Origin: Mycobacteriales bacterium
GTDB lineage: Bacteria > Actinomycetota > Actinomycetes > Mycobacteriales > QHCD01
Assembly: GCA_040414495.1 (NCBI GenBank)
Contig: JBEDUI010000239.1
Location: 11,501 to 75,500, forward strand
Length of the DNA: 64,000 nt
Direction: 5' to 3'
The position numbers and the translations under genes are program-made. Of this stretch, positions 1 through 64,000 are shown in pieces; positions within the stretch are counted from its first letter, which is position 1, and each line of letters begins with the position of its first letter. The notes under the pieces are model-generated. The model worked only from the letters and a program-made list of their open reading frames with translations, ran no database searches and was not told the DNA's origin.

Positions 1-1545
1 GGCCCGACCTGGTCGGTGGTGGCCGAGGCCGGGTTGACCGACCTCGGCGGGGTCGACTTCGACCAGGCCATCGTGGAGCACATCGCCGGGCGCCAGGCCG
101 GTCCGCACCAGGCCGAGTGGGACGCCATGCTCGCCGCGGCCGACCCGGCCAGCCGCCGCCTGCGCCGCGCGTTCGAGACGGACGTACGGGACTGCAAGGA
201 GGCGCTGTCCCGGTACGCCCAGGCCGAGGTTCCGATGCCGGAGCCGTTCTCCGACGAGCTGCTCACCCGGGCCGAGTTCGAGGGCCTGATCCGCGACAAG
301 CTCGCCCGTACCGTCGACCTGCTGGCCGAGCAACTGTCCCGCGGTGAGGTCGGCGAGCAGGTGCTGGCGGGGGTGTACCTGGTCGGCGGTTCGTCCCGGA
401 TCCCGCTGGTTGCCCGGCTCATTCAGGAGCAGCTGGGCATTACGCCGACCACGCTGGACCAGCCCGAGACATCGGTAGCCACCGGAGCGCTGTTGGTGCC
501 GGCTGACTCTGTTCCGGGTCCACTTGGCACGCAGGCTCCGCCGGTGCCGCCCGGGTACCGACCCGGATACGGACCGGGTACGGGAACGGCGCCGACCCAG
601 CCCGGCGCACCTTCGCAACCAATGCCCTCCGGTCAGGTTCCGCAGACCGGCCCGATTCCCTCTGGCCAGGTTCCGTCCGGTCCGGTCCCGTCCGGCTCGG
701 TCCCATCGGGTCAGGTCCCATCCGGTCAGGTTCCGTCCGGCTCGGTCCCATCGGGACATATCGCGGCACGACAGATCCCGTCCGGGCCCGTGCCACAAGC
801 CGGCCAGTTCCCTTCCGGGCAAGTACGTTCCGGCCAGTTCCCTTCCGGGGTTCACACCCCGCCGAACGGCCAGAACCGCCCGTCCTACGGCCCGCCGACG
901 CAGGGCCCGATGCCGTCGCGACCACCGGGCCAGTCGAACTCCCGGCGCCTGCGTTGGATAGCGCCGCTGGGCGGAGTGGTCGCCATCGCGGTCGCGGCCG
1001 TCATCGTCGTAGTGGTCCGGGACAACTCCGGCCACGGCAGCGCCCACGGCGCGACCACATCCAGCCCGACCCAGACCCCGACCGCCAGTGCGGACGCATC
1101 GACCAACTCCGCGGTCAGCGGCGCCCAGACCAAATTCGACCGGTACTTCCCCGACCCGGACGTCCAGGCGTACATGCGCCCGTCCTACAAGGTCATCAGC
1201 AGCTGTGAGCAACCGCAGAACGGCGAAACGTACTGCCAGCTAAAGAACGGACTCACCGTCGCGGTCGGCACCGGTGTCACCGGCGCCCGGCAACAGACAC
1301 TGCCCGGTACGTCGAACTCGATCGTGCACAACCCGCATACCAGCTGGAAGGAACAGCGCTGGGACAAGGGCGAGGGCAGCGGCGAGTTGCGGACCTGGCT
1401 GGGCCGCGATAAACCCGACTCACCGCTGTTGTACTGGGACCGCAACGGCAGCGTGTACGGCTTTCTCGGCATCGAGAAGGGCTCGGTCACCACGACGACG
1501 GCGGCGTCGCTGTTGGCAACCTGGAAGGCCAATTTCGAGCACTGA
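1..1545 (+). CDS. Hsp70/DnaK-like ATPase fragment (5' end cut by window edge) fused to a PSGxV repeat linker, one TM helix and a C-terminal domain of about 170 aa with unknown function
   Basis: Frame 1 is open from nt 1. AEAGLTDLGGVDFDQAIVEHI, LVGGSSRIPLV and ETSVATGAL resemble Hsp70 nucleotide-binding-domain motifs (DnaK GDTHLGGEDFD, LVGGxTRxP). These are followed by Pro/Gly/Ser repeats and the hydrophobic stretch IAPLGGVVAIAVAAVIVVVV. Stop at 1543-1545. Confidence 0.75.
   Translation, partial: GPTWSVVAEAGLTDLGGVDFDQAIVEHIAGRQAGPHQAEWDAMLAAADPASRRLRRAFETDVRDCKEALSRYAQAEVPMPEPFSDELLTRAEFEGLIRDKLARTVDLLAEQLSRGEVGEQVLAGVYLVGGSSRIPLVARLIQEQLGITPTTLDQPETSVATGALLVPADSVPGPLGTQAPPVPPGYRPGYGPGTGTAPTQPGAPSQPMPSGQVPQTGPIPSGQVPSGPVPSGSVPSGQVPSGQVPSGSVPSGHIAARQIPSGPVPQAGQFPSGQVRSGQFPSGVHTPPNGQNRPSYGPPTQGPMPSRPPGQSNSRRLRWIAPLGGVVAIAVAAVIVVVVRDNSGHGSAHGATTSSPTQTPTASADASTNSAVSGAQTKFDRYFPDPDVQAYMRPSYKVISSCEQPQNGETYCQLKNGLTVAVGTGVTGARQQTLPGTSNSIVHNPHTSWKEQRWDKGEGSGELRTWLGRDKPDSPLLYWDRNGSVYGFLGIEKGSVTTTTAASLLATWKANFEH
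622..855 (+). repeat. Degenerate 15-nt in-frame tandem repeat encoding (P-S-G-x-V)n
   Basis: Protein reads PSGQVPQTGPIPSGQVPSGPVPSGSVPSGQVPSGQVPSGSVPSG...FPSGQVRSGQFPSG. The DNA units ccgtccggtccggtc / ccgtccggctcggtc / ccatcgggtcaggtc are most regular at 658-762. Confidence 0.8.
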
Positions 1546-1732
1546 TCTGGCAAATCCGCGCTACCAGGACACGGAGACCGGCGTCACACATTTATGCTGG
1601 TCCGTTGGGGGAGTATGGAGGAGTTCTCCTCGTGCGTGCGCGCGAGCTGGTGATGCGGCGTGGCAACCAGCGCAGGTAAGAAGCGTCATTCTTCCCGCGG
1701 CGCCGCAGAGCGGCACAGCAGAAAGGGAGTTC

Positions 1733-3604
1733 ATGCCCAAGCAGGTCGAGCAGCGCGACCGGGTCGTTATTCGGTTCGCCGGTGACTCGGGCGATGGCAT
1801 GCAGTTGACGGGTGACCGATTCACCCAGGAGTCCGCGGCATTTGGTAACGATCTCTCAACGTTGCCGAACTTCCCCGCCGAGATCCGGGCGCCAGCCGGC
1901 ACGCTGCCGGGTGTCTCGTCGTTCCAACTGCATTTCGCCGATCACGACATCATGACCCCCGGCGACGCGCCGGACGTTCTGGTCGCGATGAACCCGGCCG
2001 CGCTGAAGGCGAACTTCGGCGATCTGCCCCGCGGCGCCACGATCATCGTGGACACCCACGACTTCACCAAGCGTGCCCTGACCCGGGTCGGATATGCCGA
2101 GAATCCGCTCGAAGACGGCTCCCTGGCGGCGTACAACCTGCACGCCATCGATCTGACCGGTCTCACCACGACCGCACTTGAATCGTTTGATCTGGGCCGT
2201 AAGGAATCGGCGCGAGCGAAGAACATGTTCGCGCTCGGTCTGCTGTCCTGGATGTATCACCGCCCGGTCGAGGGCACCGTCCGCTTTTTGGAAACAAAGT
2301 TTGCCAGCAAGCCCGATATCGCCGCCGCAAATATCACGGCATTTCGTGCGGGCTGGAATTACGGCGAGACGACCGAAGCTTTCGCCGTTTCGTACGAGGT
2401 GAAACCAGCGCCGCTGCCAACCGGTACGTACCGCAATATCTCCGGAAACCTGGCCCTGGCCTACGGCCTTATCGCTGCCGCGCAGCAGGCCAAACTGCCG
2501 CTGTTCCTGGGCGCGTACCCGATCACGCCGGCCAGCGACATCCTGCACGAACTGGCCAAGCACAAGCGGTACGGCGTCACCACGTTCCAGGCCGAGGACG
2601 AGATTGCCGGCGCCGGCGCCGCGTTGGGGGCCAGCTTCGGCGGCGCGTTGGGCGTCACGAGTACGGCCGGCCCAGGTGTGGCGCTCAAATCCGAAACAAT
2701 CGGCCTGGCCGCGACGCTCGAGTTGCCGATGGTGGTCATCGATGTGCAGCGCGCCGGTCCTTCGACCGGTATGCCGACCAAGCCGGAACAGTCCGACCTG
2801 TTGCTGGCGATCGGCGGCCGGCACGGCGAATCGCCGGTTCCGGTCATCGCGCCGCAGTCCCCTTCGGACTGCTTCGATATCGCGCTGGAAGCCGTACGGA
2901 TCGCGACCACGTACCGCACGCCGGTGTTCATCCTGTCCGATGGGTACCTGGCTAACGGCTCCGAGCCGTGGCTGGTCCCGTCGGTCGAGAGCCTGCCCGA
3001 CCTGCAGGTCGAGTTCGCCACCGAGCCCAACCACACCGCCGAGGACGGCACGCGGGAGTTCTGGCCGTACCTGCGGGACCCGGAGACACTGGCCCGGCCG
3101 TGGGCGGTACCGGGCACAGCCGGCCTGGAGCACCGCATCGGCGGCATCGAAAAGGCCGACGGCACCGGCAATATCTCGTACGACCCGGACAACCACGACT
3201 TCATGGTCCGGACCCGACAGGCCAAAGTGGACGGCATCACGGTGCCGCCGCTGGAGGTCGACGATCCGTCCGGCAACGCCCGCGTACTGGTGCTGGGTTG
3301 GGGTTCGACCTACGGCCCGATTGGCGCGGCGGCCCGACGGGTACGGCGTAAGGGTCTGGCCGTGGCGCAGGCGCATCTGCGGCACCTGAACCCGTTGCCG
3401 GCCAATACCGCCGACGTGCTGCGTCGCTACGACCAGGTGATCGTGCCGGAAATGAACCTCGGACAGCTCGCCGGAATTCTGCGGGCGAAATATCTGGTCG
3501 ACGTCCTCAGCTACAACCGGGTGCGCGGTTTGCCGTTCCGAGCCGAAGAGTTGGCCGGAGTTCTGGAACATGTGATCAATGAAGGGGTCCTTGCCGATGC
3601 CTGA
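1733..3604 (+). CDS. korA: 2-oxoglutarate:ferredoxin oxidoreductase, alpha subunit
   Basis: MPKQVEQRDRVVIRFAGDSGDGMQLTG is a typical KorA N-terminus, and the length (623 aa) fits. ATG at 1733 is preceded by gaaagggag. The ORF-track start at 1274 adds an Arg/Cys-rich, non-coding-looking extension. Confidence 0.9.
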   Translation: MPKQVEQRDRVVIRFAGDSGDGMQLTGDRFTQESAAFGNDLSTLPNFPAEIRAPAGTLPGVSSFQLHFADHDIMTPGDAPDVLVAMNPAALKANFGDLPRGATIIVDTHDFTKRALTRVGYAENPLEDGSLAAYNLHAIDLTGLTTTALESFDLGRKESARAKNMFALGLLSWMYHRPVEGTVRFLETKFASKPDIAAANITAFRAGWNYGETTEAFAVSYEVKPAPLPTGTYRNISGNLALAYGLIAAAQQAKLPLFLGAYPITPASDILHELAKHKRYGVTTFQAEDEIAGAGAALGASFGGALGVTSTAGPGVALKSETIGLAATLELPMVVIDVQRAGPSTGMPTKPEQSDLLLAIGGRHGESPVPVIAPQSPSDCFDIALEAVRIATTYRTPVFILSDGYLANGSEPWLVPSVESLPDLQVEFATEPNHTAEDGTREFWPYLRDPETLARPWAVPGTAGLEHRIGGIEKADGTGNISYDPDNHDFMVRTRQAKVDGITVPPLEVDDPSGNARVLVLGWGSTYGPIGAAARRVRRKGLAVAQAHLRHLNPLPANTADVLRRYDQVIVPEMNLGQLAGILRAKYLVDVLSYNRVRGLPFRAEELAGVLEHVINEGVLADA

Positions 3605-4655
3605 GTCCGTCGATCTTGGTCTGCCCGGTCTCGCCGGCGTCCCGACCACCGACGAGAAGCAGAGCGCACGGGATTTCAAGACCGACCAAGAGGTCCGTTG
3701 GTGCCCTGGCTGTGGTGACTACGCGGTACTCGCCGCTGTGCAGGGCTTTATGCCCGAGCTGGGGGTACGCCGGGAGAACATCGTGATGATCTCCGGTATC
3801 GGCTGCTCGTCGCGATTCCCGTACTACATGAATACGTTTGGCATGCACTCCATCCACGGGCGTGCGCCGGCAATCGCGACCGGCCTGGCCGCGACCCGGC
3901 CCGACCTGTCGGTGTGGGTCGTCACTGGCGACGGGGATGCGCTCTCCATCGGCGGTAACCACCTGATCCACACGCTGCGCCGCAACGTCAACCTCAAGAT
4001 TCTGCTGTTCAACAACCGGATCTACGGCTTGACCAAGGGCCAGTACTCGCCGACCTCGGAAATCGGCAAGGTCACCAAGTCGACCCCGGTCGGCTCGCTG
4101 GACGGACCGTTCAACCCGGTATCGCTCGCGATCGGCGCTGAGGCATCGTTCGTCGCGCGGGCGATCGACTCCGACCGTAAGCAGCTGACCTCGGTATTGC
4201 GGGCGGCGGCCGAGCACCGCGGCACGGCGTTGGTCGAGATCTACCAGAACTGCAACATCTTCAACGACGACGCGTTCGAGTTGCTGAAGAACTCCGAAAC
4301 CCGGGACGACTGGACGATCCGGCTCGAGCACGGGGCGCCGCTGCGGTTCGGCGCCGACAAGTCCAAGGCCGTGATCCGCGATCGCGTCACCGGCAGCCTG
4401 CGGGTCGAAGAGAACGTCTCCGACGACGCCGACGTGGTCATCCACGACGAGCACAACCAGGACCCGGCGTACGCGTTCGCCCTGTCCCGGCTCTCCGGCA
4501 GCGACCTGCGGTACACCCCGATCGGCGTGTTCCGCTCGGTGCAGCGGCCGACCTACGACGACGAGCTACGGGCGCAGGTCAGCACGGCGCAGCAGTCGGG
4601 CACGCCGGATCTGGGCAAGCTGCTGCACGGTTCGGACACCTGGACGGTTGCTTGA
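3597..4655 (+). CDS. korB: 2-oxoglutarate:ferredoxin oxidoreductase, beta subunit (TPP-binding)
   Basis: WCPGCGDYAVLAAVQ, GIGCSSRFPYY and VVTGDGDALSIGGNH (TPP motif). The ATG at 3597 overlaps the korA stop (atgcctga). An alternative ATG lies at 3579. Confidence 0.9.
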   Translation: MPESVDLGLPGLAGVPTTDEKQSARDFKTDQEVRWCPGCGDYAVLAAVQGFMPELGVRRENIVMISGIGCSSRFPYYMNTFGMHSIHGRAPAIATGLAATRPDLSVWVVTGDGDALSIGGNHLIHTLRRNVNLKILLFNNRIYGLTKGQYSPTSEIGKVTKSTPVGSLDGPFNPVSLAIGAEASFVARAIDSDRKQLTSVLRAAAEHRGTALVEIYQNCNIFNDDAFELLKNSETRDDWTIRLEHGAPLRFGADKSKAVIRDRVTGSLRVEENVSDDADVVIHDEHNQDPAYAFALSRLSGSDLRYTPIGVFRSVQRPTYDDELRAQVSTAQQSGTPDLGKLLHGSDTWTVA

Positions 4656-4679
4656 TGCAACGGTCTGCGTGACGCCTCG

Positions 4680-5591
4680 GTGAACGAGGCGCGAAAGGGG
4701 CTCGCCTTCGGGGCGGGCTCCTATCTTTTGTGGGGTCTGTTCCCGGTCTACTGGCCGTTGGTGAAACCGGCTGGTGCGCTGGAGATTCTGGCGCACCGCA
4801 TGCTCTGGTCGGGTGTGTTTGCCGCGTTGGTGGTGACCTCGCAGCGTAAATGGGGTTCGGTCGCGGCCGTTGTTCGTACGCCACGGCGGCTGGGGCTTTT
4901 GGCCTGCGCGGCGGTCCTGGTTTCGATCAACTGGGGTACGTACATCTGGGCCGTCAACCACGACCATGTCGTGGAAACATCGCTGGGCTATTTCATCAAT
5001 CCGCTCTTTACGGTGTTGCTCGGCGTTCTCGTTTTGCAGGAACGGCTGCGGCGCAGCCAGTGGATCGCGCTGGGCTTCGGGTTGGTCGCGATCGCGGTCA
5101 TCGCGATTGATTACGGCCGTCCACCGTGGATTGCATTGACGTTGGCGTTGTCGTTCGGGACGTACGGCCTGCTGAAAAAGAAGGCCCAGTGCGGCGCGGT
5201 CGAGGGCTTTGCGATCGAGACATCGGTGCAGTTTTTGCCGGCGCTGCTGTATCTCGGGGTGCTGACCTCGCGCGGGCAGAGCACGTTCGGGCACCACGGC
5301 CCCGGTCAGGTTCTGTTGTTGGTGTGCGCCGGCGTGGTGACCGGGGTTCCGTTGCTGCTGTTCGCGTCGGCGGCGCGGCGGTTGCCGCTCTCGACGCTCG
5401 GGTTGCTGCAATACCTGGCGCCGATCCTGCAGTTCCTTTTCGGCGTGCTGTTGTTCCACGAGCCGATGCCGGCCGCGCAGTTGGTCGGGTTCGTATTGGT
5501 GTGGATCGGGCTGGTGCTGCTGTCCGCCGATGCGGTACGGACACAGGCCCGGCAGCGGCGCTCCGCCGCGGCCGCGTTGGAAACCGCGTAA
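4680..5591 (+). CDS. rarD: RarD/EamA-family (DMT superfamily) transporter
   Basis: 303 aa with about 10 hydrophobic segments. The N-terminus GLAFGAGSYLLWGLFPVYWPL is typical of RarD. Confidence 0.8.
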   Translation: MNEARKGLAFGAGSYLLWGLFPVYWPLVKPAGALEILAHRMLWSGVFAALVVTSQRKWGSVAAVVRTPRRLGLLACAAVLVSINWGTYIWAVNHDHVVETSLGYFINPLFTVLLGVLVLQERLRRSQWIALGFGLVAIAVIAIDYGRPPWIALTLALSFGTYGLLKKKAQCGAVEGFAIETSVQFLPALLYLGVLTSRGQSTFGHHGPGQVLLLVCAGVVTGVPLLLFASAARRLPLSTLGLLQYLAPILQFLFGVLLFHEPMPAAQLVGFVLVWIGLVLLSADAVRTQARQRRSAAAALETA

Positions 5592-5596
5592 TGCCG

Positions 5597-5660
5597 TAGG
5601 GCGTGTTGCTTAAGTCCTAAGAGTCGCGCAGCAACCAGGGGACTTAGGCAACATGCCCTA
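5597..5660. repeat. 64-nt palindromic element, family C, copy 1 (hairpin directly after the rarD stop)
   Basis: Arm tagggcgtgttgcttaagtcc (5597-5617) pairs with ggacttaggcaacatgcccta (5640-5660), 19 of 21 bp. A near-identical element in inverted orientation lies at 48713-48773. Confidence 0.85.
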
Positions 5661-5793
5661 AGCTCGGGCGGTGACAAACCGGGGTTCAGGTCGAGGGCGG
5701 CCGACGCGTGAGCAGCTTGAGCGGCGTTCTGGTCGTCGTGCGCCAAGTCCGCGGGCGGCTTCGCGGCGCGCTGAAATCGTTGCCCCGGTACGG

Positions 5794-6792
5794 ATGTTCG
5801 CCGCGACCGTACCCGGTCTGGCTGCGCTGACCACGCGCGAGCTCGCCGCCGCTGGTATTCGGGCGACCGGGTCGGGATCCGACGGCCGGTCCGACCTCGT
5901 GCTGTTCGAAGCGATCCCGGCCGCGCTGCGGGGTTTGCGGACCGTGGAGGACCTGTTCGTCGAGATCGGCCGTACTCTTCGGTCCGAAGGCGACCGTCCA
6001 CAGTGGATATCCAAGCGACTCTGGAAGCCGAATCGGCTGGAGACGGCGTTGCTGGCGCGGGCCCGGTCGCTGCCGCGGGCGCCGACGTACCGGGTGATCG
6101 CCCGGGTCCTGCAGGAACGCTCGTTCCTGCGTACCGAACTGCGCCGCGCCCTGGCCTCCATAGTGGAGCGCGACCGTCCACAGTGGAAGCCGGGCGACCC
6201 GGCGCAGTTGGAGATCTGGGTCAGTGAATACCGGGCCGGGCGGTTCGTGGCCGGGTTGCGCCTCACCGACGCCAGTACCCGCCAGCACGGCGGCCGCGAA
6301 CAGGAACGTTCTGGCGCGCTGCGTCCGGCCGTCGCCGCGGCGATGGTGAGCCTGGCCGGGACGCCGGGAAGCTTGCTGGATCCCTGCTGTGGCTCCGGCA
6401 CGATCCTGGCCGAGGCCCGGTCTGCGGGTTGGTCGGTCAGCGGTTCGGACATCGATTCGAAGGCGGTCGCGGTGGCCAGCCGCAACCTCGGTCCCGATGT
6501 GCCGGTCGATCGGGCCGACGCGCGCCGGCTGGACCTACCCGAGGCCAGCGTGGACGCGTGCGTGAGCAACCTGCCGTTCGGCCGGCAGTACGACGTAGCC
6601 GAGCCGATGGACGATTGGTTGCGCGCGGTGCTGTCCGAGCTGGCCCGGGTCACTCGGCCCGGCGGGCGGATCGTGCTGCTGGCCCCGAAGATCCCGGCCG
6701 TGGTCGTCCCGAAATCGCTGCGCCAGACCGAACGGCATTCGATCACGCTGTTGGGGACGAGGACGACGATCTGGGCCTACGCCCGCCGCTAA
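5794..6792 (+). CDS. THUMP-domain class I SAM-dependent RNA methyltransferase
   Basis: Has the SAM motif LLDPCCGSGTILAEA and the catalytic-type motif NLPFG. The ORF opens at 5671, but its first 41 codons are Arg-rich and abut the palindromic element. I prefer the ATG at 5794 (MFAATVPGLAALTTREL); the start is uncertain. Confidence 0.75.
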   Translation: MFAATVPGLAALTTRELAAAGIRATGSGSDGRSDLVLFEAIPAALRGLRTVEDLFVEIGRTLRSEGDRPQWISKRLWKPNRLETALLARARSLPRAPTYRVIARVLQERSFLRTELRRALASIVERDRPQWKPGDPAQLEIWVSEYRAGRFVAGLRLTDASTRQHGGREQERSGALRPAVAAAMVSLAGTPGSLLDPCCGSGTILAEARSAGWSVSGSDIDSKAVAVASRNLGPDVPVDRADARRLDLPEASVDACVSNLPFGRQYDVAEPMDDWLRAVLSELARVTRPGGRIVLLAPKIPAVVVPKSLRQTERHSITLLGTRTTIWAYARR

Positions 6793-6856
6793 ATCTTTGG
6801 GCGCGCACCGCCGCAACCCACCAAACCCCGGCGGCCCCGCCCCAGCCCACCACCAC

Positions 6857-6903
6857 GCCGCGTGTGACTCTGCTCCAAGGAGTGGAGCAGAGTCACACGC
6901 GGC
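6857..6903. terminator. Perfect 21-bp stem / 5-nt loop hairpin between convergent genes
   Basis: gccgcgtgtgactctgctcca (6857-6877), loop aggag, tggagcagagtcacacgcggc (6883-6903). It lies between the methyltransferase (+) and lipase (-) 3' ends. There is no U-tract, so terminator function is inferred. Confidence 0.55.
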
Positions 6904-7041
6904 AGCGGACTACCCAAGCGGGGCGGGCGCGCGAGACGACCGAGCGGGATGCGGCACTGGCGAACGAGGAAGCGCTAGCGGCCCCACGCCGCAGGACCCG
7001 CACCCACGTCGCAAGCCGGCAAGACCGAAGCGAGCCGAAGC

Positions 7042-8310
7042 CTAAGCGAGCGGCGGCGCGATCTGCTCGAACCACTGCAGCGCCGCGGTCAGGCCATGCC
7101 GCCCGGAGTCCAGGTGCCCGTAGTCACCCAGATCGACAACCGGGGCATCCGCGCCATTGCGGGCCAACGCGCTCTGACAGCTGTACGCGTTGGCGATCGC
7201 GACCTGCTCATCGCTGTGCGCGGCGTAAATCCGGGTCGGCACCCGCGGCGCCCAGCCGGTGCAGGACGTGTCGTTCATCCGCAGCTCCGCCGCGAATCGA
7301 CCGGTCGGATGCTCCAGCATATCCAGGAATTTCGGCGTGAAAAGCTGCTGGACCGAGTCCGGCAATGCCGCGAATATCTCGCCGTCCTCGTGCTGTCCAT
7401 TGTAGAGCGGAGCGACCGTCTTATCGTACGGCGGCTGAAAAGTCTCGCTAGGCGAATCGTACAAATGATAAATTCGATTCCACGCGGTCACCAGATACGC
7501 CGTATAAAAGGCGGAATCCTTCGGATCCAGCCGGCCATCGAAAATCGCCGGAATTTCAGCGTGCTCGATATCGTACGGCCCGCTGATCGGCGCCAACGCG
7601 GCCAACCGCAGACCCGGCACCGCGCCCGATTGCAACGCCTTACCCACGAACATTGCCGCCGCGCCACCCTGCGAAAAGCCGGTCACCAAAATGCGCGAAT
7701 CAAAACCGCGGTGCACCCGATGCGAAAACACAAATGCGGCCCGCAACAGATCCGTCGAGGCCGACGTCTCCGACGCCCCATGCATATACGGGTGCGCACC
7801 TGGCCCGAGACCGAGACCGAGGTAATCCGGCGCCACCACGGCATAACCGGCCGAGCCGAGCTGCAATCCCTCCGGCGACGCGCCGTTGTCGCCGACCGAA
7901 GGCGCCTCGTCGGCCCCGGCCATGGTGCCGTGGGTGTAGTTGATGACCCGCAGCCGCCGCTCGTTGTTGCGGGGAACGACGACCAGTCCGCTCGCGGTCG
8001 TCGGCCGACCGGCCACATCTATCGTCCGGTAGACGATTCGGTACGCATCCACGCCGTACCGCACCCGCGTCGTATCGAATTCATTGTCCTTCAACACCGC
8101 GGTCACGTCCTGCGGGGACAGGCGCTGCACCCGTTCCGCCGACACAATGCTGCCGCGCGTCGAATGCGCCGACACATGTGCCGCAGCCCGCGCCGACGCC
8201 GTGCCCGGACTAGCAGCAAACGCGGTCGCCGATCCGCCCAATACCACCGCCGCGCAGACGACAGCAGAAATTGCCTTCAGTGCCTGAGATTTCGTACGAG
8301 AAATGTCCAT
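7042..8310 (-). CDS. Secreted alpha/beta-hydrolase, secretory-lipase-like
   Basis: N-terminal signal peptide (AVVCAAVVLGGSATAFAASPG), nucleophile elbow GFSQGG, 422 aa. Confidence 0.75.
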   Translation of the reverse strand: MDISRTKSQALKAISAVVCAAVVLGGSATAFAASPGTASARAAAHVSAHSTRGSIVSAERVQRLSPQDVTAVLKDNEFDTTRVRYGVDAYRIVYRTIDVAGRPTTASGLVVVPRNNERRLRVINYTHGTMAGADEAPSVGDNGASPEGLQLGSAGYAVVAPDYLGLGLGPGAHPYMHGASETSASTDLLRAAFVFSHRVHRGFDSRILVTGFSQGGAAAMFVGKALQSGAVPGLRLAALAPISGPYDIEHAEIPAIFDGRLDPKDSAFYTAYLVTAWNRIYHLYDSPSETFQPPYDKTVAPLYNGQHEDGEIFAALPDSVQQLFTPKFLDMLEHPTGRFAAELRMNDTSCTGWAPRVPTRIYAAHSDEQVAIANAYSCQSALARNGADAPVVDLGDYGHLDSGRHGLTAALQWFEQIAPPLA

Positions 8311-8391
8311 GCACCGAAGCTAGGCGGCCCGCCGGCTCCAGCCAGGAGTTCTGGACCGCCTATCCAGGTGGGGTTTTCTCCCGTATGACGA

Positions 8392-9609
8392 TTAACGCTT
8401 GACCGGCAGCGCGCGCAACCGGATCGTCTCGGGCAGCGACTCCAATTCGGCCCGCAGCGCCTCAGTGAAATTGGCCGAGATATCAGTCAGCAGATAACCG
8501 ATGTCGTCACGGGTGGCCAACTGCTGCGAGTCGACGTTCACCCCGTGCTGGGCCAAAACCGCGTTCACCGCGGCCAACACACCCGGGACGTTGTGGTGTA
8601 CGTAAACCAACCGGCAGCCACCGGACGCGCCCTCCGGCGTCAACGCCGGCAGGTTGACGCTCATCGTGCTGGCACCGGAAGCGGCGTAATCGATCAGCTT
8701 GCCGGCCACGTACCGCCCGATGTCCTCCTGCGCTTCCTCGGTGGAACCACCGATGTGTGGGGTGAGGATGACGTTCGGCAAGCCACGCAGTTCGGAAACG
8801 AACGGGTCGTTCGAGCTTTTCGGCTCGGACGGAAATACGTCGATGGCCGCGCCGGCCAGGTGACCGGACTCGATGTGCGCCCGCAGCGCGTCATGGTCGA
8901 CGGTGAAGCCACGGGACAGATTCAAAAACAGCGATCCGGGAACCATCCGCGCGAACTCGGATTCGCCGAACAACCCGACGTTTCCGGGGCGACCGTCCAC
9001 ATGCAACGTCACGATGTCGACCGATTCGAGCAGCTCGTCCATCGAGGCGCAGCGCCGGGCATTTCCCAACGCCAATTTGTCGCCGGTGTCGTAAAAGGCG
9101 ACCGACATACCCAGCGCCTCGGCCACGACGGACAACTGCGAGCCGATATTCCCGTACCCGACAATTCCCAGCCGCCGGCCGCGAATTTCGTGCGCGCCGG
9201 CCGCGGATTTGTTCCACTCGCCGGCGTGCATTCCGGCATTCTTGTCGGTCAGCCGGCGGGTCAGCGAGATGATCTCGCCGATCGCCAACTCGACCACGCT
9301 CCGGGTGTTGGAGAACGGCGCATTGAACGCGATAACGCCGCGGTGCGCGGCCGCGCTCAGGTCGATCTGGTTGGTGCCGATGCAGAACGCGCCGACCGCC
9401 TGCAGGTCCGGGCTGTGCTCCAGCACCTCCTCGGTGATGGTCGTCTGCGAGCGGATGCCGAGCAGCTGTACGCCGCGCAGCCGCTCGATCAACTCCTCCG
9501 GTCCGAACGCGCGACTCTCCTGCTCGACGTGATGTCCGGCCGCTTGAAGCAATTCCACCGCTACCGGATGAATACGCTCCAGCAGCACGACGTTAAGTCC
9601 GGCAGTCAC
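8392..9609 (-). CDS. serA: D-3-phosphoglycerate dehydrogenase (with C-terminal ACT-like domain)
   Basis: NAD-binding GIVGYGNIGSQL, 2-hydroxyacid dehydrogenase signature (TPHIGGSTEEAQ), 405 aa as in long SerA forms. Confidence 0.8.
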   Translation of the reverse strand: MTAGLNVVLLERIHPVAVELLQAAGHHVEQESRAFGPEELIERLRGVQLLGIRSQTTITEEVLEHSPDLQAVGAFCIGTNQIDLSAAAHRGVIAFNAPFSNTRSVVELAIGEIISLTRRLTDKNAGMHAGEWNKSAAGAHEIRGRRLGIVGYGNIGSQLSVVAEALGMSVAFYDTGDKLALGNARRCASMDELLESVDIVTLHVDGRPGNVGLFGESEFARMVPGSLFLNLSRGFTVDHDALRAHIESGHLAGAAIDVFPSEPKSSNDPFVSELRGLPNVILTPHIGGSTEEAQEDIGRYVAGKLIDYAASGASTMSVNLPALTPEGASGGCRLVYVHHNVPGVLAAVNAVLAQHGVNVDSQQLATRDDIGYLLTDISANFTEALRAELESLPETIRLRALPVKR

Positions 9610-10586
9610 CGATCATCTCCACTTTCGGTTGCGGGTGCGTTCAGCACACGTACAGGCGAACCGGCCAGGAACGCGGCGATGCATTCGACCATGCCCTCGT
9701 ACCATCCACGGTACGTCGCGTCGGTCACGAAGCCGATGTGCGGGCTGAGGATGGTGTTCGGGGCGGTCAGCAGTGGGTGGCCGGGCGGCAACGGCTCCTC
9801 GTCATACACATCGAGCGCGGCCCCGGCGATGCTCCCTTCGTGCAAGGCTTTCAGCAGCGCGTCGCCGTCGATGATCGGCCCGCGCGAGGTGTTGACCAGG
9901 TACGCGGTGGGCTTCATCATGGCCAGCTCGGTCGCACCGATCAGGCCGCGGGTGCGTTTGCTGAGCACGGTGTGCACGGACAGTACGTCGGAACGGGCGA
10001 ACAGCTCGTCCTTCTCGACCCGGGTCACCCCGACCGCCGCGGCCTGCTCGGCGGTCAGGTTCGCGCTCCATGCGATGACCTGCATGTCGAAGGCCAACCC
10101 GACCTTCGCGACCCGTGTTCCGAGCCGGCCCAGGCCCAGTACGCCCAGCGTCCGCCCGGCCAGGTCGAGACCGATGGTGTGCTGCCAGCCGCCGGCGCGC
10201 ATCCGAGCATCTTCGGCCGGAATGTGCCGGAGCAGGCCGAGGATCAGGGCCCAGGTCAGTTCGGCCGTCGACCCGGTAGCCCCGTTGCCGGCCCCGCACA
10301 CGGTGATACCGAGCTCGCGGGCCGCGGCCATGTCGATCGAGGCGTTGCGCAGGCCGGCCGTGACGATCAGCTTGAGCCTCGGTAGGCGGGCCAGCAGGGA
10401 ACGGCGGAACGGCGTCCGCTCGCGCATCGCCAGCACGACGTCGAACTCCGCTAGTCGTTCGACCAGCGCGTCCTCGTCGGTCAGGTGGTCGTCGTAGAAG
10501 ACGACCTCGGTGTCCGGCAGCGACGACCAATCCCCGTACGACGGCCCGACCCGTTGGTAGTCATCGAGCCCGGCGACTCGTGTCAC
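9606..10586 (-). CDS. D-isomer-specific 2-hydroxyacid dehydrogenase family protein
   Basis: GVLGLGRLGTRVA NAD fold and SPHIGFVT catalytic His region. Its stop overlaps the serA start. Confidence 0.8.
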   Translation of the reverse strand: MTRVAGLDDYQRVGPSYGDWSSLPDTEVVFYDDHLTDEDALVERLAEFDVVLAMRERTPFRRSLLARLPRLKLIVTAGLRNASIDMAAARELGITVCGAGNGATGSTAELTWALILGLLRHIPAEDARMRAGGWQHTIGLDLAGRTLGVLGLGRLGTRVAKVGLAFDMQVIAWSANLTAEQAAAVGVTRVEKDELFARSDVLSVHTVLSKRTRGLIGATELAMMKPTAYLVNTSRGPIIDGDALLKALHEGSIAGAALDVYDEEPLPPGHPLLTAPNTILSPHIGFVTDATYRGWYEGMVECIAAFLAGSPVRVLNAPATESGDDR

Positions 10587-11578
10587 GGCTGCTCCTTGAA
10601 CTGCTTGACGGTCGCGGCGAACTCCGCCCGCGTCACGGTCCCGGGCGCCGCGCCATCGGCGGCCAGCCGATTGGCCCAGACCTGCAGCGCCTCGTTCACC
10701 GGCGTCGGAACGCCGTACCGGTGGCCGAGCATGGCGATCTCGCCGTTGAGGTAGTCGGCCTCGATCGAACCGGTACCGCGCAGCAGGCTCTGCCGCGACG
10801 AGCTGCCGACCCGCTGGTGCCCGTCAATCTGGCCGATCCGCAGCTCGTCCCCGATCCGGCCATCGACCGCCGCGTCATCGGCGACGGTCAGCCCGGCCGC
10901 GTCCAGGGCGGCGCGCCCCTCGGCCCTCGCTTCGGTGATGATGTCGGCTACGTCGTCGGTGCCCAGCGCCGCGTCGACCGCGTTGGCCAGGTTGCCCAGC
11001 AGCTTGTGGTATTTCCAGGCCATGACGTCGGGTCGGACGACCGAGGCGAAGGCGCTGGCCGAGATGTCGGCCGCCACCTGTTCGGCCACGGCGTCGGCAC
11101 CGGTGGGAAACCGGCCGATATCGAGCACTCCGCGCAGCGGCGTGCCCTCGGCCACCACCACTCCCGGTTGCAGATGGGTCGCCGGCACCCGTACGTACAT
11201 CCCGTAGACATTGCGGAACGACCGCAACGCCAGCCGTTCGGACTCGACGCCGTTCTGTGCGCATACCACCGGCAGCAGGCCGGCCGGCGAACCGTCGCTG
11301 ACCGGGCGCCGGGCCAGCTCGACCAGAGCCGATTCGGTGTCCTGGGTCTTGACCGCCAACAGGAGTACGTCGTCCGGTTGCAGGGTCAGGTCCGAGATCG
11401 CGGCCGCGGGCGCGGCGATCGTCTCGGCGCCGTCCGGAGTCAGCAGCCGTAGGCCGTCCCGGCGCAGCGCGGCCAGATGCGCCCCACGCGCCACCAATAC
11501 GACATCCCGGCCGTGGCGCGCCAGTTCGCCGCCAATAGCTCCTCCGATGGCACCGGCTCCCACGACCACATAGCGCAT
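10583..11578 (-). CDS. Ketopantoate (2-dehydropantoate) reductase family, PanE/ApbA-like
   Basis: N-terminal MRYVVVGAGAIGGAIGG Rossmann motif; 331 aa. Confidence 0.7.
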   Translation of the reverse strand: MRYVVVGAGAIGGAIGGELARHGRDVVLVARGAHLAALRRDGLRLLTPDGAETIAAPAAAISDLTLQPDDVLLLAVKTQDTESALVELARRPVSDGSPAGLLPVVCAQNGVESERLALRSFRNVYGMYVRVPATHLQPGVVVAEGTPLRGVLDIGRFPTGADAVAEQVAADISASAFASVVRPDVMAWKYHKLLGNLANAVDAALGTDDVADIITEARAEGRAALDAAGLTVADDAAVDGRIGDELRIGQIDGHQRVGSSSRQSLLRGTGSIEADYLNGEIAMLGHRYGVPTPVNEALQVWANRLAADGAAPGTVTRAEFAATVKQFKEQP

Positions 11579-11682
11579 ATCGCCATCATTCCAAAGGAGG
11601 TGCGGTCGTAGTACCTGGTATCTGGTGCCTCCCGCCGGCGGGTGACACGCATCTCACCCGTCGGCCGCACCGGTCCCCGCAT

Positions 11683-11955
11683 TGCAGCGAACGTGACATC
11701 AGGGCGTTTCGGGAACGTTCCCAGCCAGCCTGGTGTCACGCTCGCTGCACAACCGCAGCTGGCCGCGACGGAGTTCGCCGCCGGTGCAGCGAACGTGACA
11801 TCACGGTCGGACGCGACCTCCGCAAACCACCCTGGCGTCACGCTCGCTGCAAAAAGCGTTAGTCGTCGCCACAGATATTGACCGTCACTGCAGCGAACGT
11901 GACATCAGGGCGTTTTGGGAACGTTCCCAGCCACCCAGGTGTCACGTTCGGTGAA
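11683..11955. repeat. Three tandem 67-nt palindromic units, family A (REP/MITE-like)
   Basis: Units at 11683-11749, 11785-11851 and 11889-11955. Each is bounded by tgcagcgaacgtgaca ... tgtcacg(c/t)tcg(c/g)tg(c/a)a. Units 1 and 3 also hold the perfect inner palindrome gggaacgttccc. Confidence 0.85.
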
Positions 11956-11959
11956 GAAT

Positions 11960-12096
11960 TGGCGCGGTCAGCCAGTCAGCCCCGTCAGCTGTGGGACGAG
12001 CCGGTCAGCCGGTCAGCTGCGAGACGGCGCCGCCAATCGGTCAGCTGCGAATTGGCACAGTCAACCGGTCGACTGCGAGACCGCACCGGAAAACGG
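11960..12096. repeat. Degenerate short tandem repeat (GGTCAGCTGCGA-type)
   Basis: ccggtcagctgcgagacgg / tcggtcagctgcgaattgg / ccggtcgactgcgagaccg / acggtcagctcgcagcggg recur at a period of about 30 nt, running up to the patatin stop codon. Confidence 0.6.
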
Positions 12097-13092
12097 TCAG
12101 CTCGCAGCGGGCGCCGGAAAACGGGCGGCGAGGAATTTGCGCGCGGCGGCCCGGCCGTTTTCGTACAACCGCTGCTGTGTCGCCGCATCAATGTCGAAGT
12201 CGACCGAATCCACGTGCAGGCAGTCGACAAAAATCGTGCGGGCCGTGACGCCTTCGTCGTCGAGATGGTAGGCGTCATGCGCGCCCAGCAGCGTGCGCAG
12301 ACAACCCTGCAGCAGGTCGACGGTGTTGTCGATCTGGTGCGCCGCCTGCCGGGCATCCGGCCGGGCCGACAGCTTGATGCCGAACGTCGGCCAACGCGGC
12401 GGAAGCCCGTCGGTCCGATCGAACGCGTCGACCGGGAAATTGGAAAGCAGTCCACCGTCGACCAACGTCACCGCGCCGCCCCCACCCGGTCCGGTCGCCA
12501 GCTGGGCCGGCCGGTAATAAAACGGAATCGACATCGACGCGCGTACGGATTCCACAATGGACTGTTCATCGGCCTCGAGCCCGTAATAATGGAAATCCCA
12601 CGGCAGCCGGACCAACCGGCCGCGGGACAGGTCGCTGGCCATGACGACGAGCCGGTACCGCTGGGACGGCGGCAACGACGTGCCCTCGTCATCGTCAATC
12701 CGCAGCTGACCCCAGGTCGTAATTCCGACCTTCTCCAATTCGGCCGACAGCCATTCGATCAGGTATTCGCCTTTGTAAATTCCCTCGGACACCATCAATT
12801 CCAGCGCCTTACCCGGCGGGCCGAGTCGGTCGAGCACCGCGCCGTCGCGGAATTTCCGGTAATCCAGCGCCCGCATCACGTCGACGATGCCGGACAGCGG
12901 TCGCCCTGCCGCCTGGTACGTCGCGGCCAGCGCGCCGACGATCGCGCCGGCCGAGGTACCCGCGATCCGCGGAAAATGCAGTCCCTGCTCGGCCAATTCG
13001 ACGATCGCGCCGGCCAGACCGATTCCTTTGACCCCGCCGCCTTCCAGCACCAGGTCGGCACTGGCCGCGGGCACCTGCACGCTGCTGTCCAT
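12097..13092 (-). CDS. Patatin-like phospholipase
   Basis: GGGVKGIGLAG oxyanion motif, GTSAGAIV nucleophile (GxSxG) and DGG Asp motif. The ATG at 13092 (MDSSVQVP) is preferred over the ORF-track start at 13179. Confidence 0.85.
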   Translation of the reverse strand: MDSSVQVPAASADLVLEGGGVKGIGLAGAIVELAEQGLHFPRIAGTSAGAIVGALAATYQAAGRPLSGIVDVMRALDYRKFRDGAVLDRLGPPGKALELMVSEGIYKGEYLIEWLSAELEKVGITTWGQLRIDDDEGTSLPPSQRYRLVVMASDLSRGRLVRLPWDFHYYGLEADEQSIVESVRASMSIPFYYRPAQLATGPGGGGAVTLVDGGLLSNFPVDAFDRTDGLPPRWPTFGIKLSARPDARQAAHQIDNTVDLLQGCLRTLLGAHDAYHLDDEGVTARTIFVDCLHVDSVDFDIDAATQQRLYENGRAAARKFLAARFPAPAAS

Positions 13093-13251
13093 GACGTGTC
13101 CCGTTCGCTCGGTTAGGCGGCCATTGTCCACCAACGAACGTGTCACGAACCACCATTTCCGGTAACCGTATGCGCACAAATGAGTACGCGGCAGCCGCCG
13201 CCCAGCTCAGCGATCATGTGGGGACAAGGCTGCTGCCGGAATGGAGCAATC

Positions 13252-13731
13252 ATGACTGAACCTGCGGAACAGATCGATTACGCCAATCTCCCCGCGCCCG
13301 ACTCGGGCTTTGTGGTCACGATGTTCATCACCGTCCGCAAGGTCGCACGGTCCCGGGATTTCTACTCGCGGGTCCTGGGCGGCACCGTCGTCCTGCCCGA
13401 GAACCCCTGCATCGTCAAGCTGTCCAATACGTGGATCATCATGAATCCCGGCGGGCCACCCACGCCGGACAAGCCCGATATCTCGGTGGTCAATTACGAG
13501 CCCGGCGATACGACCTCGATGTTCCTCAACCTACGGGTCGCCGATATTCAGGCCCGTTACGAGGAGTGGAAGGGCAAAGGCGCGGAATTCCTCACGCCGC
13601 CGATCGACCGGGGGGCCGAGATCCGCTGCTATATGCGGGATCCGGACGGCTATCTCATCGAGGTCGGCCAAGCCACCGGGCTGCTGCAGGGAAAGCTCGC
13701 CGAAAAACGACCCGAGGACCTGCCCGGCTGA
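13252..13731 (+). CDS. Glyoxalase/bleomycin-resistance/dioxygenase (VOC) family protein
   Basis: SRDFYSRVLGGTV ... YMRDPDGYLIEV is a typical VOC fold signature. The ATG at 13252 is preceded by ggagca. Confidence 0.75.
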   Translation: MTEPAEQIDYANLPAPDSGFVVTMFITVRKVARSRDFYSRVLGGTVVLPENPCIVKLSNTWIIMNPGGPPTPDKPDISVVNYEPGDTTSMFLNLRVADIQARYEEWKGKGAEFLTPPIDRGAEIRCYMRDPDGYLIEVGQATGLLQGKLAEKRPEDLPG

Positions 13732-13906
13732 TCCGGCCTGCCCGACTGTCCACAGTGGACTGCCGAGGATGGCCGGGGCGGGCGAGGGTTCAGCCGGTGC
13801 TGGCGGGCGGGCAAGGCCTCAACAGCGCCGGGCGGCGTCAAGAGGTCAGCCGCTGCTGGGCGAGGGTAGATCCGTATGCGGGGGTCGATCGGTACGCGGC
13901 GGGCGA

Positions 13907-14926
13907 TCAGCCGGTACGGGCCAGTACGAAATCGGCCAGCGCGGCCAACCCAGCGCGGGCCGGTACGTCCGGCAGATCCGCCAGCGCTTCGCGGGCCCGC
14001 GAGGCGTATTCGGATGTCGTGGCACGCGCCTGTTCCATCGCCGGCGAGATACGCAGCAACTGCAATGCCTCGGCGTGCCGGTCATCGTCGGTCAGCGGAC
14101 CGGCCAACAGCTCCCGCAACCGGACCGCATCCGGATCGGTCGCCGTGGACCGCAGTGCGTACAACGCCGGCAACGTGTGGATGCCCTCGCGCAGGTCGGT
14201 GCCCGGCGTCTTCCCGGACTCGGCCGTCTGCGAGGCCACGTCGAGCAGGTCATCGGAAAGCTGGAACGCCGTCCCGACGATTTCCCCGTACCGCTGCACG
14301 TTCGCCACCACATCGGCCGGTGCGCCGGCGAACATCGCGCCGAACCGGGCCGACGTCGCGATCAACGACGCGGTCTTTTCATCCAACACGGTCAGGTAAT
14401 GCGCCACCGGGTCGGCATCACCCACCACGCCGCGCGTTTCCCGAATCTGGCCGGTAACCAACCGGGAGAACGTCCGCGCCTCGATCCGCACCGCCTCCGG
14501 GCCAAGGTCGGAGATGATGTCCGAGGCCCGGGCGAACAGGAAATCGCCGGTCAGAATCGCGACTGTATTGCTCCAGCGCGAATTGGCCGACTCGGCCCCA
14601 CGCCGCACCGGGGCTTCGTCCATCACGTCGTCGTGGTACAGCGTGGCCAGGTGGGTCAGCTCCACGACCACGGCCGCGTCGATGATGCCCGGAGCCTCCG
14701 GGTCGCCGAAGTGCGAGGCCAGCAACACCAACAGCGGCCGGAACCGCTTGCCGCCGGCCGCCACCAGGTGCCGCACCGGCTCGGCGATGAAGTCCACGTC
14801 GGTCGATACGGCGGCGTGCAACGCCTGCTCGACCCGGTCGAGGCCGGTACGTACCGACTCGGCCAGCTTCGGATCGGCGAGCTCGACGAAGCTCTGCATC
14901 GCGTCCGCCCGCGGCAGGCTGGTCAT
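13907..14926 (-). CDS. Polyprenyl diphosphate synthase (long-chain, menaquinone side-chain type)
   Basis: First and second Asp-rich motifs (LYHDDVMDE and FQLSDDLLD); 339 aa; located directly downstream of nuoN. Confidence 0.9.
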   Translation of the reverse strand: MTSLPRADAMQSFVELADPKLAESVRTGLDRVEQALHAAVSTDVDFIAEPVRHLVAAGGKRFRPLLVLLASHFGDPEAPGIIDAAVVVELTHLATLYHDDVMDEAPVRRGAESANSRWSNTVAILTGDFLFARASDIISDLGPEAVRIEARTFSRLVTGQIRETRGVVGDADPVAHYLTVLDEKTASLIATSARFGAMFAGAPADVVANVQRYGEIVGTAFQLSDDLLDVASQTAESGKTPGTDLREGIHTLPALYALRSTATDPDAVRLRELLAGPLTDDDRHAEALQLLRISPAMEQARATTSEYASRAREALADLPDVPARAGLAALADFVLARTG

Positions 14927-14995
14927 CGGCGCGGGCGCAGGCCAAAAGCCGCCGCCAGACGGCCAATGCCAACGATCGAGGTCACGTACACCGGC

Positions 14996-16561
14996 TCACG
15001 ATACGAAGTGGGCGGCCTTGTCGGCCACATCGAGGATCGACTGCGGGAAGATGCCCAGGAAGATCGTGGCCGCCGCGGTGACAGCGAGCGCGACCTGGGT
15101 CGGCCAGCCTGGCACGGCCACGGTCGGGCCGTCCTCCGGCGGGTCCGAGAAGTACATGAGCACCACGATGCGCAGGTAGAAGAACGCCGCGATCGCCGAG
15201 GCGACCAACGCGATCACCACCAGCGTCCCCAGCCCGGCGTCGATGCCGGCCCGGAAGATCACGAACTTGCCGATGAAGCCGGCTGTCAACGGCACACCCG
15301 CGAACGACAGCAGGAAGATCGTGAACACCCCGGCCAGCAGCGGCGACCGCTTGGCCAGACCGGCCCACTGCGACAGGTGCGTCGCCTCGCCGGTCGAGGT
15401 CCGTACCAGCGTCACCACCCCGAACGCACCGAGCGTGGCGAAGGCGTACGTGAGCAGGTAGAACATCGTGCTCGACAGGCCCGCGGGCGACAGCGACATG
15501 ACGCCGACGAGCAGGAAGCCGGCGTGCGCGATCGAGGAGTACGCCAGCAGTCGCTTCACGTCGGTCTGGGTCAGACCGAAGATCGCGCCGACCAGCATCG
15601 AGATGATCGCGACGCCCCACATGATCGGCCGCCAGTCCCACGACGTCGAGCCGAACGCGACGTAGAAGACCCGCAGCATCGCGCCGAACGCGGCGACCTT
15701 GGTGCAGGCGGCCATGAAGCCGGTGATCGGGGTCGGCGCGCCCTGGTAGACGTCCGGGGTCCAGGTGTGGAACGGAGCCACGGAACCCTTGAACAGCAGG
15801 CCGACCACCAGCAGGCCGAAGCCCAACAGCAGCAGCGAGTCGCCCTTGTTGGTCCCGCTGGAGGCGGCGAAAATGCCGTGCAGATTAACCGTGCCCGCGT
15901 ACCCGTACAGCATCGCCAGGCCGTACAGGAAGAACGCCGAGGCGAACGCGCCGAGCAGGAAGTACTTGACCGCGGCTTCCTGCGACAGCAACCGGCGCCG
16001 CCGGGCCAGGCCGGTCAGCAGGTACAGCGGGAGCGAGAGCACTTCCAGCGATACGAACATCAGCAGCAGGTTGTTCGACGCGGGGAAGAGCATCATGCCC
16101 GAGAGGGCGAACGTGATCAGCGGGTACGCCTCGGTCTGCACCCGGGTCGCCGTGGCCTGGGCCCGGTCGCGGCTGCTGCCGACCGCCAACGCGGCCTGAC
16201 TGACCAGGGCACTCCCGCCGGCGTCGACCTTGCGCTCAGCCACCAGCAGGATGCTGATCAGACCCAGCACCGCCAGCGAGCCTTCCAGGAACAGCGTCGG
16301 CCCGTCGATCGCAACCGCGCCCGCCGCGGTGGCGACGTGCTTGTTCCGGATCACGATGACCGTGATCAGCGCGGCCACGCAGCCGGCCATCGCCAGCGGC
16401 GCCTGGATCAGCATGCGAGTGGCCCGAGACGTGAAGGCCTCGATCAGCACCCCCGCGCACGCCACGCCGAGCATGATCAGCATCGGCAGCAGCGCCACGT
16501 AGGCAATGGACGGCGAATGGATCGGCGCCATATCGGCGGCGGTGTTCACCACACCATTCAT
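14996..16561 (-). CDS. nuoN: NADH-quinone oxidoreductase subunit N
   Basis: 521-aa polytopic antiporter-like subunit. ATGA overlap with the nuoM stop; last gene of the nuo order. Confidence 0.95.
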   Translation of the reverse strand: MNGVVNTAADMAPIHSPSIAYVALLPMLIMLGVACAGVLIEAFTSRATRMLIQAPLAMAGCVAALITVIVIRNKHVATAAGAVAIDGPTLFLEGSLAVLGLISILLVAERKVDAGGSALVSQAALAVGSSRDRAQATATRVQTEAYPLITFALSGMMLFPASNNLLLMFVSLEVLSLPLYLLTGLARRRRLLSQEAAVKYFLLGAFASAFFLYGLAMLYGYAGTVNLHGIFAASSGTNKGDSLLLLGFGLLVVGLLFKGSVAPFHTWTPDVYQGAPTPITGFMAACTKVAAFGAMLRVFYVAFGSTSWDWRPIMWGVAIISMLVGAIFGLTQTDVKRLLAYSSIAHAGFLLVGVMSLSPAGLSSTMFYLLTYAFATLGAFGVVTLVRTSTGEATHLSQWAGLAKRSPLLAGVFTIFLLSFAGVPLTAGFIGKFVIFRAGIDAGLGTLVVIALVASAIAAFFYLRIVVLMYFSDPPEDGPTVAVPGWPTQVALAVTAAATIFLGIFPQSILDVADKAAHFVS

Positions 16562-18066
16562 TTGGCCGCGCTCCCCGCGGTCGGAGCCGGATCGGTCTTA
16601 CCCACGTCCTGCATGGTCGCCTTCACGGCTGGGTTAATGACGGACAGAATCGGCTTGGGATACACGCCGAGGAACACGATCAGCACCAGCAGCGGCCCGA
16701 TCGCCCAGGCCTCACGGCCGGACAGGTCACGCCAGCGGCCGACCTTCTCACCCTTCGGGCCGTGGAAGAGCCGCTGGTACATCCACAGCACGTACAGCGC
16801 GGCGAAGATGATGCCGATCGTCGCGAGGATCGCGTACACCTTGTGCACGGTGAACGTGCCCACCAGCGTGAGGAACTCGCTGACGAAGGTCGACAGGCCC
16901 GGCAGCGCCAGCGACGAGAGGCCGGCGAACAGGAACACGCCGGACAGCCACGGCGTCACCGAGGCCACGCCGCCGTAGTCGCCGATCAGCCGGCTCTTGC
17001 CCCGGGTGATCAGGATGCCGACGGCGATGAACAGCATGCCGGTCGACAGGCCGTGGTTGACCATGTAGAGCACGGCCCCGGAGCCACCCTGGGTGGTGAA
17101 CGCGAAGATGCCCAGCCCGATGAACCCGAAGTGCGCGATCGAGGTGTACGCGACCAGTCGCTTCATGTCGCGTTGACCGACCGCGACGATCGCGCCGTAG
17201 ATAATGCCGATGACCGAGAGGATCAGCACCATCGGGGCGAAGTACCGCGACGCATCCGGGAACAGCGGCAGGCAGTAGCGCAGGAACCCGAACGTGCCCA
17301 CCTTGTCCAGCACACCAACCAGGAGCACCGCGCCGCCGATCGGTGCCTCGGCGCCGGCGTCGGGCAGCCAGGTGTGGAAAGGCACCAGCGGGGCCTTGAT
17401 CGCGAAGGCGATGAAGAAGCCGAAGAACAGCAGCTTCTGGTAGCCCGGGTCGACCGTGCCCACCAGCTTCATGAACGCGAACGAGTGCGTCGGCGAGGCG
17501 AAGTACAGCGTGATGACCGCGGCCAGCATGATCAGGCCGCCGAGCAGGCTGTACAGGAAGAACTTCATCGCGGCGTACTGCCGACGCGGGCCGCCGAAGG
17601 AACCGATGAGGAAGTACATCGGGACCAACATGGCCTCGAAGAAGACGTAGAACAGGAAGACGTCGGTGGCCACGAAAACGCCGACCATCATGACTTCCAG
17701 CGCCAACAGCCAGCCGAAGAACGCCCGCGGGCTGCGGTTGCCCGGCGTCTCGTCGTTCCAGGAGGCGATGACCACCACGGGTACGAGTACGGCGATCAGC
17801 AGCACCATCACCAACGCGATGCCGTCGACCCCGACCGCGAAGCTCACGCCGAACGCCCTGATCCAGGTCCACGACAGGTTGCCCTGGAACCGGGCCCCGT
17901 TCGGCTTGAACTGCGCCGCCGCGATGATCGCCACGACCAGGGCCACCAACGACGTACCCAGCGTGATCTGCTTGGCCTGCTCATCCCGGCCTTCCGGCAG
18001 GAGCGCAACGATCAGCGCCCCGACCAGCGGGATCGCGCCGAGCGCAATGAGCCAGTAGCCGCTCAC
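16558..18066 (-). CDS. nuoM: NADH-quinone oxidoreductase subunit M
   Basis: Antiporter-like subunit (PFHTWLPDA). The GTG at 18066 overlaps the nuoL stop (GTGA). The upstream 64 codons of the ORF-track model lie inside nuoL. Confidence 0.93.
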
Positions 18067-20027
18067 CCAAACCTCACAGCCAACAGGGCGGCGACCACCA
18101 CGAACGAGCCGCCGAGCATGGACATGGCGTAGGACCGGACGAATCCGGTCTGCAGCCGGCGCAGCCGCGCCGAACTGCCCCCGAGCAGAGCCCCGATACC
18201 GCCGACGGCGCCATCCACACCGCGGCTGTCGAAGTAGACCGCCGCGCGGGACAGCCACTCACCGGGGTGCGCGAACAGCCCTTCGTTGAGGGCGTCGCCG
18301 TACAGGTTCTTGCGGGCGGCGACCACGATCGGCCCGGCCGCCGGCGGGGTGACCGGCACGTCCTTACGACCGACGGCCAGCCAGGCGAAGACACCACCGA
18401 GCAGCATGGCGACGATCGTCAGGATCGACAGCGTGGTCGAGGAAATCGCCTCGGTGTTCGGCTCGGCGAACCCGACGGCCGGCGTCAGCCAGTGCACCAG
18501 GCGGTCGCCGGTGGCGAACCAGGCACCGGCGCCGATCGCGCCGATGGCCAGCAGGATCATCGGGATCGTCATGACCGGCGGCGACTCGTGCGGGTGCGCG
18601 TCCTGCGCCCAACGCCGCTTGCCGAAGAACGTCATCATCATCAGCCGGGTCATGTAGAACGCGGTCAGCAGGGCACCGATCAGCGCGCAGGTGCCGAGGA
18701 TCGTGCCCGACGTACCGCCCTTGTCGAAGGCAGCCTCGATGATCTTGTCCTTGGTGAAGTAACCGGACAGGCCCGGGAAGCCGATCAGGGCCAGGTAACA
18801 GATGCCGAACGTGATGGCCGTGATCGGCATGACGCGGGCCAGACCGCCGTAGCGGCGCATGTTGACCTCGTCGTTCATCCCGTGCATCACCGAACCGGCG
18901 CCGAGGAACAGCCCGGCCTTGAAGAAACCGTGGGCCAGCAGGTGCATGATGCCCAGCGCGTAACCGGCCGGGCCGAGGCCGACGGCCAGGAACATGTAGC
19001 CGATCTGGCTGACGGTCGAGTACGCCAGCACCTTCTTGATGTCGTCGTACGCGCAACCGCTGATGCAGCCGTAGAGCAGGGTGACCGCGCCGATGATCGT
19101 GACGACGGTCCGGCCGTCGGTGGTGGCGTCGAAGATCGGGTTGGACCGCGCGATCACGTAGACGCCGGCGGTCACCATCGTCGCGGCGTGGATCAGCGCG
19201 GAAACCGGGGTCGGGCCCTCCATGGCGTCGGGCAACCACGCCTGCAGCGGAACCTGACCGGACTTACCGCAGGCGCCGAGCAGCAACAGCAACGCGATCG
19301 CGGTGACCGTGGTGGCCGAGGCGTGGTGGATGCCGGCGAAGACGCCGTCGAACGACGTGGTGCCCAGGGAGGCGAACATCAGCATGATCGCGATCGACAG
19401 GCCGACGTCGCCGACCCGGTTCATGATGAACGCCTTCTTCGCCGCCGTGGCCGCCGCGGGCTTGTAGGTCCAGAACCCGATCAGCAGGTACGAGGCCAGA
19501 CCGACACCCTCCCAGCCGACGTACATGACCAGGAAGTTGTTGCCCAGGACCAGCAGCAGCATCGCCGCGATGAACAGGTTGAAGTACGCGAAGAAGCGGC
19601 GCCGTTCCGGGTCGTGCGCCATGTACCCGAGCGAGTAGATGTGGATCAGCGAGCCGACGCCGGTGATCAGCAGCACGAAACACATCGAGAGCTGGTCCAA
19701 CTGCAGCGCCGCGTCGACGTGGAAGCTGCCGACCGGTATCCAGGTGAACAGGTGGACGTTGTGGCGGCGGTCGTTCGCGCTCTCACCGCGCATGTTGAAG
19801 TACAGCGCGACGGCGTAGATGAAGCAGACCACCGGCACCGCGACACCGAGGTAGTGGCCCCACTTGTCACCGCGCTTGCCGGTGAAGAACAGCACGATCG
19901 CCGAGGCCAGCGGCAGCGCGATGAGCAGCCAGGAGGCCTGCTGCAGACCACCACTGGCCGGATGGGACGCCTCGGTGGCCAACGACGTTATTCCGTTAGC
20001 CAGGGACGCACCGGCGAGGTTGCTCAC
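18063..20027 (-). CDS. nuoL: NADH-quinone oxidoreductase subunit L
   Basis: 654-aa antiporter-like subunit with a C-terminal lateral helix region; position in operon. Confidence 0.95.
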
Positions 20028-20191
20028 GGTTTCCTATCGCCTCTCTGACATCGCGTCCCGACCGAAGCCGGGCCGGCTTGTATCTTGCGCGCCCCGGCGG
20101 AGCCGGAACGGTGGTGCTACGTACGGACATGCGGTCCCGGCGGACCGGGTCGATCAAGCTGACTGGTCGTCCCGGCAGAGCCGGAGAGACT

Positions 20192-20491
20192 CTAGTACTT
20201 CAGCAAGTTCGAGTCGTCGACGGAGGCCGACCGCCGGGTGCGGAAGATCGACATGATGATCGCCAATCCGACCACCACCTCGGCCGCGGCCACCACCATG
20301 ACAAAGAACGCCATGATCTGACCGTCGAGCGTGCCGTTGATGCGGGAGAACGTCACGAGCGCCAGGTTGGCCGCGTTGAGCATGAGCTCGATGCACATGA
20401 ACACGACGATGGCGTTGCGCCGCACCAGGACGCCGACCGTCCCGATCGAGAACAGAATGGCGGACAGCAGCAGATACCAGGTCGGGCTCAC
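20192..20491 (-). CDS. nuoK: NADH-quinone oxidoreductase subunit K
   Basis: 99 aa, 3 [15 protein letters not shown] motif. Confidence 0.95.
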
Positions 20492-21300
20492 TGCTCACTC
20501 CTCTCCAGCTCACCGCGACTGGGCGCGTGCTGTTCGAGCTCGGCCACCTCCGCGGTTTTGATCACACTGGACTCGGCTGTGGTGCCGTCGGGCAGCAAAG
20601 CCCGGCGGGCGACCGAGTCACCGTAGGCGTAGACACCGGGACCGGGTTTCGGTCCGATGTACTCACCGCTGCGGAACCGGGTCTTGAGCAGTTGCTTCTG
20701 GGTACGCCGCTCGCCCGGCTCGCGCTCGATGTTGCCGAGCACCATCGCCCCGACCGCCGCCGTGATCAGCAGGGCCGAGGTGAGCTCGAACGCGAAGACG
20801 TAGTCGTGGAAGAGCAACCGCGAGATGCCGGGTAGGTTGCCGGCCGCGTTGGCCGCCTCCAGGCCGGCCGCGCGGCGTTTGTCCAGCGCACCGGCGATGA
20901 CGGCGATCAGCAGCGCGGCCAGTCCGGCCCCGAGCAGGATCGCGGCGACCCGTTGACCGCGCAACGTCTCGATCAACGAATCGGAGGTATCACGGCCGAT
21001 CAGCATCAGCACGAACAGGAACAGGATCATGATCGCGCCGGTGTAGACGATGATCTGCACGAAGCCGATGAACGGCCCCTGCTCCATCACGTAGAAGATG
21101 CCGAGCGAGAACATCGTCGTCACCAACCACAGCGCCGAGTGCACCGCGTTGCGTGACAAAACCATCCCGAGCGCGCCGATGATGGAAAGCGGACCGAGGA
21201 TCCAGAAGATCACGGCCTCGCCGTTGTGCATCTGCTGTCCGGCCGGCAACGCGACGTTCGTCATGGCCACATTGGACAGTGCGACTGCGTGCTGGATCAT
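20488..21300 (-). CDS. nuoJ: NADH-quinone oxidoreductase subunit J
   Basis: 270 aa, membrane N-terminal half, operon position. The start overlaps the nuoI stop. Confidence 0.9.
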
Positions 21301-21953
21301 GATGCTGCCTTCGGCTTCGGGGACTCCCCAGCGGCCGCTGCCTCGTCCCGTGGGCTGGTGCGCCGACCCTGCTGCGCGCGACCCACATCCTCCTGCGCGC
21401 CACCGGGCCGCGATCCGCCCTCGCGCTGCGGGTACTCCGCACCGGCGCTCGCACCAGGATTGGTGGGGCCGCTGGCGTAGTAGTCGGTCTCGTCCTTGCC
21501 CAACCGCATCGGGTGCGGCGGCTGCTCCATACCCGGCAGCAGCGGCGCGAGCAGCTGCTCCTTGGTGTAGATCAGGTCCTTACGGGAGTCCGAGGCCAGC
21601 TCGTACTCGTTGCTCATCGTCAGCGAACGGGTCGGGCAGGCCTCGATGCACAACCCGCAGAAAATGCAGCGGGCGTAATTGATCTGGTAGATGGCGCCGT
21701 ACCGCTCACCGGGCGAGAAACGCTTCTCGGCGGTGTTGTCGCCACCTTCCACGTAGATCGCGTCGGCCGGACAGGCCCAGGCGCACAGTTCGCAGCCGAC
21801 GCATTTCTCCAGGCCGTCCGGATGGCGGTTGAGTACGTGTCGGCCGTGGTAGCGCGGCTTGGTCGCCGTGCCGGCCTCCGGGTATTGGATCGTGGCCTTC
21901 TTCTCGAAGATCGTCGAGAAGGTGAGACCGAAACCCTTAACCGCCTCAAACAC
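21297..21953 (-). CDS. nuoI: NADH-quinone oxidoreductase subunit I (2x[4Fe-4S])
   Basis: [12 protein letters not shown] and [12 protein letters not shown] ferredoxin motifs, followed by a charged C-terminal tail. Confidence 0.95.
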
Positions 21954-23313
21954 CGGGATTCTCCTCCCCTGGTTGTTCGGTGGAAACGCTCACGGTGCTG
22001 ACCGCAAGTCGGGGCGAGGGCGGAACGACCAGGTCCATCGGTGGCACCGGGTACGGGGTCGGCTCCTTGGCCTCGGCTTCGGCCTGCGCCGCCGCGGTCG
22101 CGTCGAGGTTCTTGGCCCGGCGGTCGTACAGCCAGAAGATCAGCGCCAGCAGGACCAGGACCGGGATGCCGACCAGGGCGACGGTTTCGCCGGCCGGGCG
22201 ACCCGAGGACCGCAGCGCCTGCAGGGCGGCGACCAACAGCAGCCATACCAGGCTGAAGGGCACCAGGACCTTCCAGCCCAACTGCATGAGCTGGTCGTAC
22301 CGCAGCCGGGGCAGCGTGGCCCGCAGCCAAATGAACCCGGACAGCAGCAGCATGACCTTGATCAGGAACCAGATCAGCGGCACCCAACCCGAGTTCGCCC
22401 CGCCCCACAAGGAGATCGGCCACGGCGCCCGCCAACCACCGAGGAACAGCGTGGTGCACAAGGCGGAGACGCCGACCATGTTGATGTACTCAGCGAGGAA
22501 GAACAGCGCGAACTTCATCGACGTGTACTCGGTGTGGTAGCCACCGACCAGCTCGCCCTCACCCTCAGGCAGGTCGAACGGAATGCGGTTCGTCTCGGCC
22601 ACACCCGAGATCACGTAAATCACGAACGAGGGCAGCAGCGCGATGCAATACCAGACGTGATGCTCCTGCGCGGCCACGATCCCGGACGGGGAGAGCGTGC
22701 CGGCCAGGATGAACACCGCACCCAGCGACAGGCCCATCGAGACCTCGTACGAGATCATCTGCGCCGCCGCCCGCAGACCACCCAGCAGCGGGTAGGTCGA
22801 GCCGGACGCCCAACCGGCCAGCACAATGCCGTACACACCGAGCGAGGAGCAGGCCAACACCAGCAGCGTGGCGACCCCGAAGTCGGTCAACTGCAACGGC
22901 GTGTGATGCCCACCGATCGACACGATCGGACCGAGCGGGGTCACCGAGAAGGCGACGAACGCCGGCACCGCCGAGAGCACCGGGGCGATGAAGTACACCG
23001 GCTTGTCGACGATCGCCGGAATGATCTCTTCCTTGAACGCCAGCTTCAGGCCGTCCATCAGGCTCTGCAGCAGGCCGAACGGACCGATCCGGTTCGGACC
23101 GATCCGGTACTGCATGAAGCTGATCAGCCGCCGCTCCCACCAGATCATCAGGAGCGTCATGACCACCAGGAACGCGAACATCCCGACGATCTTCACGATG
23201 ATCAGCCAGATCGTCTCCGAGCCGAACGGGAAGTTCGCCGCGTCCGACGCGGCCGAGGCCACGTAGTGGGCGGAGGAGAGCGAGCTGGGGAGCGCAGCCG
23301 ACTCGATCGGCAT
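21946..23313 (-). CDS. nuoH: NADH-quinone oxidoreductase subunit H
   Basis: Polytopic. [16 protein letters not shown] and [18 protein letters not shown] motifs. The ATG at 23313 shares one nt with the nuoG stop. Confidence 0.93.
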
Positions 23314-25736
23314 CACAGCGTCCCTCCGGTTGCACTGATACTGACTACGGCCCCAGCGTCGACACCGAGCGTGGCGCGCACGCTCGAGCCGGCGGAGTTG
23401 GTGGGCAGCCACACGACCCGGTCTGGCAGTTCACCGAGGATCAGCGGCAGCGTGATACTGCCACGCTCGGTCGAGACCGTGACATCGTGCCCCTCGGCCG
23501 CGCCAATCTCGGCCGCCGTGGCCGGCGCCAGGATGATCCGCGGCAGCCGGGCGGTACCGGCCAGATGCTTCTCGCCGGCCTGCAGACTTCCGTTGTCGAG
23601 CAGGTGGTGCCAGGTGGCCAGTACGGCCTGGCCCGGCTCCGGCATCGGGATCGCGGCGGCGGGGTACGAGAACGCCGGCGCCATCCGCGGAGCCAGCTGT
23701 ACGTGCTCGGCCTCGGCCCGGATCGCCGCCACCGTCGGCAGCCCCAGCTTCACATCGAGCTCGGCCGCGATCGCTTCGAGCACCCGGGCGTCGCTACCCA
23801 GACCGGAGACGCCGATCGCCTCGCCGAACGGGCGGAACCGGCCTTCCCAGTTGAAGTAGCTGCCTTCCTTGTTCAGCGTCGGCGCAACCGGGAAGACCAC
23901 GTCGGCGTGCTCGGTGACCGAGGAGCGTCGCAGCTCCAGGCTGACCACGAAGGCCCGGTCCAGGGCCTCGCCGGCCAGGACCGGGTCGGGCAGGTCGTTC
24001 GCGTCCACGCCGCCGACCAGCAGCGCGTCCAGCTCGCCGTCCCGAGCCGCGGTCAGGATGCCGGTCAGATCGCGGCCGGGAGTGGCCGGAATGCTTGTGT
24101 CCCAGGTGTTTTCCAGGCGGCCGCGGGCCTCGTCGTCGGCGACCATGCCGCCGCCGGGCAGCAGGTTCGGCAGCGCGCCGGCCTCGACCGCACCGCGTTC
24201 GCCGGCCCGGCGCGGAATCCACGCGACCCGGGCGCCGGTGGCCGTGGCCAGTCGGGCGACCTGGGTCAGCCCGCCGGGAACCGTGGCCAGCCGCTCGCCG
24301 ACCAGGATCACCGAACCCTCGGCCTGCAGCGCATTCGCCGCCGTCGAGACCTCGTGCGCCCGGTCGGCCAGTGCCGCCAGCACCTCCGGCTCGACGCCGG
24401 GCGCGCTGGCCAGCAACGTTCCGCCGGCCTTGGTCAGACCCTTGGTGGCGAACGGCGCGATGGCGAAGATGCGCGACCCGTGCTTACGCCAGGCCTTGCG
24501 CAGCCGCAGGAACAGGACCGGGGCCTCTTCCTCCGGCTCCAGACCGACCAGCAGTGTGGCCGGGGCGTGCTCGACGTCGGTCATGGTGACCGCGCCGGTC
24601 TCGGGCACCCGGCCGGCGACGTAACCGGCCAGGAAGTCCAGCTCCTCGGCCGAATGCGGCCGGGCCCGGAAGTCGATGTCGTTGGTGCCGAGCGCGACCC
24701 GCGCGAACTTGCTGTAGGCGTACGCGTCCTCGAAGGTCAGCCGACCGCCGGGCAGTACGCCAACACCGCGTGCCCGACTCAGGCCTTCGGTGACCCGATC
24801 CAACGCCTCGGTCCAAGACGCCTGCACCAGCTTGCCGTCGGCATTACGGACCAGCGGGGTGGTGATGCGGTCGGTCTCGGTGACGTAGGTGAACGCCCAC
24901 CGACCCTTGTCGCAGTTCCACTCCTCGTTGACCTCGGGGTCCTCACCGGACAGCCGGCGCAACACCTTGCCCCGCCGCCAGTCGGTCCGCTGGGCGCAGC
25001 CGATCGCGCAGTGCTCGCAGACGCTCGGTGTGGAGACCAGGTCGAACGGCCGGGACCGGAACCGGTACGAGGCGCCGGTCAGCGCGCCGACCGGGCAGAT
25101 CTGCACCACGTTGCCGGAGAAGTAGGACTCGTACGGCTGGTCCTCGTAGATCGCGACCTGCTCCAGGGCGCCCCGCTCGAACAACTCGATGAACGGGTCG
25201 CCGGAGATCTGGGCCGAGAACCGGGTGCACCGGGCGCACAGCACGCAGCGCTCGCGGTCCAGCAGCACCTGGGAGGAAATGCCGATCGGCTTGGGGTAGG
25301 TCCGCTTCTTGTCGTGGAACCGGCTCTCCGCGCCACCGTTGCTCATCGCCTGGTTCTGCAGCGGGCACTCGCCGCCCTTGTCGCAGATCGGGCAGTCCAG
25401 CGGGTGGTTGATCAGCAGCAGCTCCATGATGCCGCGCTGCGCCTTCTCCGCCGTGGCCGACGAGAGCTGCGTCTTGACCACCATGCCGGGCATCACGGTC
25501 GTGGTGCAGGAGGCCGCCGGCTTGGGCATCCCGCGCCCGTTGCCCATGTCGGTCACCTCGACCAGACACTGCCGGCAGGCGCCGATCGGGTCCAGCAACG
25601 GGTGGTCACAGAACCGCGGCACCTGCAGGCCAAGCTGCTCGGCGGCCCGGATGATCAGGGTGCCCTTGGGCACCGAGATCTCGAAGCCATCGATCGTCAG
25701 CGTGACCAGATCGGTCTTCTCTGGCGCGACCGTCAT
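23313..25736 (-). CDS. nuoG: NADH-quinone oxidoreductase subunit G
   Basis: N-terminal 2Fe-2S (CRQCLVEV), [17 protein letters not shown], molybdopterin-like domain; 807 aa. Confidence 0.95.
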
Positions 25737-27026
<1,290 letters not shown>

Positions 27027-27027
27027 C

Positions 27028-27729
27028 TCAGCTGTCTTTCTTCTCTTGGGTGGGGATCGGCGATTCCGGGTCGTACGACGGTGCGGTTTCGCCGCGGTCG
27101 GCCGCCAGCCGGACACCGGCCAGGGTGGGAATGCCAGTCGAGGGCGAAGCGACCGCGTCCTTGGTCCGCTCGTCCTCGGGGTCGAAGAATCCGGCCAGCT
27201 GCCGCTCGATCTGCTTGAACGTGCACAGTGGAGCGCCGCGGGTGGGCAACGGATCCTTGCCGGCCCGCAGGTCCAACACCAACTGGTGCGCGGACTCGGG
27301 GGTCTGCTGGTCGAAGAACTCGTAGTTGACCGTCACCACCGGCGCGTAATCGCAGGCGGCCAGGCATTCGGCGTGCTCCAGCGTCACCTTGCCGTCGTCG
27401 GTCGTCTCATCGTGTCCGACGCCCAGGTGCTCTTTCAGCGTGGCGAAGATTTCGTCGCCGCCGAGCAGACCGCACAGCGTGTTCGTGCAGACGCTGACCA
27501 GGTAGTCACCGGTGGGGTGGCGCTTGTACATCGTGTAGAACGTGGCGACCGCGGCCACCTCGGCCTTGGTCAGCCCGAGCTCCTCGGCGCACAACTCGAT
27601 GCCCTCGGGGGTGACGTACCCCTCCTCGGACTGGACCAGGTGCAGCATCGGTAGCAACGCTGAGCGCTTCTGCGGATAGCGCGCGATGATCTCCCGGGCA
27701 TCGATCCGGGTCTGCTCGCTCAGCGCCAT
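27028..27729 (-). CDS. nuoE: NADH-quinone oxidoreductase subunit E
   Basis: 2Fe-2S ligands VCTNTLCG ... CLAACDYAP. The ATG at 27729 is preceded by aggagg. Confidence 0.93.
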   Translation of the reverse strand: MALSEQTRIDAREIIARYPQKRSALLPMLHLVQSEEGYVTPEGIELCAEELGLTKAEVAAVATFYTMYKRHPTGDYLVSVCTNTLCGLLGGDEIFATLKEHLGVGHDETTDDGKVTLEHAECLAACDYAPVVTVNYEFFDQQTPESAHQLVLDLRAGKDPLPTRGAPLCTFKQIERQLAGFFDPEDERTKDAVASPSTGIPTLAGVRLAADRGETAPSYDPESPIPTQEKKDS

Positions 27730-27775
27730 GTGTCCACTCCTCCTGCGGTCCGGCCGGGCCGGCCCGACATGCCTT

Positions 27776-29110
27776 TCATCTGTCGCATCCACCCATCACC
27801 GGGTCCAACGAGGCGATCGACACGATGGCATCGCCGACCATGCCGCCCTCGACCAGCGCACCGATCGACTGCAGGCCGATAAATGATGGCTCCCGTACGT
27901 GCACCCGGTACGGCCTGGTGCCGCCATCGGAGACCAGGTGGCAGCCGATCTCGCCGCGGGGCGACTCGATCGCGTGGTACACCTGCCCCGGCGGGACCCG
28001 GAAGCCCTCGGTCACCAGCTTGAAGTGGTGGATCAGCGCTTCCATCGACTGACCCATGATGTGCCGGACGTGGTCGAGCGAGTTGCCCAGGCCGTCGGCG
28101 CCAAGCGCCAACTGCGCCGGCCAGGCGATCTTCTTGTCCTCGACCATCACCGGTCCGGGCTCGAGCCGGTCCAGCGCCTGCTCGATGATGTTGCAGGACT
28201 GGCGCATCTCTTCCATGCGGACGAGGTACCGCGCCCAGCAGTCGCCGTCGGTGTGGGTGATGACGTCGAACTCGTAATTCTCGTAGCCGCAGTACGGCAT
28301 CGTCTTGCGCAGGTCCCACGGCAGACCCGTGGCCCGCAGCATCGGCCCGGAGAGGCCAAGCGCCAGCGCGCCCGGGGTGTCGATGTAGCCGACCTGCTTG
28401 AGCCGCTTGTAGAACACCGGCTGGCCGGTGAGCAGGCCCTCGTACCAGTCAACCCGCTTACGCAGATACGGAATCAGGTCGCGGATCTGCTGCGCGCCGC
28501 CGGGCGGCAGGTCGTTGGCGACACCGCCGGGGCGGATGTACGCGGTGTTCATCCGCAGGCCCGAGGCCAGCTCGAAGATGTCCAGGATCTTCTCGCGGTC
28601 CATGAAGCCGTCGGTCATTGGCGTGGTCGCGCCGAGTTCGTTGCCGCCGGTGCCCAGCCACACCAGGTGGGAGGAGATCCGGTTCAGCTCCATCATGATC
28701 ACGCGCAGCGTGGTGGCGCGGTCGGGCACCTCGACGCCGAGTAGCTTCTCCACGGCCAAGCAGTAGCTGGTCTCGTTGAACATCGGGGCCAGGTAGTCGG
28801 CCCGGGTCAGGAACGTGACGCCCTGGGTCCAGGTCCGGAACTCGCAGTTCTTCTCGATGCCGGTGTGCAGGTAGCCGATGACGCCGCGGGCGTCGGTGAC
28901 GGTCTCGCCCTCGATCTCCAGCACGACCCGCAGCACGCCGTGCGTGGAGGGGTGCTGCGGTCCCATGTTGACGACGAGGCGTTCCTCGTCCAGCGGGTCG
29001 CCGCTGCCCAGGACGTCGTCCCAGTCCCCGCCGGTGACCGTGTAGACGCGGCCTTCGGTCGTTTCCCGTTCGCCGGCGTACGGGTCGGCGCCGATGTTTC
29101 CAGCCGTCAT
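27776..29110 (-). CDS. nuoD: NADH-quinone oxidoreductase subunit D
   Basis: [14 protein letters not shown] motif; 444 aa. Confidence 0.95.
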
Positions 29111-29835
29111 CTGTAGGCCCTCCGCTCGTCCGGTGGTGCGATGTCGGCGCCCTTGTACTCGACGTGGATGCCGCCGAGTGGGTAGTCCTTGCGCTGCGGG
29201 AATCCCTCCCAGTCATCGGGCATGAGGATCCGGGTCAGCGCCGGGTGGCCGTCGAAGATCACGCCGAACATGTCGTACGTTTCCCGCTCCTGCCAGTCCG
29301 CCGTCGGGTAGATCCCGGTGACGCTCGGCACGTGCGGGTCCTCGGTCGAGGTCGCGACCTCGAGCCGGATGCGCCGCCGATACGTCATCGACAGCAGGTG
29401 GTAGCAGACGTGCAGCCGGGCCGGCTGATCCGGATAGTCCACACCGGACAGACTCGAGCAGAACTCGAACCGCAGCGCCGGGTCGTCCCGCAGGATCTGG
29501 CAGACCTCGGCGACCCGGTCCTTCTTGATATAGAAGGTGATCTCGCCGCGATCGACGACGACCCGCAGAATCGCGTCGTCGAATCGGGGGTACGCCTCGG
29601 CCAGCGCGTCGTGCACTTCGTCGAAATAGCTGCCGTACGGGCGTTCGCTCGAGCCCGGCAGCACCTGCCGCCGGACCAGCCCGCCGTAACCGGAGGTGTC
29701 GCCGGAGCCGCTGACACCAAACATTCCCTTACGGACCCGACCCGGGGTCACCTCACCCGCGGACGGGCCGAATTCCTGAATTTCCCCGGTCGGCTTACGC
29801 GGCTCATTGCCGTTCTGGTTTTCCGGGCCAGTCAT
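29107..29835 (-). CDS. nuoC: NADH-quinone oxidoreductase subunit C
   Basis: 242 aa, [16 protein letters not shown] motif. Confidence 0.95.
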
Positions 29836-30413
29836 TTCGTCTCCGTGTAGCTCGGCAGGCCCAACGGGTTGCGCTTGGCGTAGGCCTTCGAGGACGGCGT
29901 GACGCCGTACCGCGGCTGGTCGGCGAGTTGCCGGGCGCGGATCGGGCCGAGCGGCTCATGCATGATCTTGTCGTGCAGCTTGAGGATCGCGTCGAGCAGC
30001 ATTTCCGGCCGCGGCGGGCAGCCGGGCAGGTACATGTCGACGGGCACGACGTGGTCGACGCCCTGCACGATCGCGTAGTTGTTGAACATGCCGCCCGAGC
30101 TGGCGCACACGCCCATGGACAGCACCCATTTCGGGTCGGGCATCTGGTCGTAGAGCTGACGCAGCACCGGCGCCATCTTCTGGCTGACCCGGCCGGCCAC
30201 GATCATCAGGTCGGCCTGCCGCGGCGTGGCGGAGAACCGTTCCATGCCCATCCGCGAAATGTCGAACCGCGACGTGCCCACGGCCATCATCTCGATCGCG
30301 CAGCACGCCAGGCCGAACGTCATCGGCCACATCGACGCCTTGCGCGCGTAGTTGACGACCTTCTCGACGGAGGTCAGCAATACCCCGCTCGGAAGCTTGT
30401 CTTCCAGACCCAT
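29832..30413 (-). CDS. nuoB: NADH-quinone oxidoreductase subunit B
   Basis: N2 cluster ligands [29 protein letters not shown]. Confidence 0.95.
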
Positions 30414-30449
30414 ATCTCTCTCGGCCTCCTATGTGCTTTCCGCCGCTGT

Positions 30450-30815
30450 CTAGTTCCAGTCGAGCCCACCGCGTCGCCACACGTAGGCGTACGCGATGAA
30501 GACCGTTCCCACGAAAAGCACCATCTCGACTATCCCGAAGACCGCCAGCGCCTTGTTGGCCACGGCGTACGGATAGACGAAGACGATTTCAATGTCGAAG
30601 ACGATGAACAGCATCGCGGTGAGATAGAACTTCACCGGGAAGCGCCCGCCGCCGACCGGCTGCGGGCTCGGCTCGATCCCGCACTCGTACGCGTCGAACT
30701 TCGCCCGGTTGTACCGCTTGGGCCCGGTCAGGCCGGCGATCACCACGGAGAAGACGGCGAACCCGGCGGCCAGAATGAAGAGCCCGACGACCGGAATATA
30801 GGGAGTCAACGTCAT
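30450..30815 (-). CDS. nuoA: NADH-quinone oxidoreductase subunit A
   Basis: 121 aa, 3 TM, YECGIEP motif, first gene of the operon. Confidence 0.95.
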   Translation of the reverse strand: MTLTPYIPVVGLFILAAGFAVFSVVIAGLTGPKRYNRAKFDAYECGIEPSPQPVGGGRFPVKFYLTAMLFIVFDIEIVFVYPYAVANKALAVFGIVEMVLFVGTVFIAYAYVWRRGGLDWN

Positions 30816-30979
30816 CCCTTACCGCACCTTCCCTGCTGCATATTCGCTTGCTCGGTTGGGCACTCGCCCGACCGCGACGCGCACAGCCGCCCGCGGTCGA
30901 GTCGTTCGCAGTGCAAACGGACATACCCTAAATCGGACCGACCCGACGTCTTGAGTAAGGCTGCCCTTATTCGTGCCGG

Positions 30980-32401
30980 TCATACCGCTGGCGCCAGGCG
31001 GGTGAGCGCGTTGATGATCCGGTCCATGGCGTCACCTCCCCGTTGGTCGGTCAGGTTGGCCAGCAGCTTCAGCACGAACCGCATCAACGTGGGGTGCGGC
31101 ATGCCGCGCTGGGTGCACACCTTCATCACCTGCGGGTGGCCGATCAGCTTCACGAACAGGCCACCCAGCCGGTAGTAACCGCCGTACGCGTCCCGCAACG
31201 CCTGCGGGTAGGCCGCCAGCGCCCGCTCCCGGGCCGGACCCTCCGGCCGGGTCAGCGCCTCCACGACCACCTCGGCCGCCATCTGGCCGGACTCCATCGC
31301 GTACGCGATGCCCTCGCCGTTGAACGGGTTGACCACGCCACCCGCATCGCCGACCAGCAGCAATCCGTCGCGGTAGTGCGGGGTCCGGTTGAACCCCATC
31401 GGCAGCGCGCCGCCGCGGGTCGGGCCGGTCGCGTTCTCCTCGATGAAGCCCCAGTCGGCCGGCATGCTCTCCAGCCAGCGGGTCAGCATCTCGCGGTAGT
31501 TGCTCTTGCCGAACGCGACCGAGGTGTTCAGCACGCCGAGGCCGACGTTCGAGGTGCCATCGCCCAGGCCGAAGATCCAGCCGTATCCGGGCAGCAGGTC
31601 GGTCTCGCCGGACTTGCCGTCGCGCAGCTCCAGCCAGGACTCGAGGTAGTCGTCGTCGTGCCGCGGGCTCTTGTAGTACCGCCGGACCGCGACGCCCATC
31701 GGCCGGTCCTCGCGCTTGGAGATGCCCAGGGCCAGGCCGAGCCGGCCGGATACGCCGTCGGCCGCGACCACGAGCGGGGCCCGGTAGGTCGCCGGCGTCT
31801 TCTCGACTCCGACCTCGGCCTGCACCCCGACCACGCGGCCGTCCTCGTCCCGCACCGGGGCCGTGATGTTGGTCCGCTCCTGTAGTCGTACGCCGGAGCC
31901 CTCGGCCCGCCGGACGATCAGCTCGTCCAGGTCGGCCCGGCTGCGGGTCAGCCCGTAGTCCGGGTAGCTGGCCAGCTCCGGCCAATCCAGTTCCAGCCGT
32001 TGTCCGCCGCCGAGCACACGCAGGCCCTTGTTACGCAGCCAGCCGGCTTCTTCGGAGGTGTCGATGCCCATCTGGACGAGCGCCTTGACCGAGCGCGGGG
32101 TCAGCCCGTCGCCGCAGACCTTCTCCCGCGGGTAGGCGGTCTTCTCCAGCAGCAGGACGTCGAGGCCGGCCTGGGCCAGGTAGTACGCGGCCGCCGATCC
32201 ACCGGGGCCGCCACCGACGACGATGACGTCGGCATCGTTGTCCGGCCGGCTGCGCCCGCCGGTCGCGACCGGCGAGGCTTTGGGTGTTACGGGCGGGATC
32301 ACGGGCGTATCCATCGATGTCGGTCGGCTGACGTTAATCAGCCGAACTCCGTTGCCAGCTGGGCTCCGAGAAGGCCTCGGAGTGGCTTCGGTGTCGATCA
32401 T
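30980..32401 (-). CDS. Geranylgeranyl reductase family FAD-dependent oxidoreductase (menaquinone reductase-like)
   Basis: DVIVVGGGPGGSAAAYYLA FAD fold, CGDGLTPR, GDAGGVVNPFNGEGI. The ATG at 32401 is preceded by ggagcgg; an alternative ATG lies at 32314. Confidence 0.85.
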   Translation of the reverse strand: MIDTEATPRPSRSPAGNGVRLINVSRPTSMDTPVIPPVTPKASPVATGGRSRPDNDADVIVVGGGPGGSAAAYYLAQAGLDVLLLEKTAYPREKVCGDGLTPRSVKALVQMGIDTSEEAGWLRNKGLRVLGGGQRLELDWPELASYPDYGLTRSRADLDELIVRRAEGSGVRLQERTNITAPVRDEDGRVVGVQAEVGVEKTPATYRAPLVVAADGVSGRLGLALGISKREDRPMGVAVRRYYKSPRHDDDYLESWLELRDGKSGETDLLPGYGWIFGLGDGTSNVGLGVLNTSVAFGKSNYREMLTRWLESMPADWGFIEENATGPTRGGALPMGFNRTPHYRDGLLLVGDAGGVVNPFNGEGIAYAMESGQMAAEVVVEALTRPEGPARERALAAYPQALRDAYGGYYRLGGLFVKLIGHPQVMKVCTQRGMPHPTLMRFVLKLLANLTDQRGGDAMDRIINALTRLAPAV

Positions 32402-32605
32402 CGGCCCCGCTCCGCAGCGCCGCGAAGTTGGTCATTTCCAACGGTCAACACCGCTTGTGAACGGCTTCACTAATGCACTGGTCAGTGTACGACCGCAGCG
32501 CGGTACCTCCACGCCGACCCCGCCCTCCGCCCCGCTGGTACGGCCGGTTTCGGCCGCCCAGGACGTGACCCCCAAGCTCCAGGGCCGGGCGATTCAAGAC
32601 ACACG

Positions 32606-32658
32606 CACAAAACACAATCGGGACGGGACTACCGCACGTGGCGGACATGTCCCGTCCC
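32606..32658 (-). terminator. Intrinsic terminator downstream of the MT0933-like gene
   Basis: Stem gggacgggac (32620-32629) / gtcccgtccc (32649-32658). On the minus strand it is followed by gattgtgttttgtg. Confidence 0.6.
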
Positions 32659-32711
32659 AATCATGGAAGCGGCCGGTTGTAGCCGCGGGTTTCGCGCTGG
32701 TGGGGCGACCG

Positions 32712-33059
32712 TTACTGGCCGGTCCCGGTGTCCTCGTTCTTGGCCGCGTCGGCCGCGTCCGTGGCCTGGCCCTTGTCCGCCTCGGCTGCGGTGTCCTTGG
32801 CCTCGCTGGTCGCCTGCGACGCGGTGTCGGTGGCGCTGGATGCGCCCCCGGTGCTGGCGTCCTGGCCTTCGCCCGCCGCGCCGTCCGCGGTCGCCTTGGT
32901 GATCACCTGGTCGGCCTTCTCACCGGCCTTGGCGATCTTGTCGTGGTACTTGCCCTTGGTCTTGTCGTCGACGAATTCGCCCGCCTTGTCGACCGCGGAA
33001 CGGATCTGTCCCTCGCGCTCCTTGACCAGTCCCTTGAGTTTGTCCACTAGTCCTGGCAT
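32712..33059 (-). CDS. MT0933/Rv0909-like small protein (antitoxin-like family) with Ala/Asp/Thr-rich tail
   Basis: MPGLVDKLKGLVKEREGQIRSAVDKAGEFVDDKTKGKYHDKIAKAGEKAD resembles the MT0933-like family as I recall it. No partner toxin gene is seen. Confidence 0.65.
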   Translation of the reverse strand: MPGLVDKLKGLVKEREGQIRSAVDKAGEFVDDKTKGKYHDKIAKAGEKADQVITKATADGAAGEGQDASTGGASSATDTASQATSEAKDTAAEADKGQATDAADAAKNEDTGTGQ

Positions 33060-33276
33060 CGTCGTTTTCTCCTCATAAGGCCCCGACCGGCGTGCTCCTT
33101 AACCGACCACGGTACGGCCTCAGGCGGCACAATGCGCTTACCGTGCGCATCCGTATTGCGCAATCCATTCGGCCGGACCCGGTCTGTAACACAGCTAACA
33201 CCACTGTGACGCAGGGTCAAACCATAGGTGACAGATCGGGGTTGCGTACCGGTCAGATGGCCCCTCAATTGGCCCC

Positions 33277-33972
33277 TCAGTTGGCGGGGCGTACGGCCCG
33301 ATGCAGCGCGACGATGCCGCCGGTGAGGTTGCGCCAGGCGACCTCGCCCCAGCCGGCAGCGGCGATCCGGGCGGCCAGCCCTTCCTGATCGGGCCAGGCG
33401 CGGATCGACTCGGCCAGGTACGCGTACGCATCCGGCGAACTGCTCACCGTGCGGGCCAGCGGCGGGATCGCCCGCATCAGGTACTCGACGTACACCGTCC
33501 GGAACGGCCCCCACGTCGGCACGCTGAACTCGGCCACCAGCAACCGGCCACCGGGCCGGGTCACCCGACGGAACTCGCGCAACGCCGCCGGCACATCGAC
33601 CACGTTGCGCAGCCCGAACGAGATCGTGACCGCGTCGAAGCTGGCGTCGGCGAACGGCAGCCGCAGCGCGTCGCCGGCGACCAACGGGACCGAGACCCGC
33701 GACGCGCCCTGGACCAACATGCCGACCGAGAAGTCGCAGCCGATGACCGTGGCGCCGGAACCGGCCAGCGCCTCGGTCGAGGTACCGGTGCCAGCGGCGA
33801 CATCGAGGATGCGTTCGCCCGGGATGGCGTGCAGCGAGTCCCGGACGACGCGCCGCCAGCGGTGGTCCTGACCGAGGGACATGAGGGTGTTCATCACGTC
33901 ATAGCGGCGGGCGACACCGTCGAACATGCGCGCCACCGCAGCCGGGTCCTTGGCCAGCGTTGCTCTGCTCAC
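33277..33972 (-). CDS. menG: Demethylmenaquinone methyltransferase
   Basis: [25 protein letters not shown] and ILDVAAGTG are UbiE/MenG signatures. The GTG at 33972 gives 231 aa; the longer ORF-track N-terminus looks non-coding. Confidence 0.88.
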
Positions 33973-34090
33973 AACAGGTGAGTCTGCCACCGCGCCGGAG
34001 GGACCGGTCCGCGGGCGCAATCGGCCGAAATCCGGGCGCATCAGGTGGTCGGCCGCGCGGGCTCCGAAACGCGGTACGTAGGCTGGCGGG

Positions 34091-35326
34091 GTGACGAGTG
34101 CTCCCGACCTGACGGCGATCACCGTACGCAGCGTCCCCTTGGACGCCCCCGGCTCCCTTCCCAGCCGGCTCCCGAACGGCCCGGTCTTCTCCTGGGTCAG
34201 CGAGGGCGACGGGCTGGTCGGATGGGGAGAGCTCACGCGCTACGAATGGACCGGCGACGACGCCGCGGCCGGCGCGGCGGCGTGGTGGCGAGACTGGTGC
34301 CGGACGGTTCGCGTGCACGACCCGGTCGGCCTGCCCGGCTCCGGCCCGGTCGCCTTCGGCAGCCTGGCGTTCGACCAGCGCACCTCGTCCTCGGCCCTGG
34401 TCGTACCGCGGGTGGTGCTCGGCCGGCGCGGCGGACATTCCTGGTTGACCACGTTCGGGGCCGACGCGCAGCTGCCGCCGGTGGGCACGTTCGCCCCAGC
34501 CCGGCAGGTCAGCTACGCCGATGGCGCGCTGGGCCCGGATCAGTGGGGCGCCGCGGTCGCCGAGGCGGTACGCCGGATCCGCGCCGGCGAGCTGCACAAG
34601 GTCGTGCTGGCCCGCGATCTGGTCGCCACGACATCGCCGGCGGTGGACGTACGGTCGCTGCTGGTGTGGCTGGCCGAGCGGTACCCGTCGTGCTGGACGT
34701 ATTGCGTGGACGGTCTGGTCGGGGCAACGCCAGAGCTGCTGGTCCGCCGCCGCGGCAACCGGGTCGATTCCCGGGTGCTGGCCGGCACGTCGTGGCGCGG
34801 CCTGGAGTCGGACGGCGACGAAGCGGCCGAACGGTGGCTCATGGCCTCGAACAAGGACCTGGGCGAGCACGAGTACGCGGCCGCATCGGCCGCCCGGATC
34901 CTGGCGTCATACTGCTCGGAGCTACACGTCCCGGCGCCCACACTGCTGCGGCTGCCGAACGTGTCGCACCTGGCGACCGAGATCGTCGGCACCACCGACG
35001 GCGAGGTCAGCTCGCTGGAATTGGCCGGCGCACTGCATCCGACCGCGGCGGTCTGCGGCACCCCGACCGACACTGCCCGCGACCTCATCCCGAAGCTGGA
35101 GCAGATGGAACGCGGCCGCTACGCCGGGCCGATCGGCTGGGTCGACGCGGCCGGCGATGGCGACTGGGGGTTGGCGTTGCGCGGTGCGCAGGTCGACGGT
35201 GCCCGGGTACGGATGTTCGCCGGCTGCGGCATCGTCGCCGGCTCCGAGCCAGACCGGGAGCTAGCCGAGGCGCAGGCCAAGTTCGTCGTGATGCGCGACG
35301 CCCTGGAGTCCCGCGACTCGGCCTGA
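34091..35326 (+). CDS. menF: Isochorismate synthase
   Basis: Chorismate-binding C-terminal motifs [42 protein letters not shown]. Confidence 0.9.
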
Positions 35327-35334
35327 GGCCGGCG

Positions 35335-36288
35335 CTACATGTCGTGCTCCCAGCTGCCGCGCGTGTCGACGTCCGCAGCATCCGCCAGCGCTTCCAGCTC
35401 CGCGATCTCTTCGTCGGCAAGCTCGATGCTGTGCGCTTTGACCAACCCGGCGATGTGACTCGCCTTCGTGACCCCGATGATCGGGGTGGTCCCCTTGGCG
35501 ATGGCCCAGGCGGTGGCGACGTCGGCGGCGGACGCGCCTCGGTCCTCGCCGATCGCCCCCATCCGGTCCGTCAGCGCCTGCAGCTGGGGCAGGATCCCGT
35601 TGTAGACGGCCGCCCGGCTGCTGCCCTCTGGCAACGGATGGGCCGGGTGGTAGCGGCCGGTCAGCGCCCCTTGCTCGAGGACCATGTACGAAAAGAACCG
35701 CACGTCGTGCTCGCGGCAGTGATCGAGAATGCCGGCCCGCTCAGAGCTCCGGTACAGCAGGCTGTAGTGGTTCTGGACCGCCTCCACCCGGAAGCCGGCC
35801 GCACCAAGGATCTGATCGGCTAGAGCGATCTCCCTCATGTTGTGGTTCGAGACGCCGACATGCTTGATCCTGCCGCTCTGCAGCAGCGGAATCAGCAGCG
35901 GTGTCCAACGGGCCACGTCGGCCGGGTTGTGGATCCAGTACAGATCCACATAGTCCGTACCCAGTCGGTTCAGGCTCTGCTCCAGCATGTCCGCGACCGG
36001 ATCGCCTCCGCCGCCCGCGATCTGCGGGGTGAACTTCGTCGACAGCTGGTAGTCGCTGCGGGCGTAGCCCTTCAGCGCCTGAGCGAGGACCGTCTCCGAG
36101 CGGCCCATGCCGTACACCATCGCGGTGTCCCACAGCGTCAACCCGTTCGATTGCGCCTTCTCGACGACCTCTCGCAAGCCGGACGCGGTCAGCTGACTAC
36201 CGAAATAGCCGTCGCCCACCTCTCCGCTGTCTCCCCAGGCCCACGTACCCAGCGCCACCGCCGGCGCCGTCAGCGTCGTGCTCGTCAT
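35335..36288 (-). CDS. Aldo/keto reductase
   Basis: LGTWAWG, DTAMVYG, YVDLYWIHNP, GVSNH motifs. The ATG at 36288 is preceded by ggaggtagggg. Confidence 0.88.
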   Translation of the reverse strand: MTSTTLTAPAVALGTWAWGDSGEVGDGYFGSQLTASGLREVVEKAQSNGLTLWDTAMVYGMGRSETVLAQALKGYARSDYQLSTKFTPQIAGGGGDPVADMLEQSLNRLGTDYVDLYWIHNPADVARWTPLLIPLLQSGRIKHVGVSNHNMREIALADQILGAAGFRVEAVQNHYSLLYRSSERAGILDHCREHDVRFFSYMVLEQGALTGRYHPAHPLPEGSSRAAVYNGILPQLQALTDRMGAIGEDRGASAADVATAWAIAKGTTPIIGVTKASHIAGLVKAHSIELADEEIAELEALADAADVDTRGSWEHDM

Positions 36289-36485
36289 GTCCCCTACCTC
36301 CATTGCTTGTTCTTCGGCCGTGGCGCCCTGTGCTGAACGCCCCGACCGCCAGCGCCGTCAGGAAACGCGCCCCCAACAACTCGATCCTCACCGAATCGCG
36401 ATCGCCGCCACCGGAGAAGGTCGCATTTATAGGGCGTACGAGCTCAACCCCCTTCGCAGCGTGACCAGCGGCTACCGTGACTGGC

Positions 36486-36644
36486 ATGGACCAGCAGCCC
36501 GGAAACCGGGGCGAAATCCGGGACTTCCGCGCCAGCCGGCGCTCCGAAATCACCCTGGCGCAGGTCGGGCTGCCGACCAGCACCCGTCGCCGGGTCCCCG
36601 GGCTGCGGCGCGAGGAGGACAAGAGATCCTGCCCAACGGCCTAA
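36486..36644 (+). pseudogene. Truncated remnant of an MmyB-like XRE-family HTH regulator (N-terminal 45 residues or so only)
   Basis: The translation MDQQPGNRGEIRDFRASRRSEITLAQVGLPTSTRRRVPGLRREED matches the conserved start of this family (...RRRVPGLRREEVA...). The reading then diverges and stops after 7 more codons. A family B palindromic element follows at 36691. Confidence 0.5.
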
Positions 36645-36690
36645 CCGTCGGCATCGCTCTCCACGGGACAGGCTTTCTCTGCCCTTCGAC

Positions 36691-36746
36691 CATGATCGTG
36701 AGTGGATTTAGTACCGAAAACGGCGCCAAATCTACTCATGATCATG
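36691..36746. repeat. Palindromic element, family B, copy 1
   Basis: catgatcgtgagtggattt (36691-36709) pairs with aaatctactcatgatcatg (36728-36746), 17 of 19 bp. Related copies lie at 56735-56795 and 57091-57148. Confidence 0.8.
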
Positions 36747-36838
36747 AAAACGGGGCGGCCGCGACGCGGCGCAGAGTCACAGGCGATGCGGGGGGTTTGG
36801 CTTCGTGAAGCGAGGGTTGGGTCTCACGGGAAGCCCAG

Positions 36839-37822
36839 TCAGGGCAGGAGTTCGGCGCAGGCGGCAATCCGGTCCCGCCACCAGACCGCACGGTCCGGCG
36901 GCGCCGCCAACTCGGCCAGCAACGCCGGGTCCGGGTCGGGGCGACGTACCAGGCTGAACCCATCGACCGGCCGCAGCGGATCGTCCGTCACATCCCGGGT
37001 CATCAGGCTCAACGTGCCCAACCCGCAGGCGTGATCCAACTCCGGCAGCGCGGCGGCGAGCGCCAACCCCGCGGCCAACCCGACCGACGTATCCACCGCT
37101 GAGGAGACCACGCACGGCAGCCCGCACGCTTCGGCGACCGCGAGCGCCGCGGCCACCCCACCCAACGGCGCGACCTTGAGCACCGCGATGTCGGCGGCCC
37201 CGGCGACCGCGACCCGCAGCGGGTCCTCGGCCTTGCGGATCGACTCGTCCGCCGCGACCGGTACGTCGACCCGCCGCCGCAACGCGGCCAACTCCGCCAA
37301 GGTGGCGCACGGCTGCTCGACGTACTCCAACCCGTGGGCGGCCCGATCCAACGCGGCGACCGCACTCACCGCCTCCGGGACCGACCACCCACCGTTGGCG
37401 TCGACCCGGATCCGGGCGGACCGCCGCCCGGTCGCGTCCAAGGTGGACCGAACCGCCTCGATCCGGGCTATGTCGTCAGCCAACCGCTGCCCGACCTCGG
37501 CCACCTTGACCTTTACCGTCTGGGCGGCGGATTCGGCGACCAGCTGGCTGGCTTGCTCGGGGTCGCAGGCCGGTACGGTCGCGTTGACCGGAACCTTCGT
37601 CCGGACCGCGGCCGGCCACCGGGCCGTGCACGCCTCCCGCGCGGCAGCCAACCAGAGGGCTGCCTCGGGCGGTTCGTACTCCACGAACGGCGCGAACTCA
37701 CCCCACCCGGCCGGGCCGTGCAGCAGCGCCGCTTCTCGTACCGTGATTCCCCGAAATCGGGTCCGCATCGGAATTGACACCACATGAATGTCTACTGTGG
37801 ACAACCAATGCCCGGTGACCAT
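36839..37822 (-). CDS. menC: o-Succinylbenzoate synthase
   Basis: VVSIPMRTRFRGITVREAALLHGPAGWGEFAPFVEY is a typical actinobacterial MenC N-terminus. The ATG at 37822 is preceded by gagggg. The ORF-track upstream extension is Arg-rich. Confidence 0.9.
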   Translation of the reverse strand: MVTGHWLSTVDIHVVSIPMRTRFRGITVREAALLHGPAGWGEFAPFVEYEPPEAALWLAAAREACTARWPAAVRTKVPVNATVPACDPEQASQLVAESAAQTVKVKVAEVGQRLADDIARIEAVRSTLDATGRRSARIRVDANGGWSVPEAVSAVAALDRAAHGLEYVEQPCATLAELAALRRRVDVPVAADESIRKAEDPLRVAVAGAADIAVLKVAPLGGVAAALAVAEACGLPCVVSSAVDTSVGLAAGLALAAALPELDHACGLGTLSLMTRDVTDDPLRPVDGFSLVRRPDPDPALLAELAAPPDRAVWWRDRIAACAELLP

Positions 37823-37866
37823 GCTCACCCCTCGTACGAATCCCCGCTCGTTACAGTAATGACGAC

Positions 37867-39006
37867 ATGTCGACGCGCCAGTTGCGGGCCATAAACGCGC
37901 CCCTGAATCCGGATTCCATCGCCGCATTTCGACTAGCCGTACAGGCGGCGCTGAACGGCGGCGACGCGCTACTACCGGTGGGCCGGCCGACCGACGCGGC
38001 CGCATTCGAGCCCGACCTCGGCGTACCCGACGACACCGCCGTGGTGATCGGCACCTCCGGCTCCACCGGCGTACCAAAAGGCGTGCTTCTCTCCGCCGCC
38101 GCACTGCGCGCCTCGGCCACCGCGACCATGGACCGACTGGGTGGGCCGGGCCATTGGCTATTGGCATTGCCGGTTCACCACATCGCCGGCCTGCAGGTCG
38201 TGGTCCGCGGCCTCGTCGCGAATACCGAAGTGTCCACTGTGGATTCTTCGAATGGCTTTACGCCGCAGGCATTTCTGGCTGCGGTACGGAAATTGCCGGC
38301 CGGTCGGCGGTACGGCGCACTGGTGCCGACCCAGCTCGGCCGACTCCTGGATGCAGGCGGACCGGCGCTCGATGCGGCGGCCTCGTTCGCAGCCCTGATC
38401 ATCGGTGGCGCGGCCAGTTCGGCGACGCTGTTGACGCGGGCGCGCGCGGCCGGGCTGAACCCGATCACGACGTACGGGATGTCCGAGACCTGCGGCGGAT
38501 GTGTGTACGACGGCCGCCCGCTGGCCGGTGTCCGGGTCGATGTCGGCCCGGACGGGGCGGTCCGGCTCGGCGGTCCGACCTTGGCGAACGGTTATCTACG
38601 CAGGCCCGACCTGAGTGCGGCGGCCTTCGCCGACGGCTGGTTCCACACCCGCGATGTCGGGCGGTGGCTGCCAGACGGGCAATTGGAGGTGCTGGGCCGC
38701 TCGGATGACGTGGTGAACAGCGGTGGCGAGAAGATCCCGCCGATCCTGGTCGAACGCGCGCTGCTGGCCGACCCCAAAGTGCTCGCCGCGTGCGTACTCG
38801 GCATCCCGGATCCGGAATGGGGTCAAGTGGTTGCGGCCGCGGTGGTCAGCCGGGAAAACGTCGACCTGGATGGGTTACGAGCGACGGTCCGAGAAGCGGC
38901 CGGGCGGCACGCGGTACCCAAACGACTGATCGTGCTGGACGCGCTGCCGATGTTGGAGTCCGGAAAGGTGGATCGGACCGCGGTCCGCAAACTGTTGACG
39001 CCTTAG
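37867..39006 (+). CDS. menE: o-Succinylbenzoate-CoA ligase
   Basis: AMP-binding motifs IGTSGSTGVPKGV, YGMSETCGG, SGGEKIPP. Divergent from menC with a 44-nt spacer. Confidence 0.9.
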   Translation: MSTRQLRAINAPLNPDSIAAFRLAVQAALNGGDALLPVGRPTDAAAFEPDLGVPDDTAVVIGTSGSTGVPKGVLLSAAALRASATATMDRLGGPGHWLLALPVHHIAGLQVVVRGLVANTEVSTVDSSNGFTPQAFLAAVRKLPAGRRYGALVPTQLGRLLDAGGPALDAAASFAALIIGGAASSATLLTRARAAGLNPITTYGMSETCGGCVYDGRPLAGVRVDVGPDGAVRLGGPTLANGYLRRPDLSAAAFADGWFHTRDVGRWLPDGQLEVLGRSDDVVNSGGEKIPPILVERALLADPKVLAACVLGIPDPEWGQVVAAAVVSRENVDLDGLRATVREAAGRHAVPKRLIVLDALPMLESGKVDRTAVRKLLTP

Positions 39007-39263
39007 CGCTGCTCGTCAGAATCGTCGCCGCGCAACGCCGCCCGCAAATCGCGGCGGCTGGCGCGCTTGCGATCCAGCCGGCGTTCGATGTCACCAGCCA
39101 GCGACTGCCGCGGCCGCTTCAGCAGCAGCACCGAGACGGGCACGCTCAGCAGGAGCGCCGCCAGCAGTAGATAAAACGATCGCAGCCCGACCAGATAGAG
39201 CAGGCCGGCGAGCACGGCAAAGATGGCCAACCGGCCGATCAGATAGACAGACAAGGACCGCAC
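39003..39263 (-). CDS. Small two-TM membrane protein (DUF4229-like)
   Basis: 86 aa. Two hydrophobic helices (LIGRLAIFAVLAGLLYLVGL, FYLLLAALLLSVPVSVLLL) followed by a basic tail. Its stop overlaps the menE stop region. Confidence 0.7.
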   Translation of the reverse strand: MRSLSVYLIGRLAIFAVLAGLLYLVGLRSFYLLLAALLLSVPVSVLLLKRPRQSLAGDIERRLDRKRASRRDLRAALRGDDSDEQR

Positions 39264-39636
39264 AGCGCCTCACCAGTCCGGGATAGGAACGCGCTCAACG
39301 GTACGTCACGGGTCGACCGGCCGACGACACCGCATCGCCTATGATCGGCCGTAATCTGCCCAGACAGCGCCACATCAGCGGTACTCTGCTGCTGTCTGCC
39401 GAAACCGGCGCAGCGCTCTCAACGCCGCTGCCCTTCCGGGCATGATCATGGCCCGAAAGGCTGCCCTCTCGCCCACTGACAGTGCGTTATCGTCGCCCTA
39501 CTTTGGGTGGGTGCGGGGACAAGAGGCGCCACTGGCGCCGCCGATACGCGGAGTACGGCGTTACCTGTCTGTCGGTCATCGGGCACACTGGGCCTCGATG
39601 TGGCCTAAAGCCGAGCCGACAGCGGGAGGTGACGGC

Positions 39637-40242
39637 GTGCACGGGCCCGACTCGGATGCACCCGGTGAGCTCGTACGTCGTGCTGCCGCCGGTGATCAAC
39701 GAGCCTGGGACCAGCTCGTCGCCCGGTACAACGACTTGTTGTGGTCGGTCGCGCGTGGATATCGGCTGAGCACCGCCGACGCCGCCGACGCGATCCAGAC
39801 CAGCTGGCTACGGCTGCTGGAGAACCTCGACCGCATCAGCGACCCGGACCGGGTCGCCGCCTGGCTGGCTACAACAACCCGCCGCGAATGCCTCAAGGTC
39901 CTGCAGCGCGGCAGCCGGGAGCGTCCGCATCCGGCCGGGCACGCCACCTTGGACGGCATCGACGGCAGCGGACCGGTCGACGACCGGCTGCTGTTGGCCG
40001 AGCGCGACGCCGAGTTGTGGGAAGCGTTCACCGGCATGTCGGACCGCTGCCAGTGCCTGCTGCGGGTGCTGATGACATCGCCGCCGCCGTCGTACGAGGC
40101 CGTCGCCGCCGCGTTGGAGATGCCGATCGGCAGCATCGGGCCGACCCGGGCGCGATGCCTGGCCCGGTTGCGGACGTTGCTGGAGAAGCAGGGCGGGCTG
40201 TTCGACACCGAACCGCTCCGGCAGCGGGAGGGCCGCTCATGA
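39637..40242 (+). CDS. ECF-type sigma-70 family RNA polymerase sigma factor
   Basis: Region 2 (DQLVARYNDLLWSVARGYRL...DAIQTSWLRLL) and region 4 (CQCLLRVL...SYEAVAAALEMPIGSIGPTRARCLARLR). The GTG at 39637 is preceded by gggagg. Alternative in-frame starts lie upstream (39599). Confidence 0.85.
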   Translation: MHGPDSDAPGELVRRAAAGDQRAWDQLVARYNDLLWSVARGYRLSTADAADAIQTSWLRLLENLDRISDPDRVAAWLATTTRRECLKVLQRGSRERPHPAGHATLDGIDGSGPVDDRLLLAERDAELWEAFTGMSDRCQCLLRVLMTSPPPSYEAVAAALEMPIGSIGPTRARCLARLRTLLEKQGGLFDTEPLRQREGRS

Positions 40243-40700
40243 CCGACATGTTTGGTACCGACGACGAGTTCTTGGCCCGGCTGGGAACGGTGGCCGCCGT
40301 GGCTGACCCGATGCCCGAGAGCCTGACCAGCGCCGCCCAGGCCCTGTTCGGGTTGCGGCAGCTGGACGCCGAACTGGCCGAACTCGTATTGGACTCGGCC
40401 GACCTGCCGCAGACCCGCGAGCTGGCCGTACGGGGTGACGAGGAGCGGATGCTCTCGTTCGAAACCGGCCGGGCCGGCGTAGAGATGCAGATCAGCGAAC
40501 GCTCCGATCGTCGCGACATCGTCTGTCACGTCACCGGAGTACCGCTGGACGCAGCGATCCTCGAAACGCCCAAGGGTCAGCAACCGCTGCGGGTCGACGA
40601 CGACGTGCTGATTGCCCGCGACCTATCGGCGGGGCCGCTGCGGCTGCGGCTCACCACCACTGGCGGGGACAAGATCGTCACCAGCTGGGTCCGTATCTAA
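40239..40700 (+). CDS. Hypothetical soluble protein translationally coupled to the ECF sigma gene
   Basis: ATGA start/stop overlap with the sigma gene and strong G+C third-position bias. 153 aa with no TM segment and no HxxxCxxC zinc anti-sigma motif visible. Confidence 0.75.
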   Translation: MTDMFGTDDEFLARLGTVAAVADPMPESLTSAAQALFGLRQLDAELAELVLDSADLPQTRELAVRGDEERMLSFETGRAGVEMQISERSDRRDIVCHVTGVPLDAAILETPKGQQPLRVDDDVLIARDLSAGPLRLRLTTTGGDKIVTSWVRI

Positions 40701-40714
40701 CCCGCGGCTTCCGC

Positions 40715-40890
40715 AGGCGCGAACCTCAGGCAATCCGCGTAACGAACCTCGGGCAGGCCCGTACCTAACGAACCTCGGGCAACCTCCGGGTACGCAACAC
40801 ACCTCGGGCAACCTCCCGCCGCGCGACGAACCTCGGGCAACCCCCGTACCTAACGGACCTCGGGCAACGTCCCGCCGCGCGACGAACCAG
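40715..40890. repeat. Degenerate tandem repeat of about 27 nt (GAACCTCGGGCAAC core, 6 copies)
   Basis: Cores at about 40721, 40744, 40771, 40798, 40828 and 40855. The intervening segments are also mutually similar (cccgtacctaac x2, ctcccgccgcgcgac x2). Confidence 0.75.
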
Positions 40891-40892
40891 CG

Positions 40893-41013
40893 CCAGATCC
40901 CCAACTGCGGCGAGCGTGACACCAGGGTCGCCGAAAGCATGATCAACCCGCCCTGACGTCACGCTCGCTGCACCGCGGCCGGACCGACCCGCCCTGACGT
41001 CACGCTCGGTGCA
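40893..41013. repeat. Direct repeat of about 121 nt, copy 1; contains one 67-nt family A palindromic unit (40906-40972) plus an extra right arm
   Basis: tgcggcgagcgtgacaccagggtcg ... cgccctgacgtcacgctcgctgca. Nearly identical to 41130-41250. Confidence 0.85.
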
Positions 41014-41129
41014 GCGTGTGCGCCAATGTAGGTGCCGGCGCAGACAGCCGCCACGCAAACCCAGGCAGACTGAGCCACGCAAACGCGCCAATTCCCAACC
41101 GCTCTTCGAGCACGAGCTCTGCGAACCGG

Positions 41130-41250
41130 CCAGATCCCCAACTGCGGCGAGCGTGACACCAGGGTCGCCGAAAGCATGATCAACCCGCCCTGACGTCACG
41201 CTCGCTGCACCGCGGCCGGACCGACCCGCCCTGACGTCACGCTCGGTGCA
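41130..41250. repeat. Direct repeat of about 121 nt, copy 2 (family A unit plus extra arm)
   Basis: Same sequence as 40893-41013, read base by base: cagatccccaactgcggcgagcgtgacaccagggtcgccgaaagcatgatcaacccgccctgacgtcacgctcgctgcaccgcggccggaccgacccgccctgacgtcacgctcggtgca. Confidence 0.85.
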
Positions 41251-41282
41251 ATGTGTGCCGGCGCGGACGACTGCCGGATAGC

Positions 41283-41317
41283 AAAAAGCGGCGGTGGCCG
41301 GGTCAGGCCACCGCCGC
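41283..41317 (-). terminator. Intrinsic terminator of the LuxR / micro-ORF transcript
   Basis: Perfect 12-bp stem gcggcggtggcc / ggccaccgccgc (41288-41299 / 41306-41317) with a 6-nt loop. On the minus strand it is followed by ttttt (41283-41287). Confidence 0.7.
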
Positions 41318-41330
41318 GCAGTGCGCTGGG

Positions 41331-41489
41331 TCAGCGCTTGTTGTCGGTGCTGTCTTCGTCGCGTTCCCACTCGATCGCCTGCTCGACCTCTACGGTCGCG
41401 CTCTGGCTGGTCGTCGTCGTGGGATCCGGGGTCGGATCCGTGGTCGGCTGGGTCGGGTCCGGCTCGTCGGTCGGGTGATTCTTCGGCAT
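41331..41489 (-). CDS. 52-aa acidic Pro/Thr/Asp-rich micro-protein (not in the ORF track)
   Basis: The ATG at 41489 immediately follows the LuxR stop codon (41490-41492). Translation: MPKNHPTDEPDPTQPTTDPTPDPTTTTSQSATVEVEQAIEWERDEDSTDNKR. High G+C in third positions, and an intrinsic terminator lies just downstream. Confidence 0.5.
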   Translation of the reverse strand: MPKNHPTDEPDPTQPTTDPTPDPTTTTSQSATVEVEQAIEWERDEDSTDNKR

Positions 41490-42119
41490 TCAGATCAGTC
41501 CTTCTCGTACGGCGAATGCTACTGCGTGTGATCGGTTACGAAGGTGGAATCTCAGTGCAAGGTCGTGTAAAGCATTCTTAATCGTGCGTTCTGAATATGT
41601 GAGCTGGTTGGCGATTTCGGCTGTGCTGTAGCCCTCAGCGACCAATCTGAGGACCGTTAGCTCACGCTCTGTGAACCCTCCAAACGTGAGCCGCCCCGCG
41701 GTCGGCTCACCCGGACGGCCCCGGTCGAGCAGCCGTCCCAGCACGTCGGCCGGCAGAACGCCCTCGCCCTCGGCCACCCGCCGTACTGCTTGTACCAATC
41801 GCTCCGAGGTGGCTTCGGCGCGCCGTAGCAGTGCCCCGGTTCCGGCCTCCACGGCGGCAAGTACGGCCCGGCCATCGACCGACTCCACGACCAGCACTAC
41901 TTTCGGCTCGCCGCAACGGCGTACGTCGGTCAACGTCTCGCTCGTATGCTCGTCTAACGCATCCGCCACAACCACCGCCACATCGACCTCTGCGCCGGGC
42001 CGGGCCGAGGAATCAGTGGAGAGGACGACGAGATCGTGTGCTGCCGCCAGCGACGCCACCGTGCCGGCGTGCAGGATCGGGTCGCTCGCGTGCACCGCGA
42101 CGCGTATCGCCGTTGTCAT
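41490..42119 (-). CDS. LuxR/NarL-family response-regulator-like transcription factor (REC-like plus GerE HTH)
   Basis: C-terminal FTERELTVLRLVAEGYSTAEIANQLTYSERTIKNALHDL is a LuxR-type HTH. The N-terminal REC-like fold has a partly degenerate acidic pocket (HASD where DD is usual; ALLRR where a conserved K is usual). The ATG at 42119 is preceded by gggaggag. Confidence 0.85.
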   Translation of the reverse strand: MTTAIRVAVHASDPILHAGTVASLAAAHDLVVLSTDSSARPGAEVDVAVVVADALDEHTSETLTDVRRCGEPKVVLVVESVDGRAVLAAVEAGTGALLRRAEATSERLVQAVRRVAEGEGVLPADVLGRLLDRGRPGEPTAGRLTFGGFTERELTVLRLVAEGYSTAEIANQLTYSERTIKNALHDLALRFHLRNRSHAVAFAVREGLI

Positions 42120-42145
42120 TCGCTCCTCCCTTTTGTCCCTGCCAC

Positions 42146-42195
42146 GCTGTTCAGAGCGGCCGGCCCGGATGCCTGATACATCCGGCCTGAACAGC
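42146..42195. promoter_or_regulatory. Nested inverted repeats in the 49-nt LuxR / CHAT divergent spacer, spanning the CHAT ATG
   Basis: Outer arms gctgttcag (42146-42154) / ctgaacagc (42187-42195). Inner arms ccggatg (42065+100: 42165-42171) / catccgg (42179-42185). The ATG at 42169-42171 lies in the inner arm. Confidence 0.45.
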
Positions 42196-44832
42196 TCTTC
42201 GACAAGCCAGGAAGCGACCGGTCAGCGCGCGGCGCGACTGGCCGACGAAGCCGACCGGTTGGTCGGCGTAGCCCCGCTGAAGGCGCGACAGAAGGCCGCT
42301 GAGGCAGCCAGCGCCGCCCGGGCGGCCGGCGATCCGGTCGCGAGGTCCGCCGCGCTGCGCGCTGACGCGCTGGCCGCACTGGCGCTCGGGCAGGTGGACG
42401 CCGCGGCCGAGTCGATCGCCCGGGCGGTGCTGGTGGCCGACCGGGCCGGTCAGTCGCAGGCGGCCGGCGAGGCCCGGATAACCCACGCACTGGTCCTCTA
42501 CCGGCGAGGCAAGACCGCGGCGGCGTTGACGCAGCTCGACCGGGCCAAGGCCCAGCTGCGCGGCGCGGTCATCGGGCGGTTGCTGTTGCAGCGCGGCCTG
42601 ATCCTGCAGGAGTTGGGCCGCGACGCCGACGCGTTGGCCGCCTATCGCGATGCCGCGCCATCGTTGCGCGCCGCCGGCGACCTGAGTCGACTGGCCCGCC
42701 TGCACAACAACCGCGGCAACCTGCACGTCCTGCGCGGTGCCCTCTCCGCCGCACACCGCGACCTGTCGACCGCGCACCGGCTCTACTCCGACCTGGGACA
42801 GCAGAGCCTGGCCGCCGACGTGGTGTGGAACATCGGCTTCCTGGCGGCCCGACGCGGCGACGTACCCGAAGCGCTGGCCCGGTACGACGAAGCCGAGGCG
42901 GTGCACCGGGAGCTGGGTACGCCGAATCCCGAGCTGCTGCTGGACCGCTGTGAGTTGCTGCTCGCGGTCGGGCTGAACGAGGAGGCACGGGCGACGGCGG
43001 AGAGGGCCGTACCGGCCCTGCGGGCGGCCGGCATGTCGACCCACGCCGCCGACGGCATGCTCATGCTGGCGCAGGCCGCGCTGGCCGACTCCGACCCGGC
43101 CACCGCGCGGGAGGCGGCGCAGCGGGCGGCCCGGTCGTATGCCCGGCAACGGCGGCCCCGGTGGGCCCTGATGGCGCGGTCGGTGGCGTTGCGGGCGGAC
43201 GAGCGCGGCGGCGTACCGGCCCGGCGACTACGGACCGGGGCGTTGCGGCTCGCGGCCGAGCTGGATCGGGCCGGCTGGCGGGCGCAGGCGTTGGACGCCC
43301 GGCTCATCGCGGCCTGCGCGGCACTCGAGCTGGGTGCGACCCGGACGGCGAGCGCGGAACTGCAGCGGACCGGCGCGGCCCGGCGAACCGGCCCGCTGTC
43401 GCTACGGACCCGCGCCTGGTACGCGGAGGCGCTACTCCGCCAAGCCGCCGGCAACACGGCCGGAGCCGAACGGGCGCTGCGGGCTGGCCTGGATGCGATC
43501 GACCGGGAACGGGCGACGCTGGGCGCCACCGAACTGCGGGCGCACATGGCCAGCCACGCCGGCGAGCTGGCGGTACTGGGGGTCGAGCTGGCCGAGCAGA
43601 GCGGGTCGGCCCGCAAGGTCCTGACCTGGACCGAACGATGGCGGGCCGGCGCGCTGCACATGGTCCCGGCGCGGCCGCCGGACGACGAGCGGCTGGCCGA
43701 CAGCCTGGCCGAACTGCGCCGGGTCACCGCCGCCCTGGAGTCGGCGCAGCTGGAAGGCCGCTCGACCGGCCAGCTCTCCGCCCGCCGCGGCGCGCTGGAG
43801 CAGCAGGTGCGCCAGCAGACCCGGCGCACCACCGGCACCGGCCTGCGTACGCCGCTGTCCCCGCCACGGATCGAGGAGCTGACGCCGGCCCTCGGCGATG
43901 CCGTACTCATCGAGCTGGTCGACCACCGCGGCACGCTGCTCGCGGTGACGGTACGGGACAGGCATACCGTGCTGACCCGGCTTGGCCCGCTGGACGCCGC
44001 GGCCCGGGCCGGCGAATCGGCGCGGTTCGCGCTGCGCCGGCTGGCCACCGGACATGGCGCGCGGGAACCGGCCCGGCATGCGCTGGCCGCGGCCGGAAAG
44101 CGGCTGGATGCGTTGTTGCTCGATCCGGTTCGGGCCATCATCGAGGACCGGCCGCTGGTGATCGCTCCGCCCGGCGCGTTGCAGGCGTTGCCCTGGCGGG
44201 TGCTGCCGACCTGCGCCGCCCGCCCGGTCACGGTCGCGCCCTCGGCCGCAAGCTGGCTGCGTACCTGCGCGGTCACGGCGCCGGATCCGGCCGGGCAGGT
44301 GGTGCTCATGGCCGGTCCGCGATTGCCGGCGGCGGACGCTGAGGTCGCGGAATTGGCCGGCAGCTATCCGGGCGCGGTGTGCCTGCGCGGCGTGGACGCC
44401 ACTGCCGAGGCGACGCTGCAGGGGCTGGATGGCGCCGATATCGCCCACCTGGCGGCGCACGGCCGGCTGCGTCGGGACAATGCGCTGTTCTCGGCGATCG
44501 ACTGCGCCGACGGGCCGATCACGGTCTACGACTTCGAGCGGTTACGGGTCGCGCCACGGCTGGTGGTGTTGTCAGCATGCCAATCCGGCGTCGCCACGGT
44601 TACTGCCGGAGACGAGCTAATGGGGCTGACCGCGTCGTTGTTTGCGCTCGGTACTCGATCGATCGTCGCGACTGTCGTGCCAGTGGAAGATTCGGCGACA
44701 GCGCCGTTGATGGCGGCTATGCACCGACGACTTCGGGCCGGTGATCGACCGGCAACTGCTTTGGCAACCGCGGCAGAAGAATTTCCAGACCCGGTCAGTG
44801 CCGCTGGCTTTGTCTGCTACGGGGCCGGCTGA
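42169..44832 (+). CDS. TPR-repeat / CHAT-domain (caspase-like) protease
   Basis: About 600 aa of Ala/Leu/Arg-rich helical repeats, then the CHAT His-Cys dyad context (IAHLAAHGRL ... RLVVLSACQSG). The start is uncertain: the ATG at 42169 is the first start beyond the LuxR gene and has no clear SD. Confidence 0.85.
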   Translation: MPDTSGLNSSSTSQEATGQRAARLADEADRLVGVAPLKARQKAAEAASAARAAGDPVARSAALRADALAALALGQVDAAAESIARAVLVADRAGQSQAAGEARITHALVLYRRGKTAAALTQLDRAKAQLRGAVIGRLLLQRGLILQELGRDADALAAYRDAAPSLRAAGDLSRLARLHNNRGNLHVLRGALSAAHRDLSTAHRLYSDLGQQSLAADVVWNIGFLAARRGDVPEALARYDEAEAVHRELGTPNPELLLDRCELLLAVGLNEEARATAERAVPALRAAGMSTHAADGMLMLAQAALADSDPATAREAAQRAARSYARQRRPRWALMARSVALRADERGGVPARRLRTGALRLAAELDRAGWRAQALDARLIAACAALELGATRTASAELQRTGAARRTGPLSLRTRAWYAEALLRQAAGNTAGAERALRAGLDAIDRERATLGATELRAHMASHAGELAVLGVELAEQSGSARKVLTWTERWRAGALHMVPARPPDDERLADSLAELRRVTAALESAQLEGRSTGQLSARRGALEQQVRQQTRRTTGTGLRTPLSPPRIEELTPALGDAVLIELVDHRGTLLAVTVRDRHTVLTRLGPLDAAARAGESARFALRRLATGHGAREPARHALAAAGKRLDALLLDPVRAIIEDRPLVIAPPGALQALPWRVLPTCAARPVTVAPSAASWLRTCAVTAPDPAGQVVLMAGPRLPAADAEVAELAGSYPGAVCLRGVDATAEATLQGLDGADIAHLAAHGRLRRDNALFSAIDCADGPITVYDFERLRVAPRLVVLSACQSGVATVTAGDELMGLTASLFALGTRSIVATVVPVEDSATAPLMAAMHRRLRAGDRPATALATAAEEFPDPVSAAGFVCYGAG

Positions 44833-45365
44833 TTACGTTACCGGAGTGCGGATTCCCCTGTGACAGCGCGAAGTTCGTAGACCGAAACCAACGCAAATCG
44901 ACGATTCAGCGGTCGTATTGAGCTGCAGGTCTGTGAAATTCAGCGCAATGTAGTTGCATACGACGACGATGGTTGTGTTGGTTTGTTTTGCCGCTGTAGC
45001 TGGGCCTCTAGCTCGAACGGTGGCCGTGCGACCGGAGAGAGTCCCCCTAATCCCTCTCCGGTCACGGCCCCCCGAAATGCCCCCGCTGAACAGAACTCGC
45101 TACGTGTTCGCTGATACATCGGCCTGCCGTACAAGAAGAATTGAGTTACTGCGCACGACGAAACGCTCACATGAAGTGATCATTCGGCCACTCTTTCGGC
45201 GAAATACGGTGATGGACACCACGGGCTTATCGATTCTCGGGACAGACCGGCACCGACAGTGCTTCACTCATCGCCACAGCCAATTTCGAGCAGGATCGGG
45301 GCGCTGGTCGCCCCGTTTGGCATTTAGCTCGAGATGGGCCGACCTACGAGAGGACCAGGGGAGGG

Positions 45366-45578
45366 ATGATGGATCCACGAGAACGTCTCATGACCCCGGG
45401 TGAGGTTGCCACACTCTTCCGCGTCGACCCGAAGACTGTGACACGTTGGGCCGCGGCTGGACGCATCCACAGCATTCGCACCCCGGGTGGGCACCGCCGC
45501 TTCCTTGAATCTGAGGTTCAGGCACTGCTCAAGGAACTGTCAGGCGAAGGCGACTCATCTTCCGCCGCGTCGTCCTAA
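45366..45578 (+). CDS. bldC: BldC-like small MerR-family DNA-binding protein
   Basis: LMTPGEVATLFRVDPKTVTRWAAAGRIHSIRTPGGHRRFLESEVQALL closely matches Streptomyces BldC as I recall it. 70 aa. RBS ggggaggg. Confidence 0.85.
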   Translation: MMDPRERLMTPGEVATLFRVDPKTVTRWAAAGRIHSIRTPGGHRRFLESEVQALLKELSGEGDSSSAASS

Positions 45579-45677
45579 TCGGGTACGACTCGGTGCGTCA
45601 GGCCGGTCGAATTCCTCACAACCCGACCGCTGCTTGTCCCGGCCGCTAGGCTGGGACGGGTAGGGGGTGGTCCGCAG

Positions 45678-45896
45678 GTGATCGGAATCATTGCGGTGCT
45701 CGTCGTGGCCGGTCTGGCGATCATGCTCTGGCGCTTGGTAGCCAGTCAGTACGCGGCGGGGCGGGAGTCCGGGGCGCCGAGCAGGCCGCGGTCGGTTCGT
45801 AAGCCGCGTCGCGCGCCGATGGTCCCTCCCGATGACGACCCGGAGTTCCTGGCCGAGTTGTCGCGCCGCACCCGCCGGGATGACGAGCAGTCCTGA
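45678..45896 (+). CDS. Small single-TM protein with basic/acidic tail
   Basis: 72 aa. N-terminal helix IGIIAVLVVAGLAIMLWRLV, good third-position G+C, GTG preceded by aggggg. Confidence 0.55.
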   Translation: MIGIIAVLVVAGLAIMLWRLVASQYAAGRESGAPSRPRSVRKPRRAPMVPPDDDPEFLAELSRRTRRDDEQS

Positions 45897-45900
45897 CGCT

Positions 45901-48555
45901 TTACTCGTCCGGTTGCGCCGCCTCAGCTGACGGCTGAGCGTTCCCGGCCGACCAATCCGGCTGTCCCATCGCGTTCGGCTGCGTAATCGCTCCCGGCTGA
46001 TCCACGAAACCCTGCGGCATCGGCTGCCCCACCCCCAGCGGCTGGCCCATCCCCATTGGCGGCTGCTGCATCGACGGGTGCTCGTTCGGCGGAACCGGCT
46101 GACCCGGGTAACCGGCCTGCGGCTGACCGGGGAAGCCAGCGGCCACCTGCGCCGCCAACTCCAGCAACGCGTCACGGGTGGACTGGTGCAGTTCGGCCAG
46201 GTCGACCTCGGCCCCCAACTCCAGGTGTGGGTCGTACGGGATCCGGGTGACCGAGCGGCACCGCGACGCGAAGTGACTTTCCAACGCATCGATGTTGACC
46301 CCGCCCGACTTGGGACGGACCGAGTTGATCACCGCGAGACCGCCGGCGACCAGCTGCGAATAACCGTGCGCCTCCAACCAGTCCAGCGTCGCGCTGGCGC
46401 TACGCGCGCCGTCGACCGAGCCGGAGCTGACCACGACGATCTGGTCGGCGAGCGCCAACACGCCAGACATGGCCGAGTGCAACAAGCCGGTGCCGCAGTC
46501 GGTCAGCACCACGTTGTAGAAGCGCTCCAGCACCGACGCGACGCGGCGGTAGTCCTCCTCGCCGAACGCCAGCGACACCGACGGGTCGCTCTCGGAGGCC
46601 AGCACCTCCAGCCGGTCCGGTGACTGGGAGGTGTAGCGGCGGATGTCGGAGTACGTCTGGATCCGGTCCACGTCGTTGAGCAGGTTCCGTACGGTGGCCG
46701 TGGTCTGCAGCGGAATCTTGCCCGAGAGCGTGCCCCGGTCGGGGTTGGCGTCGACCGCGATCACACGGTCGCCACGCAGCGAAGCCAGGGTCGCGCCGAT
46801 GCACACGGTCGATGTCGTCTTGCCGACGCCGCCCTTGAGGCTGATCACCGCGATCCGGTAGCAGCCGCGCACCGGCACGGTCGCCTGTGCGATCAGCTGG
46901 CGGCGGCGTTGCTCAGCTTTCGCGTGCCCGGGCCGTACGGACATGTTGGAGACGGCCTTACGCCAACCACCGGCGTTCCTGCCCCGCCGGGTGATCAGCG
47001 ACTCCGCGCCGAGCGCGTCGGCACCGGGGCCGGGCGGCGGGCCCGGCTCTGGAGAGGGCTGGCCGGCGAGTTGGTACGGGGTGCGCGGCTGGACGGCCGG
47101 CTGCCCGGCGGCGGCCTGGGGCTGCTCGACTACGCCCTGCGCGCCGGCCTGGAACGCATCGGTCCAGACGAACGGCGGCGGCTCAGGGGGTCGGGCCTGC
47201 TGAGGTCGGCTCGGTGGCGCTGACTGCTGCCACCGCTCCTCGCGTTGGCCCGGCTGACCGTGTTGCTGCTGCGCAGGCGGCGCGGCCTGGGTCGGATGCT
47301 GAGGCGGAGCTGGCGGGTACGGGGCGCGCGGGTACTGAGCAGCCTGCTCGTACGGCGCTCGAGCCGGGTACTGATCGGCCGGCAGGTACGGCGGCCGGGG
47401 CGGATACGGACCCGCTGCCGGGTATTGGCCGGGCGGGACGGGCTGACCGGTCGGCTGACCCTGCGGAACGGGCTGACCTGGTGGAATCTGCTGACCAGAC
47501 GCAGCCGGCGGTCCGGGCGCGACCGGCGGACCAGGTGGAGGTTGCTGACCAGGTGGGATCGGCGGGCCGGGCTGTACGTATGGCTGTTGCCCGGACGCCG
47601 GAGGCGCGCTCATCGGCGGCGGGGCCGGCGGGGGAACCGGCGCCTGGCCCGGTGCGAAGAACTGCGGTTGCCGCGGGACCGGCGGCTGCTGGGCGGGCAG
47701 CTCGTGAGCCGGCGGTTGCTGGGTCGATGGCTGCTGGGTCGATGGCTGCTCATGCTCAGCGGACGCAGCAGGCGCCTCGTCAGTGCCGCCGACTTCAGGC
47801 TGCGTATCTTCAGCGCCTGCCGGGGCGGCAGGCTGGCCCGGCCGAGCCAGATCGGACGAGCCAGGCTGTTGGTCCCACCGGAAGTCCTGGTCGGCCACCG
47901 GAGCCGCCGGCCAGGACTGCGCGACCGACGGTTCGGCGGGCGCCTCGTCCAGCGGCCGGTCCTCCTCGGCCGCGGGCGTCGCCCGGTCCGGCCGGTCGCC
48001 ATCCGCGTCAGCGTCGTCCGGGTCGGCTGCGCGATGCCCGCCATCCCACGCGGCGGCTGACGGCAAGCTGTCCTCGGATTCCGTCGCGGTCGACTGCTCG
48101 ACATCGGGCGGCAACGTGACCTGGACCGAGCTTTGCGGCGCCTCGCGCCACGAATCAATCGCCGCACCGCTCAGCCCGCCCTGATCCACGGCAGACGCCG
48201 GCGGTCCGGAATCCGCCGGATGCCACCCGCTCTCGGATGACGTCAGGGAGGTGACCGCGTCCCAGCCCTCGACCGGTGGACCGGGCGGCGGCGCCTGGGG
48301 TCCCGGCGGCTGCCAGGCCGGCGGTGGCGTAGCGGAACCGGGCTGGTGCCAGGGACTGGTCGGCGGCACTACGCCCGGCTCAGGAACACCTGGCGGCGGG
48401 GTCGATCCGGGCAACTGCTGACCGCCCCCGTCGGCTACCGCGTTCTCCGCCGACGGCTCCTGAGCCTCGCCGAGCATGTTCTGGAACGCGTCCCAGCGCG
48501 CCACCGCGTCGGCATCGGGCTCGTCGTCATCCGACTTGCGCCGAAATAAGCTCAC
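45901..48555 (-). CDS. ParA/MinD-like P-loop ATPase with an N-terminal Pro/Gln/Ala-rich disordered region of about 540 aa and a Pro/Gln/Gly-rich C-terminal tail
   Basis: Deviant Walker A in IAVISLKGGVGKTTSTV, VIAVDANPDRGTL, VVLTDCGTG. The rest is low complexity (PPPGPPVAPGPPAASGQQIPPGQPVPQGQPTGQP...). The GTG at 48555 is preceded by ggagagg. Confidence 0.85.
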   Translation of the reverse strand: MSLFRRKSDDDEPDADAVARWDAFQNMLGEAQEPSAENAVADGGGQQLPGSTPPPGVPEPGVVPPTSPWHQPGSATPPPAWQPPGPQAPPPGPPVEGWDAVTSLTSSESGWHPADSGPPASAVDQGGLSGAAIDSWREAPQSSVQVTLPPDVEQSTATESEDSLPSAAAWDGGHRAADPDDADADGDRPDRATPAAEEDRPLDEAPAEPSVAQSWPAAPVADQDFRWDQQPGSSDLARPGQPAAPAGAEDTQPEVGGTDEAPAASAEHEQPSTQQPSTQQPPAHELPAQQPPVPRQPQFFAPGQAPVPPPAPPPMSAPPASGQQPYVQPGPPIPPGQQPPPGPPVAPGPPAASGQQIPPGQPVPQGQPTGQPVPPGQYPAAGPYPPRPPYLPADQYPARAPYEQAAQYPRAPYPPAPPQHPTQAAPPAQQQHGQPGQREERWQQSAPPSRPQQARPPEPPPFVWTDAFQAGAQGVVEQPQAAAGQPAVQPRTPYQLAGQPSPEPGPPPGPGADALGAESLITRRGRNAGGWRKAVSNMSVRPGHAKAEQRRRQLIAQATVPVRGCYRIAVISLKGGVGKTTSTVCIGATLASLRGDRVIAVDANPDRGTLSGKIPLQTTATVRNLLNDVDRIQTYSDIRRYTSQSPDRLEVLASESDPSVSLAFGEEDYRRVASVLERFYNVVLTDCGTGLLHSAMSGVLALADQIVVVSSGSVDGARSASATLDWLEAHGYSQLVAGGLAVINSVRPKSGGVNIDALESHFASRCRSVTRIPYDPHLELGAEVDLAELHQSTRDALLELAAQVAAGFPGQPQAGYPGQPVPPNEHPSMQQPPMGMGQPLGVGQPMPQGFVDQPGAITQPNAMGQPDWSAGNAQPSAEAAQPDE

Positions 48556-48712
48556 GGTGGACCTCTCCTCCTCGCTGCTCGCGTCCGCTCTGTCCGCGGT
48601 GTCCTACCGCGACGGTACCGGCCGACGCGACGGAATGCCGCTGACAATGCGGACGAAAACCCCAGAGATCTGAAGGAGAGATTATCTCCACGAACGGTAC
48701 GTCGGCAGCCGC

Positions 48713-48773
48713 TAGGGCGTGTTGCTTAAGTCCTCTGCCTGCTGCGCGGCCAGGAGTTAAGCAACACGCCCTA
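48713..48773. repeat. Palindromic element, family C, copy 2 (inverted relative to copy 1); supplies the ccsA stop codon
   Basis: Arm tagggcgtgttgcttaagtcc (48713-48733) pairs with ggagttaagcaacacgcccta (48753-48773), 20 of 21 bp. The loop is the reverse complement of the copy-1 loop (gccgcgcagcaggcag vs gtcgcgcagcaaccag). The terminal cta (48771-48773) is the ccsA TAG. Confidence 0.85.
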
Positions 48774-49793
48774 GTTCAGGCCGGCGTACGAGTGCAGACC
48801 CGACACGACGATATTGATGACGAAGAAGTTGAAGATCATCGCGGTGAAGCCGATCAAGTTGATCACCGCGGCCTTGTTGCCCTTCCAACCGGCGGTCGCG
48901 CGGGCGTGCAGATACGCCGCGTAGATGACCCAAGTGATCAGCGCCCAGGTCTCCTTCGGGTCCCAGCTCCAGTACTTGCCCCAGGCCGCCTCGGCCCAGA
49001 TCGCTCCGCAGATGATGCCGAACGTGTAGAGCGGGAAACCAAACGCGACGGTGCGGTAGGCCATCCGATCCAGGCTGGCGGCCGAGGGCAGCCGCGAACC
49101 CAGCGACCGGACCCGGCTCGGCTCCGTACCTTCGGCGACGGCGACCTTGTCGGCGTGCACGCGGACCAGGTACAGGATCGTGCCGACCGAGCTGACCAGG
49201 AAGATGCCGGTGCCGACCGCGGCGGCGCTGACGTGAATCGCGAGCCAATACGAGTGCAGCGCCGGGACCAACTGCTCGGCCTGCGCGTACAGCACGGTGC
49301 CGCCGAGGAACATCAGCACGACGACCGGGAGCAGCACGAACCCACCGAGGAACCGCAGCTTGGGCTGGCGGATCAGCACGACCAGGAACGCCACCACCGC
49401 GACCAGGCAGGCCACCGAGGTGAACTCGTACATGTTGCCCCACGGCACCCGGTCCACCGACGCGCCGCGGATCGAGACCGCGGCCGCGTGCACCAGCGCG
49501 CCGAGAATCAGCAGCGCGACGCCGACCCGGCCGAACCGCTCGGCCAGGTTGAGATCACGTGGGGCGTCATCATCGGTCGGCGGAGTGACCGAGTCGGAGG
49601 TGGCCGTGACGTCCGGTCCGCCGGCACCGACCAGCACCTTGGCCTCCGGCGCGGCGACGGCGCTGGTGCGGGCGACCCGGCCGCGACGGCCGTATGCATA
49701 CTCGGCGCCGAGGCTGATCATCGCCACCGCATAGGCGACGATCGCGAACGCGTAGAGGGTGTTGGAAAGGTGAGCCAACGCCGTGGTACCCAC
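48771..49793 (-). CDS. ccsA: Cytochrome c biogenesis protein CcsA/ResC
   Basis: WGKYWSWDPKETWALITW tryptophan-rich haem-handling motif; polytopic, 340 aa. Confidence 0.92.
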   Translation of the reverse strand: MGTTALAHLSNTLYAFAIVAYAVAMISLGAEYAYGRRGRVARTSAVAAPEAKVLVGAGGPDVTATSDSVTPPTDDDAPRDLNLAERFGRVGVALLILGALVHAAAVSIRGASVDRVPWGNMYEFTSVACLVAVVAFLVVLIRQPKLRFLGGFVLLPVVVLMFLGGTVLYAQAEQLVPALHSYWLAIHVSAAAVGTGIFLVSSVGTILYLVRVHADKVAVAEGTEPSRVRSLGSRLPSAASLDRMAYRTVAFGFPLYTFGIICGAIWAEAAWGKYWSWDPKETWALITWVIYAAYLHARATAGWKGNKAAVINLIGFTAMIFNFFVINIVVSGLHSYAGLN

Positions 49794-49796
49794 GTA

Positions 49797-51455
49797 TCAA
49801 TCCTCTCCGTCTGGCTCGGCCGGCTTATCGCGCAGCCGTGTGGTGATCTGCCGGAACTCGTCCGAGAAGACGCCGGCATCGGTGCGAGCCAGACCACCTA
49901 GCTCGATAACCGTACGATGTTCGCCCTGCCCGGGATCGCCTGGGGTGGCGCGCAACCAGAGTCGGCGCCGCCGGAGCCGCATCGACAGAACCAGGCCGAG
50001 CACGATGCAGCCGGCGGCGATCAGCACGATCGTCTGCGCCGGGTCGCGGGAGACCTGCAGGCTGGCCCATTCCTTGTAGCCGGTGAACGTGATCGTCGTG
50101 CCGTCGGCCAGCTTGTACGACTGGTTCGGGCCGAGGTTCTTGCGGCCGACCTGCTTCAACGCGCCGTTGGCCAACTGGTCGCGGTCGATCGAGTAGACCG
50201 ACTGTGGGGCACCGCTGTCCAGGCCGAGATTGCCTTCGTACGCGAAGATCGCGACCTTCGGTGCGGTGGCCTGCGGCCAGATCGAGGTGAGCACGCCCTT
50301 CTGGGTCTCGGCCGCGGTCGGCAGGAACAGGCCGTCGATTGCGATCTGTTTGGGTTTGGCGTCCGGCAGTTTGATCGCGCCCTGCGAGCTGTACGCCGAG
50401 TCCTGCGGCAGGAACGGGGCCGAGACGTTCTTGAACACCTGCCCGCTCGGGTCCTTGACCGTGAACGTCGGGGCGAATCCGTGGCCGAGCAGATAGAGCC
50501 GCAGGCCTTCGATCCGCAGCGGGTGATTCACCTGCAGTACGTCGTGCTTCTGCGGGCCGGAAACGCCTTCGGTGTAGGTGATGTCGCCCTTGAACGAGGA
50601 GGCGGTGCCGTCCTTGTCGTACGTCGCACTGAACTTGTTCAGGGTCATGCAGAACGGCGCGATCGACTGGCCGCTCACCAATTCACCCGGGTTGAACGAG
50701 TCGTACTGCTGGACGGTGTTACAGAACCCGTTCCCGTCCATCACGATGATCGAGCCGGTGTAGCCCCACAGCCGGCCGGCCGCGACGGCGAGCAGCAGCA
50801 CGGTCAGCGCGATGTGGAAAAGCAGGTTGCCGGTCTCGCGCAGGTAGCCCTTTTCCGCCGAGACCGTGACCACGCCGTCGGCCTCGTCCCGGGTGACGAC
50901 CCGCCAGCGACCGCGGCGCAGCGTGGCGGCGGCCCGGTCGGCCAGCTCGCGCGGACCGGCCTCGGTGTTCTCGTAGGACGTCGATTCCGGCAGCCGGTGG
51001 AAATGCCGCGGGGCCTTCGGCGGCTGGGCCCGCAACGCGCGAGCGTGCACCCGGATCCGCGGCACCAGGCAGCCGATCAACGAGACGAACAGCAGGATGT
51101 AAATGGCCGCGAACCACGGCGCGCCGAAGACGTTGAACAGGGACAGCTTGTCCATCAGCGGACCGAGCGTCGGGTGCGCCGCCAGGTAGGTGTCGACCTT
51201 CTGCGGGTTGAGCGAGCGCTGCGGCAGCAACGAGCCGGGGATAACGCCCAGGGCCAGCAGGAACAGCAGAACGAGCGCGGTGCGCATGCTGGTCAGCCAG
51301 CGCCAACCCCGGATCGCCCAGGCGAACCGGCGACCGGGCGGCATGACCGGCGGAGCCGGTTTGGTGGAGAGCGAATCGACCGAGTCGACCGCGACCGTGC
51401 CAACCGAGGTATCGACCCGCTGCGGGTCCTGCCGGTCGTCGTCCACTGTGGTCAC
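49797..51455 (-). CDS. resB: Cytochrome c biogenesis protein ResB/CcsB
   Basis: 552 aa with N-terminal TM segments, a large extracytoplasmic domain and a C-terminal TM. Lies between ccdA and ccsA. The GTG at 51455 overlaps the ccdA stop. Confidence 0.9.
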   Translation of the reverse strand: MTTVDDDRQDPQRVDTSVGTVAVDSVDSLSTKPAPPVMPPGRRFAWAIRGWRWLTSMRTALVLLFLLALGVIPGSLLPQRSLNPQKVDTYLAAHPTLGPLMDKLSLFNVFGAPWFAAIYILLFVSLIGCLVPRIRVHARALRAQPPKAPRHFHRLPESTSYENTEAGPRELADRAAATLRRGRWRVVTRDEADGVVTVSAEKGYLRETGNLLFHIALTVLLLAVAAGRLWGYTGSIIVMDGNGFCNTVQQYDSFNPGELVSGQSIAPFCMTLNKFSATYDKDGTASSFKGDITYTEGVSGPQKHDVLQVNHPLRIEGLRLYLLGHGFAPTFTVKDPSGQVFKNVSAPFLPQDSAYSSQGAIKLPDAKPKQIAIDGLFLPTAAETQKGVLTSIWPQATAPKVAIFAYEGNLGLDSGAPQSVYSIDRDQLANGALKQVGRKNLGPNQSYKLADGTTITFTGYKEWASLQVSRDPAQTIVLIAAGCIVLGLVLSMRLRRRRLWLRATPGDPGQGEHRTVIELGGLARTDAGVFSDEFRQITTRLRDKPAEPDGED

Positions 51456-52354
51456 AGCAGCGTCCCGATTCCGCCGTGGCTACCGGCCCAGGCGCGGAAC
51501 GAGATCATCAGCTCGTTCCACCACCCGCCGACGATGAGAATTCCCAGCACCAGCAGCAATGCGCCGCCGAACCGGGTGACCCACATGGCGTGCCGCCGTA
51601 CCGCCCCGAACGCGCCAACAACCCACCGGAACCCGAACGCGGCCAGCACGAACGGCACGCCCAGCCCGATGCAATATGCGACCGAAAGGAACGCGCCGCG
51701 ACCGGCGCTGGCGCTGGAGAACGCCAGCGTCTGCACCGCGCCGAGGGTCGGGCCGATGCACGGCGTCCACCCGAGCCCGAACAGCACGCCCAGGATCGGT
51801 GCGCCGACCAGGCCGGTCTGCGGCAGCCGGTGAATGCGGAACTCCCGTTGCATCCCGGGAATCAGGCCGATGAACGCCAGCCCGAGCACGATCGTGACCC
51901 CGCCGAGGATCCGTTCGATCAGGTTCTGGTGCACGTAGAGGGCCCGGCCCAGCCCGCCGAACGCCGCGCCGTAGGAGACGAAGACCGCGGTGAAGCCGAG
52001 TACGAACAACCCCGCGCCGGCGAAGGTACGCCAGCGGCTGGTCGAGCGGCGGACCTTCGGTTTGGTGACCTGCTTGGTCGCGACCGCGACCCCGCCGCCG
52101 GCCTCAGCCGTGACCTCGGCACCGCTCTGTTCCGCGACTTCGCCGGCGGTCTGGCCGTCTTCAGCGTCCACTGTGGACTGCTCCGAGCCGGCCAGCCCGG
52201 TCACATAGGACAGATAGCCCGGCACCAACGGCAGTACGCACGGCGAGAGGAAGCTGACCAGCCCGGCCAGCGCGGCGACCAGGGCACCCACGACCAACGG
52301 GCCATCGATGACGGTGTGCGCGAACGTCGTTCCCACCCCGGACGCGACGTTCAC
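51452..52354 (-). CDS. ccdA: Cytochrome c biogenesis thiol-disulfide transporter CcdA (DsbD-like core) with enlarged loop
   Basis: FLSPCVLPLVPGY and GWTPCIGPTLG are the two conserved Cys motifs. There is an extra acidic/Ala-rich loop at about 52028-52186. Confidence 0.9.
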   Translation of the reverse strand: MNVASGVGTTFAHTVIDGPLVVGALVAALAGLVSFLSPCVLPLVPGYLSYVTGLAGSEQSTVDAEDGQTAGEVAEQSGAEVTAEAGGGVAVATKQVTKPKVRRSTSRWRTFAGAGLFVLGFTAVFVSYGAAFGGLGRALYVHQNLIERILGGVTIVLGLAFIGLIPGMQREFRIHRLPQTGLVGAPILGVLFGLGWTPCIGPTLGAVQTLAFSSASAGRGAFLSVAYCIGLGVPFVLAAFGFRWVVGAFGAVRRHAMWVTRFGGALLLVLGILIVGGWWNELMISFRAWAGSHGGIGTLL

Positions 52355-52962
52355 CGCTCCGCCAACAATGGTCCGGCGACCTTGCTCAGGTCGTTGTCCA
52401 ACAGCGAGGAGAGGTACACCCCGGCGACCCGGCCCTTGCGGTCCAGCAGGATCGTCGAGGGGATCGCATTCGGGTTGAAGTTACGGAAGGTCAGCGCGGC
52501 CCGGCCGTCGGGGTCCCAGAAGCTCGGGTACGTGATGCTCTTGCCGGAAAGGAACGACTCCGCGTCGGACTTGGTGTCCTTCACATCCACGCCGACGACC
52601 TGGAGTCCGCGGGCCTTGTCCTTCGCGTACACCTTCTGCAGATCCGGCGCCTCGACCCGGCACGGCGCGCACCACGAACCCCAGAAGTTCAACGCCACGA
52701 CCTTGCCGCGGTAGTCGCTCAGCTTGGCCGATTTGCCGTCCAGCAGCGTGCCGGCGAAGGTCGGGGCCGCCTTGCGCTTGCTGACCGGGATCAGCTCGCC
52801 CTTCTTGTTGGCCGAGACGAACCGGAATTGGCCGGCCGCGTTCTGGTCGACGGCGTCGCTACCGGTCGAGCAGCCAGCCACGACCAAAAGCGCTACGGCA
52901 GCAAGCGCCAGCAGCGTTTTGGGGCCTCTGGCGCGACGGAACAGTACAGCAGCTCGGCGCAT
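52351..52962 (-). CDS. TlpA/ResA-like thioredoxin-fold thiol-disulfide oxidoreductase lipoprotein
   Basis: Lipobox LVVAGC and active site WGSWCAPCRVE. Confidence 0.9.
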   Translation of the reverse strand: MRRAAVLFRRARGPKTLLALAAVALLVVAGCSTGSDAVDQNAAGQFRFVSANKKGELIPVSKRKAAPTFAGTLLDGKSAKLSDYRGKVVALNFWGSWCAPCRVEAPDLQKVYAKDKARGLQVVGVDVKDTKSDAESFLSGKSITYPSFWDPDGRAALTFRNFNPNAIPSTILLDRKGRVAGVYLSSLLDNDLSKVAGPLLAER

Positions 52963-53156
52963 CGCCGTCCAGTGTGACGGTCGCGTAGTCCGCGATTTGC
53001 TTGGGGGTCACTACACCGCAAGGCGGAGGTGGGGTTATCTGTCCCCGTCTGCCGGGGATGCCGGATTCCGGCGCGCGGCCACAGTCGATCGGGCGCCGGT
53101 TATCACCCGGAACGTCGTTCCTGTGAATCCGTTTTTACGCACTCGTGTTAGCTGAA

Positions 53157-53789
53157 TTACGCGCCCTTGCTGGCCGAGGCCGGGGTCGGGCCGGCCGGCT
53201 CGGTGTAGTCGATCTCGATCAGCCGGTCATCGTCGTACACCAGGCTGGTGACCGAGGCCAACGCGCACTGCCGCTTGCGCGGGTCGTGCCACAGGTGCTT
53301 GCCCTCGAGCTTCAGCCGGGTGACCCAGATCGCCAGCTGATGGCTGACGCAGACCGCCTCGTGTCCGCGTGCGGCCGCGCGGGCCGCCCCCACCGCCTCA
53401 AGCATCCGGCGGGCGATGTGCGAATACGGCTCACCCCAGGACGGCCGGAACGGGTTGTAGAGCTTGGTCCAGCTGCGCGGGTTCCGCAGCACGCCATCGC
53501 CGACGCCGAACTTCTGCCCCTCGAACGCATTGCTGGGCTCGATCAACCGCCCGTCCAATGCGACCTCCAGGCCGCTGGTCGCGGCCAGCGGCGCGGCCGA
53601 TTCCTGCGCCCTTTCCAGCGGGCTCGACACCAGGTAAGTAATGTCGCGTGTGGACAGTTCGCGGGCCGCTTTCTCCACCATTTCCTTGCCGGCGGCGCTC
53701 AGGTGGTAATCCGGCAACCGTCCATAAAGGATTCGCTGCGGATTTTCCACCTCACCATGACGAAGCAGGTGTACGACCGTTTTGCTCAT
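53157..53789 (-). CDS. Histidine phosphatase (phosphoglycerate mutase) family protein
   Basis: MSKTVVHLLRHGEVENP (RHG motif). The ATG at 53789 is chosen because the upstream ORF-track extension is Arg-rich. Confidence 0.85.
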   Translation of the reverse strand: MSKTVVHLLRHGEVENPQRILYGRLPDYHLSAAGKEMVEKAARELSTRDITYLVSSPLERAQESAAPLAATSGLEVALDGRLIEPSNAFEGQKFGVGDGVLRNPRSWTKLYNPFRPSWGEPYSHIARRMLEAVGAARAAARGHEAVCVSHQLAIWVTRLKLEGKHLWHDPRKRQCALASVTSLVYDDDRLIEIDYTEPAGPTPASASKGA

Positions 53790-53836
53790 CGGGCGCCTTC
53801 CGGGCTGGTTTCGGCAGCGACTGTCACACGGGGATT

Positions 53837-55153
53837 TCAGGAAGAATGCACCGCGGCCGCGGCCTCGGCCGCTTTCGGCAGCGCGGCGGCGATCCGGCCC
53901 AACGCCTCGGCATCGTGCGCGGCGGAAAGGAACCACGCCTCGTACGAGGACGGCGGCAGATATACGCCCTGGGCCAGCATGGTGTGGAAGAACGCGGCGA
54001 ACGCCTCGGTGTCCTGCTTGCGGGCGTCGTCGTAGTTGCGTACCTCGTCGGCGGTGAAGAACACCGAGAACAGGCTGCCGGCGTTCTGCACCCGGTACGG
54101 CACGCCGGCGGCGTTCAACGCGTCGCCGGCCAGGCGCGCGACCTCGGAGGACGCGGCGTCGACCGCGGCGTAGACGTCCGGGTCACAGTGCCGCAACGTG
54201 GCCAAGCCGGCGGCCACCGCGACCGGGTTACCGGACAGCGTCCCGGCCTGGTACACCGGTCCGGCCGGAGCCAGGTGGCCCATCACGTCGGCCCGACCAC
54301 CGAACGCCGCGGCCGGCATGCCACCGCCCATCACCTTGCCGAACGTGAACAGGTCCGCGTCGACCGGATCCAGGCCGTACCACCCGGCCTGGCTGACCCG
54401 GAACCCGGTCATCACCTCGTCGAGCACAAGCAACGCCCCGGCCGCAGTGGTGATCTCGAGCAGCTTGGCGTTGAAATTGTCCTGCGGCGGAACGACTCCC
54501 ATGTTCGCCGCGGCCGCTTCGGTGATCACGCAGGCGATCTCGGAGCCGTACCGGTCGAACGTCTCGCGCACGGCCGGAATGTCGTTGTACGGCAGCACGA
54601 TCGTGTCGCCGGCCTGCGCCCCGGTCACCCCGGGCGTGTCCGGCAGCGCGAACGTCGCGACGCCCGACCCGGCCGCGGCCAGGAGCGCGTCGACGTGCCC
54701 GTGGTAGCAACCGGCGAACTTCACCACCTTGCTGCGCCCGGTGAAACCGCGGGCCAGCCGGATGCTCGACATCGTCGCCTCAGTGCCGGAGTTGACCAGC
54801 CGGACCTGCTCGACCGGCGGCACCCGGCCGACGATCTCCTCGGCCAACTCGATCTCGCCGGCCGACGGCGTACCGAACGACAGCCCGTGCGATGCGGCCT
54901 CGCGTACCGCCTCAACCACGGCCGGATGGGCGTGACCGAGAATCATCGGTCCCCATGACCCGACCAGGTCGACGTATTCCCGTCCATCGGCGTCGGTGAG
55001 GTAAGGACCCTTGCCGGCGGCCATGAACCGGGGCGTACCGCCCACAGCCCGGAACGCGCGTACCGGCGAATTCACCCCGCCGGGCGTCACCTTCTGCCCG
55101 CGCGCGAAGAGCTGCTGCGACGCCGGAGCCTCCTGCGAGTACGTCATGCGCAC
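53837..55153 (-). CDS. hemL: Glutamate-1-semialdehyde 2,1-aminomutase
   Basis: [22 protein letters not shown] and the PLP-Lys region FGKVMGGG; 438 aa. Confidence 0.95.
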
Positions 55154-55389
55154 AGTCTTTCAAGGTCGTTTTGGACACGCTCACGCGGCCAGGCTTGGGC
55201 GTTTCCGCTATGTGTACGGAATCGGTATTGCGCGTTTTGCGGCGAATACCTCCGTAACCCATTTGTTGCCGGATCTCCTACCGGATCAATGCATGGGATT
55301 GCTCCGACTGGGTACGAGCAAGACACCTAGCCGGCGGTTCCGGATTGAGCTTTCTGGATCCCGAACCACATACCTCGGAGGTGAGAGCC

Positions 55390-56370
55390 GTGGCAGGACG
55401 GATGCGAGTGCCGCGGACGCGTGGAGTTTTCAGTGGTCTGCTGCTCGTGTTGCTCGGCGCCTGGGCGGCCCTGGTCGCGTTCGTTGGGCCGTATTTCCAT
55501 TACGCGTATACGCCGGACTCCACGTGGACCTACACCAGCGACCGGCTGTGGATGCAGATCCTGCCCGGCGCCGGCGCCGCGCTCGGCGGCCTGATCGTGC
55601 TGTTCAGCGCGCACCGGGCCATCGCGAGCCTGGGCGCCTGGCTGGCGGCGATTTGTGGTGCGTGGCTGGTCGTAGGACCGGTGCTCTCGACGCTGCCGGG
55701 CGTGCCGAATGTGGGTACGCCGACCGGCGGGACCACCCGGCAGGCGCTCGAAGCGCTCGGTTTCTTCTTCGGCGTGGGCGTGGCGATCGTGTTCTTCGCC
55801 GCGGTGGCGCTGGGTCGCTTCACTGTTATCGGCGTCCGGGAGACCCGGGCCCGCGAACAAGAGGAGCTGGAGGCGGAGCGTCTGGCCACAATGGACAATT
55901 CGGCGCTCGCTGCTACCGGCCTTACCAGCGGATTCGCCGATACGCCGGCGCGGTCCACAGTGGACGCTGGGCCGACGACGGGCTCGCACTGGTATCCGGG
56001 GTCCAGCCCCGGGCGTGCCGAGTCCAGCCCACGGCCTCCCGACCCGGCCGTCTCGGGGTCACCCGACGCGACCGTCCCGGTGAACCGGTCTCGGCCCGGC
56101 GGGCCGCACGCTGACCCGGCGGCTCCGACCAACCGGACCGAGCCCGGGATGGGACCTGACCCCGCTGTTCCGGTTGACCGAACCGAGCCCGGGGTCGGCC
56201 GGCACGCCGAACCGCCACCCGCCGCTGGCGACCCGAATGCGGACCGGACCACCGAACTTCCCTCGGCGCCGCCCTTGAGCGAACAGGGCGAGCAGCAGGG
56301 GTCCCGGTTCATGGACCGGCTGCGGCCGCACCATGTCGGCGCATCCTCGAACCGAAGCCACAACGACTGA
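55390..56370 (+). CDS. Four-TM membrane protein with Pro-rich disordered tail (paralog A)
   Basis: The N-terminal 150 residues or so are paralogous to the 57493-59268 product (RVPRTRGV...LLVLLGAWA...GPYF..AYTPD..WTYTS.RLW..ILPGAGA). The GTG at 55390 is preceded by ggaggtga. Confidence 0.8.
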   Translation: MAGRMRVPRTRGVFSGLLLVLLGAWAALVAFVGPYFHYAYTPDSTWTYTSDRLWMQILPGAGAALGGLIVLFSAHRAIASLGAWLAAICGAWLVVGPVLSTLPGVPNVGTPTGGTTRQALEALGFFFGVGVAIVFFAAVALGRFTVIGVRETRAREQEELEAERLATMDNSALAATGLTSGFADTPARSTVDAGPTTGSHWYPGSSPGRAESSPRPPDPAVSGSPDATVPVNRSRPGGPHADPAAPTNRTEPGMGPDPAVPVDRTEPGVGRHAEPPPAAGDPNADRTTELPSAPPLSEQGEQQGSRFMDRLRPHHVGASSNRSHND

Positions 56371-56529
56371 CCGGCACCTCAAAATGAATGGCACCTCAAA
56401 AGTCGGCGGCGCAGGGCATCTCACCCTCGCCGCCGACTTTGCTTTGATCCCGGGCTTGACCGGATGAGTTGCGACCCAGCTGAGGCGCCGAGCGGATGCC
56501 ACGTTTTCATCTGGCTGCGGCGCCGGCGT

Positions 56530-56730
56530 GTGACGCGGATACCGTTTTGATCTGGCCTGAGCACCGAAGTCGACCCGGACACCGCTTTGACCCAGCCCGA
56601 GCACCGAAGTCGACCCGGACACCGCTTTGACCCGGCCCGAGCGCCGACGTTTGACCGGGCTGACGCGTTTTGACCCGGCTGCGGCGCGGAGCTTTCACCC
56701 GGATGACTCGTTTTGACCCGCTGCAGCACC
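56530..56730. repeat. Degenerate tandem repeats (TTTGACCCGGC-type), including two exact-like 40-nt units
   Basis: gagcaccgaagtcgacccggacaccgctttgaccc(a/g)gccc at 56559-56598 and 56599-56638, with decayed copies on both sides. Confidence 0.75.
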
Positions 56731-56734
56731 CACG

Positions 56735-56795
56735 TTCATGATCATGATGGCGTACGTCAACGATCTGCGTACAAAAGCCATCACGATCACGAAAA
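56735..56795. repeat. Palindromic element, family B, copy 2
   Basis: tcatgatcatgatggc ... gccatcacgatcacga (14 of 16 bp). Shares catgatc-tga-tgg with the copies at 36691 and 57091. Confidence 0.7.
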
Positions 56796-56855
56796 TGCGC
56801 CCGCTGGCCAGTGCTCCTGCCCGCCGAGACCGGCCGCAGACCGAGCGCCGACCGG

Positions 56856-57075
56856 ACCGCGCCGAACCACCGACGAACCCCGCACTCCGGCCCACTGAAA
56901 CGGGCCACAGCGGAGCAGCGACCTGCCGAGCCGGACCGCCGACGAACCCCGCACTCCGGCCCGCTGAAACCCTCCACAAACCGAACGGCAACCAGCCGAG
57001 CCGGACCGCCGACGGACCCCGCACTCCGGCCCACTGAAACCCTCCACAAACCGAGCAGCGACCGGACCGCACGAC
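56856..57075. repeat. Tandem repeat of about 70 nt, about 3 copies
   Basis: gccgagccggaccgccgacg(a/g)accccgcactccggccc(g/a)ctgaaaccctccacaaaccga... at 56935-57004 and 57005-57074, plus a diverged copy at 56856-56934. Confidence 0.8.
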
Positions 57076-57090
57076 ATCCCGGCGGCATTT

Positions 57091-57148
57091 CCTTGATCGT
57101 GAGTCGATTTGCTACGAATTTCGATACCAAATCCACTCACGATCAAGG
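57091..57148. repeat. Palindromic element, family B, copy 3
   Basis: ccttgatcgtgagtcgattt (57091-57110) pairs with aaatccactcacgatcaagg (57129-57148), 19 of 20 bp. Confidence 0.8.
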
Positions 57149-57492
57149 TCAGGTTTGTTGCGGAAAGCCGTACATACGGGATCATCAGGCCAGATACGGT
57201 CCGAACCTCGCGCGTGAAGCAAGCCGACGGAACGTCAATCGAGCAAGTCTGACGGGGCGACGACAACCGCCTTAGATATTCGCCCAGCCGCCGCCGTATT
57301 TCATATCGATCGACGCCGAAAAGCCCTACAACAATGCGGTTTCGCCACAGCACGCCTGTCTGGGGCGAATAGGCGTTACGCGAAAGCCGGCTAACTGATT
57401 TATCTCTCAGTTACCCGCCAGCGAGATTGAGGCAGCCACCGCTTCTGGTGTTAGTTGGCGTTATGCCGGCGACCGCCAACAATGAGGTGACT

Positions 57493-59268
57493 GTGGTGAA
57501 TGCGCGAAAGCGGGTGCCCCGTACGCGAGGCGTACTTTGCGGTTTCCTGCTGGTCCTGCTCGGTGCGTGGGCCGGGCTGGCCCCGTTTATCGGGCCGTAT
57601 TTCAACTTCGCCTACACACCTGACACCAACTGGACGTACACCAGCGGCCGGCTGTGGCTGGAGATTCTGCCCGGCGCGGGGGCGTTCCTGGGCGGGCTGA
57701 TCGTCATGAGCAGCGTGCACCGCGTTTTTGCCATGTTCGGCGGGTGCCTGGCGTCGCTGGCCGGAGCATGGCTGGTGGTCGGGCCACCACTGTCGGGCAT
57801 GTACTCGATACCGCACGTAGGGACGCCTGTCGGTACGCACAAGCGCCAGGTGCTGGAGACCCTCGGGTTCTTCACCGGGCTTGGTGTGTTGATCGTCTTC
57901 CTGGCCGCGGTGGCGCTGGGCCGCTTCGCGGTCATCGGTATCCGCGAGGTCGAGGAGGCCGAGGAGGAGGCCGAAGCCGAGGAGCGGTGGTCCAGGCTCG
58001 AGGGGTACGGGACGGACGACATCGCCGGCCTTGGGCCGGCCGATTCGGACGCGGACGACTCAGAGGATGACGGGGTGGAGTGGCCGACCCGCCTGGCCAG
58101 TACGAGTTCGACCGGCGCCGGCGGGGCGAGTGCGGAGTCAACGAGTGCGGGCCTCGCTGGTGCGGGTCTGAGCGGTGCTGGCTCGACCGCTGCAGGACTT
58201 GCTGGTACGGGGCTGAGCGGTGCCGGCTCGACTGCGGCCGGGCTTGCTGGAGCCGGCCTGGCTGGCGCCGGCAAGACGGGCACGGGCCGCACCGGCGGCG
58301 GCCCGACCGGTGGGCGCTACGGCGGTGCGGGCTTTACCGGCGCCGGCAACCGCGGGGGCGACCCGGCCGGTGGCGGCATAACGAGTACCGGCTCGGCCGA
58401 TGCTGGCTCGACGGGACTTGGTCCGACCGGAGTTGCGCCGACGGGGTTTGGCCTGACTGGTGCCGGTCGCGGCGGAACCGGCGGCAACGGAATCGGCCGG
58501 AGCGGTGCCGGTATCCCCGGCGCGGGCCTGAGTGGGGGCAACCCGGCGGGCCCGCGTCCGAGCGGGGGCAACCGCGACTTCGGTACGACCGCTCGTCCCG
58601 ACGACTCCTGGTCCACCAGCGGCGGACTGCCCGCACCACGGCCGTCCACAATGGACAGCGGCCCGGACGCGACCGGTCGGATGCCGGTTCCGCGGCTCGA
58701 CGCGACCTGGCCCGGCACCGGGCGTGAGCGCTATCAGCCGACCCCACCGAGCAATCCGCAACCGCCGGTATCCCCGGATGCCTGGGCTCTACAGCATGAC
58801 TACCCGGCGGCTGACCGCGACTTCGGGACGAACGAGCCGCCCTACCGGGCCGACCACGACTTCGGCGCGACCGAATCGCCGTACCAGGCTGACCGCGACT
58901 TCGGCGCCAACGAACCGCCCTACCGATCCGATCGCGACTTCGGCGCCAACGAGCCTTCTTACCAGGCTGACCGCGACTTCGGCGCGACCGAGCCGTCCTA
59001 CCGGGCCACCACCAATACCGGCATCGACCGCGGTCGCCCGGCCGCGGACGACATGGATGACGCCACAATGGTCAGCCCGTCGCTCGGGTCCGCGTCACCA
59101 AGCTCATTGCCGCGGCCACGCAGGTGGGCCGGTTCGGTGACGATTCGGCAGCCGGCCGCGTCGTCCGACAAAGGCAGCGACAACAGCGCCGACGAGCACG
59201 ACGCGTTCATCGAAGAACTGCGCCGCCACCACGCGAGCCGCGCCGGCGAATCTCCGTACGAGGGCTGA
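57493..59268 (+). CDS. Four-TM membrane protein with long Gly/Ala/Thr- and DRDFG-repeat tail (paralog B)
   Basis: The N-terminus is paralogous to the 55390-56370 product. GTG at 57493/57496 is preceded by gaggtga; alternative starts at 57463 and 57427. Confidence 0.8.
   Translation: MVNARKRVPRTRGVLCGFLLVLLGAWAGLAPFIGPYFNFAYTPDTNWTYTSGRLWLEILPGAGAFLGGLIVMSSVHRVFAMFGGCLASLAGAWLVVGPPLSGMYSIPHVGTPVGTHKRQVLETLGFFTGLGVLIVFLAAVALGRFAVIGIREVEEAEEEAEAEERWSRLEGYGTDDIAGLGPADSDADDSEDDGVEWPTRLASTSSTGAGGASAESTSAGLAGAGLSGAGSTAAGLAGTGLSGAGSTAAGLAGAGLAGAGKTGTGRTGGGPTGGRYGGAGFTGAGNRGGDPAGGGITSTGSADAGSTGLGPTGVAPTGFGLTGAGRGGTGGNGIGRSGAGIPGAGLSGGNPAGPRPSGGNRDFGTTARPDDSWSTSGGLPAPRPSTMDSGPDATGRMPVPRLDATWPGTGRERYQPTPPSNPQPPVSPDAWALQHDYPAADRDFGTNEPPYRADHDFGATESPYQADRDFGANEPPYRSDRDFGANEPSYQADRDFGATEPSYRATTNTGIDRGRPAADDMDDATMVSPSLGSASPSSLPRPRRWAGSVTIRQPAASSDKGSDNSADEHDAFIEELRRHHASRAGESPYEG
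58810..59004 (+). repeat. In-frame 39-nt tandem repeat x5 encoding A-D-R-D-F-G-x-x-E-P-x-Y-x
   Basis: ADRDFGTNEPPYR ADHDFGATESPYQ ADRDFGANEPPYR SDRDFGANEPSYQ ADRDFGATEPSYR. Confidence 0.9.
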
Positions 59269-59318
59269 TGAGCGGACTACGGCCAGGCTCGTGCACACGG
59301 GCCCGGCCGGACCGCTCG

Positions 59319-59780
59319 CTAGGCCGGCCCCTCGATCAGAGCGGCCCGTAACGCGGCGGGGTCGCGGCACGGAACGAGAACGACCGTGCCATCGGTGAGC
59401 CGCAGCGGCATCGGCAACCGTCCTTTGGGGACAGCCATGCCGCCGCCGAGAATCCGCGCCCCGACCGGCGGTCCGCCGGCCTCGTCGTCAGCCAGATACG
59501 AATAATCCACAGTGGACAATGGCAAGGCTTCCCGGCCGACGCGCAACGTCGTGGCAGTGACCGTAACCGTGCCGAATTGCATTCGGGCGTAGCTCGCGAT
59601 GCCGATCACGCCCGCGACCGCTACGAACGCCAGCACCCAGCCGAGCAGGTGCACAGTGCGGCCCGGCAGGAACGCGTCGACCAGCACACCGACAAGGCAG
59701 AGCAGTACAACAACACCGAGCGGGCGCCAGGATGCGCCGCGCTCGGTGTAACGAATCTCGCCAACAAACTCGCCAGGCAT
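59319..59780 (-). CDS. Two-TM membrane protein with C-terminal soluble domain (DUF3093-like by recollection)
   Basis: 153 aa. Helices LGVVVLLCLVGVLVDAFL and LLGWVLAFVAVAGVIGIASY. Good codon bias. Confidence 0.7.
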   Translation of the reverse strand: MPGEFVGEIRYTERGASWRPLGVVVLLCLVGVLVDAFLPGRTVHLLGWVLAFVAVAGVIGIASYARMQFGTVTVTATTLRVGREALPLSTVDYSYLADDEAGGPPVGARILGGGMAVPKGRLPMPLRLTDGTVVLVPCRDPAALRAALIEGPA

Positions 59781-59838
59781 GTCGTTTACGGCCTGTCCCG
59801 CGGATCTTCAGCGGCGCGGATCCGCGCCCGGCCAGACC

Positions 59839-60870
59839 CTAGTCGAGCCAGCCGGCGACCTCCACCGCCCAGTAACTCAGCACGATGTCCGCGCCGGCTC
59901 GCCGGATGGCGGTCAGCGTCTCCATCACGGCCCGGCGCCGGTCGATCATTCCCGCCGCAGCGGCCGCTTCCAGCATCGCGTACTCACCGGACACCTGGTA
60001 CGCCGCAACCGGCACGTCCACCGCCTCGCGGACCTTGGCCAGCACGTCGAGGTAGGCCAACGCCGGCTTCACCATCACCGCGTCGGCGCCCTCGCCCAGA
60101 TCCAACGCAACCTCACGCAGCGCTTCGTCGACCGAACGAGCCGGATCCTGTTGGTATCCCGCCCGATCGCCGAACTGCGGGGCACCCTCGGCCGCCTCGC
60201 GGAATGGTCCGTAGAACGCCGACGCGTATTTCGCCGAATAGGCCAGAATCGGGATGTCGGCGAAATCGGCATCGTCCAGCGCGGTCCGGATCGCCGCCAC
60301 CTGGCCGTCCATCATGCCGCTGGGCGCTACGACGTGCGCGCCGGCCGATGCCTGCGCCGCCGCGATTTCGGCGTACCGCTGCAACGTCGCGTCATTGTCG
60401 ACCTGACCGTCCACACGCAACGGTCCACAGTGGCCATGGTCGGTGTATTCGCACAAACACAGGTCGGCCATAAGCACGGTGTCGTCGCCCAGATCCGAGC
60501 GCAATGCCCGCAACGCCTGGGAAATGATCCCGTCCTCGGCGTCGGCCTGGGTGCCCAGCGGGTCTTTTTCCGCTGGAATACCGAAAAGCATCAGGCCGCC
60601 GATCCCCGCGTTCACCGCGGCCGCGGCCTCTTTGCGCAGCGACTCGACCGTGTGCTGCATGACGCCCGGCATCGAGGAAACCGGCACCGGCTCGTCGATG
60701 CCTTCCTTGACGAATACCGGCAGCACCAGATCGGCCGCGCTGATCCGGGTCTGGCTGAACAGACCGCGCAACGCCGGAGTACGACGCAGCCGCCGCGGCC
60801 GTACCGCCGGAAATCCACCGGACCGGGCCGGTGGGCTGGCCGCCGCATGCCGGGCCCGTTGCCGCGACAC
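59839..60870 (-). CDS. hemB: Porphobilinogen synthase (delta-aminolevulinate dehydratase), canonical-size core
   Basis: RPRRLRRTPALRGL, DLVLPVFVKEG, CLCEYTDHGHCG, active-site VKPA and YQVSGEYAM. The GTG at 60870 gives 343 aa. The same frame stays open upstream to the ATG at 61680 (next feature). Confidence 0.9.
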   Translation of the reverse strand: MSRQRARHAAASPPARSGGFPAVRPRRLRRTPALRGLFSQTRISAADLVLPVFVKEGIDEPVPVSSMPGVMQHTVESLRKEAAAAVNAGIGGLMLFGIPAEKDPLGTQADAEDGIISQALRALRSDLGDDTVLMADLCLCEYTDHGHCGPLRVDGQVDNDATLQRYAEIAAAQASAGAHVVAPSGMMDGQVAAIRTALDDADFADIPILAYSAKYASAFYGPFREAAEGAPQFGDRAGYQQDPARSVDEALREVALDLGEGADAVMVKPALAYLDVLAKVREAVDVPVAAYQVSGEYAMLEAAAAAGMIDRRRAVMETLTAIRRAGADIVLSYWAVEVAGWLD

Positions 60871-61680
60871 ATCCCGGCGCGACGACTCGCGTCGCGGCGA
60901 ATCGACCACCGGCGAATCCTCACGCGACCGCAACGCGCGCGCGGATTCCGACCGGCGCGACGCCGGGCGTATATCCGCCGAATTCGCGACAACGCTGGAA
61001 TTCGCCGCTGCGACAGGGGTTTTCGTACCGGGCTCGGGAACGGCAGCGTCGGATTTCGCCGCCGCCGGCGATTCCGGACCCGTTTTGTCCACTGTGGATT
61101 CCGCACGTCTCGCGGCCGCAGCGGATTCCGTACGCCCCGCGAGGGATTCCGTACGCCCCGGAGCGCTCGGCGATTTCGCAGCGCCAGCGGGCTCCGCACC
61201 CGCGGAATCGGCCGCCGACTTCGTGGAAGCCGTGCCGGCAGCGGATTCGGTCGATAGCCGGTTCTGCTCGGAAGCGCCGGCGGGAGCGCCCGCAACCGGC
61301 GCTCCCGACCCCGGCTCGGCCTTGGGTCCACCGGCAGCCTCAGTGGCGGCTTTCGGATTCGAGGCGGGCTGCGATGCCTCGATGGACGGCAGTGGCACGG
61401 TTGAATTCATCCCCTCGGATGCTGGCTCGTCGGGTGTGGACTCGTTCGCCTGCTGCTTGGCCGGTGGTTCGGCCGCGGTACGAGACGGGTCAGGCGGACT
61501 CACCCGACCCGTCTCGTGCGGCTGCGATCCCCGCGACTTGCGCTGCGGCGGGGCCGGTGGCTGGGGCGGCGGTGCGATCAGCGACGTCTCGATATGCACC
61601 GACTCCTGGCCGTTGGCGTGCGCGACCGGACCCCGATCCGGCAGCGGCATGCTGCCCGTCTGCGCACTCTTGTCGGACAT
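60871..61680 (-). CDS. Open in-frame Ala/Pro/Ser/Glu-rich extension upstream of hemB (N-terminal disordered extension, or an untranslated spacer that happens to stay open)
   Basis: No stop codon between the ATG at 61680 (4 nt after the hemD TAG) and the hemB core. Third-position G+C is high in this frame. Composition is typical of disordered segments, with the Glu-Ser dipeptide (gaatcc) recurring about 10 times. Confidence 0.4.
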
Positions 61681-61684
61681 GGCG

Positions 61685-63280
61685 CTACCGCGCCGCCTTG
61701 CTACGCGAGCTGCGACGCCGTGGCGGCGGGCTCGCCTCGCCCGCCTCACGCAACGCCAGTGCGTGCGCGGCCAATGCGTCGACCAGCGCCGGTACCTGCG
61801 CCACCTCCGGCTGCACGTCCACCCGCAACCCGAACTCGCGCGCGGTCTCGGCCGTCTTAGGTCCGATGCAGGCGACGACCGTACGAGCGTGCGGCTTGCC
61901 GGCGATGCCGACCAGGTTGCGCACCGTCGAGGAGGAGGTGAAGCAGACGGCGTCGAACCCGCCGCCCTTGATCGCCTCGCGGGTCTCGGCCGGCGGCGGC
62001 GCGGCCCGCACCGTCCGGTAGGCGGTCACGTCGTCGATCTCCCAGCCACGGTCACGCAGTCCGGCCGCCAACGTCTCGGTGGCGATGTCGGCCCGCGGCA
62101 GCAGCACCCGGTTGATCGGGTCGAGCACCTCGTCGTACGGCGAGAAGTCAGCCAGCAGACCCTCACTGGACTGCTCACCGGAAGGCACCAGCTCGGGCGC
62201 GATGCCGTACGCCCGGACCGCGTCGGCGGTGGTCTCGCCGATGCAGGCGATCTTCACCCCGGCGAACGCCCGTGCGTCCAGACCGAACTCGTCGAACTTC
62301 TCCCGTACCGCCCGGACCGCGTTGACCGAGGTGAACACGATCCACTCGTACCGGCCGGTCACCAGGCCCTTGATCGCGCGTTCCATCTGGGCCGGCGTAC
62401 GCGGCGGCTCGACCGCGATCGTCGGCACCTCGGACGGGATCGCGCCGTGCAGCCGCAGTCGGTCGCTCATCGCGCCGGCCTGGTCCTTGGTGCGCGGCAC
62501 CAGAACCTTCCAGCCGTACAGGGCGCGGCTCTCCCACCACGACAGCTTGCCGTGGCCCTTGGCCGCCTGGCCGATCACCGCGACAGCCGGACCGGTGCTG
62601 GTCGCCGTCAACTCGGCCGCGTCGCGCTCCAGGGCGTCGAGCGTGGTCTCGATCGTGCGCTCGGCCAGCGTGGTTCCGCCGGTCGTGACGGTCGCGGGCG
62701 TGTCGCCCCGCCGACCGTGCTCGACCAGGACGGCGGCCAGCTTGCCGAAGTCGCCCTGCACACCGGTCAACACCAACGAACCCGGGCTGGCGGCCAGCGC
62801 CGGCCAGTCGAGGCTGTCGATCTCCTCGGCCTGCAGGTCGACCACGGTCCGGGCGCCGGCCAGTGGCACACCGGCGTAACCGGGGACGCCGGAGTCGGCC
62901 GGGACGCCGGGAGCGAGGTCGAACGGCACATTCGTCCGGGCCACGGCCTTGCATTCCTTGATCGCAGTCGCGTTGGTCAACGGGTCGCCGGTCACCAGGC
63001 GGATCACCTGGTGGCCGTTCCGCGCCTCGGTTACCAGGCTTTTCGCGATGTCGGTCTCGGCGACATCGGCGGCGTCGGCCGTGTTCGGGGCCGGCGCCGG
63101 GCCGACCGTACGAACCTCGGCCGTTGTCTTGGCCAGGATCGGAGCCGGGACGGCAGGGTCGGCGAATACCAGGTCGGCACGGCGCAGCGCCTCATCGGCG
63201 TGCATTGTCAGCAGGCCCGGGTCGCCGGGGCCAGCACCGACGAAGGTGATCCGGCCAACGGGCTTTCTTGGGCGGGTCAT
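61685..63280 (-). CDS. hemD: Bifunctional uroporphyrinogen-III C-methyltransferase / uroporphyrinogen-III synthase
   Basis: N-terminal SUMT motif ITFVGAGPGDPGLLT and a C-terminal HemD-like half (KVLVPRTKDQAGAMSDRL...). The ATG at 63280 overlaps the hemC stop (ATGA). Confidence 0.9.
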   Translation of the reverse strand: MTRPRKPVGRITFVGAGPGDPGLLTMHADEALRRADLVFADPAVPAPILAKTTAEVRTVGPAPAPNTADAADVAETDIAKSLVTEARNGHQVIRLVTGDPLTNATAIKECKAVARTNVPFDLAPGVPADSGVPGYAGVPLAGARTVVDLQAEEIDSLDWPALAASPGSLVLTGVQGDFGKLAAVLVEHGRRGDTPATVTTGGTTLAERTIETTLDALERDAAELTATSTGPAVAVIGQAAKGHGKLSWWESRALYGWKVLVPRTKDQAGAMSDRLRLHGAIPSEVPTIAVEPPRTPAQMERAIKGLVTGRYEWIVFTSVNAVRAVREKFDEFGLDARAFAGVKIACIGETTADAVRAYGIAPELVPSGEQSSEGLLADFSPYDEVLDPINRVLLPRADIATETLAAGLRDRGWEIDDVTAYRTVRAAPPPAETREAIKGGGFDAVCFTSSSTVRNLVGIAGKPHARTVVACIGPKTAETAREFGLRVDVQPEVAQVPALVDALAAHALALREAGEASPPPRRRSSRSKAAR

Positions 63281-64000
63281 CGTGAACTCCCCAACAGATC
63301 GGAGACGCCGGCGGACAGCAGGTCGGACGCGAGTCCGTGCCCCAGCCGTTCGGCGTCGGTGATGGAACCTGTGACCTCGCGCCGGACAACGGCTGAGCCG
63401 TCCGGCGAGGCCACCACACCACGGAGAACCAAGGTGTCGTCTTGGGTGAGGTCGCCCAGCGCGCCCAGTGGCGCGGAGCAACCTGCTTCGAGCGTGGCCA
63501 TCAAGGCCCGTTCGGCGGTGACCGCCGCCCGGGTGGCCGGGTCGTCGAGCCGCGCCAGCAGAGCTACCAGCTCGGCGTCCTCGACGCGGCATTCGACCGC
63601 CAACGCGCCCTGGGCCGGCGCCGGCAGCATCACGTCGTACGGAATCGGCGCGGTCAGGCCGTCTCCGATACCGAGTCGAGCCAGCCCGGCCATGGCCAGT
63701 ACGACCGCGTCCAGCCGGCCTTCGGTGACGTTGCGCATTCTGGTGTCGATGTTGCCGCGAATCGGCTGCAGTTTCAGGTCCGGCCGCGCGGCCAGCAGTT
63801 GGGCCGCCCGACGCGGCGCGCCAGTACCGACGCTCGCTCCGCTCGGCAACGTGGCCAGCCCACCGCCGTCGGCGCTGACCAGCGCGTCGCGCGGGTCGGC
63901 GCGGCCGGGAATCGCGGCGATGACCAGTCCGTCCGCCGCTGCGGTCGGCAGGTCTTTGTACGAGTGCACGGCCAGGTCGATGTCGCCGGCCAGCAGAGCA
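63277..64000 (-). CDS. hemC: Hydroxymethylbilane synthase (porphobilinogen deaminase), 5' end beyond window
   Basis: DIDLAVHSYKDLP, RGNIDTRMR and the dipyrromethane Cys region LEAGCSAPLGA. The frame is open to nt 64000. Confidence 0.92.
   Translation of the reverse strand, partial: ALLAGDIDLAVHSYKDLPTAAADGLVIAAIPGRADPRDALVSADGGGLATLPSGASVGTGAPRRAAQLLAARPDLKLQPIRGNIDTRMRNVTEGRLDAVVLAMAGLARLGIGDGLTAPIPYDVMLPAPAQGALAVECRVEDAELVALLARLDDPATRAAVTAERALMATLEAGCSAPLGALGDLTQDDTLVLRGVVASPDGSAVVRREVTGSITDAERLGHGLASDLLSAGVSDLLGSSR

Follow-up and report, generated by a model that had tools for sequence, protein, structure and literature searches.

A strand-polar, high-copy palindromic repeat, probably of the REP/TRIT type, from an uncultured actinomycete

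The palindromic repeats described here as Family A are best read as a non-autonomous, strand-specific REP/TRIT-like repeat which was locally amplified as a minisatellite. They were noticed at two loci of a 64,000-nt stretch of DNA (the window), which belongs to a metagenome-assembled genome (G000, 96% complete). We consider it probable that Family A, from an uncultured actinomycete of the order of Mycobacterium, is a non-coding and intergenic high-copy repeat which belongs to the REP/TRIT type. Its units are polar, with a polarity that goes with the replication strand and not with the orientation of the adjacent gene. A good understanding of high-copy palindromic repeats exists only for cases in which a RAYT is present. 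TRIT has been without an agreed function for 15 years, in which a terminator proposal was followed by the observation of little overlap with mapped termination sites and then by the proposal of RNase III sites.

Copy number and genomic location

With up to three mismatches 608 boxes were found in the source assembly, which are distributed over 118 arrays on 89 of the 296 contigs. At up to two mismatches there are 412 copies, again on 89 contigs, compared to 1-12 for shuffled boxes. The original prediction of a dispersed REP/MITE-like family is borne out by these numbers, and the motif is not restricted to the two loci of the window. Neither are the copies translated protein repeats, as 232 of the 233 profile-defined elements are intergenic according to our own gene calls. 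Based on the same gene calls, the spacers which harbor arrays have a median length of 622 nt compared to 63 nt genome-wide. Convergent spacers account for 26 of 56 hosts in comparison to 17.5% genome-wide, and eight host spacers are divergent. The arrays are faced by 90 gene 3' ends and by 43 gene 5' ends. Measured from the stop codon, an array lies at a median distance of 125 nt (10th percentile 14 nt).

The assembly is interrupted by the repeat family: 49 of 592 contig ends (8%) terminate inside an array. The arrays could serve as markers of the VNTR type. The genes found between nearby arrays are ordinary ones, encoding a metallo-beta-lactamase-fold protein, a 6-phosphogluconate dehydrogenase, a kinase-like protein, regulators and an ABC transporter. 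An array-flanked DUF559/MTES_1575 nuclease-like ORF was considered as an associated gene and rejected, because its single paralogue lies away from arrays.

Module and array organization

The basic module comprises 52 nt and consists of a conserved 15-nt box, TGCAGCGAGCGTGAC, and a further part of about 37 nt, which starts with GTGAGGGTGG and ends with CCCTnAT. Modules are arranged in direct tandem, and two opposed runs meet head-on (>>>><<<<). The palindrome of box, interior and inverted box is the meeting point of these runs. The 67-nt palindrome which the original prediction took as the unit is therefore real, but it is the convergence point of opposed runs and not the basic unit. Its length of exactly 67 nt holds in the window; genome-wide it is 66 nt in 60 cases and 67 nt in 35.

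Neighboring boxes of the same orientation form 340 pairs, mostly 51-52 nt apart, and 108 neighbors are convergent, likewise at a spacing of 51-52 nt. The largest arrays contain up to 16 boxes. Extra modules lie 5' of the array center in 33 cases and 3' in 22, a difference which is not significant, and asymmetric growth of the arrays was therefore rejected. The identity of the boxes is 0.87 within and 0.81 between arrays, while the remaining part of the module reaches 0.65 within and 0.42 between arrays; conserved arms with differing interiors had been proposed before and are confirmed by these values. As terminal inverted repeats the 15-nt boxes are paired in 93.6% of the cells, and the palindrome continues into the flanks of the units (CCCTyAT ... 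ATrAGGG). Judged by its repeat architecture, the family does not represent a CRISPR array: within an array the 37-nt parts resemble each other, the ends are conserved and the box orientation flips.

The two loci of the window

All features of the two loci are listed in Table 1. The four units that had been given positions are present as proposed, and the fifth, which had been placed only within a repeat, could be located. Within the window 12 copies of the box TGCAGCGA(R)CGTGAC were counted, exclusively at the two loci, and for TGCAGCGARCGTGACA with up to two mismatches 12 occurrences compare to 0.13 expected. The perfect palindrome described for two of the loops is found in units 1 and 3. Unit 1 is of ambiguous polarity, with two G·U and two A·C pairs and RNA folding energies of -42 and -43.6 kcal/mol for the two strands. 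For unit 2 the minus strand folds at -43.4 and the plus strand at -35.5 kcal/mol. The right arm of unit 3 is degenerate (TTCACCGAACGTGACA, two mismatches).

The direct repeats of the second locus measure 130 nt instead of the 121 nt given originally; the two copies are 98% identical and lie 237 nt apart. Each contains one unit and one right-hand box 41 nt further on, which in copy 1 is found at 40998-41013 (41-nt module). The degenerate tandem repeats noted at both loci do exist. They adjoin the units and are unrelated to them. The two host spacers, of 518 nt and about 790 nt, compare to the genome median of 63 nt.

Table 1. Features of the two Family A loci and their surroundings, in window coordinates.
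Feature	Position	Strand	Remarks
Unit 1	11683-11749		67 nt, box > ... box <; loop GGGAACGTTCCC
Unit 2	11785-11851	-	67 nt; top (G·U) strand is minus
Unit 3	11889-11955		67 nt; loop GGGAACGTTCCC; degenerate right box
Tandem array, unit plus linker	11683-11950		104-nt period, 2.6 copies
Direct-repeat copy 1	40892-41021	-	130 nt; unit at 40906-40972, top strand minus
Direct-repeat copy 2	41129-41258	-	130 nt; unit at 41143-41209, further box at 41235-41250
Host spacer 1	11579-12096		518 nt; between minus-strand genes
Ketopantoate-reductase-like gene	10583-11578	-	start borders host spacer 1
Patatin-like gene	12097-13179	-	stop borders host spacer 1
Host spacer 2	40701-41489		about 790 nt; convergent flanking genes
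ORF without Pfam match	40239-40700	+	left of host spacer 2; downstream of sigma-70-type gene
LuxR-type gene	41490-42119	-	right of host spacer 2
28-nt degenerate tandem repeat	11970-12102		GGTCAGC-rich; adjoins locus 1; unrelated to units
28/56-nt tandem repeat ACGAACCTCGGGCAAC	40741-40888		degenerate; adjoins locus 2; unrelated to units

Relatives and lineage distribution

A covariance model of the units (R1) matches genome G060 at up to 66 bits (E = 5e-13). The units of G060, TGCCACGAGCGTGAC...GTCACGCTCGTGGCA, are equal in length to those of Family A, and by sequence a sister family (TGCCACGAGCGTGAC) is present in another family of the same order. Weaker R1 matches of 30-44 bits, with a common CGAGCGT(G/A/C)AC core, were obtained for palindromes of the genus g16. 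G001, which belongs to the same genus as the source genome, and seven more genomes of the same family contain the box at background level only. The G001 spacer orthologous to host spacer 1 is about 213 nt long and has no unit. A metagenome contig about 90% identical to the source assembly retains an orthologous unit. The expansion of the family is lineage-specific. The exact pattern of the full unit had no match in the public genome collection or in 40 relatives, and a literature search with the sequence strings returned nothing relevant.

One could argue that the arrays are binding sites for a host DNA-binding protein, such as a nucleoid-associated protein, gyrase or an iteron-like binder, with one box every 52 nt, which is about five helical turns. 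The strict spacing of 51-52 nt would fit, as would the much higher between-array conservation of the box than of the rest of the module and the retention of a near-identical box by another family within the order. However, a conserved box is equally expected of the recognition site of a mobilizing enzyme, no candidate protein is known, and the closest relatives, with which the core proteome is shared, do not have the motif, which leaves this explanation highly improbable.

Strand polarity and replication

The units are polar: the top strand bears G·U (G·T) pairs and one G/G mismatch, which is located at unit position 18 and coincides with the strand rich in G·U pairs in 46 of 49 units. For the consensus, the top strand folds as RNA at -42.4 kcal/mol compared to -23.7 kcal/mol for the bottom strand. 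Polarity is associated with the local GC skew (odds ratio 15.7, p = 3e-8). With the arrays masked the two agree for 66 of 84 units and 46 of 60 arrays, and the top strand is the locally G-rich (leading-strand) sequence in about 78% of the units. The replication component of the GC3 skew agrees with polarity for 53 of 75 units (p = 4e-4) and 38 of 53 arrays (p = 0.002), where replication direction was inferred from skew on draft contigs only and this reading of the skew rests on its correlation with gene-strand bias (rho = 0.48).

An orientation at the RNA level, in gene direction, was rejected, because in tandem spacers the top strand runs with the genes in 10 cases and against them in 11. In the few cases in which skew and the direction of the adjacent gene are in conflict, polarity follows the skew in 11 and the gene in four. 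The numbers indicate that unit polarity tracks the replication strand and not the direction of the adjacent gene.

These data also bear on the explanation that the units are selected functional RNA hairpins of 3' ends, that is non-canonical terminators, decay barriers or RNase III sites like TRIT, and not mobile DNA. The hairpins of the units are very stable, with RNA folding energies of -35 to -44 kcal/mol and z-scores of -5 to -9. Convergent spacers are enriched and gene 3' ends face arrays about twice as often as 5' ends (see above), and paired 3' ends are reported at TRITs of M. tuberculosis (PMC13714241). However, polarity goes with the skew and not with the adjacent gene, and covariation of pairs beyond the consensus was not found among 77 oriented units, in which 76.7% of the pairs are formed compared to 77.3% after column shuffling; the covariation term of RNAalifold amounts to merely -0.46 kcal/mol. 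Because pairing is no better than in the shuffles, selection for structure in individual copies is not supported. Furthermore, the consensus has no U-tract 3' of the hairpin, arrays of up to 16 boxes and the eight divergent host spacers fit a 3'-end function poorly, and the orthologous site of G001 is without units. Selection as RNA hairpins is therefore an unlikely origin of the family.

Search for a mobilizing enzyme

The original prediction suggested a dedicated enzyme such as a RAYT-like transposase. That suggestion could not be upheld: no Y1 transposase (Y1_Tnp, PF01797) was detected in the source assembly, while the controls responded, or in the other carriers G060, G010, G044 and G087. 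G074 encodes six Y1 transposases, yet its box count is near background and it is a non-carrier. No match to TnpB was obtained in the source genome, and the search for Y2_Tnp gave none either, with its control silent too. The GTAG-type head of REPs is absent from the consensus, which starts with T-TGCAGCGAGCGTGAC.

A classical REP system moved by a dedicated RAYT (a Y1 HUH transposase) would have to be one whose gene is missing from the metagenome-assembled genome. The elements are indeed palindromic, intergenic, high-copy and clustered, and a strand polarity tied to replication is predicted by the single-strand HUH mechanism (PMC3333891). With a completeness of 96% and with 8% of the contig ends in arrays, the assembly could have lost a repeat-flanked gene. 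The lack of Y1 transposases extends to the carriers of the sister family, however, and the units are two to three times longer than REPs in addition to having no GTAG-type head. We regard a lost RAYT as very unlikely.

For Family A an origin as MITE from a DDE-type insertion sequence can also be considered, in which the 15-nt boxes would be the terminal inverted repeats and the transposase would act in trans. A length of 66-67 nt, near-perfect inverted ends of 15 nt, a variable interior and the lineage-specific expansion agree with that. On the other hand, no direct target-site duplication was seen at the units, where the flanks prolong the palindrome instead, and no box pair encloses a transposase gene within 6 kb anywhere in the assembly. 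Most boxes stand in direct 52-nt tandem (the 340 neighbor pairs) and not in inverted pairs, and a polarity linked to replication is unexpected for a symmetric cut-and-paste element. An origin of this kind is hardly to be expected. An empty or filled site with exact borders was not recovered, the orthologous spacer of G001 being too diverged to align the borders.

Proposed mechanism and implications

For a non-autonomous, strand-specific repeat we propose that new copies are seeded, or survive, at the replication fork by way of a hairpin intermediate which is single-stranded and strand-specific. This step is modeled on IS200/IS605 and the REP/BIME proposal, and the protein involved would be one other than a Y1 transposase found in the assembly. 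From a seeded locus, growth may then proceed outward, with the short direct repeats which flank the box (GTGAGGG / CCCTCAT) as the sites of slippage or unequal exchange. Such growth would produce the >>>><<<< pattern as well as the higher likeness of modules within arrays, and in this way the modular 52-nt architecture explains how arrays grow. Where transcribed, the units are predicted to be very stable hairpins, mostly downstream of genes. By analogy to the proposals for TRIT and REP, they probably shape or protect mRNA 3' ends, either as a side effect or as an acquired role.

It is tempting to go further, although we hold the idea to be doubtful: Family A, the sister family represented by G060 and the TRIT-type palindromes of Mycobacterium might form one superfamily of strand-specific mobile hairpins, spread at the replication fork by a so far unrecognized enzyme outside Y1/RAYT, which might be a conserved protein of the host. 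In that case TRITs would not be terminators but single-strand mobile DNA, either selfish or domesticated, and one would expect their polarity to switch at the origin and at the terminus of closed mycobacterial genomes. Were the polarity to hold in closed Mycobacterium genomes, an origin of such repeats from single strands, coupled to replication, would be suggested. The 52-nt architecture, the intrinsic polarity and its link to replication without a Y1 transposase make this question testable.

Comparison with known systems

The MIRU/VNTR minisatellites of Mycobacterium resemble Family A as intergenic tandem arrays with a period of 51-53 nt in the same order. A 53-nt tandem array with the sequence GATGCAGAGCGAAGCGATGAGGAGG, which we take to be the MIRU core, was found in G103 (genus g16). 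MIRUs differ in that they are non-palindromic, lie between co-directional genes and contain stop and start codons within the repeat. Homology was rejected, because an nhmmer profile of box and flanks ranks no MIRU locus above reversed-genome decoys.

No Rfam family reached its gathering score in the window, and the low-threshold matches are generic plant miRNA hairpin models. The consensus of Ms_IGR-8 (RF02470), an sRNA of M. smegmatis, comprises one arm and a hairpin of a similar palindrome type (GCGAGUGUGAAGCUGCUGCG...). It matches the g16 palindromes at 24-29 bits; membership of Family A was rejected at 16 bits in the window compared to a gathering score of 44.

Elements of the IS200/IS605 group use the lagging-strand template for both excision and insertion (PMC3333891, PMC5027513). 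Family A shares with them one active strand, non-canonical pairs in the hairpins and an orientation relative to the lagging-strand template (PMC5027513). The likeness is one in behavior only, as Family A has no transposase, TnpB or coding capacity.

REP/BIME and REPIN elements are likewise intergenic imperfect palindromes in hundreds of copies, with clusters of alternating orientation, local amplification and hairpins at mRNA 3' ends, and for REP/BIME of Proteobacteria, which occur with RAYT (TnpA-REP), a single-strand hairpin mechanism was proposed (PMC3333891, PMC3116915, PMC8266576). In contrast, the genome of Family A and four other carriers are without a Y1 transposase, and the family itself has no GTAG head, a unit of 66-67 nt and mostly direct 52-nt tandem modules.

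Another similar system is TRIT, the 'Tuberculosis Rho-independent terminator' motif of Gardner et al. 2011, for which a restriction to Mycobacterium was reported. This palindromic repeat is conserved, measures about 50-60 nt and is present in about 150 copies close to the ends of genes (PMC3152330; PMC13714241), and the paired 3' ends at TRITs of M. tuberculosis are suggestive of RNase III cleavage (PMC13714241). Like TRIT, Family A is a high-copy palindromic stem-loop, readable on both strands and without a U-tract; strong conservation of the stem and the same order of Actinomycetes add to the likeness. The g16 palindromes, which are called TRIT here by copy number, size and genus and not by the alignment of the original authors, begin their stem with CGAGC as Family A does (GCGAGCAGACGCAGAATCGCACG-N14-..., also GCGAGCGTAACGCC...). 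Family A differs from TRIT in the 15-nt box of its stem, its longer unit of 66-67 nt and its arrays of 52-nt modules, and it lies at a median of 125 nt past the stop codon, compared to about -8, overlapping the stop, for TRIT (PMC3152330). With at least 600 boxes, the genome described here would represent an extreme expansion of a TRIT-related element.

Two loci in the window

The REP/TRIT-like palindromic repeats of Family A are real, and their expansion in the source organism (assembly G000, 6.85 Mb in 296 contigs, 65.9% G+C, 96% complete) is genome-wide and lineage-specific. NuoL of G000 is at most ~65% identical to the proteins of Pseudonocardiaceae, Acidothermaceae, Geodermatophilaceae and Rhodococcus, and the genus comprises only one further species genome, G001. 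We therefore regard the organism as an uncultured actinomycete of the order which contains Mycobacterium.

All five palindromic units of the original prediction were found again in the window sequence, and units 1 and 3 indeed carry the palindrome GGGAACGTTCCC in their loops. The conserved 15-nt motif TGCAGCGARCGTGACA, here called the box, has 12 copies in the 64-kb window if up to two mismatches are allowed (0.13 expected), and all of them belong to the two loci. The first locus is an array with a 104-nt period. At the second one the predicted direct repeat is real, but it comprises 130 nt instead of 121 nt. Spacer lengths were derived from a self-written codon-model gene caller (5841 genes, 84.7% of the assembly covered). 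With 518 nt at the first locus and ~790 nt at the second, both host spacers are as expected far above the genome median of 63 nt.

Degenerate tandem repeats adjoin both loci; they have a 28-nt period and are unrelated to Family A. The repeat at the second locus is different from that at the first. A perfect G+C-rich hairpin just past the second array looks like a terminator without U-tract. The same array is bordered by a gene for a LuxR-type regulator.

Positions of the features described in the text
Feature	Sequence	Position	Remarks
Degenerate 28-nt tandem repeat	window	11970-12102	GGTCAGC-rich; directly flanks first array
Degenerate 28/56-nt tandem repeat	window	40741-40888	ACGAACCTCGGGCAAC; flanks second array
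130-nt direct repeat	window	40892-41021, 41129-41258	98% identity
Hairpin	window	41289-41318	GCGGCGGTGGCC-GGGTCA-GGCCACCGCCGC
LuxR-type regulator gene	window	41490-42119	divergent from the following gene
Gene for 899-aa protein	window	42133-44832	TPR repeats and CHAT domain
Nuclease-like ORF	G000, C61	709-1581	291 aa
Sister-family unit and RNase P RNA gene (L086)	G060, C29	1090-1587	RF00010, 299 bits; unit 14 nt from gene end
Two sister-family units (L110)	G060, C98	113-178, 885-950	enclose ~700 nt with small ORFs
Orthologous spacer (L115)	G001, C68	~100-200	TGCAGAAAGGGTCCGTGACAC and GGAGGGTGGGTT
MIRU-type tandem array (L120)	G103, C1	2792880-2793260	53 nt, four copies

Distribution in the genome

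The motif is by no means confined to the two loci, as the box (<=2 mismatches) is found 412 times on 89 contigs of G000, and shuffled boxes give 1-12 copies. A profile search revealed 233 distinct places, 232 of which lie outside called genes, which argues against translated protein repeats. Together they occupy 99 spacers, whose median length is 622 nt. Leaving out spacers at contig edges (n=56), 26 of the array-bearing spacers are convergent, 22 tandem and 8 divergent, compared to a convergent share of 17.5% genome-wide. Arrays are faced 90 times by 3' ends and 43 times by 5' ends of genes; measured from the stop codon, an array begins after a median of 125 nt. Since 49 of the 592 contig ends break inside an array, the real copy number exceeds the count, and the box number is a lower bound.

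A 52-nt module as the basic repeat

Allowing up to three mismatches, 608 boxes in 118 arrays were mapped. Among neighbouring boxes, 340 pairs are direct; by far most of these are spaced by 51-52 nt, and smaller classes exist at 41 and 61-62 nt. Another 108 pairs are convergent, again with a spacing of 51-52 nt, and correspond to the 66/67-nt units of the original prediction; the 42 divergent pairs are variably spaced. A typical array follows the pattern >>>>><<<<, and the array on contig C61 reads >52>52>52>52>52>51>52>50<52<52<52<. The palindromic unit is therefore only the meeting place of a left-hand and a right-hand run. Thus the 67-nt palindrome is real and situated where it was predicted, but the basic repeat is a module of 52 nt, i.e. 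the box plus 37 nt, with the consensus TGCAGCGAgCGTGAC.tgAGGGt.G....gCcct.a.

The 118 arrays include 16 solitary units, 58 larger arrays with at least one convergence, 39 with direct or other arrangement only (22 of them cut by a contig end) and 5 single boxes. Boxes are 0.87 identical within and 0.81 between arrays; for the remaining part of the module the values are 0.65 and 0.42. GTGAGGG comes after a box and the complement CCCTCAT before the next, and each 52-nt step is therefore bracketed by short direct repeats. This placement suggests that arrays may grow by slippage or unequal exchange between these repeats.

Pairing within the units

The oriented unit consensus is T-TGCAGCGAGCGTGAC-GTGAGGGTGGTTTT-(9 nt)-AAACnGCnCTGGT-GTCACGTTCGCTGCA. 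The boxes are paired in 93.6% of the cells, the interior in 71% and the seven flanking positions in 51%. As RNA, the units of the window fold with -35 to -44 kcal/mol (z-scores -5.3 to -7.3), and the consensus with -42.4 kcal/mol on the top strand, which carries the G·U pairs, and -23.7 on the bottom strand. Total pairing amounts to 76.7% versus 77.3% in column-shuffled controls. Neither did any measure of covariation exceed these controls, nor was selection for pairing detectable against them in individual copies. The palindrome is therefore a legacy of the family consensus.

Search for mobilising enzymes

A RAYT-like transposase, i.e. the Y1 HUH enzyme of REP systems (Y1_Tnp, PF01797), had been proposed to mobilise the units. 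Neither Y1_Tnp nor the TnpB zinc-ribbon domain gave a match in the 96%-complete G000 assembly, with both controls responding, and Y1_Tnp was also not found in the four carriers of the sister family described below (G060, G010, G044, G087). Judged on this still incomplete assembly, the RAYT model is not supported. Y2_Tnp gave no match in G000 and its control was likewise silent. No transposase gene is situated between neighbouring arrays of G000.

Y1_Tnp is present in three other genomes (G074, G103, G296). G074 from family f3 has six matches, and the box occurs there near background level only. Of the three exact matches to the box pattern in G074, two sit within Y1_Tnp ORFs, which we take to be a coincidence of coding sequence. 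On contig C61 of G000 an ORF with a DUF559/REase_MTES_1575 nuclease-like C-terminus and a lower G+C content (62%) has Family A arrays on both sides. It was not called by the codon model, and its single paralogue (35% identity) has no array nearby.

Related repeats in the order

In G001-G008, eight further genomes from the family of the source organism, the box does not rise above background level. The orthologous panE-patatin spacer comprises ~213 nt in G001 versus 525 nt in G000 and in G001 contains no Family A unit. The two short sequences in this spacer (see table) could be a decayed box and flank, or chance. Elsewhere in G001 one weak match (35.9 bits) was obtained with R1, the covariance model built from the Family A unit.

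The R1 search covered 300 genomes of the order. In another family, f3, it matches G060 with up to 66 bits as well as G010, G044 and G087, and in genus g16 (family f13) matches score 30-44 bits. The sister-family units of G060 (TGCCACGAGCGTGAC...GTCACGCTCGTGGCA, ~20 copies) equal those of Family A in length and interior features. One of them lies next to the RNase P RNA gene, and two others enclose small ORFs (see table). The g16 palindromes are 56-58 nt long (GCGAGCAGACGCAGAATCGCACG-N14-CGTGCGATTCTGCGTCTGCTCGC); the number of arms reaches 127 in a genome, compared to zero in controls. The genus also has 53-nt MIRU arrays. G103 contains a textbook example, and at further loci single MIRU copies lie between the stop and start codons of neighbouring genes.

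Provisionally we assign g16 to Mycobacterium and its palindromes to the TRIT motif. TRIT is palindromic and occurs in 147 copies at gene ends in M. tuberculosis (PMC3152330). It shows little overlap with mapped termination sites (bioRxiv 10.1101/2022.06.01.494293) and was proposed as an RNase III substrate (PMC13714241).

The JGI metagenome contig Ga0310811_10157474, with 90.5% identity to contig C190 of G000, has kept the orthologous unit at 93% identity, so individual units persist over ~10% sequence divergence.

Polarity and replication strand

In most units one strand has G·U at the imperfect positions where the opposite strand has A·C. In 46 of 49 units the G·U strand is also the one with a G/G mismatch at position 18 of the unit (C/C on the opposite strand). 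Recurrent C-to-T change cannot give rise to a mismatch of this transversion type. Polarity thus belongs to the family itself and is no mutational imprint acquired after insertion.

Polarity is associated with the local GC skew (±15 kb; odds ratio 15.7, p = 3e-8). Masking the arrays leaves 66 concordant and 18 discordant units; counted by array the figures are 46 and 14. The contribution of the coding strand was removed by averaging GC3 skew over plus-strand and minus-strand genes, and agreement is then seen for 53 of 75 units (p = 4e-4) and, by array, for 38 of 53 (p = 0.002). Skew correlates with gene-strand bias (rho = 0.48, 130 contigs), which fits the G-rich strand being the leading one. 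The neighbouring genes do not determine polarity: in tandem spacers it is co-directional with them 10 times and opposite 11 times, and where skew conflicts with the gene that reads into an array, polarity goes 11 times with the skew and 4 times with the gene. Plus-strand skew is negative in the window. Concordantly, its three units with clear polarity (11785, 40906, 41143) have their top strand on the minus strand.

The lagging-strand template carries leading-strand sequence and is single-stranded at the fork. IS200/IS605 elements excise and insert on this template (PMC3333891, PMC5027513), and the top strand of Family A tends to the same sequence. This likeness to the active strand of IS200/IS605 points to a fork-coupled single-strand step which may take part in the spread or retention of the units.

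Comparison with known repeat kinds

Family A does not qualify as a REP/RAYT system by the defining tests, nor as a MITE by those available, and it is no homologue of MIRU. The mechanism of its spread is one that we infer. Compared to the known kinds of repeats, Family A is new in lacking any known single-strand transposase, in its 52-nt modular array architecture, and in an intrinsic polarity that is linked to the replication strand.

Follow-up and report, generated by a model that had tools for sequence, protein, structure and literature searches.

A palindrome maintained at the DNA level in genes and spacers of some Mycobacteriales, with a PadR-family regulator as its probable reader

A short palindrome, with core TCCACWGTGGA and full form GTCCACWGTGGAC (GTCCAC-W-GTGGAC), is repeated throughout the genome studied here at about 200 times the chance frequency. 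We consider it very likely that purifying selection maintains the palindrome as a signal in double-stranded DNA, to which genes adapt. As to what reads the signal, we lean towards a dimeric PadR-family winged-helix regulator, encoded upstream of prfB, of which the palindrome would be the operator, multiplied in part of the order Mycobacteriales. Taken as a whole, the explanation with both layers, signal and reader, is likely.

The source genome (G000) is an uncultured MAG of 6.85 Mb. It holds 268 exact copies of the core, where ~1-3 are expected, equivalent to one per 25 kb, or one per 6.4 kb if up to one mismatch is permitted. Only arms separated by 1 bp are enriched (n=299); spacers of 0 or 2-7 bp give 3-10 copies. 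Genome-wide, the centre base is A in 139 copies, T in 129, C in 13, and G in 18. Flanks of the genomic copies have no conservation past 13 bp. In 50-kb bins the distribution is near Poisson and, hence, G000 has no macrodomain. We looked for a preferred spacing between closely paired sites and found none. Copies are depleted from divergent spacers (7/49, p = 0.005) and commoner downstream of gene ends, so most are not classical operators. Genes downstream of intergenic copies share no theme besides PadR. The motif is patchy among lineages and limited to part of Mycobacteriales. A full-text literature search on the palindrome, at both lengths, and on highly iterated palindromes in Actinobacteria returned nothing relevant.

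For the window, which is the whole 64-kb stretch of DNA analysed, chance predicts 0.04 exact copies and 0.75 with at most one mismatch; the numbers observed are 9 and 17. An Rfam search of the window found no families. With gene identities assigned by Pfam, the copies are as follows:

5120..5130, EamA/RarD-like transporter gene, one mismatch (centre C), read R-P-P-W
5997..6007, RMKL/UPF0020 methyltransferase gene, exact, read R-P-Q-W
6157..6167, same methyltransferase gene, one mismatch, read S-I-V-E
6177..6187, same methyltransferase gene, exact, read R-P-Q-W
12551..12561, patatin gene, one mismatch, read S-I-V-E
13749..13759, spacer between convergent glyoxalase-like and polyprenyl synthase genes, exact, full 13-mer
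26532..26542, nuoF, exact, read V-H-S-G, adjoining the conserved GAGAYICGE motif
27222..27232, nuoE, one mismatch, read A-P-L-C
37791..37801, menC N-terminus, one mismatch, read S-T-V-D
38233..38243, menE, exact, read S-T-V-D
51442..51452, resB codons 2-5, one mismatch, read T-T-V-D
52167..52177, start of the CcdA hypervariable loop, exact, full 13-mer, read S-T-V-D
55954..55964, indel-rich tail of membrane-protein paralogue A, exact, read S-T-V-D
58645..58655, tail of membrane-protein paralogue B, one mismatch, read S-T-M-D
59506..59516, DUF3093 gene, exact, read S-T-V-D
60424..60434, hemB, one mismatch, read G-H-C-G within a conserved protein motif
61088..61098, hemD-hemB spacer of ~880 nt, no coding signal, exact

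New gene calls reproduced all the coordinates and peptides of the initial annotation, but two of the copies need correction. At 61088, the peptide 'ESTVDKTG', described as an extension of hemB, is doubtful because the codon score around it is low (-0.11, compared with +0.38 for the hemB core) and L001, a close relative, does not share the stretch; it is probably not a protein. The second menC copy, 'STLD' at 37436, has several mismatches, is conserved in no relative, and is attributable to chance. An alternative GTG start had also been suggested near the menC and resB N-termini; for menC the idea fails, as the coding-strand Val codon there is GTA.

Sites are retained well beyond the source genome. 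In a congener, with 76.5% overall identity, the motif is kept at 26/36 alignable sites, compared with 9.1% for control 11-mers (p = 1e-19). At 8 of the 26, the sole change is an A/T swap at the centre. Sites are also orthologous across genera. G001, G004, and G007 carry the menC site without a mismatch. The menE copy survives unchanged in three other genomes, which represent two additional genera and in which the protein is 62-63% identical and the flanks differ. In a Geodermatophilaceae MAG, the menE loop with the motif is deleted. Among sites compared with L001, the DUF3093 copy is exactly conserved, and the CcdA copy has a C at the centre and encodes the identical peptide via ACG. The resB copy is missing from L001, where 7 nt are lacking at the start of resB; one spacer site there has indels. 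Micromonospora ResB likewise begins M-T-T-V-D-D. Recent motif loss was considered for G002 and rejected; orthologous sites there are no nearer the motif than in distant motif-free genomes.

The candidate reader was identified from promoters. In G000, the padR gene directly upstream of prfB (C163:4877-5395) is preceded at -60 by an exact copy, after which comes TAGAAT; a two-mismatch copy spans the start codon. The palindrome is in the padR promoter at 9/9 orthologous loci, six of them exact (G000, L211, L212, L214, L215, and L218) and the others variant (L213, L216, and L217). Hence, beyond G000, an exact copy lies 18-70 nt upstream of 5/8 padR-prfB orthologues, and 3/8 have a variant in the same place. 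Two motif-poor genomes have only two 13-mers, 33-34 bp apart and next to TTGACA, in a divergent promoter between DUF1707 and a homologous PadR. Paired copies occur in the PadR promoter of G304 and G277. The G000 gene named above encodes that genome's single homologue (43% identity, E = 3e-45). The protein has domains PF03551 and PF10400, a winged helix, and recognition helix TRSQVYREL. Its nearest solved relative is dimeric B. subtilis PadR (PDB 5X11 series). Genes for a tad pilus adjoin padR in G000 and its congener. Our search of the literature on PadR with DUF1707 or prfB found nothing useful.

On this evidence, the palindrome is probably the binding site of the PadR-family regulator, with GTCCACAGTGGAC the candidate site. 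The likeness to B. subtilis PadR is that the regulator is a two-domain dimer and that its own gene has a palindromic site in the promoter. Known PadR boxes differ: they are ATGT-N8-ACAT and present in a handful of copies, whereas here a compact 13-mer has hundreds of conserved intragenic copies. That difference would suit another symmetric DNA-binding protein as the reader, with the padR promoter just one of its targets and PadR itself not binding the palindrome, as would the fact that PadR is tied to the site by co-occurrence in promoters. We think such a reader unlikely. In the two genomes with two copies in all, both are in the PadR promoter; self-repression is the rule in the PadR family; and TRSQVYREL is identical in all three PadRs having the site. 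Note that a local repressor offers no obvious reason for strong selection at each of hundreds of intragenic copies.

We turn now to how the signal is accommodated in genes. Exact genic copies in the window are read as S-T-V-D (4), R-P-Q-W (2), or V-H-S-G (1). Genome-wide, the equivalent exact copies number 122 (S-T-V-D/E), 65 (x-P-Q/L-W), and 25 (x-H-S/C-G), a usage that departs from uniform (p = 2.5e-15). Hence, the initial observation that most copies are read in one frame is loosely true. In itself it is no evidence of a filter. The S-T-V-D/E frame dominates because TCC, GTG, and GAC are common codons here. Thus, a model with independent codons predicts shares of 60% S-T-V-D/E, 19% x-H-S/C-G, and 21% x-P-Q/L-W, and the observed shares are 58%, 12%, and 31%. 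Observed to expected ratios are 213, 135, and 320, respectively. Non-coding DNA is also enriched, ~100-fold, with 56 uncalled or intergenic copies against 0.3-0.7 expected; note that gene calls were from a simple in-house caller that marked 84% of the genome as coding, and some of these copies are probably genic. Since the model predicts 60%, and enrichment extends to every frame and to non-coding DNA, the bias is a by-product of codon usage and needs no special filter. Codon usage is only part of the story, given that the model falls somewhat short of the observed use of frame 2 and exceeds that of frame 1 (p = 4.5e-4). Frames split alike in Phytohabitans flavus (20/1/8 among 30 sites, in the order used for the model). 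A described tendency for copies to occupy tails or N-termini is not borne out genome-wide, where their relative position within proteins is flat; flank composition gives only a marginal disorder trend (p ~0.05-0.1).

Encoded peptides reveal the level at which selection acts. The proteome contains 195 STV[DE] tetrapeptides, three-fold more than the 61 expected, compared with 42-86 for the 23 other orderings. The motif, with rare Thr codons ACA/ACT, spells 122 of the 195 (63%), where codon usage expects 1.8. Conversely, STV[DE] occurs in 0/80 cells for motif-free orthologues. Among those orthologues, identity is 0.34 at motif columns and 0.55 elsewhere (p = 3e-4), so the residues that the motif encodes vary more than those around them, as was anticipated for individual residues. 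There is no such bias for genes: homologues (E <= 1e-9 in five motif-free genomes, counted by hand) were found for 25/40 motif segments and 24/40 random segments. The 80 orthologue alignments have no gaps at the tetrapeptide. With no tetrapeptide gaps, and no conserved flanks past 13 bp, copies arise by substitution at variable columns, not insertion. Our data, notably retention in the congener and the excess of STV[DE] encoded by motif codons, support the earlier proposal that selection acts on DNA and that proteins accommodate the motif where the peptide is tolerated.

A similar coding-region footprint is known for the USS of Pasteurellaceae and the DUS of Neisseria (Findlay & Redfield 2009, PMC2817400). 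In both cases, a short motif is kept at the DNA level, frames follow preferred codons, encoded peptides are two- to three-fold over-represented at poorly conserved residues, and bias between genes is absent. Molecular drive, by a DNA-uptake or recombination machine that prefers fragments with the motif, could therefore let copies persist with no function at each site, and the tad pilus genes next to padR, in G000 and the congener, fit with this. We regard such drive as improbable. Exact copies, at 1/25 kb, are ~25 times sparser than USS or DUS, at ~1/kb (PMC2817400). Furthermore, the palindrome here is perfect, its A/T centre is free, and it is placed like an operator in promoters, including that of a regulator. 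The hosts are actinomycetes in which competence is not known.

Other iterated sequences provide further comparisons. The highly iterated palindrome of cyanobacteria, HIP1 (GCGATCGC), is 8 bp long. The palindrome here is likewise over-represented genome-wide, mostly intragenic, patchy among lineages, and unsettled in function. This raises the idea of a link to a DNA methyltransferase, or to very-short-patch repair turning near-copies into copies. That is very improbable; of the two methyltransferase families covered, G000, G001, and almost all of the family lack C5 enzymes (PF00145), and N6/N4 enzymes (PF01555) are missing in G001 as well as in several further motif-rich genomes. Copies with one mismatch also lack any depletion of C-to-T variants. 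Moreover, the sequence is longer than HIP1, at 11-13 bp, and far less dense. Sites for chromosome-organising proteins include matS, a 13-bp palindrome bound by MatP, NBS, bound by Noc, and SBS, bound by SlmA. These are short palindromes scattered through genes, read by dimers, and of a similar order of density. Unlike them, the palindrome here has a higher copy number, no macrodomain restriction in G000, and no ParB paralogue tracking it. Such a paralogue was considered as the reader and rejected, since there is a single ParB_N per genome everywhere.

The half-site, GTCCACA, matches 7/9 bases of the DnaA box, TTGTCCACA, and W at the centre supplies the terminal A to one arm. Hence, the palindrome might comprise two overlapping head-to-head boxes that titrate DnaA, and three near-copies do cluster in an AT-richer spacer on C102. 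We give this less credence still. The 5' TT of the box is not enriched (T is 20% at -3 and 27% at -2), and the exact palindromic arrangement alone is enriched. The true oriC, in the dnaA-dnaN spacer on C260, has single degenerate boxes and no palindrome. DnaA is universal, and the motif occurs only within part of a single order. The C102 region, between recG and a UvrD-like helicase gene, was considered as a putative oriC and rejected, the real one being on C260.

Selection of the S-T-V-D peptide itself would sit with a few sites in partly conserved x-T-V-D contexts, and with the start of Micromonospora ResB, and has a negligible chance of being correct: the peptide is absent from motif-free orthologues, relies on rare ACW codons in 63% of cases, shares its DNA with two other frames and non-coding sequence, and has counterparts whose residues (Q or L, S or C) alternate freely as the centre base changes. 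Rickettsia palindromic elements (RPEs), which are mobile insertions of 100-150 bp, are also repeated palindromic DNA read in frame within genes, and were proposed as an analogy. A miniature mobile element of this sort, for which the L001 gap at resB and the spacer indels might speak, is equally far-fetched, since the 11-13 bp copies arise by substitution, with ungapped tetrapeptides in the 80 alignments and no conservation past 13 bp, and the sites are orthologous across genera.

We return to the palindrome as a DNA signal. It is written, with similar enrichment, into three reading frames and non-coding DNA. Copies appear by point substitution at intrinsically variable residues and, once formed, persist over long spans of time and in several genera of the family. 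A by-product in the proteome is ~130 extra STV[DE], ~60 extra P[QL]W, and ~20 extra [FLIV]H[SC]G. If PadR is the reader, its operator would have spread, in part of Mycobacteriales, to hundreds of conserved sites, most of them inside genes. PadR at these might bind chromosome-wide, be titrated, or form a roadblock. Our more specific proposal, that the PadR upstream of prfB is a genome-wide reader in these Mycobacteriales, for which conserved intragenic operators serve chromosome-wide binding or repressor titration, is tentative. In the titration version, padR-prfB expression would follow DNA content.

At ~200 positions in the proteins of each genome, a signal in the DNA takes precedence over preferences for codon and amino acid, and these positions hold while the protein around them diverges. 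When these genomes are annotated, S-T-V-D, P-Q/L-W, and H-S/C-G are not to be taken as protein motifs. As a coding footprint, the pattern matches that already described for uptake sequences. Its apparent source is the unusual part: a regulator's operator, ordinary in appearance, that was multiplied to hundreds of conserved copies within genes in some lineages and not in their relatives. Direct testing is possible in Phytohabitans flavus NBRC 107702, which is cultured, fully sequenced, and carries 196 copies. If PadR is indeed the genome-wide reader, its demand would rewrite ~200 protein positions in each genome.

The palindrome TCCACWGTGGA occurs in the window as nine exact copies, where 0.04 are expected, and as 17 copies with one mismatch or fewer (0.75 expected). 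The assembly of the source genome (G000; 6.85 Mb, 66% G+C, 296 contigs) contains 268 exact and 802 one-mismatch copies. Copies are scattered near-randomly (mean 1.97 and variance 2.32 in 50-kb bins) and the window is mildly rich, with nine compared to 2.5 expected (p = 0.001). A flanking G at -1 (61%) and C at +11 (52%) extend the motif to the 13-mer GTCCACWGTGGAC; the flanks of G000 copies revealed no conservation further out. Pairing of the two arms across a 1-bp spacer is seen 299 times, compared with 3-10 for spacers of 0 or 2-7 bp, five for the everted order and 11 for the direct order. Despite the GC-rich genome, the centre base is A (139) or T (129), rather than C (13) or G (18). Note that, outside the window, a 1.7-kb non-coding stretch of lower GC content, flanked by recG and a gene for a UvrD-like helicase (C102:16914-18608), carries GC-rich tandem repeats, three palindrome near-copies within 45 bp, and four copies of TGCAGCGAACGTGACA arranged as inverted pairs.

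Genes in the window were identified with our own codon-model caller. Under these calls, coordinates and peptides in the initial annotation were right, aside from three corrections, and its gene names were confirmed by Pfam. One correction concerns a copy thought to encode an extension upstream of hemB:

Exact copy, 61088: hemD-hemB spacer, no coding signal, not conserved in the close relative

The spacer as a whole (60808-61687) is about 880 nt, unusually long for G000; none of its frames has coding signal, nor is it conserved in the close relative, L001. The sequence at 37436, read as 'STLD', was rejected as a motif family member. Finally, the coding strand at the menC site reads TCC ACA GTA GAC. 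Hence, it contains no GTG, and cannot supply the alternative menC start proposed. Elsewhere in G000, the best-scoring predicted start of some ten genes (e.g. C242:27978, C32:3070, and C91:8928) is a GTG inside the palindrome. The proteins, which begin V-D, are HisC-, RibH-, and RNR-beta-like; these may be true starts or gene-caller artefacts. The ResB of Micromonospora (L029, L036, L040) starts M-T-T-V-D-D without the DNA motif (compare V-T-T-V-D-D in the window). Two membrane-protein stretches (55377-55858 and 57486-57994) both align to a single L001 region, indicating that the two genes are a duplication specific to this lineage, their tails being divergent and disordered. At 52985-53161, L001 is longer by about 1.6 kb.

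Genic copies were said to be read mostly in one frame, as S-T-V-D. Genome-wide, this holds loosely: 122 of the 268 copies encode S-T-V-D/E, 65 x-P-Q/L-W, and 25 x-H-S/C-G, with 56 outside called genes. Uniform frame use is rejected (p = 2.5e-15). The same split is evident at 30 sites in Phytohabitans flavus, from another family (20/1/8 for S-T-V-D/E, x-H-S/C-G, and x-P-Q/L-W, plus one non-coding). The bias is, nonetheless, largely ordinary codon arithmetic. An independent-codon model predicts 60/19/21% for the frames in that order, compared with 58/12/31% observed. The observed values also fall within the range spanned by three-periodic Markov models of order 1-3. What favours the S-T-V-D frame is that TCC, GTG, and GAC are good codons. 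Ratios of observed to expected copies are 213, 135, and 320 for the respective frames, and non-coding DNA has 56 copies where 0.3-0.7 are expected. Hence, the motif is pushed into every context about equally.

The predicted proteome carries the corresponding imprint. STV[DE] occurs 195 times, compared with 61 expected from amino-acid frequencies, while the 23 other orderings of these residues have counts of 42-86 each. Of the 195, 122 are spelled by the motif (1.8 expected), with ACA and ACT jointly accounting for only 10% of Thr codons. Similarly, P[QL]W (302, 241 expected) and [FLIV]H[SC]G (84, 64.5 expected) exceed expectation by numbers matching the motif-coded counts. We conclude that these peptides exist because of the DNA. 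In P. flavus, two pairs of copies about 400 bp apart (L181/L182 and L198/L199) lie in repeated domains that share a conserved D-P-Q-W, or in paralogues containing W-Y-S-T-V-E, protein motifs that were already suited to the DNA motif.

Sites are also retained between genomes. A congener (G001) has 159 copies, and we retrieved 50 of its sites; 36 align to G000 with a mean nucleotide identity of 76.5%. The motif is kept at 26 of the 36, 18 being identical and eight differing only by a centre A/T swap. For control 11-mers in the same alignments, 9.1% are fully conserved (p = 1e-19), and scoring the 14 unaligned sites as lost still gives p = 1e-14. Three genomes from two other genera have an exact copy at the menE site, with differing flanking residues; the loop containing this site is deleted from the protein of a Geodermatophilaceae MAG. 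At the menC site, the copy is exact in G001, G004, and G007 and has decayed by one base in G000. Between P. flavus and G000, the motif is common to two of 11 alignable sites.

Copies had been described as often lying in loops, tails, and N-termini. Their relative position along proteins is flat, and flank composition has only a marginal disorder trend, but the motif does occupy variable residues. We joined 40 STV[DE] segments as one query against five motif-free genomes, yielding 22 segments and 80 orthologue cells. STV[DE] was found in none of the 80, so the tetrapeptide is not conserved at the protein level. The four motif residues match G000 with an identity of 0.33, compared with 0.59 in flanks (p = 2e-5). 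When motif-free orthologues are compared with one another, identity is 0.34 at these columns and 0.55 elsewhere (p = 3e-4). Random control segments found homologues as often as motif segments (24/40 and 25/40), so there is no bias at the level of genes. The CcdA copy, opening a loop of very variable length, illustrates the tolerant-position pattern. Taken with the motif-spelled STV[DE] and site conservation, these variable columns bear out selection on DNA, accommodated where residues are tolerant. The suggested parallel with Rickettsia palindromic elements fails, since no cell has a gap at the tetrapeptide. The palindrome leaves the same footprint in proteins as uptake sequences, described by Findlay & Redfield (PMC2817400).

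Within the GTDB order Mycobacteriales, several families carry the motif in abundance and others lack it. Rich genomes include a Geodermatophilaceae MAG (122 copies), a Jatrophihabitantaceae MAG (129), and P. flavus NBRC 107702 (196); Micromonospora, Actinoplanes, and Pseudosporangium have four or fewer each, and Streptomycetaceae and Nocardioides have none. Among 300 genomes sampled across the class, only G000 has more than two 13-mers; two is also the maximum for a reversed control pattern. Of the first 100 copies listed for the P. flavus chromosome, 44 are concentrated in a 0.93-Mb segment (0.11-1.04 Mb), about 2.6-fold denser in copies than the following 3 Mb (p = 4e-6 among copies listed).

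Several potential readers of the palindrome were discarded. C5 methyltransferases are missing from G000, G001, and nearly every other member of the family; presence of N6/N4 methyltransferases does not track the motif; every genome has a single ParB; and oriC has ordinary DnaA boxes, with the palindrome not found there.

A different lead arose from the class-wide 13-mer scan. Two motif-poor genomes (G304 and G277) have just two 13-mers each, 33-34 bp apart and straight after TTGACA, in a divergent promoter that separates genes for a PadR-family protein and a DUF1707 protein. G000 encodes one PadR that shares their recognition helix (TRSQVYREL); its gene (C163:4877-5395) lies directly upstream of prfB, and the protein is 43% identical to its G304 counterpart (E = 3e-45). 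The nearest solved structure is dimeric B. subtilis PadR. Upstream of the G000 gene is an exact palindrome at -60, then TAGAAT, and a two-mismatch copy overlaps the start codon. We obtained padR-prfB DNA for eight further orthologues. In five of them, an exact copy lies 18-70 nt upstream; in the other three, that position is taken by GTCCA(C)-N10-11-CACAGTGGAC. Tad pilus genes (TadE-like, T2SSF) are directly upstream of padR-prfB in G000, the congener, and one metagenome contig:

L210, 2982-4219: Tad pilus genes
L211, 1-1397: Tad pilus genes
L213, 26-909: Tad pilus genes

At other orthologous loci, this position is occupied by different genes.

Since it recurs in padR promoters, the palindrome is most likely the operator of this PadR regulator, a putative role suggested by co-occurrence. 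On the same grounds, the regulator is the best candidate for a reader of the dispersed copies. The motif, its positional conservation, and the link to PadR are the interesting part.
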